This document shows, in pieces, positions 1 through 64,000 of a DNA stretch of 64,000 bases. Origin of the DNA: Eledone cirrhosa (taxonomy: Eukaryota); contig OZ024749.1 in NCBI GenBank assembly GCA_964016885.1, positions 41,602,001 through 41,666,000 on the forward strand, in the 5' to 3' direction. The position numbers and the translations under genes are program-made. Under the pieces are notes generated by a model. That model saw only the letters and a list, made by a program, of their open reading frames with translations, ran no database searches and was not told the origin of the DNA. Each line of letters begins with the position of its first letter. Positions within the stretch are counted from its first letter, which is position 1.

Positions 1-167
1 AATATAGGTCTTGTTCTATATCACTGTGTTCATTAGCAGCCAATTTCACACTGGAATGGAAGATTACAAGATATGAAGTGTGGCTTTCTGATAGACTCCC
101 ACTCCACCTGCCGAACTATTTCACCCAAGACAAAAAAAAAAAGGCAACGGCAATAAGAAACACTTAC

Positions 168-307
168 CATTTTATAAATGCAGACGATACTTCTATAAAA
201 CTTTGTAGAACAGCTTCATCTTCCAAGAGTAGAGCTGGTCCAGGACTGGAAGCTTGTGGAACTTTCTGTTTGTTCGACCAGGTTTTCAAAACATTTTCAA
301 AAATCTG
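168..307 (-). CDS. DGKH: DGK exon: (Q)[45 protein letters not shown]
   Basis: Tandem CAGCAG acceptor (exon start 307 or 304), GTAAGT donor. Confidence 0.88.
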
Positions 308-897
308 CTGAGAAAAAAGCAAGTCACAAGTTAGAAAGGTGACATAAATATCTTCTCCTTTCTCCTTCCATTAATCTATACACACACATCATCATCAACA
401 TTCAACATCTGCTCTTCCATTGTGGTGTGGGTGGGACTAGGCATAATTGGAGCTAAGTGTGAATGGGACTATGCGTTGGTGGAGTTAAGTGTAGGTGGGA
501 CTCAATGTGGGTGGAGCAAGGTATGGTTGGGAGTTGGTGTAGGTGAGGTTAGGTGTGGGTGTGGGACTCAGCTTGATGCCCTTCTTACCACCAACCAATT
601 TACAGCATGTAGTAAGCACATTCATCATGTAGATCACCAACACTAGGGAGGTTGTCATGTCTTTGATACAGCTTTGGCAAGCTTTAAACATATATATATA
701 TATATATATATATGTTTGGGTGTCCCAAAAGAATGCACACACACTTTGGTAATATTAATTAGATTTCGCAGGCTTTCCCCCAAAATAAAATGATCTACAG
801 ACACAATTCAACTGTGTGCTAACACCCAAAATGTTTACATAATTTAAATAATGCACTTTTAAAGATGTTGTTGTGGATACAATTTTTGGGGACACCC

Positions 898-941
<44 letters not shown>

Positions 942-1934
942 AGTTATTTATGAATAACAAAAGGTATGGAGCAGCTTCATACTAAACAGTGTGGTAAGGG
1001 TATTGGTATGTCACCAGAGGGTCACTAACTACAAACTATATTGAAACAATAATAAACTGTATTATACATTACCCGATCTCTCGTCAACATCTGTGCTCTG
1101 TTTTTATGTACAATACGGATATATCCGGGTGGCTGCATCCAGGCTTCACCATCTACCTGCACAGGCACACCTTCGTCACCCATAATTGTCACCTTCACCG
1201 TCCGACACTACAATGTACAAAATATAAAACATTAAGCGATGATGGGAATAAAACAACCACAACAAAATAAAGAATGATAAATGAAAATTGAAATATCAAC
1301 ACTTTTGATACCAAACCATCTCTGGTTCTATGAAACAAAATTGTTCACAATCTCTCCATCAGTAAAGATACTATAAACATTTGAATTAACAAACCTATTT
1401 TTAGATATTTTCTGTTAAATTACAGGATGTTAAGAGATAATACTACATATTTTCACAAAGATCTGGCCACCAGTAAAGATATTATAAACATTTGAATTAA
1501 CAAACTCATTTTTACATATTTTTTGCTAAACAATTACAGGATGTTAAGAATTAAATATCATCATCATCATAATTTTATATATAAACCAGAAGTAACCTTA
1601 ACAATGGTTTCAATGCGACTAGAAGACAAAGAAACTCTCAGCAATTATGCAGTTTAAGTTATTTAGTACAAATAACCTCACACCTGTACTAAATAATGAA
1701 GGTGTAATTAATGTTACATACCTGTGCTATACGATGATGGTGTAAGTCTATCACTCGGGACACAGCCATTTGCACAGAACCAAATACTGCAACCACTTCT
1801 AGTATTTTGTCATCAAAGCTGGGAGCAGTAAAATTCTACAAATAATATATATTATATACATGTAGCAACATATGGAGAATATAGACAGTGTTGTGTATAT
1901 GTGTGTGTGTGTGTGTGTGTATACCCACACACAC

Positions 1935-1967
<33 letters not shown>

Positions 1968-3965
1968 TATTTGTGTGTGTGAATTTTGTATATCTAATGA
2001 TATAAATATTTGGAAACCCCTTTAGCTATGAATATAGAAAATCTGACAGCTAACACTATCTGGCGGATTCCAGCAACGTGTTTCTGGTTTAAGGTCGCCA
2101 TCAAGACAGTGCTTCCTTGTCCTGCTTTCTTCTGGATTTTTGAAACAGGCAAAAACATAGTTTTTTTCACCTATGTACATGGGCTGACTAGCCTCATTTG
2201 CATATGAAGCATATACAAACACACACACACATATGTATATAAATATATATATCACATAAGAAACGGAGAATCAGTGGTGCGACGAATAAGATTTATTAGA
2301 CGTACTACAATCATTTCTCTGGCGACCAGCTCAAGGCCCGATTGATGCAATGATCAAACCTACCAGTTGCGTAGTCCCCCACCCAACAATAGAAAAAAAT
2401 CATTATCTCTAAAAAGTAGGTATATACTACTTCCAAGAAGATAAAGTAAACCCCAACAAAACATTATCCCTAAAAGATATGTACTCCTATATACTATTTT
2501 AGAGATGTTAGTTGTGACCCCTCCAACCCCTGCCAGGAGAAACAGTGACAAACATAATTCTAAGACAGGGATTACGTCTATAAACATACTTACATCATCT
2601 TCTTTGGTCCCTCCCCAAAAGTTGGCACCACCCATATAACTGGAAAATAGATAATTAACCAAAATAAGGACAACATAGCCCAGGTGATACAAAAGAATTG
2701 ATAGCAACAACAACAGCAACATTGAGATGTTACATTACAACCTCTACTACTAACATCACAACACCATCACACAACTTCCACTACTAACATAACACCATCA
2801 CACAACTTCCACTACTGACATCACAACACCATCATCAACACAACCACAGTCAACCCCCCCCCCCACCACTATGAAAAGTCAGTAAGACAGGTACAAAGAG
2901 AGAGTGAGAGAGAGTCACACGTACCTGGGGATATTCAGTATAACAATACCCTGTAAACTAGGCAGTGGTATACGCTGGCCATCACACTCCAACTGGACAC
3001 GTTGGTCAAGGTTTTTAAAGGTTCGTTGCAATATTTCTTTACCTCCCAGTACACTGTACCACATGAAGTTTTTGGTCCTGCTCCTGTAATACAGAAGAAT
3101 GAGGCTCTACATTGACAGAATGACTTTTATATATATGCTTGCTTTAATTTTTTATATGATGCAGTCATATTGTTGTTTTGTACTTTATAACAATGTCTTA
3201 CCTATTCATCCTTATCTTATGTCTATTTTCCACACTGGCATAGATTAGACAGGTTGTTACAGTCCAAGACATGTCAAAGCAAAGGAGACCTTGGCTTGCT
3301 CATATGTTCCATATTTCTAGCATGGTTTCTATGTACTGTGAGCATTTTATACTTTACTGAGTGTACTGTATGTATTTTATCTTGGCACCAACACTACCAC
3401 TTTACAGTGTATACTGGGTGCTCTTTATCCTGGCACTAACTCTACTATTTTACACAGTATATAAAATGGCAAAAGTATTGCCAGAGAATGGCAAGTGGCA
3501 CCTGCTGCAACAACCACTCCATGTCACAGAGTTCCTTCTTCAAGTGAGCTGCTGTATTTCATATTTTATGAAGGAATCAACAGTGTGGGGACCAAGGACA
3601 CCTGAGGGCTCGACAGCAACCGAATAAAGAATTATAGAAAGTTATCTACAAACCTGCATTTCTCTGGGTGTTCTTCCCTTTTCAAGTGGAAATCTAAAGA
3701 AATTTTGGCATCAAGCCCAATTCCAAAATAATTATTCATAACACATCTCTCTGTGTACTCTTCACTGAAATGAAACCAAACCAGAAAGAAATTAATACAT
3801 ATATAGACACAAACACATACATGCACAAACATATATAGATGTACACACACATATCAAACAATGAAAGAATAAGAAAAACAAAGTGAAGTTGTTTATTAAT
3901 TCACTGTTTTTCATTTGTTTCAGATAGAAAAATTATCTGTGAACCAAGATTCCACTGTGTGTGTG

Positions 3966-4014
<49 letters not shown>

Positions 4015-4285
4015 TAAGAATAAAGGAACAAAGAATCAGTGTTGCATCATAACATATTACATATGTTTCATTGTCGATCAGCTCGAGGAATGATGCATTA
4101 TTGATCGAACCTGATCAGAGATGAGCTTACATACTGAAGCATATCTGAGGATCTTTCGATTCCAGAGTCAGATTCAATCAATAATAGATCATTCCTCGAG
4201 CTGATCGACAGTGAAACATATGTAATATGTTATAATGCAACACTGATTCTTTCTTCCTTTATTCTTATACTATATATATATATAT

Positions 4286-4343
<58 letters not shown>

Positions 4344-5109
4344 CAAGAGATAGACAGATAGATATAAATAAATATATATATAGAGGACTTACAGATGTAT
4401 ATCCTCTTCAACAAGAGGGGAAGCTGCTGCACACAATGCATCTGCATTTGCTAACAACACCTGACTGATAAAACTACCTCCTGCAAGACGGCCAGCTATT
4501 GAACTGCTGATACCTGTAATAACACAATATTGTTGTATTTAGAACAGAGACAGACGTGGTCTGAATGTTTGCAACAGAAGGACACCCCCAAGGACCACCA
4601 CATGACAAAGTGGTGTAGCTCAGGCTGGTCCTTCGGTGGTCTAGTTCTTTGGTTAGAAACAACCTGCTCATTGAATTAACTTTTCTGGGCAAGGCACATT
4701 GTGTCGCCGATAGTGTAATCTACCCTTAATATATAATGCAATGTCAAGGGAAGCAATTCATAAACATTTCTAGCGTACTAAAGGTTAACATGTAAGTGGC
4801 TGACTATTCCATAGACATGCTGTATGATAAGTGCTTTGAATCACAGATATAGTTCATCCAATGGATTTCCAAACAGTTTCTGTCTAACCAATTTTACTTT
4901 ATATGTCTTGGGTTGACTCAAGGCTATAGTCAAAGACAGTTGCCCACCCAAGGGGTTCAAACCCAGAACCTGATGATTGGGAAGTGAATCTCTTAACTAC
5001 ACAGCCATGCCATGACCATTAGATGCATATATATATATATATATAGTAAATCGGAAAGTACGCATCAAGTGCTCACTCTGGTCAACCTACGGTAACTGGA
5101 TGTTACAAT

Positions 5110-5160
<51 letters not shown>

Positions 5161-8100
5161 ATAGAGCCTGTGGTGCTGAGATGGGGAGACCACTAATCAT
5201 GGGAGTACTCAATGCATGGGGAGATGCAGAGTGGGTACAGAGATATGTAAAATCCCGACTGCAGCTCCAAGCAGTTTCAGCTTGTCTGACACAAACTGAA
5301 TATAAGGGGAAAAGAAATTCTTACTCAGACGGTAACAGTTTTTGAAGCACCTTCTATTGTGCATTCACAAGTTGTAAGTGCATCTAACAATTATTACGTA
5401 AGTATATGTATATATAGATATAAATATATATACACACGCACAGACGTTGTGTCACATTTCCTACATCTTATTCTGTTCCTGAGAGTCTTAACATTTCATG
5501 ACAGAAGTCAATATAAGAGGTGGGGCGTGGCAGGAGGAGGAAGGGTTGTTGCTTTGTTGACTGAAAAACTAGAACATTGAAAGACTACTATTGGTAGTAA
5601 AATCTATTGTAAATAGACTGACATGAAGAATGTGTGTCAATATAAAACTTTGCACATCAATCCAACCCATGTTATGAAGCAAGGGTAGACAAAAAAAAAA
5701 TGAAGTGTTAAAAAGAATTAAATTAAAAATGAAGAAAGTACAAACCCGACATGTTAATTTTAGATCATTTTTGTGAAAACAAAAATGAAATTAAAAACAG
5801 AAATGTTTGACCCTTTCGTTACCATATTTCCAATGAAAGACACTGTATATGATTTTCAATTAATTTTGAAAATAATGAAGAATTTGGAAGGATTTAGTAA
5901 AATATACTAACTTTCTCATTATTAAGCTGGTGTTTGGAACATAACAAATATTCTTACATAAAATTATGATGGAAGATTTTTAGATAAATAAAAACACTTT
6001 AAATCAAAAGGCTTTATATCAGAGAAACAGGCAAATTGGCATTAGCTTCTGGAACAGCTCCTCGTTTTAAAGTGTTTAAATTTATCTAAAAAAAACAACC
6101 CTTCCATCATAATTTTATATAAGAAAATTTTATTAAATTATGTTTCAAACACCAGCTTAAAAAATGATATCTGATTCAGGGTGAAGGTCATCAATTTGTG
6201 TGGAGGCATGTGGCCTAGTAGGAAAGGTGTTGGACTTTGATAAAAATGATGTGGGTTCAATTCCTGGACTGGGTTGTGTGTTGTGTTCTTGAGCGAAACA
6301 CTTCATTTCACATTCCTTCAGTATACCCAACTGAAAATTAGTACCAACAATAGCTGAGGGGTTTAACCCTGCAATGGACAGACATCCTGTCCAGGGAAAC
6401 AGATTTGTATTTTCAGTCACTTAATGGCATGTAAAATCTGATGAGTTTCTAGGCTCAAGACAGACTTTAGACCAACAATTCGTGGGTGGAGTGGAGGGGG
6501 GGGGGGGGGTGATTAGGTCGGCCTTGGTATTTGACTGATACTTTATTGTATCAACCTTGAAAAGATGAAAAGCAAAGTTGACTTTGGTGGGATTCGAACA
6601 CAGAATGTTAAGAGCTAGAAAAATACTGGTAAGCATTTGTCCGACGCTCTAATCCATCACCCTAAACACAAGATTAACAATGATAAAAGTTATATTATTA
6701 AATCCCTTTTATTTCTTGATTATTTTCAAAATTATTTGAAAATCATAGGCTGTGTCTTTTATGTTAATGAAAGAGTAAAAGCAAGATTGGTGTTTGTTAA
6801 AAAAGATTCTTGTTTGATGCACATTGCTGTTGAAATGTTGTAAATGTCCTTAGTAAAAGCAGATATTAAAGATGATAAGCTCAGTAGGGTTATCAGCAAA
6901 TACCCAGCAATAAGATGTTTTTTTAAAAATTTATTTAGTTAGTAGCTGATAGCTGGATGGGAGACAGCAGTGTACTTGTGGTGGGGGATAGGGGACAGTG
7001 AGGTGAGGTCCTAATGGTGAGGGACAGTAGTGTACTTGTGGTGGGTATTAGGGGACAGCAGTGTTCTAGTGGTGGGAGACAGCAGTGTCTGAGTGGTGGG
7101 GGACTGTGATGTCCTAGTGGTGTTGTCTGGTCACAGTTGTTCATTAACAGCCTCAAGTGTTATCAACAAAATACCAGATAAAAGCAAAGCTCTGGCTTCA
7201 CAGAAATATATGAATATACTCTACAACATGGACTGAGTACACTTCCTTTCATTTCTTAAACAAAAAAAAAATGTGTGTGTATCTGTGTATAATGTGTGTG
7301 TATACGTCGAAACGGCCGGAGCCCAGCCGTTGGGGTCCTGAATCTTTTCATATATATATATATAAAAATATATATAAAACTATGAGATCCCTTCCACTTA
7401 ATCTTCAGACATCTGAAGACTACAGTGGCATGAAACCCACGTAGGAAGAAAGAAAATTCAGTAAAAAAATAAATAAAACATATTCTACAATATGTAATAA
7501 ATGTTTCCTTCCTCACGTGTTTAGAAAAAATAACATGGATCAGTCAAGGTTATGCTAGTACCAGTGATGTCATTGGTTAATCCAGAGGTGTGCTACACCT
7601 TGTGTAAATATTTTATTTACAGAAGGTGTAGGCCAGCTCTGGATGAAACAATCAAACCAATAGTACTACAATAACCTTGACTGATCTCATGAAGTTATAT
7701 ATACATATATTTACCTCTATGTGTGTATATGTAAGTATGTATGCATCAGAAAAAAGAAATGGCAATATACTTTTTAAAAAGGTGAGAATCATAACCGTAA
7801 AATTATAAACTGAAAGCAATTCAAGAAGTGATACATGCTTTAATAGTAAATAAAAATTGATAATAAAAACGTCCATTTTGATCTCCCATCATCCATCATG
7901 CACAACGAGTGAGATATAAAATGGCTTTTTACTCATCGAAAAGCTGTAACATTTTGGTTAAGAAACATAAACTATTCCAAATTGGAACACATTTAATGAA
8001 ATATCAGCAATTTAGACAAACCTATCTTACATCTGAGAGAAAAATATGTAAGAAGAGCTTTAACTTGAACACAGAGTTACAGTTATGGTGATTTGTTGGG

Positions 8101-11100
8101 AAGGGAGGGAAGGACAGGAGGACCTGACAGACACAGCCTCATCAGAAAAAAAAGCAACCAAGTTGAAAGTATAAATATGTATTTATGAATAAAATATTTA
8201 GCAGATAAGTTAGTGATTGACTGAAATTTCCAGAAGCTTTTTGGGGAGAAAGGGAAAGACTTTATTAGTCAAGTTTAGATTATGTGAAAATTTAGAATCA
8301 GCGATATATTTTGTGAAGTGCAGCTGAAGATTAAAAAAAAGGCATGGTAGCCAACAAAATGAAAAAATAGGTAGAAAAAAAAAAAACAATCAAACAATAG
8401 GAACAGCATGGTTTAGAGATTAAGATAGAATTAAGAATTAATTAATAAATTATTATGCAGCAACAACAACACTGACAAATAAGCACAGTTTACATTCATA
8501 GATCAAACGATAGCTAAACCACAAGATGAGTTACAGAAGATAGAGAATCAAACAAGAGAAAAGAAGAATGCTTGGTTTCAATTTTCAATAGACACACAGA
8601 AACACAAATATATAAATATAGATAGATATATAAAAAAACACAATGATAGGGAGACAAGACCTTTCCTCCAAAAAATACAAAACTGAGGTGTATGCAAGAC
8701 TTAGTGGGAATAGGGATCACATAATAAGTAAGTCCCATAGTGTAGGTGTGTCCTAGTGGCTAGGGTGTTGGATTTACAATCATAAGATCAAGGGTTCAAT
8801 TCCCAGACCAGGTAGCGTGCTGTGTTCTTGAGCAAGATGCTTCATTTCACATTGCTTTTTATGATAGGACTGACGCCCCTATCATTAAAACATTCAAGAA
8901 ACCTCCAAAGAGATGTAACCTCGTAGGTGGCCAGCTAAACCTACACAAGTATGGGCTGTAACAACAACATGACAGGACTGGTGCCCTAGCATTAAAATAC
9001 CCAAGAAAGCTTCTGTTAGATATAACACCATAGGAAGCCAGCTAAACTTACACAGGTGTGAGCTATGACAACACGATAGGACTGAAATCCTATCACTGAA
9101 ACATCTGAGAAACCTCTAATGAAATACTAACTCATAGGAGGCCAACTAAACCTACATAAGTGTGAGCTGTAACAACAACGACACAATATGGCTGGAGCCC
9201 CAATAATTAAAACACCCAAGAAACCACCTATGAAATGTAAGGTATATTTTACAAGAAATATAAGAAGTAGACTCCCTTTATGTCTATAGCAGTAATATAA
9301 AGGATCCACAATCAACCTTAGATTGTTTAACCCTTTAGCATCTAAACCGGCTATAATTCTCTGACCTCTTTCTGTTCAAACTGGCCATAACTGTCTGTTC
9401 ATACTTATGTTAAGATATTGTTCTCAAAATAAATAATATCAAAATCTCATAGATTCAATATTATGTGAGATGAAGTATTTACCATGAATATACAATAGTA
9501 AATATAGAGTAATTTAAATGGTAAAGGGTTAACAAGTCAAATGTGTTCATCCTTCTTCAGTTGACTCACTAAAAACAAGAAGAAAGCATGTGGCCCAGTT
9601 GACATGGATCTATAATATTGAGGGAGTCAACTCCCCAACAAGTTTTATTCTGTTCTATTACTTGTTGGTACATTATGTACACCACATGAATACGTATATA
9701 TATATATATATATATATTATTTCTACTTTTGGCACAAGGCCAGCAATTATCCCAGTGTATTACTGGTACTTTATATTTTATCAACGGCGTAAGGATGAAA
9801 GGCAAAGTTAACCTCGGCGGGATTTGAACTCAGACCATAAAGGGCCGTAACTCTTTGCTGCAAAGCATGGCGTCTAACCCTCTTACCAGCTTGGGAGGTC
9901 TACATATTACATCTGGCCCAAACCCATTACTAGCTTTGTATGTCTACATTTTACATCTGGCCCAAGCCCATTACCAGCAAAGAAGCATGTTAGTTCATAT
10001 TAATGGCTTTAATTTTTGATATGTTTGTTCCCACCCGGGAATCCTTAAACATAACAGATGTAGTAGTAGTAGAAGAAGAAAAGGTGAACAACAAGAAGAA
10101 CAAGAGGAAGAAGAAGAAGTAGTAGAAGTGGGAGTGATAAAAAGATATATAATAATATAATAAAAACTAACAGCAGGAAAGGAAAAAAAATATAAAGAAG
10201 AAGAGAAAAAAGGAGGAGATGAAAAAAGATAGGGAGAGTGACACCATCAGTCAGAAGTACAGGTTTACCTGGCAGCATAAGACAGGGCTGTGCTGCAGTG
10301 GTGGGCGAATGTGGAATGTCTTTGATGGGGCTCTTATCCCGAATTTTACTAAGATTTGAGCCAACACTGTGCGACTTGTTGAACATGCTCATACTGCTGA
10401 TACGCCGAGTGGCTGGCCCTCGAGGTGACCTGGAATATTCTGAAAGACAGAACAGCACCCTTTGTGATATATATGTTGTTTATCGGCAATTTCTCTCAAT
10501 AGAATACATCTAACCATAAGGTAATTTTTTTTTTACTGTCTTTATTTTTTCACCCATTTTCAAGAATAAGTCAAGACGGAGTTATCGTTCTTGAGATTTC
10601 CCCTTTTTAAGGATAATTTTAAGGAACTGATCTTACTAATGAATCAACTTGTATAGACCGTGCGACCTGATGGAAAATATAATGACTGAACTTTACATTT
10701 TTATCTCCTTTAGACCATATGTCATCTTTTAATACAGATTTATACGTGCTCAGTAATAATATTTATATATTTATCATCATCAAACGACACCAATTGGAGT
10801 TATAGATTGTATATAAGATATGTTTTTCTTCTAAAAAGAACTTCTGTGTTTTTCTTTCATTCACACAGCAGCTTCCATGACTGTTTAAAACAAGGTCCTC
10901 CATTCTAGAGTAGTGACAACAGCAACAACAAAACAATAGTAATGGTTTCTAATTTAGGCACAAGGCTAGCAACTCGAAGTAGACGAAAGGGAAAGTCAAT
11001 CGTATCAACACCAGTACTTGACTGGTACTTTATTTTATCAACCCAAGGATGAAAGGCAAAGCTAACCTCAGCAGAATTTAAACACAGAACTCACACAAAA

Positions 11101-13277
11101 GAAAATTAATAATGACTACAACAACAACAGTCAGCTTGACACAGCCTCTGAATAAAAGACTTGTTAGCTTTCTTTTTGAAATTCAAACAAACATTTGACA
11201 CAACTTCCTTCTGAATATGTTTCCATTCAAAATTATTAGTTAAAAGAGGATCACCATTCTATTGAAGGGACGACGACAACAACAACAACAATATAGTAAT
11301 AATAATAATGATTTCTGATTTATGCACAAGGCCAACAATTTTGGGGAGGGGTAATTCGATTAAATCGACCCCAGTACTTACTGGTGCTTAATTTTATCGA
11401 CCCCCGTAAGGATGAAAGGCAAAGCTAACCTCGGTGGGATTTGAACTCAGGAAAAAATAATTATAATTGAAACTCTACTGGTGCGTGTTTTTATTGACAG
11501 TATCATCCCCTCAAAGTATAACAATAATTATAATAATATTCTTAAAAGATATTTAAAGTTTTAAATGAGGTACTGTTTACATTTTATTTTAACGCAAAGG
11601 GACATAACTGTATGCTTACAAAGCATATTGTCCGACGCTCTACTGATAAACATGAAAAGCAAAGAATTTTGTCCAACGCTCTGCCAATACTGCCAATCCG
11701 CTGCCTTAATTAATAATAGTAATAATAATAATAATAATATCAACAATAACAAGAACAGTCAACAAGGCACAGTTTTTGTATGAAAGATTCATTAGGTTTC
11801 CTTTCAAAATTTAAGACATCATTCAGCACAACCAACTTCAACAGAAATTTCCTTTCAAATATAAAACATCAGTTATTTTTCAGTGAACACCACAGACAAA
11901 AGTATGTTAAACAGTACTAATTTTTTTCTAAATACTTATTCCTTTCAGACAGAAAGATCTCTCAGATAAAGACTCCATACACACACAACAACAAAATAAT
12001 CTTACATGACCCTCACAGTAGCAGACCATTGTCGTTTAGTCCAAGAATAAATCAAACATCATTCTTCACTCTGATTTTTACGAACAAAACATAAAAAAAA
12101 AAGAAAAGGTCTCTCACAAAAAAATGTTCCGATATATAAAGTTATGTAGTATTATATATATATATATATAGTGAGACACGGTCACCCGACCCAACTCCCC
12201 TCAAGTGTGACAAGCCAGACTAATCCATGCTAACGTGGAAGATAGACGTTAGATGATGATATATTAATTTGATTAAAACAACAGGAGGCTGAGTTGGTAC
12301 TATTCCTTTATAAATATATCATCATCACAGTTTAATGTCTATTTTTCCATGCTTGCATGGGTTAGATGGGTCGCCCACATTATGAGACAAGTCTGGCCAG
12401 CTGGCCATGCCATAACTTGCTCAGATGGAACTGTATTTTGGCTAGGAGTTTTACAGTTGGATGCCCTTCCTAACACCAACCACGTTTACAGCGTGGGACT
12501 GGATGGCACCATAATGAAGAGGGTCTGGTCAGTTGGCTGCGCTGTACCCTGCTCACATTGGAACCACAAATTGGGACCTGGGTAGGCCCTTTATGAGAAA
12601 GGTAAAGCCAGTTGGCCACACCAATACTTACTCTTAACGGAGCTGCGTTACTGGTGGTCCTGTAATGAGCCAAGTCTGGCTATATGGCCACATCGTACCT
12701 TGTACATCTCAGGACTGTTACTGAATTTTGGGATCTGGGTGGTCCCGTTATGAGGGAGGTCTGGCCAGTTGGCCACACCATGCCTTGTTCATGGTGGGGC
12801 CATGATACTGGAAGGTCATGTCATGAGACAAGTCTGGCTAGATGGCCGCACAGTAGTTTAGAAATGAACGAGGCAGAATGGTTACTGTAGTGACCCTGCA
12901 CATGCGTTTTGCAAACACAGACAAGTTAGGGAAGAAAACTCCGATCGCTTGTTTCATTCTGGAGTGTTTCAGCTTCACATCTGAAAAGAGGGTAATAGCC
13001 CTGAAATATCAAGCTAACATACACTGAGATGTTTACTCACAGGGGTATGACAGAAAACTAAGCTATAGCTTATATACTTTCAGTGTATAAATTATCAGTT
13101 AGAGAAGTTCATTAGAGGTATATAGTGCATGCTTGACATGCCTGGGATAAATTAGTAGTGGGAGCTAGTTGTACTGCTAACTGTCAATATTATACGTAAT
13201 ATTGAGGTGACTTCTACAAGGAAATATATATATAGTGTGTATATATATGTATATATATATATATACAAAATTATTAT

Positions 13278-13318
<41 letters not shown>

Positions 13319-15424
13319 AAATTATTATTACTATATATATATATATATATATACAAAATTATTATTATTACTATATATATATATATATACATACATACAC
13401 AAACACTTAACTCTTCTGTGGGATGGAGAGAGAAAAGTTTATCAAGTAAATGAGAGATAGAGAGGGGAGGGTAAAATAGGTGCGCAGTAAAGAATATGGA
13501 GAGGAACTGTGTCTGAGAACAGAGAGAGAGATAATAGAAAGGAAGAAACCATTCCTAAACTACATGGCATAACAGCAGGTATTACATTATAAGGAACAGG
13601 TATTTCATCATAGGTAGTATATAACAGATACTAATATAATAACTACAATATGGCAGGTGACTACAGGGCAGGTGTTTATATGACAGGTGACTATATGACA
13701 GGTGACTATATGAAAGGTAAATATATGGCAGGTGACTAATGCAGCAGATCCTACTCATCAAAAATTGAACATCTAGTTGAATAGGAATGAAAAAAAAGAT
13801 TCATATATATATATATATACACACATAATAATGAAATAGTGCAGAAACATTGCACACGGATTGGCAAAACTAGTCAGGACTTTGAAGAAAAGATAGTTAT
13901 TTTTTTGTCTATTATTTTCTATTTTGTAATTTGATATATATATACTGTAGTATAGGTTTGGTAGAAATATCCAAGAGTTTAGAGCACTCAGTCCATAAGG
14001 ACGAGTTAAGTATAACTAGTTACAACAGTGACATATACAAGTACTTAAGTTTTGTTGGGTTATACACCCCAGCTCATTCAGCTGAATGAGTTGAGGTGTA
14101 TAACTCAATGAAACTTAAGTACCTGTATATATCACTGTTGTAACTAATTATATATATATATACATTTGTGTTGGAGCTCTGAAATAGGGATGTATATATG
14201 AATGTACGTATTGTATATTTGATAATATACTGTATGTTTATTTTAAAACATTTTGAAGGCATTTTGGTATGAATAGTCACATACCCAGCTTCAGCAAAAA
14301 CAATGGGGAATAACCAACGCGTTTCTCGTTGTTTAGAGGTTATCAAGGATATACCCCTCTCTCTATTTTCGAGAGAGGGGTATATATCCTTGATAACAGC
14401 TAAACAGCAGTTTTACACATAGAAAGCTCCCTCTGAGGCACATGCCCGGGCAAGGTATCATTGTGGAAGATAGAAGCCACCCATGCATACCCGTCTCCCC
14501 TTTCCAATGACAGATTTGTCAAAGGAAAAAGCAAAGACCAATATAGCTTGGCACTAGAGACGTTTTTTTTCCCAGCTGAGTGTGCTGGAGCAATGTGAAA
14601 TAAAGTGTCTTGCTCAAGAAGACAATAGATTGCCTGGTTCAGAAATTGAACTCACAACCTCATGATTGTGAGCCCAACACTAACCGACACACCTTCAAAT
14701 ATGTGTGTGTGTGTATATATATATATATATGTGAGTCCCGGGTTCAATTGGGGGTAACCACAGTAAGTAAGGTACTCAATACATTAGTAGAGTGTATACA
14801 ACAAATTTAATATAGAAATGGCTTCTACAGGACTAGAAATGTTTCATTCGAAGGAAATCATCAGGAAAAGGCCTGATGATGTCCTTCAAACGAAACAGTT
14901 CTATTCCTGTAGAAGCCATTTCTATATTAAATTTTGTTAAATATATAATATGTATAAATAGAGAGATATCATCATTGTTTTCTGTCCATCTGCATTGGAC
15001 TGAATTGCACAAACTGAGACTAGACCAGGGGAACACATCTGGAGGGGTAATTTATGCAATTTTATCAACTATTATATCTAGCGATTGACTGTTACTGCAC
15101 TTATTTTCTGTGTTTAGGACGTTCACATTTTCAAATTTCAAACACTCCCAAAGCTTTGATAGTTCATATATACATATATGATATATACATATATATATCA
15201 TATATGATATATATATATATATATCATATATGATATATATATATATCATATATGATATATATATATATATATATATCATATATGATATATATATATATAT
15301 ATATATATCATATATGATATATATATATATATATATATATCATATATGATATATATATATATATATATATCATATATGATATATATATCATATATGATAT
15401 ATATATATATATATATATCATATA

Positions 15425-15462
<38 letters not shown>

Positions 15463-15980
15463 TATATGATATATATATATATATATCATATATGATATAT
15501 ATATATATATATATATATCATATATGATATATATATATATATATATATATCATATATGATATATATATATATATATATATCATATATGATATATATATAT
15601 ATATATATATATCATATATGATATATATATATATATATATATATCATATATGATATATATATATATATATCATATATGATATATATATATATATATATAT
15701 GATATATATATATATATATATATCATATATGATATATATATATATATATATATCATATATGATATATATATCATATATGATATATATATATATATATATA
15801 TCATATATGATATATATATATATATATATATCATATATATATATATATATATATCATATATGATATATATATATATATATCATATATGATATATATATAT
15901 ATATATATATATCATATATGATATATATATATATATATATATATCATATATGATATATATATATATATATATATCATATA

Positions 15981-16020
<40 letters not shown>

Positions 16021-16033
16021 TATATATATATAT

Positions 16034-16068
<35 letters not shown>

Positions 16069-16192
16069 TATATACATATACATATATATACCATATATAC
16101 ATATACATATCATATATGATATATATATATATATATATATATCATATATACATATACATATATATACCATATATACATATACATATCATATA

Positions 16193-16226
<34 letters not shown>

Positions 16227-16485
16227 TATATACATATACATATATATACCATATATACATATACATATCATATATGATATATATATATATATATATATAT
16301 ATCATATATACATATACATATATATACCATATATACATATACATATCATATATGATATATATATATATATATATATATATATCATATATACATATACATA
16401 TATATATACATATACATATATATATATATATATATCATATATACATATACATATATATATACATATACATATATATATATATATG

Positions 16486-16524
<39 letters not shown>

Positions 16525-16549
16525 CATATATATCATATATATCATATAT

Positions 16550-16587
<38 letters not shown>

Positions 16588-16605
16588 ATATATATATATA
16601 TATAT

Positions 16606-16640
<35 letters not shown>

Positions 16641-16645
16641 TATAT

Positions 16646-16676
<31 letters not shown>

Positions 16677-16728
16677 CATATATATATATATATATATATA
16701 TATCATATATATATATATATATATATAT

Positions 16729-16763
<35 letters not shown>

Positions 16764-17622
16764 TTGCGAGGTTTTTTATATGAAATCGTGTGTCGAAACA
16801 GATATTGTTATATTTGGGGAGGGTCATATTTGCGTAATATTGCCAGAATTAATAACAGAACACACTCACTGTTTGGTTGGTTTTCGCTTCTCGCTGTCTT
16901 TTATATATATATATCTGCGATCTAACTTACTCGGTCCTCAATGTTGCCATTGACTGACCGGCGGTCAAAAATAATACAGATACAATATAGACAAACACAT
17001 ATATATATAGTTTACATAAATCTTTCGTTGCACATCTGCAACATCGTCAGTGGTGTTATATTCATTGTTCCTCCTGTTGTGTTGTATGTCTACGCCATTT
17101 TTTTGTTGTTCAGTCTGTCTATAGACAGACTGAACAAAAAAATGGCGTAGACATACAACACAACAGGAGGAACAATGAATATAACACCACTGACGATGTT
17201 GCAGATGTGCAACGAAAGATTTATGTAAACTATATATATATGTGTTTGTCTATATTGTATCTGTATTATTTTTGACCGCCGGTCAGTCAATGGCAACATT
17301 GAGGACCGAGTAAGTTAGATCGCAGATATATATATATAAAAGACAGCGAGAAGCGAAAACCAACCAAACAGTGAGTGTGTTCTGTTATTAATTCTGGCAT
17401 TATTACGCAAATATGACCCTCCCCAAATATAACAATATATATATATATATATATATATCATATATATATATATATATATATATATCATATATATCATATA
17501 TATCATATATATATATATCATATATATATATATATATATCATATATATATATATATATCATATATATATATATATATCATATATATATATATATATCATA
17601 TATATATATATATATCATATAT

Positions 17623-17653
<31 letters not shown>

Positions 17654-17728
17654 CATATATATATATATATAATATATATATATATATATCATATATATAT
17701 ATATCATATATATATATATATAATATAT

Positions 17729-17788
<60 letters not shown>

Positions 17789-18113
17789 CATATATATATA
17801 TATATATATCATATATATATATATATCATATATATATATCATATATATATATATATATATATATCATATATATATATATATCATATATATATATATATCA
17901 TATATATATACATATCATATATATATACATATCATATATATATATACATATCATATATATATATATATCATATATATATACATATCATATATATATACAT
18001 ATCATATATATATATACATATCATATATATATACATATCATATATATATACATATATACATATATATATACATATATATATATACATATCATATATATAT
18101 ACATATATATATG

Positions 18114-18145
<32 letters not shown>

Positions 18146-18219
18146 GATATATATATATATACATATATATATACATATATACATATATATATATATATCA
18201 TATATATATATATATATCA

Positions 18220-18260
<41 letters not shown>

Positions 18261-18290
18261 CATATATATATATCATATATATATATATAT

Positions 18291-18384
<94 letters not shown>

Positions 18385-18385
18385 C

Positions 18386-18417
<32 letters not shown>

Positions 18418-18450
18418 CATATATATATGTATATATATATATATCATATA

Positions 18451-18503
<53 letters not shown>

Positions 18504-18550
18504 TATATATATGTATATATCATATATATATGTATGCATGTATGTATGTA

Positions 18551-18590
<40 letters not shown>

Positions 18591-19220
18591 TACACGCATA
18601 CACACATGCATGCATACATATATATATATATATATATATATGTACATACATATATCTATATATATATACATACATATATATATATATGGAATATGTGTGT
18701 TTACATAAGGAGTCAATGAAAGAAAGGGTCCTGAACATTTTGATACTAACCTTCTCCCGAGGGTTCGACACACAGACAGCTGGAGCTGGCTTCAGAGGAA
18801 ACATCAAAACAGGAGACTGTAAAAAGAATAATATATATAGAAACTCACTCAGATGGTGGATGGGTGCTACACGAGAATGCCGAGGATGGCACTGAACATT
18901 AATCAGTATACACTGAGGATGAAAAACTCAGAGCTGTATGGGAGCATCCCAAAAGTCAGCTCAAAAGTGACACAGAGGAGACTGAGGTTGGCTGGACATG
19001 CTCACCGACATCCAGAGTTGACATATATATATATATGTCTGTGTATATATATATATATATATAGGTGTAAGGAAGGGCATCCAGCCAGAGACACCCCTAT
19101 ATGAGCGAGACATGGTCATCTGACACAATTTGCCTGAAAATAGGACCCGTCTTACCCATGCTAGCATGGAAGATGGATGTTAATCGAAGATGATGATGAT
19201 ATACACACACACACGCACAC

Positions 19221-19257
<37 letters not shown>

Positions 19258-22200
19258 TATAGTGGTGATAGTTATAACATTGACTAGTGAGGTTGATGAT
19301 GATGATGATGATGATGATGAAAATTAAAGCAGAAATCCTAACACAACAATATATTATATAAGAGATTTACCTGCAAGTTTCAACTGCGTTGGATGTGCAT
19401 TAGCTGCTGGTTTGGACTCCGACGTATATACTGCAAATGTTGGTACAGATTGCGACACCTCTAGACACTGCACAGAGTTGGACGATGGGAACTGTTCAGA
19501 TTGTTCACAGAGAATATTGGAATCAAGTGCCAACGACTCTACGTCAGCTGCAGCAGCTTCGGATTGCATAAGGCCACACTGCGATTCAGTTTGTGCATTC
19601 TGTTCGTCAACAGCTGTAATACATAATGTAACACAATATAGATGTAACATGACATAAATGTCTATGGTTTTCAAATCCCTTTAAAAATTATCAAAATTTA
19701 TTAAGCTGATGTTAGATATAATTTAACCCATTAGCTTTTAACCAGTCATATCTGGCCAGAATTCTCTCACCTCTTTCTATTCAAACTTGCCATAATCGGC
19801 AGCTCATACTTATGTTAAGGTATTGTTTTCAAAATAAATATCAAAACCGATTCGATATTACGTGAAATAAAGCATTTAGCACAAAAATACAATAGTAAAT
19901 ATAGAGTAATATAAATGCTAAAGGGTTAATAAAGGTTCTTACATAAAATTATGGTGGAAGGTTTTTAGATAAATATAAATACTTTACAATGGGCAGTTTT
20001 ATAACAGAGAACTAGGGGAAATTTCAAGTGATTTGGTATCACTCAAAGGGGTTAAGAAGAAGCAGAAAAAACATGTACAAACCTTTCTCCGTGTGCTCAA
20101 TAATCTGGCGAATAGCTTTTTTCAAACTGTTTGCACGACACATAAGAGCTTCTCTTGGCTTGAATATCATCTTCAATATAGAAATGTAAATATAAATACA
20201 TGTAATAATAGTTTCTAGCATAGGAATAAGGCCAGGCCTTTTTTTAGGGGAGGAGGGGAGGGGAGTTGATCGTATCAACTCCAGTACTTGACTGGTACTT
20301 TATTTTATAAACCTCTGAAAAGATGAAAAGCTAAGACAACCACGCTGAGATTTGAATCAACCCTAGTATATTAATAGTCCTTTAATTTGTTGACCCATAA
20401 GGATGAAAGACAAAGTTAACCTCGGCAGGATTTTGAACTCAGATCGTAAAGAGGTGTAACCCTCTGCTGCAAAGCATGGCGTCTGACCCTCTACTGCCAA
20501 TAGGGACCCCAGATCTAGCATGTTTTTACAACTCACACCTATGTAGGTTTAGTTGGTCTCCTACGAGGTTGTATCTCAAAGGAGGTTTCTAGAGTGTTTT
20601 CATGATAGGGACCCCAGCCATGTCACATTGCAATAATTCACACTTATGTGGTCACATGCCTTCCACATTTAGTATTTAAATATATTTAAGCATCCTTACG
20701 CCTTTTGTGTTCTTAATACCAGTAATCTCTCCGGGGACTGTGTCCCTGTCAGGAGAACTCGCTTCATCTTTCTCATCACTTGAACATTTGAAGCAGCTTT
20801 CTTGAGCAGACACCTATAAGTCACAAGGGAGATAACTATTAGATACATATGCATTGAGTGGGGAAGAGGGAAAGAGAGAGAGGAGGCATAGTGAAGGAGT
20901 AGAGAAGAGAACTTTTATTAGAGCAATAATGAGAGAAGGGGAAACATACACACATAAATACACACACATATATATAATAGTGTATATAGTCAGAGAATGT
21001 ATGTTAAAATATATAGAATAGTATATATATAGTCAGAGAATGTATATTAAAATATATATTATAGTGTATATAATCATCAGATAATGTATGTTAAAATATA
21101 TATTACAGTGTATATATAGTTATGAAACTATGTATGCTAAAAGATGACATGTGGAACGGAGTTAAACAGAAATCTACAATATTTAAGACAGAAGACTGCA
21201 ATGAAACTACTCTCACCATATGAGCTTCATCATTCAATGTCTTCAGTAAACTTTCCAGCTTTTCATTTAAAACATTACACTGTAAATAGAAAACATAAAT
21301 AAATATAAAAGACAGTTTTATCTGTTAACACTATTTAGACGAAATTTGAAAATTACTTCACTACGGTCTTGCCAGAGTTACCGCTCTTACATTTTACATC
21401 TCTCTTAGACCGTTAAACCAACTAGTGGAGAGGGCTTTACATCTGGTCCGCGTCTTTTACCAGCTTTGGAGTTATACATTTTACAGCTGCCCACGCCTAT
21501 TACCAGCTTTAGGGAGATATATTATACATGTGGCCTGAGTCAATTACCAGATTTGCATGGTCCTATATTTTACATCTGGCCTGGGTCTATTACTAGATAC
21601 ATTTAAAACTTGTCCTAGGCCTGTTAACAGTTTTAGAGGTATACATTTGACACCTGGTCTAAGGCTATTATCAGTTTTTCACCATGTGATGTGTTAACTC
21701 AGTATCACTTCAACCCAAGCTAGAGGATTAACTAAAAAAAAAGTGTTAGAGTTCAATACTTTGTCATGTTTTAGAAATAAATGCTCCAGGTTACACCAGA
21801 GAGGCGGGGAGAGAATAGCATACATCATGGTGTCCCCCAAAGATGTATACACAACTTTGATTACCTGTACAGACAAGGCAATATTTATTAGAATGCTATT
21901 GAAGTGAGTTTTTGGGACACCCTGTATTTACTTATTCATCCTCATGTTTATTTTCCACACTAGCATGGATTGGACAGGTTGTTACAGTCCAAGACATGAC
22001 AAGCAAGAGAGACCTCAGCTTGCTCAAATGTTCCATATTTTTGGCATGATCTCTACAGATTATAAAGTAGTAGAAATAACTACGCACAATGATGTTTAGG
22101 GATCACTGGCTTAGGATGACCCCAAGCTTGTTAAGTAAGAGCAAGGAGAGAGAAATAACTTACTTTAGACGATATAGATGTCTCTCCTGTCTTTTCTCCG

Positions 22201-22617
22201 TCACCATCCTGCGACTGCCCGACTTTGCATACAAATTCTTTCACAGTTTCACATAAAACTCTGAAAGCAGAAACATTGAAGATGTTATTAGTTTGGTCAA
22301 AACATAGGCTTCATTGTACTCTAACAAAACATACTTTTCTCTTTCATTAACATATTTCTAGCCTAGAATATTCAAATCATTTTGAAAATAAGCAAGAATC
22401 TTTTTGGTGTTTGGAATTTAACAAAAGTTCTTACAAAAAAAAATTATGGTGGAAAATATTTAGATTAATATATAAATGCTTTAATCTTTTCGTTGCCATA
22501 TTTCTAATGAAAGACATTGCCTTTGGTTTTAAAATAATTTCGAATGGATTTAATAAAAATCCATTAACTTTCTCATTATTAAGCCGATGTTTGTAATACA
22601 CGTATATAGATACATAG

Positions 22618-22648
<31 letters not shown>

Positions 22649-23708
22649 AATGTGTATGTATGTAGAAAAGCAAGAAAGAAATGTTACATACTTGGCAGAT
22701 CTGATCACAACAGTATGGTCTGTGGAATGCAATATTTTAGACAAATGGTCAGCCACACTATCTTCATAGATGCCAATACCTTCAAACTGGGGTGAAATAA
22801 AGAATAGAAAAATATACAATAGTAACTTGGAGAGAGAGAGAGATAACAAAGTAGAGAGGCAGTTATTAAATGGTGCTTCTATGAAAGCTTAAGTAACGAC
22901 TAGACTAGAACAATAATCAGTTTTAATACAAAACGCTCTCACACATACATCATCACTGTTTTACATCCCTTTAACATGCTGGTATAGGCTGGACTAACCA
23001 TCACATTCTGTGACAAGGAACATCAGATGATTGTGTCTAGCTCATATATGCTATTTTGGCATGGATTCTACAGTTGGATCACCTTCCTAATATGGCATTA
23101 GGAAGGAAGGGCATATATATATATATAAAGTTATATCTGTATATATATATATATATATATCAACCACATTTACATATATATATACTTCCCAAAGAAAAAG
23201 GAGAAAGTGACTTCAAAGTTTACACGTTGCCTCTTCAAACAGTGATAGAGGGTTTTTATATGAGAGTTTGTGCATGCATGGGTGTGTGCGTGCGTGTGCA
23301 TGTGTGGTGTCAATAGCATTTATATAGTTTATGTTTGCTTGGGTTCGTGGCTGGCTTTGGTATAAACTGAGTATATTTATGTTAAAGTTAAAGCAATTGA
23401 TGGTCATAGTTCCAATATATACATCCATATATATATATATATATACATCTCTATATATATATACTAGTATCCATCTAATTATGGAGGGGCCGATAATGTT
23501 GTTAGAACTCAGTGGCTGAGAGGAAGATGGAGTGATAGATCAGGGATTTCAAGACTAGAAATAGTTAGTGACATAACCACTGCATTTTAGTCGATATATA
23601 GATCTACCACGATCAATCAACCTTCAGAAACGATCGTAAAACAATGAACTAATTAAGAACCCATCTCCGACTTTTTTGTTTTATTTTCATTGTTCATTAA
23701 ACACGCAG

Positions 23709-23777
<69 letters not shown>

Positions 23778-23792
23778 TATATATATATAAAT

Positions 23793-23845
<53 letters not shown>

Positions 23846-24286
23846 AATATATGTAGGAGGTGAGTTTTATTGTAGTACAATAAAGCAATGCAGATATCGG
23901 ATAAGAAGCACTCTACAGTTTGTGGGACTGGAGTATGCATAATATAAGATCAAAAGATGGTTAAAGGAGTTCCATATATTTTATTATGCGCATTTCAAAA
24001 ACAAACATCATCAAACAATAATATTTGTGTTTTCATCAGATAAAACAGGAGAACATGATATGAAGGCTAAAAAACACTTGTTGATAGTGCAGTTTTAAAC
24101 CAACATATGTTGATTTAAAACTGCACTATCAACAAGTGTTTTTTAGCCTTCATATCATGTTCTCCTGTTTTATCTGATGAAAACACAAATATTATTGTTT
24201 GATGATGTTTGTTTTTGAAATGCGCATAATAAAATATATGGAACTCCTTTAACCATCTTTTGATCTTATATTATATATAAATATAT

Positions 24287-24332
<46 letters not shown>

Positions 24333-24822
24333 TGTATATATACTTATAATATAAATACCAAATAATATCATTATATTTACACATTTCAGATAATTTATCT
24401 CTAAATAATTACTTGTATGATTCTGTAATTGTTAATTAATAATGATAATTAATTAATTAATAAGGTAAGGTACAGTAAGATACAAAAAAGGGGGAAATAA
24501 TAATGAAAGACAAAGAGAATGACAGAATGAGAGGATGAGAATAAGCTAAGTTACTATAGCAACCTGTTGAGACAACTTTCTGGGTGTAGGCATGGTACCT
24601 TCATATGTCAGTATACTCCATCTGAGGAGAGGAAGAATGGGGGCAGGTTTACAGTCAGTTTCAATGTAAAGAACAAGGTTTTAAATCATCATCATCAAGA
24701 TCACTAACACTCTCACCATAACTATCATCATCATTAATACTATCGACAACATCATCATTAGCAGCAGCACTCACTATTACCACCATCACTCACTACTCAT
24801 CAGCTGCAGCACTGATTTTTCA

Positions 24823-24853
<31 letters not shown>

Positions 24854-27800
24854 TCACTCACTATCATAATCATCACCAACATCATCCTCATCAGCAACAT
24901 CACTCATACACCATCCTTATCATCATCATCACCACCATGATTAACTTCATTGCTATAATAACCATAACCATCACGATTATGCATTGTAGTGCTGCATTAG
25001 TATTTATGCAGTGCTGCTGTAGTGTTTTTGCAGTGCTGCTGTAGTGTTTTTGCAGTGCTGTTATAGTGCTGCTGTAGTGTTTTGCAGTGCTGTTGAAGTG
25101 CTGCTGTAGTGTTTTTGCAGTGCTGCTGTAGTGTTTTTGCAGTGCTGTTATAGTGCTGCTGTAGTGTTTTGCAGTGCTGTTGAAGTGCTGCTGTAGTGTT
25201 TTTGCAGTGCTGTTATAGTGCTGCTGTAGTGTTTTGCAGTGCTGTTGAAGTGCTGCTGTAGTGTTTTTGCAGTGCTGTTGAAGTGCTGCTGTAGTGTTTT
25301 TGCAGTGCTGCTGTAGTGTTTTGCAGTGCTGCTGTAGTGTTTTTGCAGTGCTGTTGAAGTGCTGCTGTAGTGTTTTGCAGTACTTTTGGAGTGTTTTTGC
25401 AGTGCTGTTGAAGTGCTGCTGTAGTGTTTTGCAGTACTTTTGGAGTGTTTTTGCAGTGCTGTTATAGTGCTGCTGTAGTGTAGTAGTAGTAGTAGTAGTA
25501 CTAGTAGCAGTAGTAGTAGTAGTATGTTCAAACCTCACTATACGTACCGATCCAACATCTTGATCTGAGAATGTTCCAGTTTCTCCAAGAGAGCATGTAG
25601 CTGGGTATCATCATCAAAGGCTGATCCCCACCCTAACACCCTGGCCAGATCATTACCAGTACCAAATGGTAACACTCCAATTTGACACTGCAACAGAGAG
25701 ATAGATAGATAGATAGATAGAAAGATAGATAGATAGAGAAATCAGACACCAAGTGGGCAAGGAAGGTGGGGCGAGGGGAATGTAAAGTACAAAAAGTAAA
25801 AAAAAAAAATCTAATAAAAAACATTACTAAAAAGTTGAAAACAAATTATTTAAGTTATAAAATTAAGAAATTGATTAATTATAAAATTAACAAAAAAAAA
25901 GTAACATAAAAAATACGAAAATAAAAAAAAATAAATTTAATGGTAAAAAATTATAAAAATAAAAGTATATAAAAAACACAAATAAAAACAAACAGAAAAA
26001 TAAGTAAAAACAAAGAAATACACATGAAACGGAATAAAAAGCTGAAAAAAAGTCGGTTTTAACATTTGGTGTAGCTCAGACATGTCTGTTTGGCTTTACT
26101 CCCAAACTTCTCTCTCTCTCCCTTTTGTTATCTCTCACATATACATATATATATACACACACACACACTCTTGCTATCTCTCACAGACATAAATATGCAC
26201 ATACATGTACACACAAACACACATACACACACACGCATACTCTCTTGCTATCTCTCATATGAACTCACACACATACATACATTCACACCACCACCACCAC
26301 CAGCTTAACCCACAATACCATAACCCAACACCATCACCACCACCACCCTAACCAGCAATAGCATAACCCCCACCACCAGCCTAATCAGCAATACCATAAC
26401 CCCAACACCACTACCACCAACCCACTGGAAGTACTCCACTGTCCCTGGGTACATTGCCAGCTATTAATAAACAACAGTTCAGATTTAAACATCAGCCACA
26501 CAAGATGTACCTACTTGTGCCAGTTTCTGAGCCAACAGTTTAACCCTTTCATTACTAAATATAATGAAATAACATTATATTTCAATTAATTAATGAAAAA
26601 TTTTGAGAGATTTACTAAAATTATTAATTATTTCATTACTAAGACAGTAACTCAACATGCGGTTCTTATATAAAATTATGTTGAAAGATTTTAATTTAAA
26701 TAGGAACTATAAAAAGATGGTTTTGTTCTATAGAACCAGAACCAGTTTTGACCAGGTTTATATTAAAAGAATTAATGAGGAATTCTAAGGGATTTAATAA
26801 AATTATTTATCATTTCATTACTAAGCTTAATTCTTATGTAGAATTATGTTGGAAGATTTCAATTTAAACCGGCTGTATCCAGCTAGAATTTTCTCACCCC
26901 TTTCTGTTCAAACTGGCTATAATTGATAAAATAACTACCAGTAAATTAGAGTTGATATGATTGGCTAAGCCCTTGAAAGTGGTGACCCAGCATGGCCACA
27001 GTCCAATGACTGAAAAAAGTGTAAATGCATACACACACACTCACACGAACGCATCCATGCACTCACGAATGCATATGTGCACTCAGACAAATGCATGCGC
27101 ACACACGCACACACAGAGAAATAAACATACCTGTTTGTGAATATCTAACTTATCTATTTCAGTTAGCACCCAGCCAATGCTGCCATCTCCTCCACAAACT
27201 AAAATTCGAAACTGGTGAAATTTCTGAAACAACCTTAAACTGTAAAGAAAAGAAGAATCATTAGATTCTGTGTACAATCCCAGTGTATGGCAACTTGTGC
27301 ATGTGTGTTACACACACACACACACACACACATATATAGTGTCCCAAAAATTGTATACACACTTCAACAGCATTCTAATAAAAGTGTGTATACATTTTTT
27401 GGGACACCCTGTATATATATTTAAATAAGGTAACAACCAAAGATAATACTTCAAATCATTTTATTAACGTCTACACATGTTTCAACTTTAATGTTACCAG
27501 GTAACATTTTAGTATCACCAGGACATCAATGTTGGATTTGGAGGATGACAATGGGTCTCATACCCACCTTTATTGATCTCTCTCTCTATATATATATATA
27601 TGTGTGCCCCAGCATGGCCACAATCTAATGACTGAAACCGATAAATGAAGTAAAAGTATACACAACTTACCCTGGGTAAGGGCCTCCATTCATAAGATCA
27701 AAGACCTGTGCAGGGTTTAACAACTGCTTAAATCGCCGCAAAAACTTAACACCCTAAAATTTAGAGAAATCCATTTGAAATATTAGTCTTGACAGAAAAA

Positions 27801-30800
27801 TTAAAATTACATAATTTCTATGAAATATTCTGGAATATGTGGTCAGAATTGTTTGAAGAAGCTGGTACAATACAAGTTAAAAATACAAGAGTGAAAATTG
27901 GAGTTTAGCCAACCACTTTTTCAGAGCATACTGGGTGTATTCTATCATGACACCTGAACTAGGAAGACTGCCATATCGTTGAAATCACTGATGAGACTTC
28001 TCTATGTTTTTCAGTATGGTTTCTATGGTAGGGTAAACTGGAGTTTAGCAGGCCACTTTTTCAGAGCATACTGGGTGCAATTCTATCATACCAGAACTAG
28101 GGAAATTGTCATGTCCTTGAAATGACTGAAGGGGTGTCGCTATGCTTTTCAGTGTGGTTTCTATGACAGGGTAAACTGGAATTTAGCTAACCACTTTTTC
28201 AGAGCATACTGGATACATTCTATCATGCCTCCAGAACTAGGGTGACTAGAGTGTGGGGTGTGGAGGGGATTATTCGAGCCCCAAGAGGAATTAAAAAGAG
28301 CATCTTACCTGGTTGTCTCCACTTTTGGAATTGACAAAAACTAATAAAGGACTAGTTCCTGGAGGTCTGGTAGCTTCCCAGAACCCATCAGAGTCCATAC
28401 TATTGATGGCAGTTGGTGGTAGAATTGATACTCGGCATTGGCCAAAAGGACACTTTACTGACATCTTTTCTCGACAGCTGATGTGAACCTGGAGTAGAAC
28501 AGGGAACAATTAGAACAAGACATCTATATATAAATTTCAGCGACTTCCGTCCATCACACAATGTGTGTGTGTGTGTTTGTGAATGTGTATTTTTGTAAGA
28601 GTGCCTGTGTTTGCGCAGTTATAACTATATACTCATACACGCGTCAGCGTGCTGAAAAAAATTCTAGTTCTTAAAAAAATACAAAACAGAACTATGACTC
28701 CATCACATTTTAAATTAAACTCTAATACTGCAAATTTTCACAATGATCTATCCACTAGTAAAGTTACTATAAGCATTTGAATTAATAAACCACATGAGAC
28801 CATATTAGCAAAACATTCTAGAAAGGTTCAAAATAACACTAACTGCATCACATTCAAAATTAAAGGCACTTTTCTAATACTGCAAATGTTTGCAACAATC
28901 ACTAATAAAAAATACTAAAAATATTTTGATTAAAAAAAATCTGTTTTTAGATATTTTCTGTTTACAGGCTGCTAAGTGTTAAGTTATAAATCTCCCAACA
29001 TAATTTTATATAAGAAATCTATGTTAAGTTATTATTTTAGTAACAAAATAATTAATTTGAGTGAATCCATTAAAATTTTCTGATTTAGAATAAGTACACT
29101 ATTTTCTTGAATGATATAAAAGACAACTAAAAGGGCTTGAAGAGCATCCTGCTGTAAAATATCTAACAAACAACCCCAAGACATGGCTAACCTTTGCTTT
29201 AGCAGGGAAAATGGCCTTAAAATGCTTTCTGTTGTCTCAAAATTCTTCATTAATTAAGTGAAAAAAAATGTATTTCATTAGAAATGTGGTCGTGAATGGG
29301 TTAAACAAACAGCATACTCACCATTGCTCGACACCAGATACACCGCCAATCTTGTAAACGTAAAACACTGCCACAGGTTTTCTCACAGACATTACACTTG
29401 GCACTGACAGGTAGGTTACCTTCCAGCCATTGATGGGGCATATGGATCTGTAAAAGACAGGTGAAAACTATAATAAAGATATCTCACATATGGATCTATA
29501 AAATATAGGTGATAACTTACAAAACTATAAAGATATCTCATAGATGTGAGCTGTAAGAACATGATTTAAAACACCCAAGAAACCTCCAGTGACATACAAC
29601 CTTGTAGGAGGCCAGCTAAACCTACATAGGTGTGAGCTGTAACAACAACAACAACATGATAGGACTGAGACCTCCTATAATTAAAACATTCAATAAACCT
29701 CGAGTGAAATACAACATTGTAGAAGGCTAGCTAAATTTACATAGGATGGAGCTGTAATAACAACAACATAATAGGACTGGGGCTCTTTATCATTAAAACA
29801 CACAAGAAACCTCCTGTGAGATGTAACCTTGTAGGAGGCTAGCTAAACCTACATAGGTAGGAGCTGTAACAACAACATAAGACTGGGGCTCTGTATCACT
29901 AAAACACCCAAGAAACCTCCTTTGAAAAACAACCTCATAGGAGGACAACTAAACCTACATAGGTGAGAGCTGTAACAACAACATGATAGTACTGAGGCCT
30001 CCTATCATTAAAACACCCAAGAAACATCCTGTGAGATGCAACCTTGTAAGAGACCAGCTAAACCTACATAGGATGGAGCTGTAACAACAACAATATACAC
30101 TATTGTTTTCATAACTTACCTCATCTTCATCTTCAATGATTTCCTTACCCACTGATGCTAAACTTGTCCACTTGCAGTTAGAAGAGGCTTTAACTGCACA
30201 TTTTTTATGTGCTTTGAATTTACATACTGGTAAAAGAAAAACAATTAGTTTAAATTAACACACTGCTAAAGAACAAACAACAAAAACTAGTCAAATAAAA
30301 GGAAACAGGCTATTTTTTTTTTACTAGATTTGAATAAATGCTGTTTTATATATCATTTTGGGGTCAAAATTTTATAAATTATTTTTTGGTCAAAATTTTA
30401 TAGATTTTTTTAGTCAAAATTTTATAAATTGTTTTTTGGTTAAAATTTTATGAATTATTTTTGGTCAAAATTTTATTAAAAATTTTTTCATTGCCTGTGA
30501 TTTTTAAATAATTCTGAAAATAATCAAGAATTTGGAAAGATTTAGGAATATCACTTTCTCATTATTAAGTTGGCACAAGAACATAATTTAACCCTTTAGC
30601 ATTTAAACCAGCCATATCCGACCAGAATTCTCTCATCTTTTTCTGTTCAAACTGGCTATAACTGGCTGCTCATACTTATACTAAGGTTTTGTTTGCAAAA
30701 TAGATAATATCAAAATCTCATAGATTCGATATTATGTGAGATAAAGTTTTATCATGAAAATACAATAGTAAATATAGAGTAATGTAAATCTTAAAGAGTT

Positions 30801-31334
30801 AAGAAAAGGTTCTTACAAAAAATGCTAATGGAACATTTATATTTAAACATGAACACTTTAAAACAAATATTTTTTTTTTCATTATAGAACAGGGGGTAGT
30901 TTCAGGCAGTTTGGAATCAAAATGGTTCAAATTTTGATGAAAATAAAAATGCTATTATTGGTGATTATGGAAGTAAAAAAAAAACAAACATACCTTCACA
31001 GGACAAACCATGAGAAGTAACACCTGACAGAGCATCTCGACAGACGTTGCAATATGTTGGTCGTGCATGAGAGCATGCATACCAGTTATGCTGCCCCGAC
31101 ATCCTCTCTCGGTGATCAGTATTAGCCTGAAATAAGCAGAAAGTTCCGGTTGACTTTAGAATACATAGAATGCAAAGACGAGGAAGAAACGCAAGTTGAG
31201 AAGATTCTTCAAAATAACTTTGGAATAAAGACTTCACTCATGTATGTGTGTGAATATGCATGTATGTGTGTGAATATGCATGTGTGTGTATGTGCATAAA
31301 TGTGTATGTTAGGGGTGGCCAGGATGGCTATATT

Positions 31335-31365
<31 letters not shown>

Positions 31366-31391
31366 AAAAGAAATACACATACACACATATG

Positions 31392-31453
<62 letters not shown>

Positions 31454-31596
31454 CTGGGTATCCCAGAAAAATGTACACACACTTCAACAGTTTTTTGATA
31501 AGTGCATATATAAATATATGCACACACACACACAAATACACATGTAACAATGAATATAGATGTATCTGTAGTTCTTATACACTAGTACATACATAG

Positions 31597-31629
<33 letters not shown>

Positions 31630-32985
31630 ATACAGAGAGAGGAGGGGGGAGAGAGAGGTGTCAATAGTATAGAAAGTTAGTCAAGACCATGCATGTCTGT
31701 TAACAACTGCAGTAAATTCCCATGTAAGACAGTTACAGTGGAACATGTTATGGCACAGCACCATATAGATTGGTAATAACAGGAGGGGAGGGAGGGAGAG
31801 CAAGGAAGGAATGGATTGGTGGTTTATGTTGTTGGGAGGAGGAGGAGGAGGAGGAGAAGAGAAGAGAAGAGAGAGAGAGAGAGTGGGGGGGGGTGAAGAT
31901 AGAGAGAGGGAAGGGGGGGTGAATATTGTGGAGATGGAGAGGGAGTGGGACGGGGAGGGGAGGGGAGGGGTTTATTGTGGAAATGGAGTGGGGGAGGTGG
32001 GATAGAGAGAGGGAGGTGAATGTTGTGAAGATGGAAGGGGGAGGCGAGGTGGGCTAGAGAGGAGGGAGGTGAATATTGAGGAGATGGAGGAGAGGGGAAT
32101 AGAGAGAGAGGGTCATTGATATTGTGAAGGTAGATGGGGTGATGGGGAGGGGGAGAATAGAGAGTGGGAGGTGGTGGTGAATGGTGAAGAGCATCTTGTT
32201 ATCAACAGCATTTTTTTTTTCTTAAAATATGTGAGAGAGGTAGGAGAGAGAAGGGACATAAAGAAAGAGAGGGGGACACAGAGAGAGAGGGGGACAGAAA
32301 GAGAGAGTAGGAACAGAGAGAGAAGTTTCTCAATTTCTTTTTCTTTCTTATATATATCAATTTGGCCAACAATTTGAGAGGAAGGGAAAGTCAATAAAAT
32401 CGACCCCCAGTGCATTACTGGTACTTTATTTTGTTGACCTTATAAGAATGAAAAGTAAAGCTAACCTCGGCAGGATTTGAAATCAGAACGTAAAGGGACG
32501 TAACTATATGCCACAAAGCATGTTGTCCGACGCTATATCGATACTGTTAATCAATAATCAATAATAATACATATACTACATACTCTACCAAAGTCATGTA
32601 TAAGTATGATTGTATATTAAGTTTTTTTCATCATCTATATCATCATCATCATTTCATTTTACGTCAGCTTTTTCCCTGCTTGCAAGGATGGGACGGGAAC
32701 TGATTCTGGCTTGATTTCTACAGCTGGATGCCCTTCCTAACACCAACCTCATTTACAGTGAGTGCAGGGTGCTTTTTTGCCGTGGCACCTCCACGACCAC
32801 TTTGCAGTGGAATGATATGGACCCCAGTCCCTATCATCTCATTTCTACAGCTGAGCAAACTGGAGCAATGTGAAATAAAGTGTCTTGCTCAAGGAAACAA
32901 CACATCACCCGGTCTGAAAATTGAACTCACAACCTTTTGATTGCAAGGCCAATGCTCTAACCTCTAAGCCATGTGCCTCCAATGC

Positions 32986-33018
<33 letters not shown>

Positions 33019-33597
33019 ATATATATAAATATATATATATAGCATTGTCTATATATATATAAATATATATATATCATTGTCTATATATATATGTATATTT
33101 ATTAAAAATTATAATAACAGATTAAAGTTTAAGCAAAGAATCGCTGCTTTCACCGGGTGAAAGCAGCGATTCTTTGCTTAAACTTTAATCTTTTATTTTA
33201 ATAAATATTTGCTCTAAGGATCTTATATATTTGATATATATTTATCCTTATCGAGCCCTCTTTGGATTTTAGTCTTCAAATTTATTATTATTACTGTCAT
33301 CATCATCATCATCATCATCGTCTAACGTCCATCTTCCACGCTTGCATGGGTTTGGACGGGAGTTTTCCCACTTGAGGCAAGATTTGTTGTCCTGCTCGTA
33401 TAGGACTGTCTGGCGGGTTTTCTACGGCTGGATGCCCTTCCTAACACCAGCCACGTTTACAGTGTGGAACTGGGAGGTTTTTACCGTGTTGCCTACACGG
33501 CCACATTACAGCGTGGACTGTGTGTTTTTTTTGTCGTGACACCTACACGACCTCATTTGTTTCGGACTGGTATATATATCATCGTCTATTTTCCACG

Positions 33598-33628
<31 letters not shown>

Positions 33629-33949
33629 AGTGTGCATGTAAATATATATATATATATACACAAGATAAATGACCATTGTTGCTATTGCCACCACTGCCCT
33701 CACCACCACAACCACCACCACCTTATGCCATCCTTTATCCATATCTGTTTGTTTCTCCTCCTCCTTCCCTCCCTTAGCCCCCCCCCCCCCACAACATTAT
33801 CAATTACAACTCATCTAAAGTGTCCTCATGTTTACATCAATCACAATATAATGAAATTATGTGTCTGTGTGAGCATGTTTGTGTGTGTGTATGTGTATGA
33901 CCTCAGCCGGATGGATGGAACAGGTAAAAAGAGTAAGAGTAAAAGAGAG

Positions 33950-33982
<33 letters not shown>

Positions 33983-34232
33983 ACCCTACCCCAACCCGTC
34001 CCTTCTCCTCAGATGGAACCATCCAGAACACTTCAGATGTAACCATTATCTATCGTCATCTTAAATACTCTCTTATTTCTTTAGAGATGAAAGATCACAA
34101 GGATGATGATGATGATGATGATTACTGTGGTGGTGGTGGTGAGAGGGTTAATAATGGCCATGGAGGGGGGGGGGGTTATGATAGTTGTATTGATGAGGAG
34201 GATGGTAGTGATGGTGGTGGTGGATGTGGCAG

Positions 34233-34263
<31 letters not shown>

Positions 34264-36897
34264 ATCTTTGTTTCTTCCTTTTCATAGCCCCCCCCTCCTC
34301 CTTTTGTAAGAATTTTTACCTCAGTGCATGTGTGTGTGTGTGTGAGTGTGAGGGGGGGGGGTGTATAGTATGTGTATGATATGTACTCAGCATGTAGTGT
34401 CTGTGTGTGTGTGTGTGTAAAATATGTACAGTATACATAGTATGTTTGTGTATGTCGCATGTCTGAGTAGTTATATGTGTTTAGAATATGTACAGTATAT
34501 GTAGTATGTTTTTGTGTGTATGTGTAGAGTATGTAGTGTGTATGTATGCGTCAGGTGTTTGTGTTTGACATGTGTATGTATGTAATGTGTTTCTACATGT
34601 TGTGGGTATGCGTGTGAAGACAATACTGGTAGCTCTCCTTGAAGTGTATAAGTTTTGTGTGTGTGTGAAGACAATACTGGTAGCTCTCCTTGAAGTGTGT
34701 ATATATGTGTGTATAAGTTTTTGTGTGTGTGTGTGAAGACAATACTGGTAGCTCTCCTTGAAGTGTGTGAATGTGTATAAAGACATTATGATTGTAGCAC
34801 TCCTTCAGATGTGTGTGTTTGTGTGTGAATATGTTTGCATGTGTATGTGTGTGGTGTGTAAAACAATGATGGTACAACTCCTTGAGGTGTGTGTGTGTAT
34901 GTCTATGTGCATGCACATACATATATGACAATGACCGTGTGATCATGTGACCATGCACAGGTGTATATTCCCATGTATATATATGATGTATATATGATAT
35001 GCAGGTAACACTCATTAAAACAGTGGTGTAGTGTGTGTGGATATATATATATATATAGAGAGAGAGAGACATATGTATGTATATACGTATATATATTTGC
35101 ATAAGTGCGCACACTCACACACATATATATATATACACACACACACATATATATATATATGCATGCACATATGTGTGTATATGTATGTGTCAGATGGTGT
35201 ACATACATATATGTATATATATTTTATTTATTCTATTAACTCCTTTGTTGACATATTTCTAGTGAAAGACACTGCCTACAATTTTTAACCATTTTTGAAA
35301 ATAATCAAGAATTTCGAGAGATCTAGTAACATAAACTTTCTCATTAAGTTGGTGTTTGGAACATTTATTAACACAAAGGTTCTTAGATAAAATTATGATG
35401 AATTAGATAAATATAAAGAAATTAAACACTTAACATCTTGTACCACATGAAACCACATAAGTAAGACATTCTTGGAAATATTAAAATAGCACAATAAATG
35501 CCCAATATTAAAAGCTCTAATACTGCAAATTTTCACCATAATCTGTTCACTAGTAAAGATACTGTAAACATTTAAATTAGCAAACCTATTTTTAGGTATT
35601 TTCTGCTAAATATTTGATGAGAATTAAAACATACACCTTTTTCAATTCCATGTGTCTAACACCCATGGGCATGCTTACAAAATCAGAAAATAGTATAGCT
35701 CCCATGACTTTCGGAAACATTTTTTTTTTCATGCTCAGAGTTGTTGAAGCATGGAACAAACTACCTGCATTAGCTGTTAGCTTTCAGGACACTGCATCCT
35801 TCAAAACTTCCATGATTCCAGAAATTCGCCAATACTACACCTGATATTCCCCCTCCATACACAGGCAAGCATGTGCCTGTGTGTATATCATGACTCATAC
35901 AAATTTTTCACTTTCCTGACATTTGTACATTATTCTATGTACTATACATGCACCTTTGATGAGTTGTAGTACACCTGAGCATTGTACACAATAATTTTCA
36001 TTATTATTATTATTATACAGGGCGGTGGATTGGCAGTGTCGGTAGAGGGTCGGACGCCATGCTTTGACGTATATAGTTACAGCCCTTGCCATTCTGAGTT
36101 CAAATCCCGCTGAGGTTAACTTTGCCTTTCATCCTTACCGGGTTGATAAAATAAAGTACCAGTAATGTACTGGGTAATTACTGGCCTTGTGCCAAAAGTA
36201 GAAACAATTATTATTATTATACAGAATAGTATCATAGAACCAGACTTGGTTTTAGGAGGTTTGATATCAAAAGGGTTAAATATTCTATCATTTCCAAAGC
36301 CAAGATACTTATTTAGCTAGAAGTGTCTGAGCAGCCCCAGTACTAAACAGGAGTATTGGTTACCTGGTACTCCTTAATGTTTGCCTGAAGCTAAGCATTA
36401 ACTGGACTGAACTGTGATTAAATGGAGCAGTGAATTGGCAGTCATTAGAGTCACTAGACTATGTTGAAAAATATACCTCATTTGGTCATTCTGAGAGTAT
36501 CTTGGTCAGCCTATGAGCTTTTCAACCAAGTCTTGTACAACATTTAGAGAAAATAACTAGTTCACATTGAAAATTAAAGTCTTAAGATAGTACAAACATT
36601 TGAATTGACAAACCCGTTTTTAGCTATTTTCTAGTGAATTATAGCAGTAATAATGAAGAAAAATTCACAGCAAAACATCAAATAAGAGATTCCATATTGA
36701 TTAAAAAAAAAATTACAAGAATATAAAAAAAAAAATCCAAAATCAATATATTTTCAATGGAATCAATATGTTCTATAAAATGTTTTTCTTACATCATAAT
36801 ATTCTTTACTGCTAGCAGTTTTGATTGCCGTAATCCAGTCTTCCATTTCTTTCCTGCTTTCCGCACATAATATTAAATTACGGGAAGGAGTAATAAC
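168..36897 (-). CDS. DGKH: Type II diacylglycerol kinase (eta/delta-like), partial; 23 exons, about 2735 nt
   Basis: Manually spliced exons all have GT-AG borders and matching phases. Translation gives the PH end ([13 protein letters not shown]), C1A ([17 protein letters not shown]), C1B ([14 protein letters not shown]), DAGKc ([32 protein letters not shown]) and DAGKa ([29 protein letters not shown]). The 5' PH exons and 3' SAM exons were not found in the window. An invertebrate gene is co-orthologous to DGKH/DGKD/DGKK. Confidence 0.95.
1073..1207 (-). CDS. DGKH: DGK exon: [45 protein letters not shown]
   Basis: TAG acceptor, GTAATG donor, 135 nt. Confidence 0.95.
1722..1835 (-). CDS. DGKH: DGK exon: [38 protein letters not shown]
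   Basis: TAG acceptor, GTATGT donor, 114 nt. Confidence 0.95.
2594..2639 (-). CDS. DGKH: DGK exon: [15 protein letters not shown]
   Basis: CAG acceptor, GTAAGT donor, 46 nt. Confidence 0.95.
2925..3083 (-). CDS. DGKH: DGK exon: [53 protein letters not shown]
   Basis: CAG acceptor, GTACGT donor, 159 nt. Confidence 0.95.
3654..3764 (-). CDS. DGKH: DGK exon, DAGKa: [37 protein letters not shown]
   Basis: CAG acceptor, GTTTGT donor, 111 nt. Confidence 0.95.
4011..4271. repeat. Inverted repeat with ~95-bp arms between (TA)n tracts; hammerhead-like remnant
   Basis: agtataagaataaagg.../...cctttattcttatact; CTGATCGA-CAGT-GAAACATATGTA at 4201-4224; related fragment at about 2255-2360. Confidence 0.8.
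4393..4513 (-). CDS. DGKH: DGK exon: [41 protein letters not shown]
   Basis: CAG acceptor, GTAAGT donor, 121 nt, phase 1-2. Confidence 0.9.
10269..10439 (-). CDS. DGKH: DGK Ser/Pro-rich linker exon: [20 protein letters not shown]...AAQPCLMLP
   Basis: CAG acceptor, GTAAAC donor, 171 nt, phase 1-1, coding-like composition. Confidence 0.8.
14009..14153. repeat. Palindrome centred 14081/14082 with head-to-head hammerhead-like motifs
   Basis: CTGAATGA-GTTGAG(GTGTATAA)CTCAAT-GAAA-CTTAAG-TA on +; decayed mirror on -. Confidence 0.75.
14305..14357 (-). ncRNA. Decayed hammerhead, U3-A8 variant
   Basis: GGGGTATATCC-TTGATAA-(weak stem II)-GAAACGCGTT-GGTTATTCCCC; inverted partial copy with its core at 14390-14396. 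Confidence 0.5.
14800..14938. repeat. Inverted repeat with CTGATGA...GAAA cores on both arms
   Basis: + core 14873-14895 and - core 14842-14864; arms atagaaatggcttctacagga/tcctgtagaagccatttctat. Confidence 0.75.
15166..18690. repeat. ~3.5-kb (TA)n / TATCATATATGA compound microsatellite interrupted by the 16.8-17.4 kb palindrome
   Basis: Seen directly in the sequence. Confidence 0.95.
16802..17438. repeat. Spacer-less palindrome with ~320-bp arms and a hammerhead-like core in each arm
   Basis: Centre at 17121/17122 (cagtctgtcta|tagacagactg); about one mismatch and one 3-nt indel seen; CTGACGA-T-GTTGCA(GATG)TGCAAC-GAAA at 17190-17217 (+) and 17023-17050 (-). Confidence 0.92.
18850..19020 (+). 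mobile_element. RTE/RTE-X-like LINE fragment
   Basis: [46 protein letters not shown]. Confidence 0.65.
19371..19613 (-). CDS. DGKH: DGK linker exon: [12 protein letters not shown]...AHPTQLKLA
   Basis: CAG acceptor, GTAAAT donor, 243 nt, phase 1-1; conserved AVDEQN. Confidence 0.88.
20083..20170 (-). CDS. DGKH: DGK exon: [29 protein letters not shown]
   Basis: AAG acceptor, GTTTGT donor, 88 nt; conserved RANSLKKA. Confidence 0.9.
20700..20813 (-). CDS. DGKH: DGK linker exon: [38 protein letters not shown]
   Basis: TAG acceptor, GTAAGG donor, 114 nt, open frame, phase 0-0; poorly conserved. Confidence 0.75.
21217..21279 (-). CDS. DGKH: DGK exon: [21 protein letters not shown]
   Basis: CAG acceptor, GTGAGA donor, 63 nt; conserved CxVLNEKL. 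Confidence 0.9.
22164..22260 (-). CDS. DGKH: DGK exon: [32 protein letters not shown]
   Basis: CAG acceptor, GTAAGT donor, 97 nt, phase 2-0. Confidence 0.9.
22692..22786 (-). CDS. DGKH: DGK exon: [32 protein letters not shown]
   Basis: CAG acceptor, GTATGT donor, 95 nt; matches the type II motif EDSVAxHLxKIL. Confidence 0.92.
23977..24047 (-). ncRNA. Type I hammerhead ribozyme, mirror copy on the DGK sense strand
   Basis: Reverse complement of 24166-24236 within the palindrome. Confidence 0.75.
24166..24236 (+). ncRNA. Type I hammerhead ribozyme, intact core
   Basis: Stem I TGTTTTAT/ATAAAATA; CTGATGA at 24174-24180; 16-bp stem II with one mismatch; GAAA at 24217-24220; palindromic stem III ATGCGCAT; AUA cleavage triplet ending 24228. 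Confidence 0.75.
24564..24621 (-). CDS. DGKH: DGK exon: [19 protein letters not shown] (donor could instead be at 24555)
   Basis: CAG acceptor completes the conserved LDRW. Two in-frame donors are present: GTTGCT (exon end 24564) and GTAACT (exon end 24555). Confidence 0.8.
24985..25480. repeat. GCAGTGCTGCTGTAGTGTTTTT-type minisatellite with 21-33 bp variant units
   Basis: Seen directly; begins about 70 nt downstream of the exon 25548 donor in transcript orientation. Confidence 0.9.
25548..25687 (-). CDS. DGKH: DGK exon: [47 protein letters not shown]
   Basis: CAG acceptor, GTACGT donor, 140 nt, phase 0-2. Confidence 0.95.
27131..27239 (-). CDS. DGKH: DGK exon with the ATP-binding GGDG motif: [36 protein letters not shown]
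   Basis: CAG acceptor, GTATGT donor, 109 nt, phase 2-0. Confidence 0.95.
27335..27412. mobile_element. Tc1/mariner-type MITE
   Basis: TIRs (cagg)GTGTCCCAAAAA..TTTTTGGGACACCCTG next to TA; related copies at about 718-900, 21828-21925, 31452-31500 and 56170-56250. Confidence 0.6.
27463..27530 (-). ncRNA. Hammerhead ribozyme with a core A6G change (probably inactive)
   Basis: Stem I ATTGATGTC/GACGTTAAT; CTGGTGA; stem II AATGTTAC/GTAACATT; GAAA-CATGTG-TA. Confidence 0.6.
27671..27753 (-). CDS. DGKH: DGK exon: [28 protein letters not shown]
   Basis: TAG acceptor, GTAAGT donor, 83 nt, phase 0-2. Confidence 0.95.
27895..28245. repeat. ~139-bp tandem repeat, about 2.5 units
   Basis: ggagtttagc..ccactttttcagagcatactgg occurs three times. 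Confidence 0.85.
28309..28488 (-). CDS. DGKH: DGK exon, C1B end to DAGKc start: VHISCREK...[14 protein letters not shown]
   Basis: CAG acceptor, GTAAGA donor, 180 nt. Confidence 0.95.
29322..29447 (-). CDS. DGKH: DGK exon, C1B: [42 protein letters not shown]
   Basis: CAG acceptor, GTGAGT donor, 126 nt. Confidence 0.95.
29560..30095. repeat. ~115-bp tandem repeat, about 4.5 units; dispersed family
   Basis: aaaacacccaagaaacctc..gctaaacctacatagg..gagctgtaacaac; also at 8860-9240 (+) and about 20500-20650 (-). Confidence 0.85.
30120..30226 (-). CDS. DGKH: DGK exon, C1A end: [36 protein letters not shown]
   Basis: CAG acceptor, GTAAGT donor, 107 nt, phase 1-0. Confidence 0.95.
30994..31126 (-). 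CDS. DGKH: DGK exon, C1A: [44 protein letters not shown]
   Basis: CAG acceptor, GTATGT donor, 133 nt, phase 0-1. Confidence 0.95.
32641..32981 (-). mobile_element. Inverted near-identical copy of the 39639-39965 composite SINE
   Basis: Reverse complement aligns over about 330 bp with few differences. Confidence 0.85.
33121..33189. repeat. Perfect ~34-bp-arm hairpin; same family as 47611-47812
   Basis: attaaagtttaagcaaagaatcgctgctttcacc-g-ggtgaaagcagcgattctttgcttaaactttaat. Confidence 0.85.
35640..36016 (+). mobile_element. CR1-like LINE 3' end
   Basis: [30 protein letters not shown], then a 3' UTR and (ATT)n tail; 3' UTR copies at about 57010-57215 (+) and 54590-54660 (-). Confidence 0.7.
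36021..36219 (+). mobile_element. tRNA-derived SINE, family A (core resembles the Meta domain)
   Basis: A box (TGGCAGTGTCGG), B box (GTTCAAATCC), core CTTTCATCC..GATAAAATAAAGTACCAG, (ATT)n tail. Other copies at about 6500-6660(-), 9713-9890(-), 10945-11090(-), 11300-11450(-), 20215-20495(-), 32355-32545(-), 37055-37210, 52860-53460, 54670-54850(-), 56321-56522, 57497-57690 and 58286-58470. Confidence 0.85.
36793..36897 (-). CDS. DGKH: DGK exon, PH domain C-terminus: [35 protein letters not shown]
   Basis: TAG acceptor, GTAAG donor, 105 nt, phase 0-0. Confidence 0.93.
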
Positions 36898-39075
36898 CTA
36901 GAAGAAGAGAGAAATAGTTACTGAGTTAACAACAATGGCGGATCAGTAAAAAATATTTGACAAACTTTGAAATATATATTTATCAAAGATTAACTGCAGA
37001 GATGCAGGCAGGATTGCATATATGCACACAAGCATCCATAGGTATAGGCATAAAGGGTTGTGAATTGGTAGAGTCATTACCAAGATAGACAGAATACTTT
37101 ATGTTATTCATTCAGTCTCCCACACCCTGAGTTCAAATCCCACTGTGAAACATTGCCTTTCATCATTTCGAAGTTGATAAATAAAATATTATTCCAGTAC
37201 TGGGGTTGATTCTTCTTCACTCATCCATCTCTCTCTCTGGAAGAAATTGGCTGTGTTCAGATCCAGAGAGGAATAGGCTCTACCAGGTTTAATGTCCAAG
37301 ACACAACCACCATATGTTATGATGGCACCTCTATACCTCCCTCAGGAGTTAAGAGACAATTGATTGATCAAAGTACAGGCATGCAGAAGTGTAGACATGG
37401 CATGGCTGTGTGGTTGAGAAATTTACTTTGCAACCAACAGCATGGCTTTGGGTTCCATCCCACTGTGTGGCACCTTAACCCTTTAGTATTCAAACCAGCC
37501 ATATCCAGCCAGAATTCTCTCACCTCTTTCTGTTCAAACCAGCCATATCCAGCCAGAATTCTCTCACCTCTTTCTGTTCAAACCAGCCATAATCAGCCAC
37601 TCATACAAATGTTAAGTTATTGTTCTCAAAATAAATAACATCAAAATCTCGGAGCTTCTACTGAAGCCTCCGGCCAACAAATCCTCTGGCAAGAACAATT
37701 GGCTTGAGGAGATTTTGCATCTCTTTATAGTTGATCTCATGTCTGTGTGTATGGGGTGGGTTTCCCCTTCATGCATCATAACTGAACCTTGGTTAGCCAG
37801 ATGACATCAGAAACATAGCTGAGCCTGTGATCACTGAAATACAACTGAGGCTTGGATCATTAGAGTTGATACCAGAGACATAGTTGAACCTTGGAGAATC
37901 AGAGTTGATACCAGCATCATGACTGAACCTTGGATAACCAGATGTGACATCAGAGACATAACTGAACCAGAGAAGATGTCAGGGTGACTACTGAACCTGG
38001 GATAACTAGAGATGATATCAGATACACAGAACCCAATCTGGGTGAACCAGAGATAAAAGTAAAACTTGTAATCCAATAGATGAAAGATAAATGATGTCTC
38101 TAAGCAGGCAACTTAAAGAGGTTTTCATGACAGGTAGTCAAGAAGCATTTCTGCAGACAAGGGAGACAACTTTGCATTTACTAACTGATGTGTGACACAG
38201 GAGGGGAAATCTTCTATGAAACTGGTTGCCTTGGAAACCATAGTGGTGGTCAGTTGGAAGGGAATGAGAGACTCAAGTTGATAAAGGAGGTTCTCTTTGT
38301 CTTTCATGCTTTTGGTAGGGGTCGATAAAGTAAAGTACTCATCTAAAGCCGTTGATTAGCAGAATTGTTAGAACATTGAACAAGATGCCTTGTGGTGTTT
38401 GTTCCAGGACTCAACGTTCAGAGTTCAAATCCCACAGAGTTAAACTTTGCTAGTCTAGTGCAATTGTTACAGGATGGGACGAAGGTGATATCAGTGATGA
38501 AGGAAATTGTGATAGCTATGATAAATAGTGATGAGTGATAACAGCAATACAGTTGAAGATGATGATGATGATGATGGTGGTGGTTGAAGATGACAGTGAT
38601 GACAATAGCAACAATAGTGATGGTGCTTATAATGATGGCACTGTTGATGATGATGTTAGTGATGATGATAGTGACTATGACAGTGCTAATGATGATAGTG
38701 AATATGACAGTGCTAATAATGATGATGATGATGATGATGATGACAGCGATGGTGATGATGATGATAATGATAGTGATGATGATGATGATGATAGAGATAA
38801 TGCAATACACGGTGACAAAATTAAAAAAAATGTTTAAAAGACTACAAAAATCTATAAAATCTTGACTAGATCTTGTCCTATTGATTTATTGACTGTGATT
38901 GGTGTGTCGATCTGAGGCTGTCTGTGTGTGTGTGTCAATGTAGTTCTGTGTGTGAAAGAATAACAGCAGAGATGCTAGAATATTCTAGAGTGAAGAGAGT
39001 CTCAGAGAAAAAGAGAGAAAGCAACTTTCTTCCAGAACACCAGGGTTAGCACTAGTATCACATGATCTCTCCTCC

Positions 39076-39107
<32 letters not shown>

Positions 39108-39475
39108 AGCCACTGCAACCACCATCACCAACACCGACTACCACCATATATCTCACCAGACTCAAACCTCCACCACCACCAAACATTCACCATCAGCAAC
39201 ACCGCCACAACCACCTCTCACCAGACACACCTCCATCAATACCACCAGCACCACCTCCACCACTCACCAGACACACCTCCTCCTCCACCACCACCACTCC
39301 TGCCTTTCACCAGACACACCAAACAGATCAATATCATGCTTGTCATCTTTCAACAACAACAACAACAACAACAACAACCACATGTTGCTGTTAAGTGCTA
39401 GTGGTGGAGGTAAGATGGTGGTGTATATTTCTGCATATGTATGTGTGTATCTTATTGTATATATACACTATTATT

Positions 39476-39539
<64 letters not shown>

Positions 39540-39638
39540 ATAATATATATAATAATAAATATAAAAAAACTTTTGATATTTTTGAAGGGATTGTCTTATA
39601 TTCATTACACATGGACACATCCATTTTATATATATATA

Positions 39639-39965
39639 TGGAGGCACATGGCTTAGTGGTTAGAGCATTGGCCTTGCAATCGAAAGGTTGCGAGTTCAAT
39701 TCTCAGACCGGGTGATGTGTTGTTTCCTTGAGCAAGACACTTTATTTCACATTGCTCCAGTTTACTCAGCTGTAGAAATGAGATGATAGGGACTGGGGTC
39801 CCTATCATTCCACTGCAAAGTGGTCGTGGAGGTGCCACAGCAAAAAAGCACTCATTGTAAATGAGGTTGGTGTTAGGAAGAGCATCCAGCTGTAGAAATA
39901 AAGCCAGAATCAGTTCCCGTCCCACCCTTGCAAGCAGGGAAAAGCGGACGTAAAATGAAATGAAA
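39639..39965 (+). mobile_element. tRNA-derived CORE-like SINE (family B) fused to an RTE-type 3' end
   Basis: A box (TGGCTTAGTGG), B box (GTTCAATTC), core CCTTGAGCAAGACACTT; head copies at about 6202-6400(+), 8745-8855(+) and 14560-14690(-). Confidence 0.8.
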
Positions 39966-39987
39966 TGAAATGAAAATGAAAAAAATA

Positions 39988-40361
39988 TCATCATCATCGT
40001 TTGTAGATCCATTTTTCCAGGTGTGCATGGGTTCAACAGGTTTTTCCCAGTACAGTACTTCTCCACTCATCACATTCATTTGTCAACTCTTTTATGGGTT
40101 TCAGCGATTTAAGATCAGTTCTCACCACCTCTGCCCAGGTCTTTCTTAGTCTACCTCTACTGTGGCTTCCATCCACTGACATTTCCTGGCACTTCTTCAC
40201 CCATTGATCATCATCCATGCACATCACATGCCTGTACCAACACAGTCTTCTCTCATGCACAGCACCTCAGATTCCTCTTAAACCCAGCTTCTCCCTCAGT
40301 TTATCCAAGCTCTGTCTTTGCCTCACACTTATATTGCACATCCAACAAAGCATGGTTGCTT
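39988..40361 (-). mobile_element. RTE-clade LINE 3' fragment
   Basis: EATMLCWMCN..LREKLGLRGI..RRLCWYRHVMCMDD..RGRLRKTWAEVV..DEWR; (GAT)n tail. Confidence 0.75.
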
Positions 40362-40362
40362 C

Positions 40363-40403
<41 letters not shown>

Positions 40404-40686
40404 GTGACCTATACAACAAACACACCCAGTACACGTTGTAAAGTGGTTGGTGATAGGAAGAATATCCAGCTATAGAAAACTTGCCAAACAAAGGCTTCGG
40501 AGAACCCTTCCCTAGTGTCAAAGACATGACAACCTCGCCTGTGTACTTGATAGAACATGGGACCATATGTAAGTCAGATGCAGATCTCTGGCCTGGCATG
40601 TCTGGAAGGTCAGTATCCCTGCTTCAGTACTGACTTGGTCTATGTAGTCTCGTCCAACACTTGCTAACAGGGAAAGTGGATTTTAA

Positions 40687-40724
<38 letters not shown>

Positions 40725-40726
40725 TG

Positions 40727-40769
<43 letters not shown>

Positions 40770-41679
40770 TTTCTTCCTATTGACATGAAACCAAAGTAGC
40801 CTGTTTTGAAGTGTGAAAAGAGTGGAAATAGATCCTGACTAACACTGGGTGGATTGGTGGATTGGGGGAGGGGGGGGGGGTCACCGGTATAGGGGTAGAT
40901 GTGTGGAGAAATACATAGTGTAAGATGAGGGTAGCTGTACCACTGTGTCAGGGGTAGAAGGTAGCTAGCAGGATAGGTAAATATACTGGAAGTGATGAGA
41001 TCAAGTGTGTTAGGGTGGATTGGTGTGTGGTTGGGCAGGGTGGGGTGGGGGGGTCAAGGGTTAGGAGATGAGTAGGAGGAAATACATAGTTAAAGGTGAT
41101 GAGATCTAGTGAGCTCATATTCCAGGTTCTTTCTCTTTGTCTGAGAGTTCAGGGAGAAGGGGAGGAGAGAGACAGGGAGAAGGGGACAGACAGAGAGGAT
41201 GTGAGGGTCAGAAATAAAGAGAGAGAGGGGAGAAGGGCTCAAAGAGGGGAAGAAGGGCACAAAGAGGGGAGAGAGGGGTAGAAGGGAGAGAGGGGGAGAA
41301 GGGAGAGAGAGAGAAAGACAGAGGGGGAGAAAGACAAAGGGGGAGAAGGGAGAAAGACAGAGGGGTAGAGGGAGGAAGACATGCTTTAGGTCTGTTGTTG
41401 AAGGTGAATATTCTACCTAATTCTTCCTTCCTTACCCCCACCCCTACTACTTTTCACCCCAAATGTGTAAAAGAGGGGGGGGGGACCAGGGTGTTCTTCA
41501 CACTCAACATAAACAAATGTTCCACATACAGAGATCCTGTTGCTTAGATGATTATGATGATGGTGACGATGATGGCGGTAATGATGATAATGATGATGGT
41601 GATAACGATGATAATGATGATGTCAATGGCAACAAAGATGGTGGTGATGGATTGTAGTGATGATGATGACAGGCATACC

Positions 41680-42031
41680 TTTCACCATTATATATAGCCT
41701 AGGACAGAACAAAGGAGGGGCACAAAAACAAAGAAAAGAATCCCCAGTCACTGAAGAGGTCACAGAATGTGTGACGAAAGAACTTTGACAATATATAAAC
41801 AATCATCTGGTTGTGGAACCAACCAACCAACCGGAAATTTATAAATTCCTAAATTTATAAATTTATTATAATAATAAATTGAAATGAAAGCACTGGTGCG
41901 TGTGTTTCTTATTGGCAACATGACCCTCCCAAAGTATAACAATATCGGTTTCAACACACGATTTCAGATAAAGAATCTTGCTAAACAAATTCAGAAACGA
42001 AATATATATATATATATATATATATATCAAT

Positions 42032-42103
<72 letters not shown>

Positions 42104-42160
42104 TTCGAATACCTGATGATATCACCGGATTTACACAAGTCCAGCCTCCTGTCATTTCAT
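41680..42160. mobile_element. Penelope/retrozyme-like non-autonomous element
   Basis: + hammerhead at 41747 and - hammerhead-like CTGAAATCGTGTGTTGAAACCGATATTGTT at about 41938-41967; homologous pieces at about 16775-16900, 11465-11525 and 55890-56090; (TA)n flank. Confidence 0.55.
41747..41789 (+). ncRNA. Minimal hammerhead ribozyme
   Basis: GTCA-CTGAAGA-G-GTCACA(GAATG)TGTGAC-GAAA-GAAC-TT-TGAC; decayed paralog at 55915-55963. Confidence 0.6.
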
Positions 42161-42165
42161 TATAA

Positions 42166-42220
<55 letters not shown>

Positions 42221-42569
42221 TGAAACAGCAGAGACTGATTGAGAATATTGATGTAAAACTGATGATGGTAGTGATGATGATGGTGGTGATGGTGGTGGTG
42301 GTGATAGTGTTAGTGGTGATGGTGGTGATACAACACAGGAGTCTGATTGACAATATTGATTTAAATTGGTGGTGATGATGGTGGTGATGATGGTGATGGT
42401 AGTGATGGTGGTGATGGTGGTGATGATGATGATGGTGGTGATGATGGTGATGGTGGTGGTGATGGTGGTGATGATGAAACAGCACAAGAGACTGATTGAC
42501 AATATTGATGTAAAACTCCGAGCTAGAATCAATAGACTAACATTAACCAGGTTATTGTTACCTGTTTGT

Positions 42570-42955
42570 AACTGACCACCACCCTTCCTCCTTATCAGCT
42601 ATGTCCAGACTGACCCTCCACCCCCTTATCAGCTATGTCCAGACTGACCACCAAAGCCCACCCCTTATCACCTGTTGCCAGACTGACCACCTACACCCCC
42701 CCTTATCATCTATGTCCAGACTGACCACCAACACCACCCCTTATCATCTATGTCCAGACTGACCACCAACACCACCCCTTATCATCTACGACCAGATTGA
42801 CCACCAACCACTCCCCCTTATCTATGTCCAGACTGACCACCAAGGCCCACCCCTTATCTGTTGCAAGACTGACTACCAACATAACCCCTTAATCTATGTC
42901 CAGACTGACCACTTACACTTCCCCTTATCATCTACGACCAGACTGACCACCACCA
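42570..42955. repeat. ~38-bp minisatellite, about 10 units
   Basis: ccagactgaccacc..ccccttatcatctatgt. Confidence 0.85.
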
Positions 42956-43619
42956 CCACCATGTCTCATCATTTGTCTCCAGTTAAAGCCACCAAGCAAC
43001 CAGGTGTGCAAGTTAAACCTGGAAACAAATTAAATCTACCACCACCACCACCACCTTAATGGGACAGTGGAAAATGAACTCAGAAAAAAATACCACAAGG
43101 CATTTTGCCCTACGCTCTAACAATCTTGTCAATTCACCAAATGAAATAACAATACCAATGTATGCTGTACCCGGCAGAGTAGTATCGCTTTCTTTTAGAT
43201 GTTCAGTCATCAGGCTTCTAAACACTGAATCCCGAACCACCTACCCACCCACCACACTCCACCCACGAAAAAAAACAAACAAACAACTACTGATACTCCT
43301 CACCAAAAGTATTGCAGTGTTTCTAGATCCATCTGTTTCACAAAGAAACTGGCCAGAAACTTCTAGAAAACAGCCAAAATAAATTCCCAAGTGTCTGGCA
43401 AAATATTATTGCAGATTATTTTTAGTGGCTTAATTCAACATCTTCATCATAGAGAAAGCACCACCACCACCACCACCATCATCATCATCACCACCACCAC
43501 CAAACAGTGGAAACTACTTCATCTCAATAGACTATCACATGTGTTTATTAAAACAGCTTGTGAATGTACTTTCAAATCTACCCTATCTCTTTGTGTATAA
43601 TATAACCTTTGTATAATAC

Positions 43620-44030
43620 AACGTCTGTTTCTGAAGCTAAAAAACACCTGGAGTTCTGCACACCAGAGAGCGTTCTCCAACTCTAGCTGGGCTTGATAAC
43701 TGAGTACTCTTTAGTGCGTAGCTCTGAGATTATAGAGTCAATCCAGGTAGAGCCACTACTTCTCAGAATTGAGAGATTATAGCTCTGATACTATGGACAT
43801 GTAGTTAGAATGTCTCAAGAAAGAATCGCTGGACAGATTTTTACGGGCAAAACCAACCGGTAGACCCCTAGCAAGATGATTGAATAACATCCAAGAGCTT
43901 GGCTGGTCACATTTGGGGATCCAGCCAGATCAGTTGGAGACAGTTGCTTCTGACAGGACCTGCTGAAAGGAGTGTTTGAGGACTCTGCCCCCACGATCCA
44001 CCCAGGATTAAGTGGGCGAAGAAGAAGAAG
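43620..44030 (+). mobile_element. RTE-clade LINE 3' fragment
   Basis: Decayed VEPLLLRIER..YYGHVVRMSQERI..LETVASDR, followed by a (GAA)n tail. Confidence 0.7.
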
Positions 44031-44439
44031 CATACAATGGTTTAGAAAAAATTAAATCCTTGTGTATTTTCAACTCCTAGAGTACAGCCCTGTCTATGTA
44101 ATTTTTTTTGTATATTTATACCATGTTACCCATAAAATTTGGCTCTCTCTACAATATTCAGTTTCTCATATCATTAAAGAATGCAAAGCAACTGGATATT
44201 TAGCATTTTAGAAACAAGTATTATCAACATGCATTTACAATCGTGTCATTTGAAATGACTATTTTTAAGGCCAGTAAAATTTTCTGAAAATGTGTACTTG
44301 TGTATAAGACCCTGCTTTTTAACTCTTAATTTTAGTTTAAAATGCTAAATATCATACACAAGAAATGATGGTAACAACACTTTTTAACAGTTATCAATTT
44401 TCTTTGAAGTGGAGCAAAGTAGAAAAATAAAGAATTTAG

Positions 44440-44725
44440 AACCAACTACTTTGAGCTAGGATCAAGAGACGCTAGGATCAAGAGACATTAGAATACCAGT
44501 CCATTACTAGGGTGGTGTTAATCTTCTAAATTACATACAACATAAATCTGTTCTTAGTGAAATAGACCAACAACTTTGAGATAGGATCAAGAGAAATTAG
44601 TATACCAGTCCACTACTAGGGTAGTGCTTTATCTTCTAAATTACACACAACATGAATTTGTTCTTAGTGTAATAAAGCAACAACTTTGAGTTGAGCTAGG
44701 ATCAAGAGACATTAGTATACCAGTT
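44440..44725. repeat. ~120-bp tandem duplication
   Basis: ctttgagctaggatcaagaga..taccagt occurs three times. Confidence 0.7.
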
Positions 44726-45069
44726 GAGGTATTAAGAATCTACTTTCAGTTTTGCCACAATAGTGTTAATATCACCACATCTAAGTGATCACTAACACCA
44801 TCAACTATCAGGTTTCTCATAAATTCCAATATTTTGTTAGAAAACACAGGAAATGAAGAGTAAATGTTCCATTATCCTCATTTATAATGCTTAAACATGA
44901 TGAATGTTGCTGCTACAGCTTACTGTTAGCTACTTAACTGTGTAATAAGTGAGTCTCCAGGTTTACTCAACTGCTAGAAATAGCAACCAAATTTCCTTTA
45001 AATCACTACCCTACCAACTATTAAAAATATGTACACATTATACACGTCTGTGTGTGAATGTGTGTGTAT

Positions 45070-45580
45070 GTCATCATTTTATGCCTGCTTTTCCATGCCT
45101 GCATGGGTTGGATACAGGTCCTTTTCAACACTCATTGTGATCTTTAACAATTTAAGATCAGCTCTCACGACTTTCACCCAGGTCTTCTTTGGTCTTCCTT
45201 CCACTGGGGTTTCTTCACACGTGATCATCATCCATGTGCATCACATCACACGTGATCATCATCCATGTGCATCACATCACACGTGATCATCATCCATGTG
45301 CATCACATCACACGTGATCATCATCCATGTGCACCACATCACACGTGATCAGCATCCATGTGCATCACATGTCCATACCAGTGCGGTCTTCTCCCTGCAC
45401 ACAGAATCTGATTCCTCTTATACTTATTTTCTCTCTCATCTCAGTTCTTCCATGCTTTGTCATCCACACACAAACATTGCACATCCATTGAAGCATGCAC
45501 ACTTCGTTTCTCTGCAGTCACAGCCCATGTTTCACTACCAAGCAGCATTGCACATCACACACAAGCTTCTTACAGCTGAC
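45070..45580 (-). mobile_element. RTE-clade LINE 3' fragment with an internal 28-bp tandem expansion
   Basis: Homologous to 39988-40361; unit cacatcacacgtgatcatcatccatgtg repeated about 5 times at 45215-45370. Confidence 0.6.
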
Positions 45581-45809
45581 CTTTTGTATGTGTACACGCA
45601 CATACATCTGTGACTGTATTTATGTCCTGCAACATAACAGTTCAACAAAAAGAGGAAAATATAATAAGTACGAAGCTTGAAAATATATGTGCAGGTATTG
45701 ATTTGAATGGGTAAAAATGGGGGTGCCTCCAGCATGGCCACAGTTCAATGACTGAAACCTGTAAAAGAATACATGAATGTATATGCAAGCAGGTCCGAGC
45801 AAATCTGAT

Positions 45810-47430
45810 AAGTCCAGGCCACATCAAAGCTGGTAATAGGTTCAGGCCAGATGTGAAATACAGACCACATCAAAGCTGGTAATAGGTTCAGGCCAGATGT
45901 GAAATACAGACCACATCAAAGCTGGTAATAGGTTCAGGCCAGATGTGAAATATAGACTACATCAATGCTGGTAATAGGTTCAGGCCAAATGTGAAATACA
46001 GACCACATCAAAGCTGGTAATAGGTTCAGGCCAGATGTGAAATACAGACCACATCAAAGCTGGTAATAGGTTCAGGCCAGATGTGAAATATAGACCACAT
46101 CAATGCTGGTAATAGGTTCAGGCCAGATGTGAAATATAGACTACATCAAAACTGGTAATAGGTTCAGGCCAGATGTGAAATATAGACTACATCAAAACTG
46201 GTAATAGGTTCAGGCCAGATGTGAAATATAGACTACATCAATGCTGGTAATAGGTTCAGGCCAGATGTGAAATATAGACCACATCAAAGCTGGTAATAAG
46301 TCCAGGCCAGATGTGAAATATAGACCACATCAAAGCTGGTAATAGGTCCAGGCCAGATGTGAAATACAAACCACATCAAAGCTGGTAATAGGTCCAGGCC
46401 AGATGTGAAATATAGACCACACCAAAGCTGGTAATAGGTTCGGGCCAGATGTGAAATACAGACCACATCAAAGCTGGTAATAGGTCCAGGCCAGATGTGA
46501 AATATTGACCACACCAAAGCTGGTAATAGGTTCGGGCCAGATGTGAAATATAGACCACATCAAAGCTGGTAATAGGTCCAGGCCAGATGTGAAATACAAA
46601 CCACATCAAAGCTGGTAATAGGTCCAGGCCAGATGTGAAATATAGACCACACCAAAGCTGGTAATAGGTTCGGGCCAGATGTGAAATACAGACCACATCA
46701 AAGCTGGTAATAGGTTCGGGCCAGATGTGAAATATAGACCACATCAAAGCTGGTAATAGGTTCGGGCCAGATGTGAAATATAGACCACACCAAAGCTGGT
46801 AATAGGTTCGGGCCAGATGTGAAATACAGACCACATCAAAGCTGGTAATAGGTCCAGGCCAGATGTGAAATACAAACCACATCAAAGCTGGTAATAGGTC
46901 CAGGCCAGATGTGAAATATAGACCACACCAAAGCTGGTAATAGGTTCGGGCCAGATGTGAAATACAGACCACATCAAAGCTGGTAATAGGTTCGGGCCAG
47001 ATGTGAAATACAGACCACATCAAAGCTGGTAATAGGTCCAGGCCAGATGTGAAATATAGACCACATCAAAGCTGGTAATAGGTTCGGGCCAGATGTGAAA
47101 TACAGACCACATCAAAGCTGGTAATAGGTTCGGGCCAGATGTGAAATACAGAGCCACACCAAAGCTGGTAATAGGTCCAGGCCAGATGTAAAATATTGGT
47201 CCCAGTAAAGCTAGTAATAGGTCCAGGCCAGATGTGAAATATAGACCACATCAAAGCTGGTAATAGGTCCAGGCCAGATGCGAAATACAGACCTCATCAA
47301 AACTGGTAATAGGTCCAGGCCAGATGTGAAATATAGACCACATCAAAGCTGGTAATAAGTTCAGGCCAGATGTGAGGTGTAGGCCAACAAAGATGGTTCT
47401 AAGTCCAGACCAGATGTGAAATATAGGCTG
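45810..47430. repeat. 46-bp minisatellite, about 35 copies
   Basis: Unit GCTGGTAATAGGTTCAGGCCAGATGTGAAATACAGACCACATCAAA; decayed inverted relatives at about 21370-21680 and 9880-9980. Confidence 0.95.
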
Positions 47431-48032
47431 TCAAAGCATCTCACAGGCCCAGGCCCAAATGTCCCTTCCAAGCTATACAGGCAAACTTATGCATGTATAC
47501 ATATACATACATGATGATGATTTATATGTGATTTTGTGTATGAGTGTGTATATATATATAACCTTTTTGAAATATTTACTTCTGCGTTCACAGATTGATT
47601 TTTTTAGTTTCAGAAGATCTCCTTAAGGGTGAAAGCAGCGATTCTTTGCTTAAATTTTAATATGTTATTTTAATATATATAATTATATATTCGTGTACAG
47701 ATATTTTTGCATACACAATAACAAAATATAAACAAACGTATTTATTTCACGAGGCTCGATAAGAATAAATATATATCAAATATATAAGAACCCTAGAGCA
47801 AATCCCGAACAACGCCGGGCCATTCTGCTAGTATATATATAAAATAGGTACATGTTCCACCAACTAAATAGGTTGGTGTCAGAAAGGGCATCCAGGTGTA
47901 GAATTCTACCTCAGAGAGACCCATCCAACCCATACCAGCATGGAAAAGCGGATGTAAAAACCATGATGATATGTTTATATATGTATAATGTATGCACAAA
48001 TAAATGTTCACATGTGCACACGTCTGCAGACC

Positions 48033-48066
<34 letters not shown>

Positions 48067-48519
48067 TACATACGCATCTTTGTATATAACCGAGCAGTAC
48101 ATAAGCATATATATAGAATTGCATCAATACAAGTTAGTACACATACCCTCATGTACACGCACACATGCATACTCACATGCACACAGGCATATAGACACAC
48201 AAATAATCTACAGAATCCTGTAACATATATGCATCTCAGTGTTGTGTTAGTATACATTACCGTGTTTGTGTACGTGTGGGTGGATGAAGAGTGTGTGTGT
48301 GTGTGTACGTGTACGTCAGTATGTTTATGTAAGCCACTACGTACACATATATATATATCCACATGGACGCATATATATATAATTATATATGAATGTATGT
48401 ATATACACATGGACGTATATATATATATATGTATCTATATATACATGGACGCATGTATGTGTGTATATATATTATATATATATATATATATATGTTTGTG
48501 AGTGTGTGAACATAGCGAT

Positions 48520-49158
48520 GTTTGCCAACATGTGTGGGCGGCGACTGGCGGTGCGGGGGTCGGGAGGGGTGCAAAGGAAGTGCGCTGCTGTGTCTGACAC
48601 TGGAAGTTAAAGTAACAGCACATTTCCTACTCCTCCTATTACCACCACTAGCCACCTTTTTTACCTCCGCCTCCTCCTCTATCTCAGCTGGTCTTCGGGG
48701 CAAACCACACACACACACACACACACATACACACACATACACACAGAAGCCGTCGCCGCCACCGCCTCACACAGCAACAACAGCAGCAATTAGTCTATCG
48801 GAGAGGAAGGGAAAGAAAAAGATGCTGGAGAAGCTGGCAAGTACCATCTCTCAGAGAAGGTGGGAGCTGGTTAGGAGAGAGAGAGGGGGCGGTTGTGTGG
48901 AGAGAGAGGGTGTGTGGAGAGCAAGATGTATGTGGAGAGAGAAAGATAGCGAGGGTGTGTGTGTGGAGAGAGCGAGGGTGTGAGTCGATAGAAGGACTGC
49001 ACGGCTAGCTAGAACTTTTGTCTGTCTGTCTAACACACAGTGAGACATAAGTGCAAGAATTAGATAGAGAAAAAGAAAGAGAGAAACATCTACATAGACA
49101 GACGAATACCCAAATAAATAGTTAAATATTTGGGTATCTATCTATCATCCATCCATGG

Positions 49159-49199
<41 letters not shown>

Positions 49200-51260
49200 T
49201 GGATACCCAGATAGATAGAGAGATAAACGAGAGTGTAAGGGTAGCTTCACAACACACAGAAATAACATGCCAACACACTGCGAAGCCATTACTTCTGACC
49301 AGCTTGTACACTGTATATGTAATATATGTTATGTATTGTATTGTATTAATATATAAATATTCGTAAACAGGACCTTGCCGTACTACTACTACAACTATAC
49401 ATAAACACGTACGTACATACACCGAACACACTGCCCCAACACGTAATAAAGATGCATACATATATACATACATGCATACACACACACAGACCTCGAAAAA
49501 GCGAGAACTATCAATTTTGATAGTATTAAGGTTACTACTACTACTACTACTACTACTAAGAAACTAGTAAGAATCTAAGTCCGGTGGAGTTTGCAATTAA
49601 CAGAAACCAAATAAAATAAAAATGATGATGATGGTGATGCTATTGTTAGTGGTGGTGAAAGTATTAATGATTGTCGCGGTGGTGGTGGTGCTGGATGTAT
49701 TAATGACTCCGGTGTGATGATGGTGGTGGTGTTGGATATATTAATGACTCCCGTGTGATGATGGTGGTGGTGTTGGATATATTGATGACGATAGTGGGAT
49801 GGTAATAGTGGTGGAGATGATGGTGGTGGTGGCTGATGTAATGATGACGATGGGATGGTGGTGATGATAATGGTGCTGTTGTTGTTGATGGTGGAGATGA
49901 GGGGGGATGTGGTGGTGAAGATGGTAGTAGTGAATGAGGTGGTGACGGTGAAAATAAAGGGAAAATAGAGTAGCGAAATTACGAACGGAGAGAGATAGAT
50001 AGAGAGAGAGACCAGCAGTCAGTGTCTCGAAGGAATGGTTAAGATGATGGTAATGTTGGTGGTGGCGGTAGTGATGATGATGGTAGGGGTGATAGTATTG
50101 GTAGTGTTTGTGTTAGTGGTGGTGATAGCATAAGTTAGTGTTAATGGTGGTAGAGTGATAGTATAGGTTAGTGTTAGTAGTAGTGGTGGTGAGGTAATAG
50201 TATAGGTTAGTGTTAGTGGTGATGGTGGTAGCCTAGGTTAGTGCTAGTAGTGGTGATAATAACGATTTTGGTTGCGGTACAAATTAGTGTCAATAATGTT
50301 GATTTGTCTACCCTACAAACACACACACACACACATGCATATATATATACATACACTCATGCACATATAAACACTCACACATACACACACACATATATAT
50401 GTACATACATACACACACAGCATGGCAATTTAGAATACAGAAAAGTCGGTACTTCTCCCTCCCTCCCTATCTATCTATCTATCTCTCTCTAGCTCTCTCC
50501 CGCCACAAGACAATCTAGGTACAACGAGTGAGAGATGGGTGGAGGTAATGTGCCTGTCTATCTATCTGTCTTTCTCCCTTACACACACATATACACACAG
50601 ATACACACCTCATCACTATCTCGGCCAGCCAGCTTCGTTCGCTCCAGAAGAGAACGAGAGTAATGATGGGTCATGGAAGTGATTGTACGGTAAGGTGGAT
50701 AAATAGGTGGCTGGCTGGCTGGATGGTAGAGGTCGCTGAAGGAATTGAAAAAAAAGGCATGAACGTCACAACAGCACCTGGTGTGGGGGGAGAAAGAAAG
50801 AAAGAGGGAGAGAGAGATTCGGTGCTTTACTTACCTCGACAGGGAAATATTTCTAACGTAGAAGCATTTGTTTGGGCTCCTCCGGCAATGAGTGTATGAG
50901 TAAGCCATGGAAGAAGGAAGGAAAGACGGAGAGTAAGAGAGAGAGTGAGTGAGGGTTAGAAAGAAAAAGACAGAGAGCAAGTGTGAGAGGAAGAGAAGGA
51001 GGAGGGGGAACATCTGTTAACAGATGAAGTCAGTTTTCTAACGAGGGAGTTATAGGTGGAGGTGAAATGAAGGGGTGTGATGTGTTTAGGCTGGGCGGAG
51101 GTGTATGTGTGTGTACGTATGTATAAATGCATGCATGCACGTGTGTTGTGTAAGTATGTGTGTGTGTGTGTGTGTGTGCTTATATCTAAGGGTATATATA
51201 TGCTTGCACGTGTATGTGATATTAGTATATGTCTATATAGTTATACAACAGTGCGTAATG

Positions 51261-51303
<43 letters not shown>

Positions 51304-52500
51304 GTTGTAAAGACAACCGTACACAGAGGTATATAACACAACACTAGAACAAACACACATACAGGCAGACGAATTTTTAAAGAGTTTTTAAGCTATACAT
51401 ACAATTTTTTAAACAATAACTTGAAGGTAGACATTTCTTTCTTTATAACAAAACAACCGCAGCGATTAAGACATACACACACAAACATATATATAATTAT
51501 TCCATTGCCAAAGGTTTCAGGAAACTAGACGATCTTAACAGAAACGTCCAGTACGCTCATTTATATATATAAGGAAAGAATAAAAATCGAAGAAATATTT
51601 CAAAATTATTTCTAAGACAGATTGATAGAAAGACAAAGAGAGAGGAAGAAAAGCTTACTTAATACTGTTTCCCCCCTTCTTCTTCGTCTCCTCCTCTTTT
51701 CTTCCAAAACACTGGCAGGTCGAACGAGAGGGCCCCCACTTCTAAAATCCCAACTACATGTGTAAGAAGACGCCCTTCCAAACCATCACAAGCGCCTGTC
51801 CGTGGCCGGGTTTGACCTGGTCTGCTTTCTTCTTCTCTCCATGAACTTAAACTGCTGACTTTTGTCTTGAGTGGAGCAGAGTTTGGGAGTGGCAGACAGG
51901 CAAGCAGGCAGCAGAACAGCCAAAGCCAAGCAGATAAGTAAAAGTCTTGGAGAATGGACGAAGACGACGAGAATGACGGGACGATGGACGGCTGTGGAGT
52001 AGGGTGGTGGAGGACAGGGGCGGGGGAAATTGGGTGGATAGAGGGAAGGGTGGTAGAGTGAAGTGGAAATTTATTCTCGCAGGCCGAGAGGGGGAGGGGA
52101 GGCTGGTGGTAGTTGATTGTAGAGGGTTGGGTGGATGGATGAAATGGTTGGAGTGCAGATTGATCTCTTAGGCCGGTGGAGTGAAATAGAGAGGGAAAGA
52201 GTTAGTGGTGGTAGTGACGGGGGGAGTGGAATGGAGTTGGTCTTGTATGCCGGCGAAGAGAGAGAGATAGATAAAGAGAGAGAGAGAAAAAGAAAGAGTT
52301 AGTGGTGGTAGTTAAGAGAGGGTGGAGCGGAGATTGGTTTCGCAAGCTGGGGAGGAAAGATAGATATATATATATAGAGAGAGAGAGAGGAATGATAGTG
52401 GTAGTTATATATATATTAGTGTAAGAAAGACGAGGAGTTCGGGGGGGGGGGGGGGGAGAACGACAGAACCAAAGCCTGGCAGACTTCACCGTAGGTCATA
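48520..52500 (-). promoter_or_regulatory. Putative internal or alternative promoter region with candidate 5'-UTR exons
   Basis: CpG/GC-enriched patches with (CT)n/(GA)n runs and no SINEs seen; consensus donors GAG|GTAAGT (exon end 50835) and TAA|GTAAGC (exon end 51659); CAG acceptor before 51013. Confidence 0.35.
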
Positions 52501-52676
52501 CTACCTACCTAAACATATACATATCCCATCAATCAAATGTAGTAGTAATAGTGGTAGTGCTACTACTACTACTATCACTACCACCACCGCGACTACCACC
52601 ATTACTACTAATACTAATACTACCACACCATCAGTACTACTATTACCACCACTATTATTACTACTACCACCATCAG

Positions 52677-52708
<32 letters not shown>

Positions 52709-53576
52709 TCAATACTACTATTACCACCACCACTACTACTATTACCACTACTACTACTACTACCACCACCACTACCAGTACTACTACCACTACCACTTCT
52801 ACTACTACCACGAACATAAACCTCCAAAATTCAAGTACGATTATGATTATTATTATTATATTCTGAGTTCAAATTTTGCCAAGGTCAATTTTGCCTTTCA
52901 TACTTTCGGGATCGATAAAATAAAGTACCAGTAATGCAATTGGGTTTATTGCTGGCCTTGTGCCAAAAGTAGAAACATTATTATTATTATTATTATGTAT
53001 GTGTAAAGTAGTGAACAATATGCTTTGTGGTATCTGTTCACTGCTCTTTATGTTCTGAGTTCAAATCCCACCAAAAACAAACTTCTTTCTAGGGTTGATA
53101 TAACTGGCTACCACCACCTACCTGATCCTTGTTTCTAAATTACAAACGGATTTATGATCTGTGTTCAAATCCTGCCAAGGTTAGCTTTGCCTTTCATCCT
53201 TACAGGGGTCAACCAATCAAGCACCAGTAATGCACTTGGGTCGATTTAATCGACCCCCCCCCCCCCCTTCAAATTGCTGACCTTGTGCCTAAAGTAGAAA
53301 CAATTATTATTGTAATCAAATCTGAAGGATTGGTAGAATTGTTAGCTCGTCATTCTGAGTTCAAATCCCACTGATGTCAACTTTACCTCTCATTCTTTCA
53401 GGGACTTAACAAACCCTTTCCCCTAAATTTCTACCTATGTGTTCTATTTTAGAAACAATTATTGGGAGGTCCTTAATATTGTGGCTTAACTCTTAACATC
53501 CTGTAATGATTTACTAGAAAATATTTAAAAACAGGTTTGTTAAATCTAATGCTTATAGTATCTTTATTAGTAGACA

Positions 53577-54086
53577 AGAGAGGCGGTGTTTCTGTGCGTA
53601 ATAGCCATGGCGAAAGAGGTTGTATGGTGGACGCGTCTGAAAGGACTGAAGTCAGACACCTTTCTCTCTGGCCAACAACTGGTCCGTTTCTTCCGATATC
53701 ATTTCGGAAGAAGGATCAGGATGGAGAGAGAGGTGCTGCACCCCAGCCGTTTTTATGAAAGATGGGTGAAAGTGGCGAGAATGGCCCATGTGAATGGGCC
53801 TTCACTCTACATCAGACTATAGGTGAGGAAGATAAAAGACCAAGGGAGCACCCCTTCTCTGTGCTCCTGAGGAGAAGGTTGCACACTTTTTTTCGGGGGT
53901 GTGTGCGACCCCCCAAGGCGCCTCCTCTCTATTGAGGACTTTGTTATAAATTTTATTTTTTGTTATATTTTATTTTATTTTTATATATTGTTATTGCCTC
54001 CTCCTTATTGAGGACGCCTTGTTTTGTAAACTCCCCCCATTGTACTTGTCCCACTTTTGATGCCCTGGTGGCAAATAAAAGAAACA
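53577..54086 (+). mobile_element. 5'-truncated L1/Tx1-like LINE with an 18-bp target-site duplication
   Basis: ORF2-like end (IAMAKEVVWWTRLK...FYERWVKVARM), 3' UTR, AATAAA and a short A-rich tail; TSD TATCTTTATTAGTAGACA at 53559-53576 and 54087-54104. Confidence 0.8.
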
Positions 54087-57000
54087 TATCTTTATTAGTA
54101 GACAGGTCATTGTGAAAATTTGCAGTATTAGAGTAAAGTAAAGAGTTTTATTTTTAATGTAACACAGTCATAGTGTTGCTTGGGGATCCAGTGGGACTGT
54201 TTGGAGATGGCTGCCTCTAATAGGACCCTCTTCTAGAAGGTGTGTTTGAAGACTGTAACCCCACAACCCTCTCAAGAATAAGAACGGGTAGAGAAGAAGA
54301 CGACGACAAAAATGACCCTGAAAGTGTGAAAGGCAAAGTCGAGCTGAACAGGATTTGAAGTGAGAGCAGAGTGAGTCAATATATATATTGCCAGAAATGT
54401 TATGAATAATTAACTGAGCGTCAACTGGACTTCCACAGAAATTCAATAATGGAGTTGGATTCTCTGGAGAACCATGCACTATTTAGCAGCAGATTTTGGT
54501 TTCTAACAACAAATGAGCATCTACATGGTCACTTAATGACTTCTTAGACATAACAACCAAACACTAACCCTCAAATCACCTTATATCATAATAATAATAA
54601 TAATGAAAATTATTGTGTACAGGGCTCAGGTGCACTACAACTCATCAAAGTGCATGTATACATAGAGTAATGGTTTCTGATTTAAGCCAACAAATTTGAA
54701 GGGGAGGGAAAAGTCGATTAAATCCCCCCCCCCCCCCCAATGCATTACTGGTGCTTTATTTTATCTGACCAAGATACTTTCATGGAATGAACAAATGAGG
54801 TTTATTTTTCCCCCAATGCATTACTGGTGCTTTATTTTATCTGACCAAGATACTTTCATGGAATGAACAAATGAGGTTTATGTTTCAACATAGTCCCTGG
54901 AGAGAAACAATGCAGTTATTAATAAGAGTCGAAATTAATGCATGCAAGATTTCACAGCTCTAGCATCAATCCTTCATAGCCAGTCTATGAACTTTTCAGC
55001 CGACCCATATAGGTCTTTAGTGGCTGTCAGCAGACAGTTTCATATTCGAATGTGAGTGAAACATCCCCAGGGGGCAGTGGGTTCTTCACTCCTGATTTAA
55101 ACAGAAGTTTGGTAGATGCAAACTACATGGAAGCCCATCAAGTGAACTCTAGCAGTAATTTTAACAGCCTGCCTCGTCACACACAGTGTCAGGCAGATTC
55201 TGCCAAAAGATTAGACTAAAAGTACATGTCTGTAGAATACTCAGCTGCCTACACACCAATATACTGAGTAGGCAATCCGCTTGACTGAATAACTGGAATA
55301 GTCATCATCTAATCCGACAGAGGATACATTTCTATATAGATATATATCTATGTTTATGTATGTGTGTATGTACATATGTGTGTATATATATGTTTATGTA
55401 TATCCATATGTATGTATGTCGGCATAAGTGTGTGTATGTATGTATGTATATATGCACATGTGTATGTATGTATGTGTTTATGTATATGCATATGTATGTA
55501 CGTATATATGCACATGTGTATGTATGTATGTGTTTATGTATATGCATATGTATGTATGTAGATGTGTGTATGTATGCATGTTTGGGTATATGTGAGTGTG
55601 TAAATATATATAGTCCTACATTTCTATGTATATATATATGTGATTATTTATTATACATATCATATATATATATATATATATATACACGTTTGTGTGTGAG
55701 TGTGTGTGTGCATATATGCATCTATATATATATGCATGTGAGTGTGTGTATGTGTATATATATATATATATATATATCATCAATTTACATCTGGGTTAGA
55801 TGGGTTGTTACTATTCAAGACAAGACAAGTTAGATAACAACATCTTGCTCATGTATTCCATATTTTCACAAATAGAACAAGATCAGAAAAAAGAGGAGAC
55901 ACAGAGGAGCAAGAATAGTCATTAAGAAGGTCACAGGATGTGTGACAAAAGAACTTTGACAATTAACAATTAAACAACAGCCGGATTACTAAACTAACCC
56001 ATGAATGGATTAATAACTCAACTAATAATAAACTGAAGTGAAACTCAGCTGGTGTGTGGGTTATTATTATAAAGTATAATAATATATATATAACCAAAGA
56101 ATTAAGGCATTTATACAATGACAATTGTTTCTACCCATATTGAGTCACATATAGTGAACTATTTTGCTATGGGTGTCTTCAGAGTTTATTAAAAATGCTT
56201 ATATAATCCACTATATGTCCCTCATTGCATTGAGTTAAAAACACCCTGTAAATGAGTATACTTACTCCCATTAATATTACAATTATAACTATATTATATT
56301 AGTATTATTATTATTATTATGGGGGTGGTGGATTGGTAGTATCGGTAGAGGGTCTGATGCCATGCTTTGCAGCAAAACGTTACGGCCCTTTATGGCCTGA
56401 GTTCAAATCCCGTCATGGTTAACTTTGCCTTTCATCCTTATGGGGTCGATAAAATAAAGTACCAGTAATACACTGGGATAATTGCTGGCCTTGTGCCAAA
56501 AGTAGAAACAATTATTATTATTAGAGAGAGAGAGAGAGAGAGAGTCTGTGGTGCTGAAACCAAAGAAACCATAAATCCTGGGAGTACTCAATGCATGGGG
56601 AGATGCAGAGTTGGTACAGAGATAGGTATAATCCCAACCGCAGTGCCAAGTGTATATATATTTTTTCAATGCTCTACTGATTCTGTCAGTCCACCAAGTA
56701 GGCAGGTAGGTAGATAAATAGGTAGAAAGGTAGATATGTAGGCAGGCAAGTAGGTAGGTAGGTAGATCATTGGTAGAGGTATGTAGGAATGTATGAAGGT
56801 AGATAGATAGGCAGGTAACTGGTAGGTAGTTCATTGATTGATTTGTGGGTAGTAGGTAAGTTAAGCTACATAGGGGGTTGATAGTAAGTAGACGAATAGT
56901 TTCATAGATTGCATCATTTCTGGAATGGGCTGGAGATGTCTATTAGAATCTTGTAAAGAGTTTCTAAAATGTTGAAAGGAAACTTTAAAATGGTGAGAAG

Positions 57001-57617
57001 AAAACTATGTACTGTACATGCACTTTTTTGATGAGTTGTGGTGCACCTGGGCACTGTACACAATATTTCATTATTGTTATTGTTATTATATCATGACTCA
57101 TACACTGTTCATTTTCCTGACATTTGTACATTATTCTATGTACTATACATGCACCTTTGATGAGTTGTAGTGCACCTGAGCACTGTACACAATAATTTCA
57201 TTATTATTATTATTATATAAAGAAGCCAGTAGTTTACCACCATCATCATCATCAATATCACCACCACCATTGTTATTATCAATAGAGTGGATGGTTCTAC
57301 ACTTAGCATGGGCCTGTATGTCTGAATAGCAGTTCCTTTTACATGAGGGCACTTGTCCTTCCTTCGTAGTCAAAGTGACCGTGGATAGTGATAATATAAA
57401 GTACCGGTAACCCACTGGTGTCAGTTTAATCGACATTCACCTTCCCTTCAAATTGCTGGCCTTGTGCCAAATGTAGAAACAATTATTAATATCATTGTGG
57501 ATTGGCAGTATAAGTAGAACGTCAGACACCATGCTTTGTGGCATAGAGTTATGTCCCTTTACAGTTTGAGTTCAAATCCCACTAAGGTTAGCTTTGCCTT
57601 TCATCCTTACGGGGGTC

Positions 57618-58270
57618 GATAAAATAAAGTACCAGTAATGCACTGGGTAATTGCTGGCCTTGTGCCGGAAGTAGAAACAATTATTATTATGATAAAATAA
57701 AGTACCAGTAATGCACTGGGTAATTGCTGGCATTGTGCCGGAAGTAGAAACAATTATTATTATGATAAAATAAAGTACCAGTAATGCACTGGGTAATTGC
57801 TGGCATTGTGCCGGAAGTAGAAACAATTATTATTATGATAAAATAAAGTACCAGTAATGCACTGGGTATGTGCTGGCCTTGTGCCGGAAGTAGAAACAAT
57901 TATTATTATGATAAAATAAAGTACCAGTAATGCACTGGGTATGTGCTGGCCTTGTGCCGGAAGTAGAAACAATTATTATTATGATAAAATAAAGTACCAG
58001 TAATGCACTGGGTAATTGCTGGCATTGTGCCGGAAGTAGAAACAATTATTATTATGATAAAATAAAGTACCAGTAATGCACTGGGTATGTGCTGGCCTTG
58101 TGCCGGAAGTAGAAACAATTATTATTATGATAAAATAAAGTACCAGTAATGCACTGGGTATGTGCTGGCATTGTGCCGGAAGTAGAAACAATTATTATTA
58201 TGATAAAATAAAGTACCAGTAATGCACTGGGTAATTGCTGGCCTTGTGCCGGAAGTAGAAACTATTACTA
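57618..58270 (+). repeat. 73-bp tandem array (9 units) of the family A SINE 3' half
   Basis: Units start at 57618, 57691, 57764 and so on to 58202. Confidence 0.93.
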
Positions 58271-58689
58271 TTAGTGTTGTTATAAGGGCAGTGGATTGGC
58301 AGTATCGGTAGAGAGTCGGATGCCAAGCATGGAGTTACGACCCTTACCATTCTGAGTTCAAATCCCGCCGAGGTTAGCTTTACCTTTCATCCTTACGGGG
58401 TCGATAAAACAAAGTACCAGTAATGCACTGGGTGATTGCTGGCCTTGTGCCGGAAGTAGAAACAATTATTAGTGTTGCTGTCAACATCATCATCATCATT
58501 GTCATCACAATAGACTTATTTAACAAGTTTAAATACAGGGCACCAAACAATAGAACTGAACTAAATTGAAGCTTAAGATTTTAACCAGTAAAGGGGTGAA
58601 TAGGTAAGTAGGTGAATGAAGAGAATGGTTGTGGTGGTGGGGAGGGAGACAGTGTTGGTAATGGTGGGGGGAGGAAGCGGACGGTAATG

Positions 58690-58709
58690 GTGTGTGGCAG
58701 TGTTGATGG

Positions 58710-58755
<46 letters not shown>

Positions 58756-59300
58756 GCTATTGAGTGGCACAAATGATGAAGATGGTGGTAGTGTATTGTT
58801 ATTGTTGGTAATGATGGTAAAAGTTGCGGAGGAAAGTGTTGGTAATTGTGGGGGGGGGGGGGGGAGACTGTTGGTAATGATGAAAGTGGTGGTGTTGGTG
58901 GTGGTGGTACTATTGAGTGAAGTGTATGGTGCCCATAGTGGTAGTGTGTTGTTATTGTTAATGGTGGTGATGATGGTAGTGGTAATGATAGTGTTGGTGA
59001 TGATGGTGGTGGTAATGATGGTGGTGGTGGTGGTGATGGTGGTGGTGATGGTGGTGGTGTTGGTGGTGGTGTTGGTGATGATGGTGGTGTTGGTGATGAT
59101 GGTGGTGTTGGTGATGATGGTGGTGGTGATGATGGTGGTGGTGGTGATGGTGGTGGTGGTGATGATGGTGGTGGTGGTGAGGATGATGGTGGTGTTGGTG
59201 ATGATGGTGGTGGTGGTGATGATGGTGGTGGTGGTGATGATGGTGGTGTTGATGATGGTGGTGATGATGGTGGTGGTGGTGATGATGGTAGTGGTGGTGA
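58690..59300. repeat. (GGT/GAT/GTT)n trinucleotide low-complexity tract
   Basis: Similar tracts at 38500-38800, 42260-42480, 49620-50260 and 52540-52810. Confidence 0.9.
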
Positions 59301-60449
59301 TATGCTTTTTTGGGTGTGTGTGGGGGTGGGGGTGGAGCAGAGTGAAGTTAAAAGCTGAGATAAATCAATATTTCATTGCTGATAGTCATCCATGTTGTTG
59401 TTATTATTGTTGCTGTTGCTCTTGTTACTATTATTACTGTTGTTATTGCTGTTATTATTATTATTTTGGGCAATATTCATTTTTTTTTTTTTTTTTTTTT
59501 AGTACACAGATTTTCTTCATCTATTTATATTTGTTGTTGTTGCTGTTATTACTGTTGTATTCCAGTAGTGTTTGCTATAAAATGGCTTTTGTTGTAGAAA
59601 AACAGATTCCTTCTAGAACCTACTAATATACAGTGAAATATTAAACAAGTCTTTCAGCTAATTTCTTCTGGAGTCTTTGTCACTAATTTTTCTACTCCAC
59701 ATGTCACAAACATATCTAAATTAGTATTAAGGTAAATGTGATCAACTAAAGAAAGGCAGTGCTCCAGCATGGCTACAGTCTAAGGACTGAAACTAGTAAC
59801 AGAAGAAGAGAAACAAGTACCCCAGATAATTTTTTCGGGGGGGGGGGGGGGTCTTTCCCCCAATTTTCCTACATTCATTTTTACATCTCAAATATATCTA
59901 ACAAAACTGAAGAGATTGGATTAACTGAAAATATGTGTGTATGCGTGTGTGTGCGAGCATATGTGAAAGAGAGTGTGCAGTGTGTTTGAGAGAAGGGGAG
60001 AGAAAGAGCATGTATGTGTGTGTGTGCGTGAATGAGAGAATGTGTAATTGAAAGACTGTATGCATGTGTGAGAGAGAGAGAGAGAGAGAGAGCATGCGTG
60101 TGTATTGAGTGTAAGAGAGAGAGAGAGAGAGAGTGTGTGTGTGTGTGTGTGAGACTATGACAAAGAGAAAGTAGATGCAAGGTTTGAAAGTGTGTGTATG
60201 AGAGAGTATTGGGGTATGTGTAAGAACATGGGTGTATATGTGTGAGAGAATGTGAGTGTATGTGTGTGAGAGAGTGTGAGTATGTGACAATGTGGATGTA
60301 AGTATGTGTGCATGGGAGTAGTGGTGTGTTTAAGTGAGTGAACATGAAGAGTGTAGCTGTGCATGTGTGTGTGTGAGAGGATTGCTTGAGTATGAGTTAG
60401 CATTAGAGTCTGAGTGTGTATGAGTATTTGTATATGAGTGTGTACACGA

Positions 60450-61090
60450 GAGCTTGTATACTAGTGTGGGTGAGAGCTGTATACTAGTGTGGGTGAGAGC
60501 TTGTATACTAGTGTGGGTGAGAGCTAGTACATTAGTGTGGGTGAGAGCTTGTATACTAGTGTGGGTGAGAGCTGTATACTAGTGTGGGTGAGAGCTGTAT
60601 ACTAGTGTGGGTGAGAGCTTGTATACTAGTGTGGGTGAGAGCTAGTACATTAGTGTGGGTGAGAGCTGTATACTAGTGTGGGTGAGAGCTGTATACTAGT
60701 GTGGGTGAGAGCTGTATACTAGTGTGGGTGAGAGCTGTATACTAGTGTGGGTGAGAGCTGTATATTAGTGTGGGTGAGAGCTGTATATTAGTGTGGGTGA
60801 GAGCTGTATATTAGTGTGGGTGAGAGCTGTATATTAGTGTGGGTGAGAGCTGTATACTAGTGTGGGTGAGAGCTGTATATTAGTGTGGGCGAGAGCTGTA
60901 TATTAGTGTGGGTGAGAGCTGTGTACTAGTGTGGGTGAGAGCTTGTATACTAGTGTGGGTGAGAGCTGTATACTAGTGTGGGTGAGAGCTTGTATACTAG
61001 TGTGGGTAAGAGCTGTATACTAGTGTGGGTGAGAGCTGTATACTAGTGTGGGTGAGAGCTAGTACATTAGTGTGGGTGAGAGCTTGTATG
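60450..61090. repeat. 23/24-bp minisatellite TAGTGTGGGTGAGAGCTGTATAC, about 27 copies
   Basis: Seen directly in the sequence. Confidence 0.93.
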
Positions 61091-61620
61091 AGAACTTGTA
61101 TATGAGTGTGTGTGAGGGTGTATATATGAGTGCGCATAAGAGTATGTAAGTTAGTGTGTGTGTGAAAGCTTATATGTGGGTGTGTGTGGGAGTGTGTATG
61201 TGGGTGTGAGAGAAGGCATCGATGTAAGAAGGAGTGTGAGTATGTGTGTATAACATGGTACACTGACATGCATGAGTGGCTGCGAGGGAAGAGCATGCAT
61301 GTACATTTACATGTATGTATACAAGTGCGTATGTGTGTATGCATGTGTGTGTGTATGTGCGCAGACATATATGTATGTATGAGAGATTACACACATACAT
61401 ATATGTGTATGGTGAGAGATAAAGAGCATATGAATTTATGTGTGTATATGAACGAATATGCATGTGTGTATATTTAAAAATATGTGTGCGTGTGTGCGTG
61501 TGTATGTGTGTGAACATGTGAAAAGTGCATATGTGGGTATGTGTAATTGTTCATGTAATTATTAAAGGATTAGAGTAAAAGAGGGTGAGAGAGGTATAGG
61601 AGATGTAAGGGAGGTAAGTG

Positions 61621-61952
61621 AGGAACGGGGGGAGGGAGAGTATAGACGGGAGGTGAGGGAGTTAAGTGAGGGGAGGAGTAATAGATGTGTGCTCGATAGG
61701 TGGGAGGAGGGTTGTTTAAGAGAGGGATAGGGGAAATTACAGGACTTGTGGGTGGGTGGTGGGGTTTTATAGGACATGTGTGGGTAGAGCCCCCCCCCCC
61801 CCTCCTCCGGTTATTTAATTACACCCACACAAGGTGATTAGTCAGTTATGTTGATAATGAAGGGATATAGGTGGGGGAGGGAAGGGTATATTGGAGCCAG
61901 ACACACAGCTGCTAAAGTGGAGTTCTGTCTGTCCGTCTGTCCACCTCCCCCC

Positions 61953-61986
<34 letters not shown>

Positions 61987-62520
61987 ATCATCATCATCAT
62001 GTTTATTTACCATGTCTACATAGGTTACACGGGTTGTCTATCAATAAAATATATTTTAGTAGGCAAGTTTGTATAAGGGAGGTAACTAAAGGGACATAAC
62101 TCAGGTCAACATAGCCATGCAATAGATGAAGATCGATACAACCAGTAGGAAACTGAGGGTGAGTTCGACTAAAACTCTTGAAAGTTGGGTTCCCTTCACG
62201 GCCACAGACTCATAACTGAAACCTCCCGTCTATACTCTCCCTCCCCCCGTTCCTTACTTCGGGGTTATAAGAGGCTTAGCTCTGTTTCTCGACCGTTATA
62301 TCGCGTGACTATCTCCCCCTCCGCCTTTTGGGATTCTTTCTCACGTCGTGTAGACGCGTTCTTGAGACTAGTAAAATGAGGTATCCTCTTGATAAGTCGG
62401 CAGACCTCGCAAGGACTCTATATCTTTATGATGTATTGTTTTTGTTTATGCCACGAAACTACGTAGTCGAGGAATCTAGGAGCAGTTTAAGTATGATACA
62501 TTTTATTACTAATTATATCT
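61621..62520 (+). mobile_element. Penelope-like element remnant: decayed ORF end, pseudo-LTR with hammerhead, inverted partial LTR
   Basis: Frameshifted RKLRVS / LKLLKVGFP / HG at about 62147-62205 resembles the PLE GIY-YIG C-terminus (RxxRExxWIxxLxTxxPxGLN). A perfect 34-bp inverted repeat links 61621-61654 and 62221-62254. Hammerhead at 62379. Confidence 0.55.
62379..62477 (+). ncRNA. Type I hammerhead ribozyme, U3-A8 core variant
   Basis: Stem I TCCTC/GAGGA (extendable); core TTGATAA at 62389-62395; stem II GTCGGCAGAC...GTTTATGCCAC; GAAA at 62455-62458; palindromic stem III ACTACGTAGT; GUC triplet ending 62468. Confidence 0.7.
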
Positions 62521-62542
62521 AAATGTTTCTTCTCTTTTCATA

Positions 62543-62599
<57 letters not shown>

Positions 62600-63724
62600 A
62601 ACACGTATATAAAATCATCCCCATCATGCATGGGTTAGACGGACTCTCATGTTATGAGACCAGACAGGTCTATAGTGAATATAGTTGATTACATTGCCCT
62701 CCACATCCACACACACATATATATATTCAAAATCCCTAGTGTTGGTGATTTACACAGTAAACACACCTAGTAGACACTGTACAGTGGTTGGTGATATGAA
62801 AGCCATCCAGCCATAGAAAATCCTGCTAAACAAAAGATAGGAAGAACTCTTCAGCTGTGTCAAAGATATGTCAGCTTCTCTAGTGCCATTGTCATGATAA
62901 AATGCACTTGGTAGAGTCTGGGACTGTAGGTAAGTGAGATGTGGACCGCCAGCCCATCTGAGGGGTCAATAACTCAGTTAGTGTACCAACCCACTCTGTT
63001 GACTAGGGCCTCTAAGAAAAATTTTGCAAGGTTGTACAAAACCCCCTTTGGGGGCCAATACAGGCAAAGATTTTTCTCAAAATGGATGTTGCATGGCTGT
63101 TGTGGGACCTTCTAAGCTCTTGGAGCCCCCTGGAAAAAAGTACCGGCTGCCCCCCCCCCCCCCCCCCATCTCATGGGTCCTGCTGTTGACAACCTGTGCA
63201 ACCTTTTCTAGTAGTGAAAATGGATGTCAAACGATAATGATGGTGATCATATATTCCTGTACGTATTTTATTAGCTTCGGAATAGTGAAAGGTTTGAAAT
63301 TTCATGAACATTATTACCAAAGACCATGAGTATTACAGATGTACAATCAATGATACAGTCTGCTCATGAAATTAACGTGCAAGTGGCTGCGCATTCTATA
63401 GACAGCTGTGCCTTAAATGTAATTCTCAGGGAGATTCAATGTTACACAGTGTACAGGAAAACTGGAACTCAGAAAGTAACGAGGTATGCAACTAAATACC
63501 ACAGTTCACCACCCTCGTTAAACTAATTACATTAATAATCATTATTTCTCTGTATTTAGTTCGATCTCATTACAGAATGAGTTCAATCCCTGCCACAATC
63601 AACTTCGACTTTTATCTCTTTCTCTCCCTCAAGGGGGGATGATAAATAAAATGATAAAGTGTCCAGCCATGTACTGGCGCCATCAATTCAAACTAAAGAT
63701 ACACACCACCACCATATATTTGTA

Positions 63725-63755
<31 letters not shown>

Positions 63756-63801
63756 GAATATCTATATACACATATATATATGAATATTTGTTTCTCTCTC
63801 A

Positions 63802-63838
<37 letters not shown>

Positions 63839-63875
63839 CATACACATATATATATGAATATTTGTTTCTCTCTCA

Positions 63876-63961
<86 letters not shown>

Positions 63962-64000
63962 CAATGGCCAATTGCCAATGTTTTTGTTTTGTTTTAAAAA

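What the first reader, a model, noticed from the sequence alone, without database searches (positions are those of the whole stretch)
4011..62477. A diverse family system of ribozyme-bearing palindromic elements in (TA)n tracts
Seen: hammerhead-pattern motifs at about 4201, 7309 (3' half), 7413, 14082, 14340, 14873, 17190, 23627 (3' half), 24174, 27515, 41751, 47611, 55920 and 62389. Their stem sequences mostly differ, but several share the grammar core-stem II-GAAA-palindrome-NUH (ACATATGT, ACTTAAGT, ACGCGT, ATGCGCAT, ACGATCGT, ACTACGTAGT). Many lie in inverted repeats next to (TA)n. Inference: several Penelope-like or retrozyme subfamilies have seeded about one motif per 5 kb in a single gene. 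This would imply a very large ribozyme and dsRNA complement genome-wide in a lineage known for heavy RNA editing.
Basis: partly seen in the sequence, partly recalled or inferred. Interest (0 to 1): 0.8.

Follow-up and report, generated by a model that had tools for sequence, protein, structure and literature searches.

The report
Penelope relics with long-armed hammerheads
Introns of an octopod diacylglycerol kinase gene are scattered with short, often mirror-image repeats beside TA microsatellites that carry hammerhead self-cutting-RNA motifs; they are most likely dead ends of Penelope-type jumping genes (a known kind), and what may be new is their density and the unusually long arm in several of the ribozymes.

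Summary
Real, largely known biology. A three-stem type I hammerhead descriptor finds 8 motifs at 6 loci; 900 dinucleotide shuffles give 0.03-0.05 (maximum 2). Seven motif-bearing fold-backs are head-to-head, motifs lie next to (TA)n, and one family has a one-sided ~40-nt tail that continues a reading frame (6 synonymous, 3 non-synonymous changes). This is the published anatomy of truncated Penelope-like element (PLE) ends. No RT or GIY-YIG was found, so membership is inferred; no tandem retrozyme arrangement is present. Intact-looking motifs occur about once per 11 kb, not 5 kb, and fold-back copies are predicted to be locked in double-stranded RNA. Possibly new: five motifs have a 31-61-nt stem II, beyond the published list I saw, and two tested families are very abundant in octopod DNA runs. 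Genome-wide numbers, cleavage and editing are untested. The scan earlier noted PLE hammerheads on other DNA.

The parts
4012..4270 (.). Head-to-head fold-back between (TA)n tracts; left arm lacks the 5' core
   Evidence: (83% arms)
4138..4231 (+). Type I hammerhead: core CTGAGGA 4145, 61-nt stem II region, palindrome ACATATGT, predicted cut after 4224, 7-pair stem I
   Evidence: stem II alone folds no better than shuffles (z +0.8)
7300..7335 (+). 3' half only (GAAA, 5-bp GC stem, GUU); no 5' core found; unverified
   Evidence: read from the sequence
7402..7450 (+). Decayed motif with a fold-back junction 4 nt before the core (TCTTCAG-ACAT-CTGAAGA); stems broken; unverified
   Evidence: read from the sequence
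11453..11526 (+). 3' fragment of family A without ribozyme or tail
13873..14016 (-). One-sided extension of the 14017 fold-back, shared with other genomic copies
   Evidence: depth; contigs laid over 13934-14083
14017..14146 (.). Fold-back joined exactly at C3 of both cores; right arm 14082+ (core CTGAATGA, stem II, ACTTAAGT, GUA), stem I 5' strand lost; left copy has lost G12
14157..14352 (-). Family copy with hammerhead at 14346 (U3-A8 core TTGATAA, 5 of 6 stem I pairs, ACGCGT, stem II decayed); short fold-back 14330-14406
14733..14934 (.). High-copy family: one-sided extension 14733-14802 and fold-back 14803-14934 with cores at 14864- and 14873+; 4-bp monomeric stem III, GUA
16761..17438 (.). 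Family A fold-back inside a 3.5-kb AT array; hammerheads 17050- and 17190+; tail 16761-16801 on the left arm only
23517..23645 (+). Probable decayed long-arm motif: core lacking one base, ~105-nt stem II region (z -2.2), ACGATCGT; no stem I; unverified
23853..24279 (.). Near-perfect fold-back 23934-24279 with hammerheads 24039- and 24174+ (8-bp stem I, 36-nt stem II, ATGCGCAT, AUA); left-only flank 23853-23933 opens with ATG on the - strand
27464..27529 (-). Decayed hammerhead, core CTGGTGA at 27521, 31-nt stem II, ACATGTGT, 7-pair stem I
   Evidence: (loose descriptor)
33108..33257 (.).
41705..42003 (+). Family A copy: hammerhead 41747-41789 (core 41751), then pLTR end and tail with open frame 41884/41920-42003, then (TA)n
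47606..47803 (+). Decayed hammerhead (core CAGAAGA 47611, 5-bp stem I, monomeric stem III) with inverted tail piece 47753-47803
55884..56080 (+). Decayed family A copy, both core halves mutated, stems kept, no tail
56112..56190 (-).
62380..62478 (+). Best long-arm hammerhead: U3-A8 core TTGATAA 62389, 59-nt stem II (z -3.9), ACTACGTAGT, GUC, stem I 5 bp plus extension
1055..36918 (-). Host gene context: exons of diacylglycerol kinase delta; the elements lie in its introns

Best explanation
These are short repeats of several unrelated families, each carrying a type I hammerhead motif next to a TA microsatellite, and they are most likely the 5'-truncated ends (pseudo-LTRs) of endonuclease-bearing Penelope-like retrotransposons. 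Inferred course: the element's GIY-YIG endonuclease cut at (TA)n, reverse transcription started at one of two sites near the next unit's ORF start (giving copies with or without the tail), stopped early in or just upstream of the ribozyme, and often folded back to give a head-to-head pair. In the parent element the motif would cut multimeric RNA as a dimer through its palindromic stem III (as monomer in the 14873 and 47611 families). In the intron most copies are predicted to be silent: mutated, without a partner, or, in fold-backs, paired with the antisense arm, which is transcribed first on either strand. Their main present-day product would be 80-630-nt double-stranded RNA in the DGK pre-mRNA, a likely ADAR substrate. 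Shown: motifs, repeats, orientation, tail, coding signal, abundance. Inferred: PLE parentage, insertion steps, cleavage, editing.
For: Motif excess over shuffles and decoys. Family A: three loci keep the core positions and stems; 94% of 36 cells paired, 2 double-sided changes in stem II, slid controls 17-44%. 14082 family: this arm has A-U where most laid copies have G and C (14094, 14105). Most copies have GUC where 14346- has GUU (14316). 7 of 10 fold-backs carry whole or half motifs, all reading outward from the centre (read from sequence). Tail on one arm only; 2 of 5 family A ends have it; frame open for 22 codons with 6 synonymous and 3 non-synonymous changes, other frames with stops. 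Arkhipova 2013 (PMC3846280, passages) describes the same: inverted pLTR head-to-head, 31-bp tail on one, first 12 aa in the pLTR and 22 aa with the tail. Cervera and de la Pena 2014 (PMC4209133, parts 1-2 of 4 and supplement parts 1-2 of 3): minimal PLE hammerheads, palindromic helix III, unpaired base after A9, U3-A8 core, opposite-strand pairs 100-700 bp apart. Craig 2021 (PMC8557442, passages): (TA)n targets, inverted truncated copy, 30-40-bp tail. Frangieh 2024 (PMC11167929, passages): tail equals two RT start sites. O. vulgaris has 31 recently active PLE families (PMC13282606, part 1 of 3). The fold-back joint at 14868 recurs in 3, 4 and 11 contigs and 106 reads.
Against: No RT or GIY-YIG found: 16 frames scanned in Pfam gave only DGK domains; the 40-aa tail frame had no homolog in three searches. 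Covariation rests on 3 sequences and is not significant by itself (38 of 500 shuffles); the two majority letters are not phased, and DNA hairpin repair can mimic compensation. The synonymous excess has P=0.003 at the codon-based expectation but 0.05 at a transition-rich one. The long stem II motifs are single loci with no covariation test; 4145's arm folds no better than shuffles and its lowest-energy fold is not the hammerhead. Rfam finds nothing. The near-perfect fold-backs at 16.8 and 23.9 kb were not checked against reads.
Confidence: 0.82

Rival explanations
1. Some families are non-autonomous hammerhead elements (non-LTR retrozymes or SINE-like pLTR derivatives) spread by PLE enzymes through small circular RNAs; the copies here would be stray monomers.
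For: No ORF body in the window; very high abundance of the 14873 family and a 72-nt 'goes back' joint in its 3' part; retrozymes are argued to derive from pLTRs and have monomers (bioRxiv 10.64898/2026.07.22.740005, parts 1-2 of 5).
Against: No head-to-tail hammerhead array among the 150 tandem rows shown of 162 or in the descriptor hits; arrangement is head-to-head with one-sided tails; family A tail behaves like a coding frame.
Confidence: 0.2
2. The long-arm motifs are the 'HHR_half_core' of TA-targeting Naiad elements, complete hammerheads that short descriptors missed.
For: Craig 2021 lists Naiad_Ovul and Naiad_Esco with (TA)n preference and half cores 35-50 nt apart.
Against: The octopus Naiad consensus 3' motif has GAAA before CTGATGA and a different sequence (read by eye); a 13-nt piece of it has only chance-level matches in the window; 7 of 8 window ribozyme motifs searched were absent from that supplement or hit unrelated text, and the one 3' motif with two hits lay in other contexts.
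Confidence: 0.07
3. The elements are fold-back DNA transposons (MITEs) or assembly artefacts, and the motifs are by-products of AT-rich inverted repeats.
For: Three fold-backs without a recognisable motif exist (5919, 7534, 27332); two fold-backs are almost perfect and lie beside long TA arrays.
Against: Decoy cores on the real sequence give at most 1 hit against 7; four strong motifs are not in fold-backs (41751, 56182, 62389, 27521); arms differ and are asymmetric; the 14-15 kb families are present in three samples.
Confidence: 0.04
4. The intronic hammerheads are still active and kept by the host to cut the DGK pre-mRNA or supply editing substrates.
For: Intact-looking cores lie on the host-sense strand at 24039, 17050, 56182, 14864 and 14346.
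Against: Cores are paired in the predicted fold-back structure (4 of 4 tested); many copies show random decay; PLE minimal hammerheads cut poorly even as dimers; no reads ended at the cut site of an anole PLE.
Confidence: 0.06

Closest known systems
Minimal type I hammerheads in pseudo-LTRs of endonuclease-bearing Penelope-like elements (Cervera and de la Pena 2014, PMC4209133; Lunse, Weinberg and Breaker 2017, not held, known to me only from a citation and recall)
   Same: Core, unpaired base after A9, G10.1-C11.1 in family A, palindromic stem III, U3-A8 variant, many divergent families per genome, single dispersed motifs and opposite-strand pairs.
   Different: Five motifs have a 31-61-nt stem II region (a sixth possibly ~105), against about 10-24 nt in the 56 listed examples (counted by eye); no cephalopod is in that list; local density is far above what 4,000-9,000 motifs per vertebrate genome imply; no ORF link shown here.
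Inverted pLTR insertions with a one-sided tail (Arkhipova 2013, PMC3846280; Craig 2021, PMC8557442; Frangieh 2024, PMC11167929)
   Same: Head-to-head fold-backs, tail on one arm, ORF start at the pLTR end continuing into the tail, (TA)n targets.
   Different: Here nothing but the ends is left; junctions fall within about 70 nt upstream of, or inside, the ribozyme in all seven motif-bearing fold-backs; clade unknown.
Non-LTR retrozymes of animals (Cervera and de la Pena 2020, PMC7229834, passages; bioRxiv 10.64898/2026.07.22.740005)
   Same: Short non-coding units with type I hammerheads, very high copy number.
   Different: Retrozymes are head-to-tail tandem arrays that make circles; none is seen here.
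Naiad elements of cephalopods (Craig 2021)
   Same: (TA)n preference; widely spaced half cores.
   Different: Different order and sequence of the 3' motif; not found in the window.

Membership tests
Type I hammerhead ribozyme | Core CUGANGA...GAAA...UH with stems I, II, III in type I order | tested here: met
   8 hits at 6 loci against 0.03-0.05 in shuffles; stem I is weak at 17190/17050 and 56182
Type I hammerhead ribozyme | Covariation among copies | tested here: inconclusive
   2 double-sided changes in 3 copies, 38 of 500 shuffles; one unphased compensatory pair
Type I hammerhead ribozyme | Match to an Rfam hammerhead model | tested here: not met
   I take this as a limit of the models for minimal and long-arm forms (inference)
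Type I hammerhead ribozyme | Self-cleavage | not testable with these tools
   needs in vitro assay
EN+ Penelope-like element | ORF with PLE reverse transcriptase and GIY-YIG endonuclease | tested here: inconclusive
   none in the 16 frames scanned, tail frame without homologs; no genome held; truncated ends are not expected to hold it
EN+ Penelope-like element | Hammerhead in the pseudo-LTR near the 3' end | tested here: met
   motifs lie 40-320 nt from the outer end in all families
EN+ Penelope-like element | Inverted head-to-head truncated copy | tested here: met
   7 of 10 fold-backs
EN+ Penelope-like element | Optional tail continuing the ORF start | tested here: met
   family A; one-sided extensions at 13873, 14733 and 23853
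EN+ Penelope-like element | Direct tandem pLTRs about 3 kb apart; intron in pLTR | not tested
   no full element in the window
Non-LTR retrozyme | Head-to-tail tandem units each with a hammerhead | tested here: not met
   (window only)
Non-LTR retrozyme | Small circular RNAs | not testable with these tools
   no RNA run listed
Naiad (octopus families) | 3' end like Naiad_Ovul/Obim consensus | tested here: not met

The most novel reading that the evidence does not exclude
Octopod genomes hold on the order of 100,000 Penelope-derived hammerhead motifs, a large share of them a long-armed form (stem II of 30-100 nt, arisen in several families) that standard descriptors and Rfam miss; reverse transcription preferentially stops and folds back at the ribozyme; and the resulting head-to-head fold-backs are a main source of the long double-stranded RNA behind the exceptional non-coding hyper-editing of octopus.
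Probability: 0.3. Interest if true: 0.65.

Novelty: new variant of a known kind. Interest (0 to 1): 0.4.

Why it matters
The system is known. If the density holds genome-wide, octopods would be among the most hammerhead-rich animals (published: about 4,000 and 9,000 minimal motifs in coelacanth and Xenopus; up to 120,000 retrozyme motifs in axolotl), and hammerhead censuses with short stem II limits would be undercounts. Porath 2017 (PMC5625713, passages) found an exceptional amount of long dsRNA and hyper-editing in octopus, explained the similar frog signal by a palindromic repeat, and noted heavy editing of lizard Penelope; in the passages I saw no octopus repeat is named. Motif-bearing fold-backs make up 2.6% of this window, which makes them a directly testable candidate.

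Tried and rejected
Own genome not held. First two descriptors limited stem II to 40-45 nt and missed 4145 and 62389. Monomeric-stem-III descriptor: not clearly above chance. Tail peptide searches: 0 hits; Atlas best 0.75, no family. Sequencing runs: no RNA holder listed, no evidence either way. Degenerate pattern in viral contigs: 68 loci, 0 of 68 pass the descriptor. 21-mer of the 14873 family in metagenomes: 3 loci, no similarity beyond the word, they look like bacterial ferredoxin genes. Rfam at E<=5: 150 of 258 rows shown, none a hammerhead. Naiad link rejected. Summed contig depth was not used as a copy number, only as a sign of abundance. Lunse 2017 not held, so long stem II may be described there; bioRxiv supplements are closed. 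Not-in-print statements rest on searches: no paper on cephalopod PLE hammerheads was listed.

Full report
Setting. The window is intronic DNA of an octopod. An exon at 19369-19614 (- strand) is 86% identical to Argonauta hians and 84% to Octopus vulgaris diacylglycerol kinase delta. Exons for residues 117-1028 map from 36918 down to 1055; residues 1-116 do not map, so the right 27 kb are probably one intron. No genome is held.

Observation. My first descriptors (stem II up to 40-45 nt) found only some motifs. Reading the sequence showed that '4201' has its true core 56 nt upstream, where a 7-pair stem I closes, so I allowed stem II up to 110 nt. At score 11 or more the strict form gives 8 hits at 6 loci: 4145+, 17050-/17190+, 24039-/24174+, 41751+, 56182-, 62389+. 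Three kinds of dinucleotide shuffle, 300 each, give means of 0.03-0.05 and at most 2; reversed and complemented sequence give 0; of 179 permuted decoy cores on the real sequence the best gives 1, the true core 7. The scoring was fixed after I had seen the motifs, but the gap is large. A descriptor for motifs with a monomeric stem III was not clearly above chance, so 14873 rests on family evidence and 47611 on a second copy at 33108-33202. Rfam finds none of them.

Anatomy. Ten fold-backs were found after masking simple repeats. Seven hold whole or half motifs, and in all seven the motif reads outward, with the junction inside the ribozyme or within about 70 nt upstream of it (read from the sequence): exactly at C3 at 14081/14082, a few bases upstream at 14864/14873, inside stem II at 33154. 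These seven sum to 1,658 nt (2.6% of the window); nine fold-backs measured sum to 2,061 nt.

Family A has three ribozyme loci and one fragment. Stem II reads GTTGCA/TGCAAC in one and GTCACA/TGTGAC in two: 2 double-sided changes, 94% of 36 cells paired, slid controls 17-44%, but 38 of 500 shuffles reach the covariation score, so three sequences do not prove it. Two of five 3' ends carry a tail of about 40-55 nt; the fold-back has it on one arm only. The pLTR end plus tail is an open frame of 22 codons in both tailed copies, with 6 synonymous and 3 non-synonymous changes (P=0.003 at the codon-based expectation of 0.20, 0.05 at 0.35). The peptide has no homolog in three searches.

Other genomic copies. 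I laid four DNA runs (three samples; X1 and X2 may be the source of the assembly) on 13830-15100 at 80% likeness. Contigs identical to the window have depth about 5 in X1. Summed depth is 5,700-20,600 over the 14082 element, 76,800 over the 14873 core, up to 846,500 over its left arm, and 1,039,000 over a neighbouring SINE-like repeat (label recalled); the 14346 family has 220 at the ribozyme and about 80,000 further 3'. The tool warns that this is no copy number; I take it only as showing abundant families with many more 3' ends than ribozymes. Most copies have G at 14094 and C at 14105 where this arm has an A-U pair (unphased), and GUC where 14346- has GUU. Depth continues into left-only flanks (13873-14016, 14733-14802). 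A fold-back joint at 14868 recurs in 3, 4 and 11 contigs and in 106 reads from 3 starts. Only 40 of 205 variant rows and 15 of 343 joints were shown.

What it is. This anatomy is the published one for truncated ends of Penelope-like elements. Arkhipova 2013 (PMC3846280, passages) describes an inverted pLTR, head-to-head, a 31-bp tail on one of them, and 12 residues of the ORF in the pLTR, 22 with the tail. Craig 2021 (PMC8557442, passages and supplement) adds (TA)n targets. Frangieh 2024 (PMC11167929, passages) ties the tail to two RT start sites and found hammerhead cleavage dispensable in vitro. Octopus vulgaris has 31 recently active PLE families; that paper does not mention ribozymes (PMC13282606). 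The defining RT+GIY-YIG ORF was not found and could not be sought outside the window, so membership is inferred (0.82).

How it works. Inferred: insertion at (TA)n by target-primed reverse transcription, early stop, frequent fold-back. In the parent the ribozyme would process multimeric RNA as a dimer. In the intron, whichever strand is read, the antisense arm of a head-to-head pair is made first, and the core is paired in the predicted fold in 4 of 4 cases tested. So these copies are more likely dsRNA than working ribozymes.

What may be new. Five motifs of unrelated sequence have a stem II region of 61, 36, 59, 44 and 31 nt (4145, 24174, 62389, 56182, 27521), and 23517 perhaps about 105. Five of these six fold better than shuffles (z -2.1 to -3.9); 4145 does not. 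The 56 examples in the 2014 list have about 10-24 nt (by eye). I could not read Lunse 2017. I tested whether these are the 'half cores' of octopus Naiads; they are not, by order and sequence. Searches for cephalopod hammerheads listed no such paper. Octopus has an exceptional share of long dsRNA and hyper-editing (PMC5625713, passages); these fold-backs are a candidate source, untested here because no RNA run was listed.

Verdict. Observation partly confirmed, interpretation partly supported. A variant of a known system; interest 0.4.

Noticed in passing
window 15166-18687: 3.5-kb AT array with interspersed TCATA-type units and internal perfect palindromes (15527-16006); the family A fold-back sits inside it. 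Could be partly an assembly product.
   Followed up: no
window 5919-6163 and 7534-7691: Fold-backs without a recognisable hammerhead; the first belongs to an AT-rich repeat with at least 8 related stretches in the window, possibly a MITE.
   Followed up: partly
window 47753-47850: After the 47611 motif and an inverted tail piece comes a small GC hairpin followed by CTAGT, resembling a Helitron 3' end (recalled, not tested).
   Followed up: no
window 61616-61654 and 62221-62259: 39-nt inverted pair (97%) about 570 nt apart, just upstream of the 62389 hammerhead; a TATA-like word follows at about 62265 and a 48-codon frame starts at ATG 62377 across the ribozyme.
   Followed up: no
window 14795-14840: Laid contigs show a 'goes back 46' joint with 26 extra letters (depth about 3,300-3,800), suggesting a 72-nt tandem derivative of the 14873 family elsewhere in the genome, without the core.
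   Followed up: no
window 42100-42165: Short insert between TA tracts with CTGATGA but no GAAA half.
   Followed up: partly
window 27895-28226: 138-nt tandem repeat (2.4 copies) with CTGANGA in its units; not a hit of the descriptor.
   Followed up: partly
window 45819-47426, 57618-58273, 60450-61080: Young minisatellites (46-nt x35; 73-nt x9 from a SINE-like repeat end; about 20-nt units).
   Followed up: no
window 51659-52201: Repeat-free, GC-richer block ending in a donor-like GTAAG on the - strand; possible alternative first exon of the DGK gene.
   Followed up: no
window 10267-10443: DGK exon that matches the Argonauta protein but not the O. vulgaris isoform X2: probably an alternative exon.
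   Followed up: partly
PMC8557442 File S, Naiad_Ovul and Naiad_Obim 3' ends: The 'half core' there is flanked by clear helices (GACACC/GGTGTC before GAAA, CTGCCC/GGGCAG before CTGATGA) and may be a permuted ribozyme; seen by eye only.
   Followed up: no

Follow-up and report, generated by a model that had tools for sequence, protein, structure and literature searches.

The locus studied here raises the question why an intron of a diacylglycerol kinase (DGK) gene holds two hammerhead motifs, one on each strand, that face each other within a single palindrome. The initial annotation of the window (i.e., of the whole stretch of 64,000 nucleotides that was analyzed) had read each strand as a full type I hammerhead and had suggested that the long hairpin formed in the DGK pre-mRNA creates a self-silenced cleavage site which ADAR editing or helicases might unmask. 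We address what the palindrome is, how its two arms may have come about, and what this implies for the hammerheads.

Structure and setting of the palindrome

A spacer-less palindrome with arms of about 168 bp had been described, and this is what we find: both arms measure 168 bp, the spacer is 0, and a single mismatch separates them (24100 C vs. 24113 A). Two features had gone unnoticed, namely an 86-bp tail that is attached to one arm only and (TA)n sequence on both sides. Given this one-sided tail and the (TA)n surroundings, we delimit the insertion unit to positions 23853-24274 (422 bp). All features are listed in Table 1.

Table 1. Features of the insertion, its target flanks and the neighboring exons, in window positions
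Feature	Positions	Strand	Remark
Tailed arm (168-bp PLE end module, pseudo-LTR)	23939..24106	-	sense on DGK pre-mRNA
86-bp tail, tailed arm only	23853..23938	-	putative distal start of reverse transcription at its end
Tail-less arm (inverted 168-bp end module)	24107..24274	+	putative proximal start of reverse transcription at its end
Junction ATAT, 4-nt self-complementary overlap	24105..24108	.	both arms have their putative capped transcription start here
Type I hammerhead motif	24166..24236	+	predicted cut after 24228
Mirror hammerhead motif, sense on DGK pre-mRNA	23977..24047	-	predicted cut after 23985; predicted masked
Left target flank, (TA)n microsatellite	23720..23852	.	
Right target flank, short (TA)n remnant then (GA)n	24275..24331	.	
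DGK exon upstream of host intron	24564..24621	-	splice signals; continues DAGK_cat exon 25541-25741
DGK exon downstream of host intron	22692..22786	-	splice signals

The tailed arm matches the 3' ends of ORF-bearing copies by 88-99%. Judged by its sequence, the unit of 422 bp represents a truncated copy of an abundant Penelope-like element (PLE) that was inserted into the (TA)n of a DGK intron. The window copy is young, i.e., 27 of 170 sampled arms differ from it by two differences at most.

The DGK context, too, had been named correctly. Pfam hits to C1_1 and DAGK_cat on the minus strand (on three of nine window segments scanned) identify the host gene as a diacylglycerol kinase, and the insertion lies between the two exons of Table 1. 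Neither of these two exons has a profile hit, and we take them to belong to DGK partly on the grounds of DGK sequence. The host intron spans about 1.78 kb, provided that it holds no small exon. The adjoining DGK intron carries a minisatellite (24985-25516) of 11-bp units with a 54-bp higher-order spacing.

The hammerhead motif

Both arms hold CUGAUGA (24174-24180), GAAA (24217-24220) and the palindromic AUGCGCAU (24220-24227), followed by the AUA triplet. That is, the type I core positions are present in each arm (C3 U4 G5 A6 N7 G8 A9 / G12 A13 A14, A15.1-U16.1, H17). With regard to the initial reading of a full type I hammerhead per arm, the core, the palindromic stem III and the AUA site stand, while the 16-bp stem II has to be revised to 15 pairs (three of them G-U) plus one C-U mismatch; stem I comprises 8 bp. 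The placement of the predicted cut sites on both strands agrees with the sequence. The closing pair of stem II is A-U in the window motif, in contrast to the G10.1-C11.1 pair usual in hammerheads (Cervera and De la Pena 2014, PMC4209133), which is also missing from several Hydra-clade motifs (PMC8557442, File S2). Of 170 arms, 154 carry A-U at 10.1-11.1 and 15 carry G-U.

An Rfam search, proposed as a check in the initial annotation, returns no hammerhead family, neither at gathering level for the whole window nor at E<=10 for positions 23800-24400. Rfam microRNA matches at E<=10 were rejected, as all are below the gathering score and reflect the long hairpin only. Furthermore, the isolated 71-nt arm does not fold better than its shuffles (z -0.60). 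The case for the hammerhead thus rests on its core and on the variation within the family.

This variation was assessed on 170 full arms. The core is intact in 158 of them, with N7 as the sole common core variant; 15 of 1,870 letters at 11 core positions are variant, compared to 792 of 13,430 outside the motif. All eight common stem variants retain pairing (p~0.004 if half were expected by chance). Each of them is one-sided, exchanging A-U or C-G for G-U, and the resulting G-U pairs form on the sense strand only; a two-sided, i.e., fully compensatory, stem change was found in none of the 170 arms. The stem III 8-mer AUGCGCAU is nearly invariant (14 variant letters out of 1,020) and its self-duplex is computed at -10.5 kcal/mol, such that stem III is predicted to be able to pair between two copies. 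Based on these letter counts, the hammerhead is under selection in an active PLE family, where it probably acts on tandem transcripts. The initial annotation was right in assigning both motifs to PLE-type hammerheads, whose palindromic stem III would require a partner.

For the window copy, folding predicts a different state. A lone arm has a stem III of 2 bp and no partner in cis, and its hammerhead fold (-6.4 kcal/mol) compares to a best fold of -10.6 kcal/mol; when two copies are co-folded, the clean dimer hammerhead is not the best structure. The full unit on the DGK strand (422 nt) folds into a hairpin of -279.5 kcal/mol in which the core bases pair with their mirror at a probability of at least 0.997. 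It had been argued that the sense motif follows its own complement in the DGK pre-mRNA and would be masked by it. This order is indeed present, and the hammerhead of the window stub is predicted to be buried in the 168-bp hairpin and inert.

The parent family and its protein

To quantify the family, we counted exact matches in the own genome (3.0 Gb), which provides lower bounds; reversed-pattern controls gave 0. A 21-nt hammerhead piece has at least 23,463 copies, the 3' anchor at least 23,441, the tail end at least 13,207 and a 20-mer of the reverse transcriptase (RT) core at least 1,013. Fold-backs at the same junction as in the window occur at no fewer than 1,674 loci. Longer copies bear ORFs and are found in tandem or inverted full-length layouts. 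Among 47 two-armed insertions, 39 have (TA)-rich sequence in both flanks.

The parent copy L031 contains a single ORF of 809 aa that encodes an RT and, at the C-terminus, a GIY-YIG domain. Pfam and PDB sequence searches with this protein gave no significant match, while a protein profile search reached a retron RT at E 0.011. The structure model of the L031 protein (pLDDT 87.5) has reverse transcriptases and telomerases as top fold matches. We aligned L031 with 58 relatives picked from the best 150; among these 59 sequences, Pfam reports RVT_1 in four and GIY-YIG in three. Conserved across the alignment are YRDD, DKT, RW, CxCX5C, the GIY-YIG residues, CxxC with E, and N with CxH.

Several of these features are marks of Hydra-clade PLEs, which include the C-terminal GIY-YIG, DKT, RW(K) and CxCX5C (Craig et al. 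2021, PMC8557442). The conserved GIY-YIG residues are Y689, Y702-x-G704, R713, H717, E774 and N787. DKT, and not DKG, is found at D132 K133 T134, with D and K in all 39 covering relatives and T in 30. Of the RWK motif, R46 and W47 are conserved (28 and 31 of 32), whereas L031 has T and L045 and L046 have I at the third position. The cysteines C668, C670 and C676 lie in the linker, C768 and C771 beside E774, and C796 and H798 beside N787. CCHH is absent, and the sole cysteine within the GIY-YIG core, C691, corresponds to A in 46 of 49 relatives. Insertion into (TA)n together with a hammerhead is likewise as in the Hydra clade. The monomer of 3,709 bp (copy L046) exceeds the usual Hydra-clade length of less than 3 kb, which is a tendency and not diagnostic (PMC8557442). 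Going by its motifs, the family carries Hydra-clade marks.

Some further observations concern the longer copies. The L031 protein (L031 1865-4294) has an asparagine-rich linker of low model confidence (residues 596-664) before the endonuclease, which recalls the N-rich inserts of rotifer PLEs (PMC3846280). The 3' UTR of about 900 bp starts with (CA)n(TA)n directly past the stop and has internal tandem repeats (L031; L046 1100-2070). Family arms are in places separated or flanked by reading frames that belong to other retroelements (L043 1815-2291 and L049 5713-6744, both minus strand), and the one in L043 shows a GIY-YIG-like motif with flanking cysteines.

Arm and tail are also partly found in sequencing runs X1-X15, which bear 11 organism labels. 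Of the four runs examined at read level (X1, X4, X6 and X24), X4 and X6 contain near-identical pieces, and the family thus extends beyond a single species label. Among raw short DNA reads of another sample, 291 run from the tail-less end into (AT)n and opposite-strand joints are present, where a joint seen in 89 reads represents one start. All raw-read evidence comes from a single arm-plus-tail query and speaks for the family and not for the window locus.

Arm ends, junctions and haplotypes

Young insertions in large number allow for fossil statistics on how the arms are made. We used exact-match patterns and sampled arms from the first 27 Mb and junctions from the first 117 Mb of contig C1. 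Among the 100 arms listed, the 3' ends fall onto two fixed sites, i.e., positions 165-175 in 51 and 249-254 in 49. The 5' ends show a hot spot at positions -2 to +1 (30 of 100, a 33-fold excess per position), while 32 are spread over positions 2-143 and 38 lie further upstream. Out of 69 sampled stretches, three of which were chosen for being pairs, 49 consist of two outward-facing arms, and 46 of these 49 combine one tailed with one tail-less arm. The insertion sizes form a continuum from 98 bp to 5.3 kb with many of 400-435 bp.

The 51 junctions examined fall into 22 types. The exact ATAT overlap of the window is seen in 19 of them, and two more are perfect palindromes with a longer center. 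A G precedes the start in 13 of 20 arms, compared to 5 of 26 arms that end elsewhere (p=0.002, with arms of one insertion not being independent in this test); by eye, 6 of the 13 cases could be templated by the partner arm. Genome-wide, the base before the start is G in 2,329 and A/T in 2,417 cases, where the composition predicts 15-23% G. For spacers of at least 10 nt, C is the base on the cDNA side in 12 of 24 cases, and the templated G is found in 3.

The 5' reach was compared within 47 pairs of a tailed and a tail-less arm; one pair with two tails, two pairs without any tail and all one-ended stretches were set aside. In 27 pairs it is the tail-less arm that extends further, in 9 the tailed arm, and 11 are tied (p=0.004). 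In 6 of the 47 pairs, the tailed arm stops already at position 150 or above. Since each arm holds sequence that the other lacks in most pairs (27 of 47), neither arm is a simple copy of the other.

We also compared haplotypes between the arms, for which 3 of the 51 palindromes were dropped because of short arms. One haplotype is common to both arms in 40 of the remaining 48 palindromes (2 of the 48 stem from one rearranged locus and are poorly aligned), while the respective value between loci is 9.5% and many haplotypes exist overall. That is, arms share a haplotype within a locus and differ across loci, which indicates that a new palindrome forms with each insertion.

Few arms begin at the ribozyme cut. 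The whole genome yields 186 matches over positions 120-129, using a pattern that catches AT-rich junctions only and admits false positives from small duplications (L183, L196). Among the first 100 such matches, 12 are at position 123 compared to 6-9 each at 121, 122 and 124-127 (by eye); by script, the cut-site position accounts for 3 of 30. No clear 5' end peak at the cut site is thus visible in the genomic copies.

Origin of the head-to-head arms

Taken together, the fixed ends, the 5' hot spot, the extra G, the asymmetry between arms, the shared haplotypes and the rarity of cut-site ends favor two cDNAs from a capped, uncut sense RNA. We therefore consider it probable that the arms of the 422-bp PLE insertion with its Hydra-clade motifs are two such separate cDNAs that were joined head to head; cap, start site and cleavage are here inferred from DNA fossils. 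In the proposed course of events, the endonuclease of the element would cut both strands within (TA)n, and each DNA end would prime reverse transcription at an internal AU-rich start, i.e., at about arm positions 168 and 254. Both cDNAs would pass through the intact hammerhead up to the cap at arm position -1, where their 3' ends would anneal through ATAT and be filled in. One RNA molecule probably serves both DNA ends. The two mirror hammerheads would be a likely by-product of the double copying and not a switch of the host gene.

Two internal RT starts have been observed in vitro for the anole PLE (PMC11167929), with which the two starts proposed here are in accordance. With regard to the extra G, the respective base marks a copied cap at full-length 5' junctions of LINE-1 (PMC11702581, PMC4729875), and it is therefore likely a trace of the RNA cap.

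Within this reading, a variant has two RNAs held together by the palindromic stem III, each templating one arm. We regard it as unlikely, even though the -10.5 kcal/mol duplex of the nearly invariant 8-mer would provide the contact and a related PLE protein is predicted to be a dimer (PMC11167929). In 2 of 48 palindromes, the arms differ at four diagnostic sites; these arm-discordant cases (L060 at G000:C1:26849162 and L061 at C1:27238199) hint at two RNAs templating one insertion. Since 40 of 48 pairs share a haplotype, however, the two partners would usually need to come from one source locus. Moreover, a tailed arm that falls short of its partner (27 vs. 9 pairs) and may stop at position 150 or above (6 of 47) is expected if the distal RT meets the proximal cDNA on one and the same RNA.

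Head-to-head junction palindromes of rotifer PLEs have been explained in print by self-priming (PMC3846280). Here, an antisense transcript or a single cDNA would fold back and prime its own copying, and the endonuclease would trim the hairpin ends at 168 and 254 afterwards. Perfect palindromes at 19 ATAT junctions and two further ones with a longer center are what such a process would leave, and the shared haplotypes also fit it, as they would fit later gene conversion. It predicts, however, neither an extra G nor varied spacers with 22 junction types among 51, and the 27 of 47 pairs with private sequence in each arm require that both ends were trimmed subsequently. In addition, two RT starts on sense RNA were shown in vitro for another PLE (PMC11167929). 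We thus deem self-priming improbable for this family, i.e., the fossil evidence, as far as sequence can tell, disfavors the antisense self-priming of PMC3846280.

Given two cDNAs joined head to head as the preferred origin, what is left of the idea that the host keeps a self-silenced ribozyme in the DGK pre-mRNA, to be released by ADAR or helicases? The masking it builds on is predicted by folding. Heavy editing is known for palindromic repeats in frog and for PLEs in lizard (PMC5625713), such that editing of the hairpin is plausible by analogy, and inverted Penelope copies in flies give rise to siRNA (PMC3681739). The window copy is, however, a young one among thousands, and its geometry is automatic: whichever strand of a head-to-head pair is read, the antisense copy precedes the sense one, and thus the order needs no selection. 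At least 1,674 loci have the same junction. Once freed, an arm would still be left without a stem III partner for a dimer in cis. A-to-I editing of the AU-rich core would more likely destroy than free it. PLE hammerheads also cleave poorly alone (PMC4209133) or need the protein of the element (PMC11167929). Among the rare variants of 170 arms, read on the sense strand, there is no ADAR imprint on the templates, i.e., 13 A>G (47 A sites) face 31 T>C (57 T sites). Beyond the predicted masking, nothing points to regulation or to ADAR unmasking, and we hold a special site of this kind to be very improbable.

Equally little speaks for a fixed non-autonomous palindrome, i.e., a master copy of the MITE or retrozyme kind that is multiplied as a whole. 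Many insertions of 400-435 bp and one exact junction shared by 19 of 51 would fit such a master. Yet 22 junction types over many arm haplotypes and sizes from 98 bp to 5.3 kb largely refute it, and no head-to-tail arrays of the stub were seen. A non-LTR retrozyme is ruled out by the head-to-head arms, which form no head-to-tail tandem, and by the ORF-bearing parent.

Finally, an assembly or long-read fold-back artefact at the window locus is hardly conceivable: although 24100 C is present in 0 of 308 raw reads of another sample that cover this position, the one-sided tail, the family-standard ends, the different flanks and the varied spacers across at least 1,674 loci contradict it, as do raw short reads of another sample, in which opposite-strand joints and the tail-less end are seen.

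Other palindromes in the window

A second palindrome (16761-17438) is located in (TA)n of another DGK intron. Its arms of about 318 bp are 98.6% alike, with a one-sided extension of 41 bp, and a hammerhead-like core is present at 17190 and in the mirror; the core 29-mer has 8,708 exact copies in the genome. By its layout, this is likely a second PLE family built in the same way. A further hammerhead-like motif (41747-41790) has a stem I of 4 bp, the core and a stem II of 5 bp, followed by an end (41917-41986) that is 86% like the extension 16761-16830 and then by (TA)n. The element at 41747-41986 is probably an older relative of the second palindrome's family, given this similarity. Older, decayed self-inverted stretches, 72-88% alike, are found at 4012-4270, 5919-6163, 7534-7691 and 14803-14934.

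Comparison with known elements

In LINE-1 twin priming, both ends of the target prime, which gives an inverted 5' segment, and each of the two cDNAs copies a separate part of the RNA. In the window family, by contrast, the cDNAs would overlap and thus yield a palindrome, and they would start from two fixed internal sites. An extra G at full-length 5' junctions is common to both (PMC11702581, PMC4729875).

With Hydra-clade PLEs as described in PMC8557442, the window family shares the protein motifs, the insertion into (TA)n and a hammerhead close to the 3' end. It differs in its 3.7-kb monomer, long 3' UTR, 86-bp tail, very long stem II, the 4-nt GCGC center of stem III and its ~13,000 insertions. 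Furthermore, the window hammerhead is unlike any in File S2 of that paper, including the octopus family Hydra-1_Obim. The annotation of Penelope-13_HM in the supplement includes a 5'-truncated copy in inverted orientation and hammerheads on both strands.

Endonuclease-bearing PLEs are known to leave insertions with head-to-head arms, a tail at one end and palindromic junctions (Arkhipova et al. 2013, PMC3846280), and they also have an initiator-like motif in the pLTR in common with the window family. While self-priming on an antisense template was proposed for those elements, the hot spot, the G and the asymmetry favor two cDNAs of sense RNA for the family studied here.

The anole Poseidon PLE, for which both strands are cut and extended in vitro (Frangieh et al. 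2024, PMC11167929), belongs to a different clade. It resembles the window family in its AT-rich target, in two internal RT starts that bound the tail and in that hammerhead cleavage is not needed. Its hammerhead overlaps the ORF start, whereas it lies at least ~190 nt upstream of the ORF here. Head-to-head joints are not treated in the text of PMC11167929, to the extent available.

As for the ribozyme itself, the motif agrees with the minimal hammerheads of metazoan PLEs in being type I with a long stem II and a palindromic stem III, and in its likely action as a dimer (PMC4209133). Dual hammerheads 100-700 bp apart on opposite strands are reported there for Schistosoma. Non-LTR retrozymes (bioRxiv 10.64898/2026.07.22.740005) share the type I motif and the palindromic stem III as well, but the window insertion forms no head-to-tail tandem.

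Implications

The DGK-intron locus is an ordinary transposon stub, and there is no reason to treat it as a regulatory ribozyme of DGK. Head-to-head PLE insertions and inverted pLTRs with a tail (PMC8557442, PMC3846280) as well as opposite-strand hammerhead pairs (PMC4209133) are already in print. In the literature covered, which comprised few subscription papers and had repeat databases outside its scope, neither the window family nor, for PLEs, a G derived from the cap or twin priming is reported. The value of the finding lies in the PLE family and in testable evidence on the origin of PLE inversions, not in the window locus. Pairs of head-to-head hammerheads are an expected product of PLE insertion, which calls for caution in genome scans.

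How tandem and inverted PLE structures arise and what their hammerheads do were named as open questions in PMC8557442. On both, the ~13,000 young insertions serve as statistical fossils, i.e., they speak of a likely capped start, two RT starts, overlapping cDNAs and hardly any ribozyme-cut templates. We tentatively extend this to a general picture, which we judge to be nearly as likely right as wrong: one capped, uncut RNA would provide two starts and thereby two 5' copies that are joined, such that each landing would leave a hairpin that buries its own ribozyme. At least 1,700 perfect hairpins of ~170 bp could then be a major source of double-stranded RNA for ADAR and small-RNA pathways.
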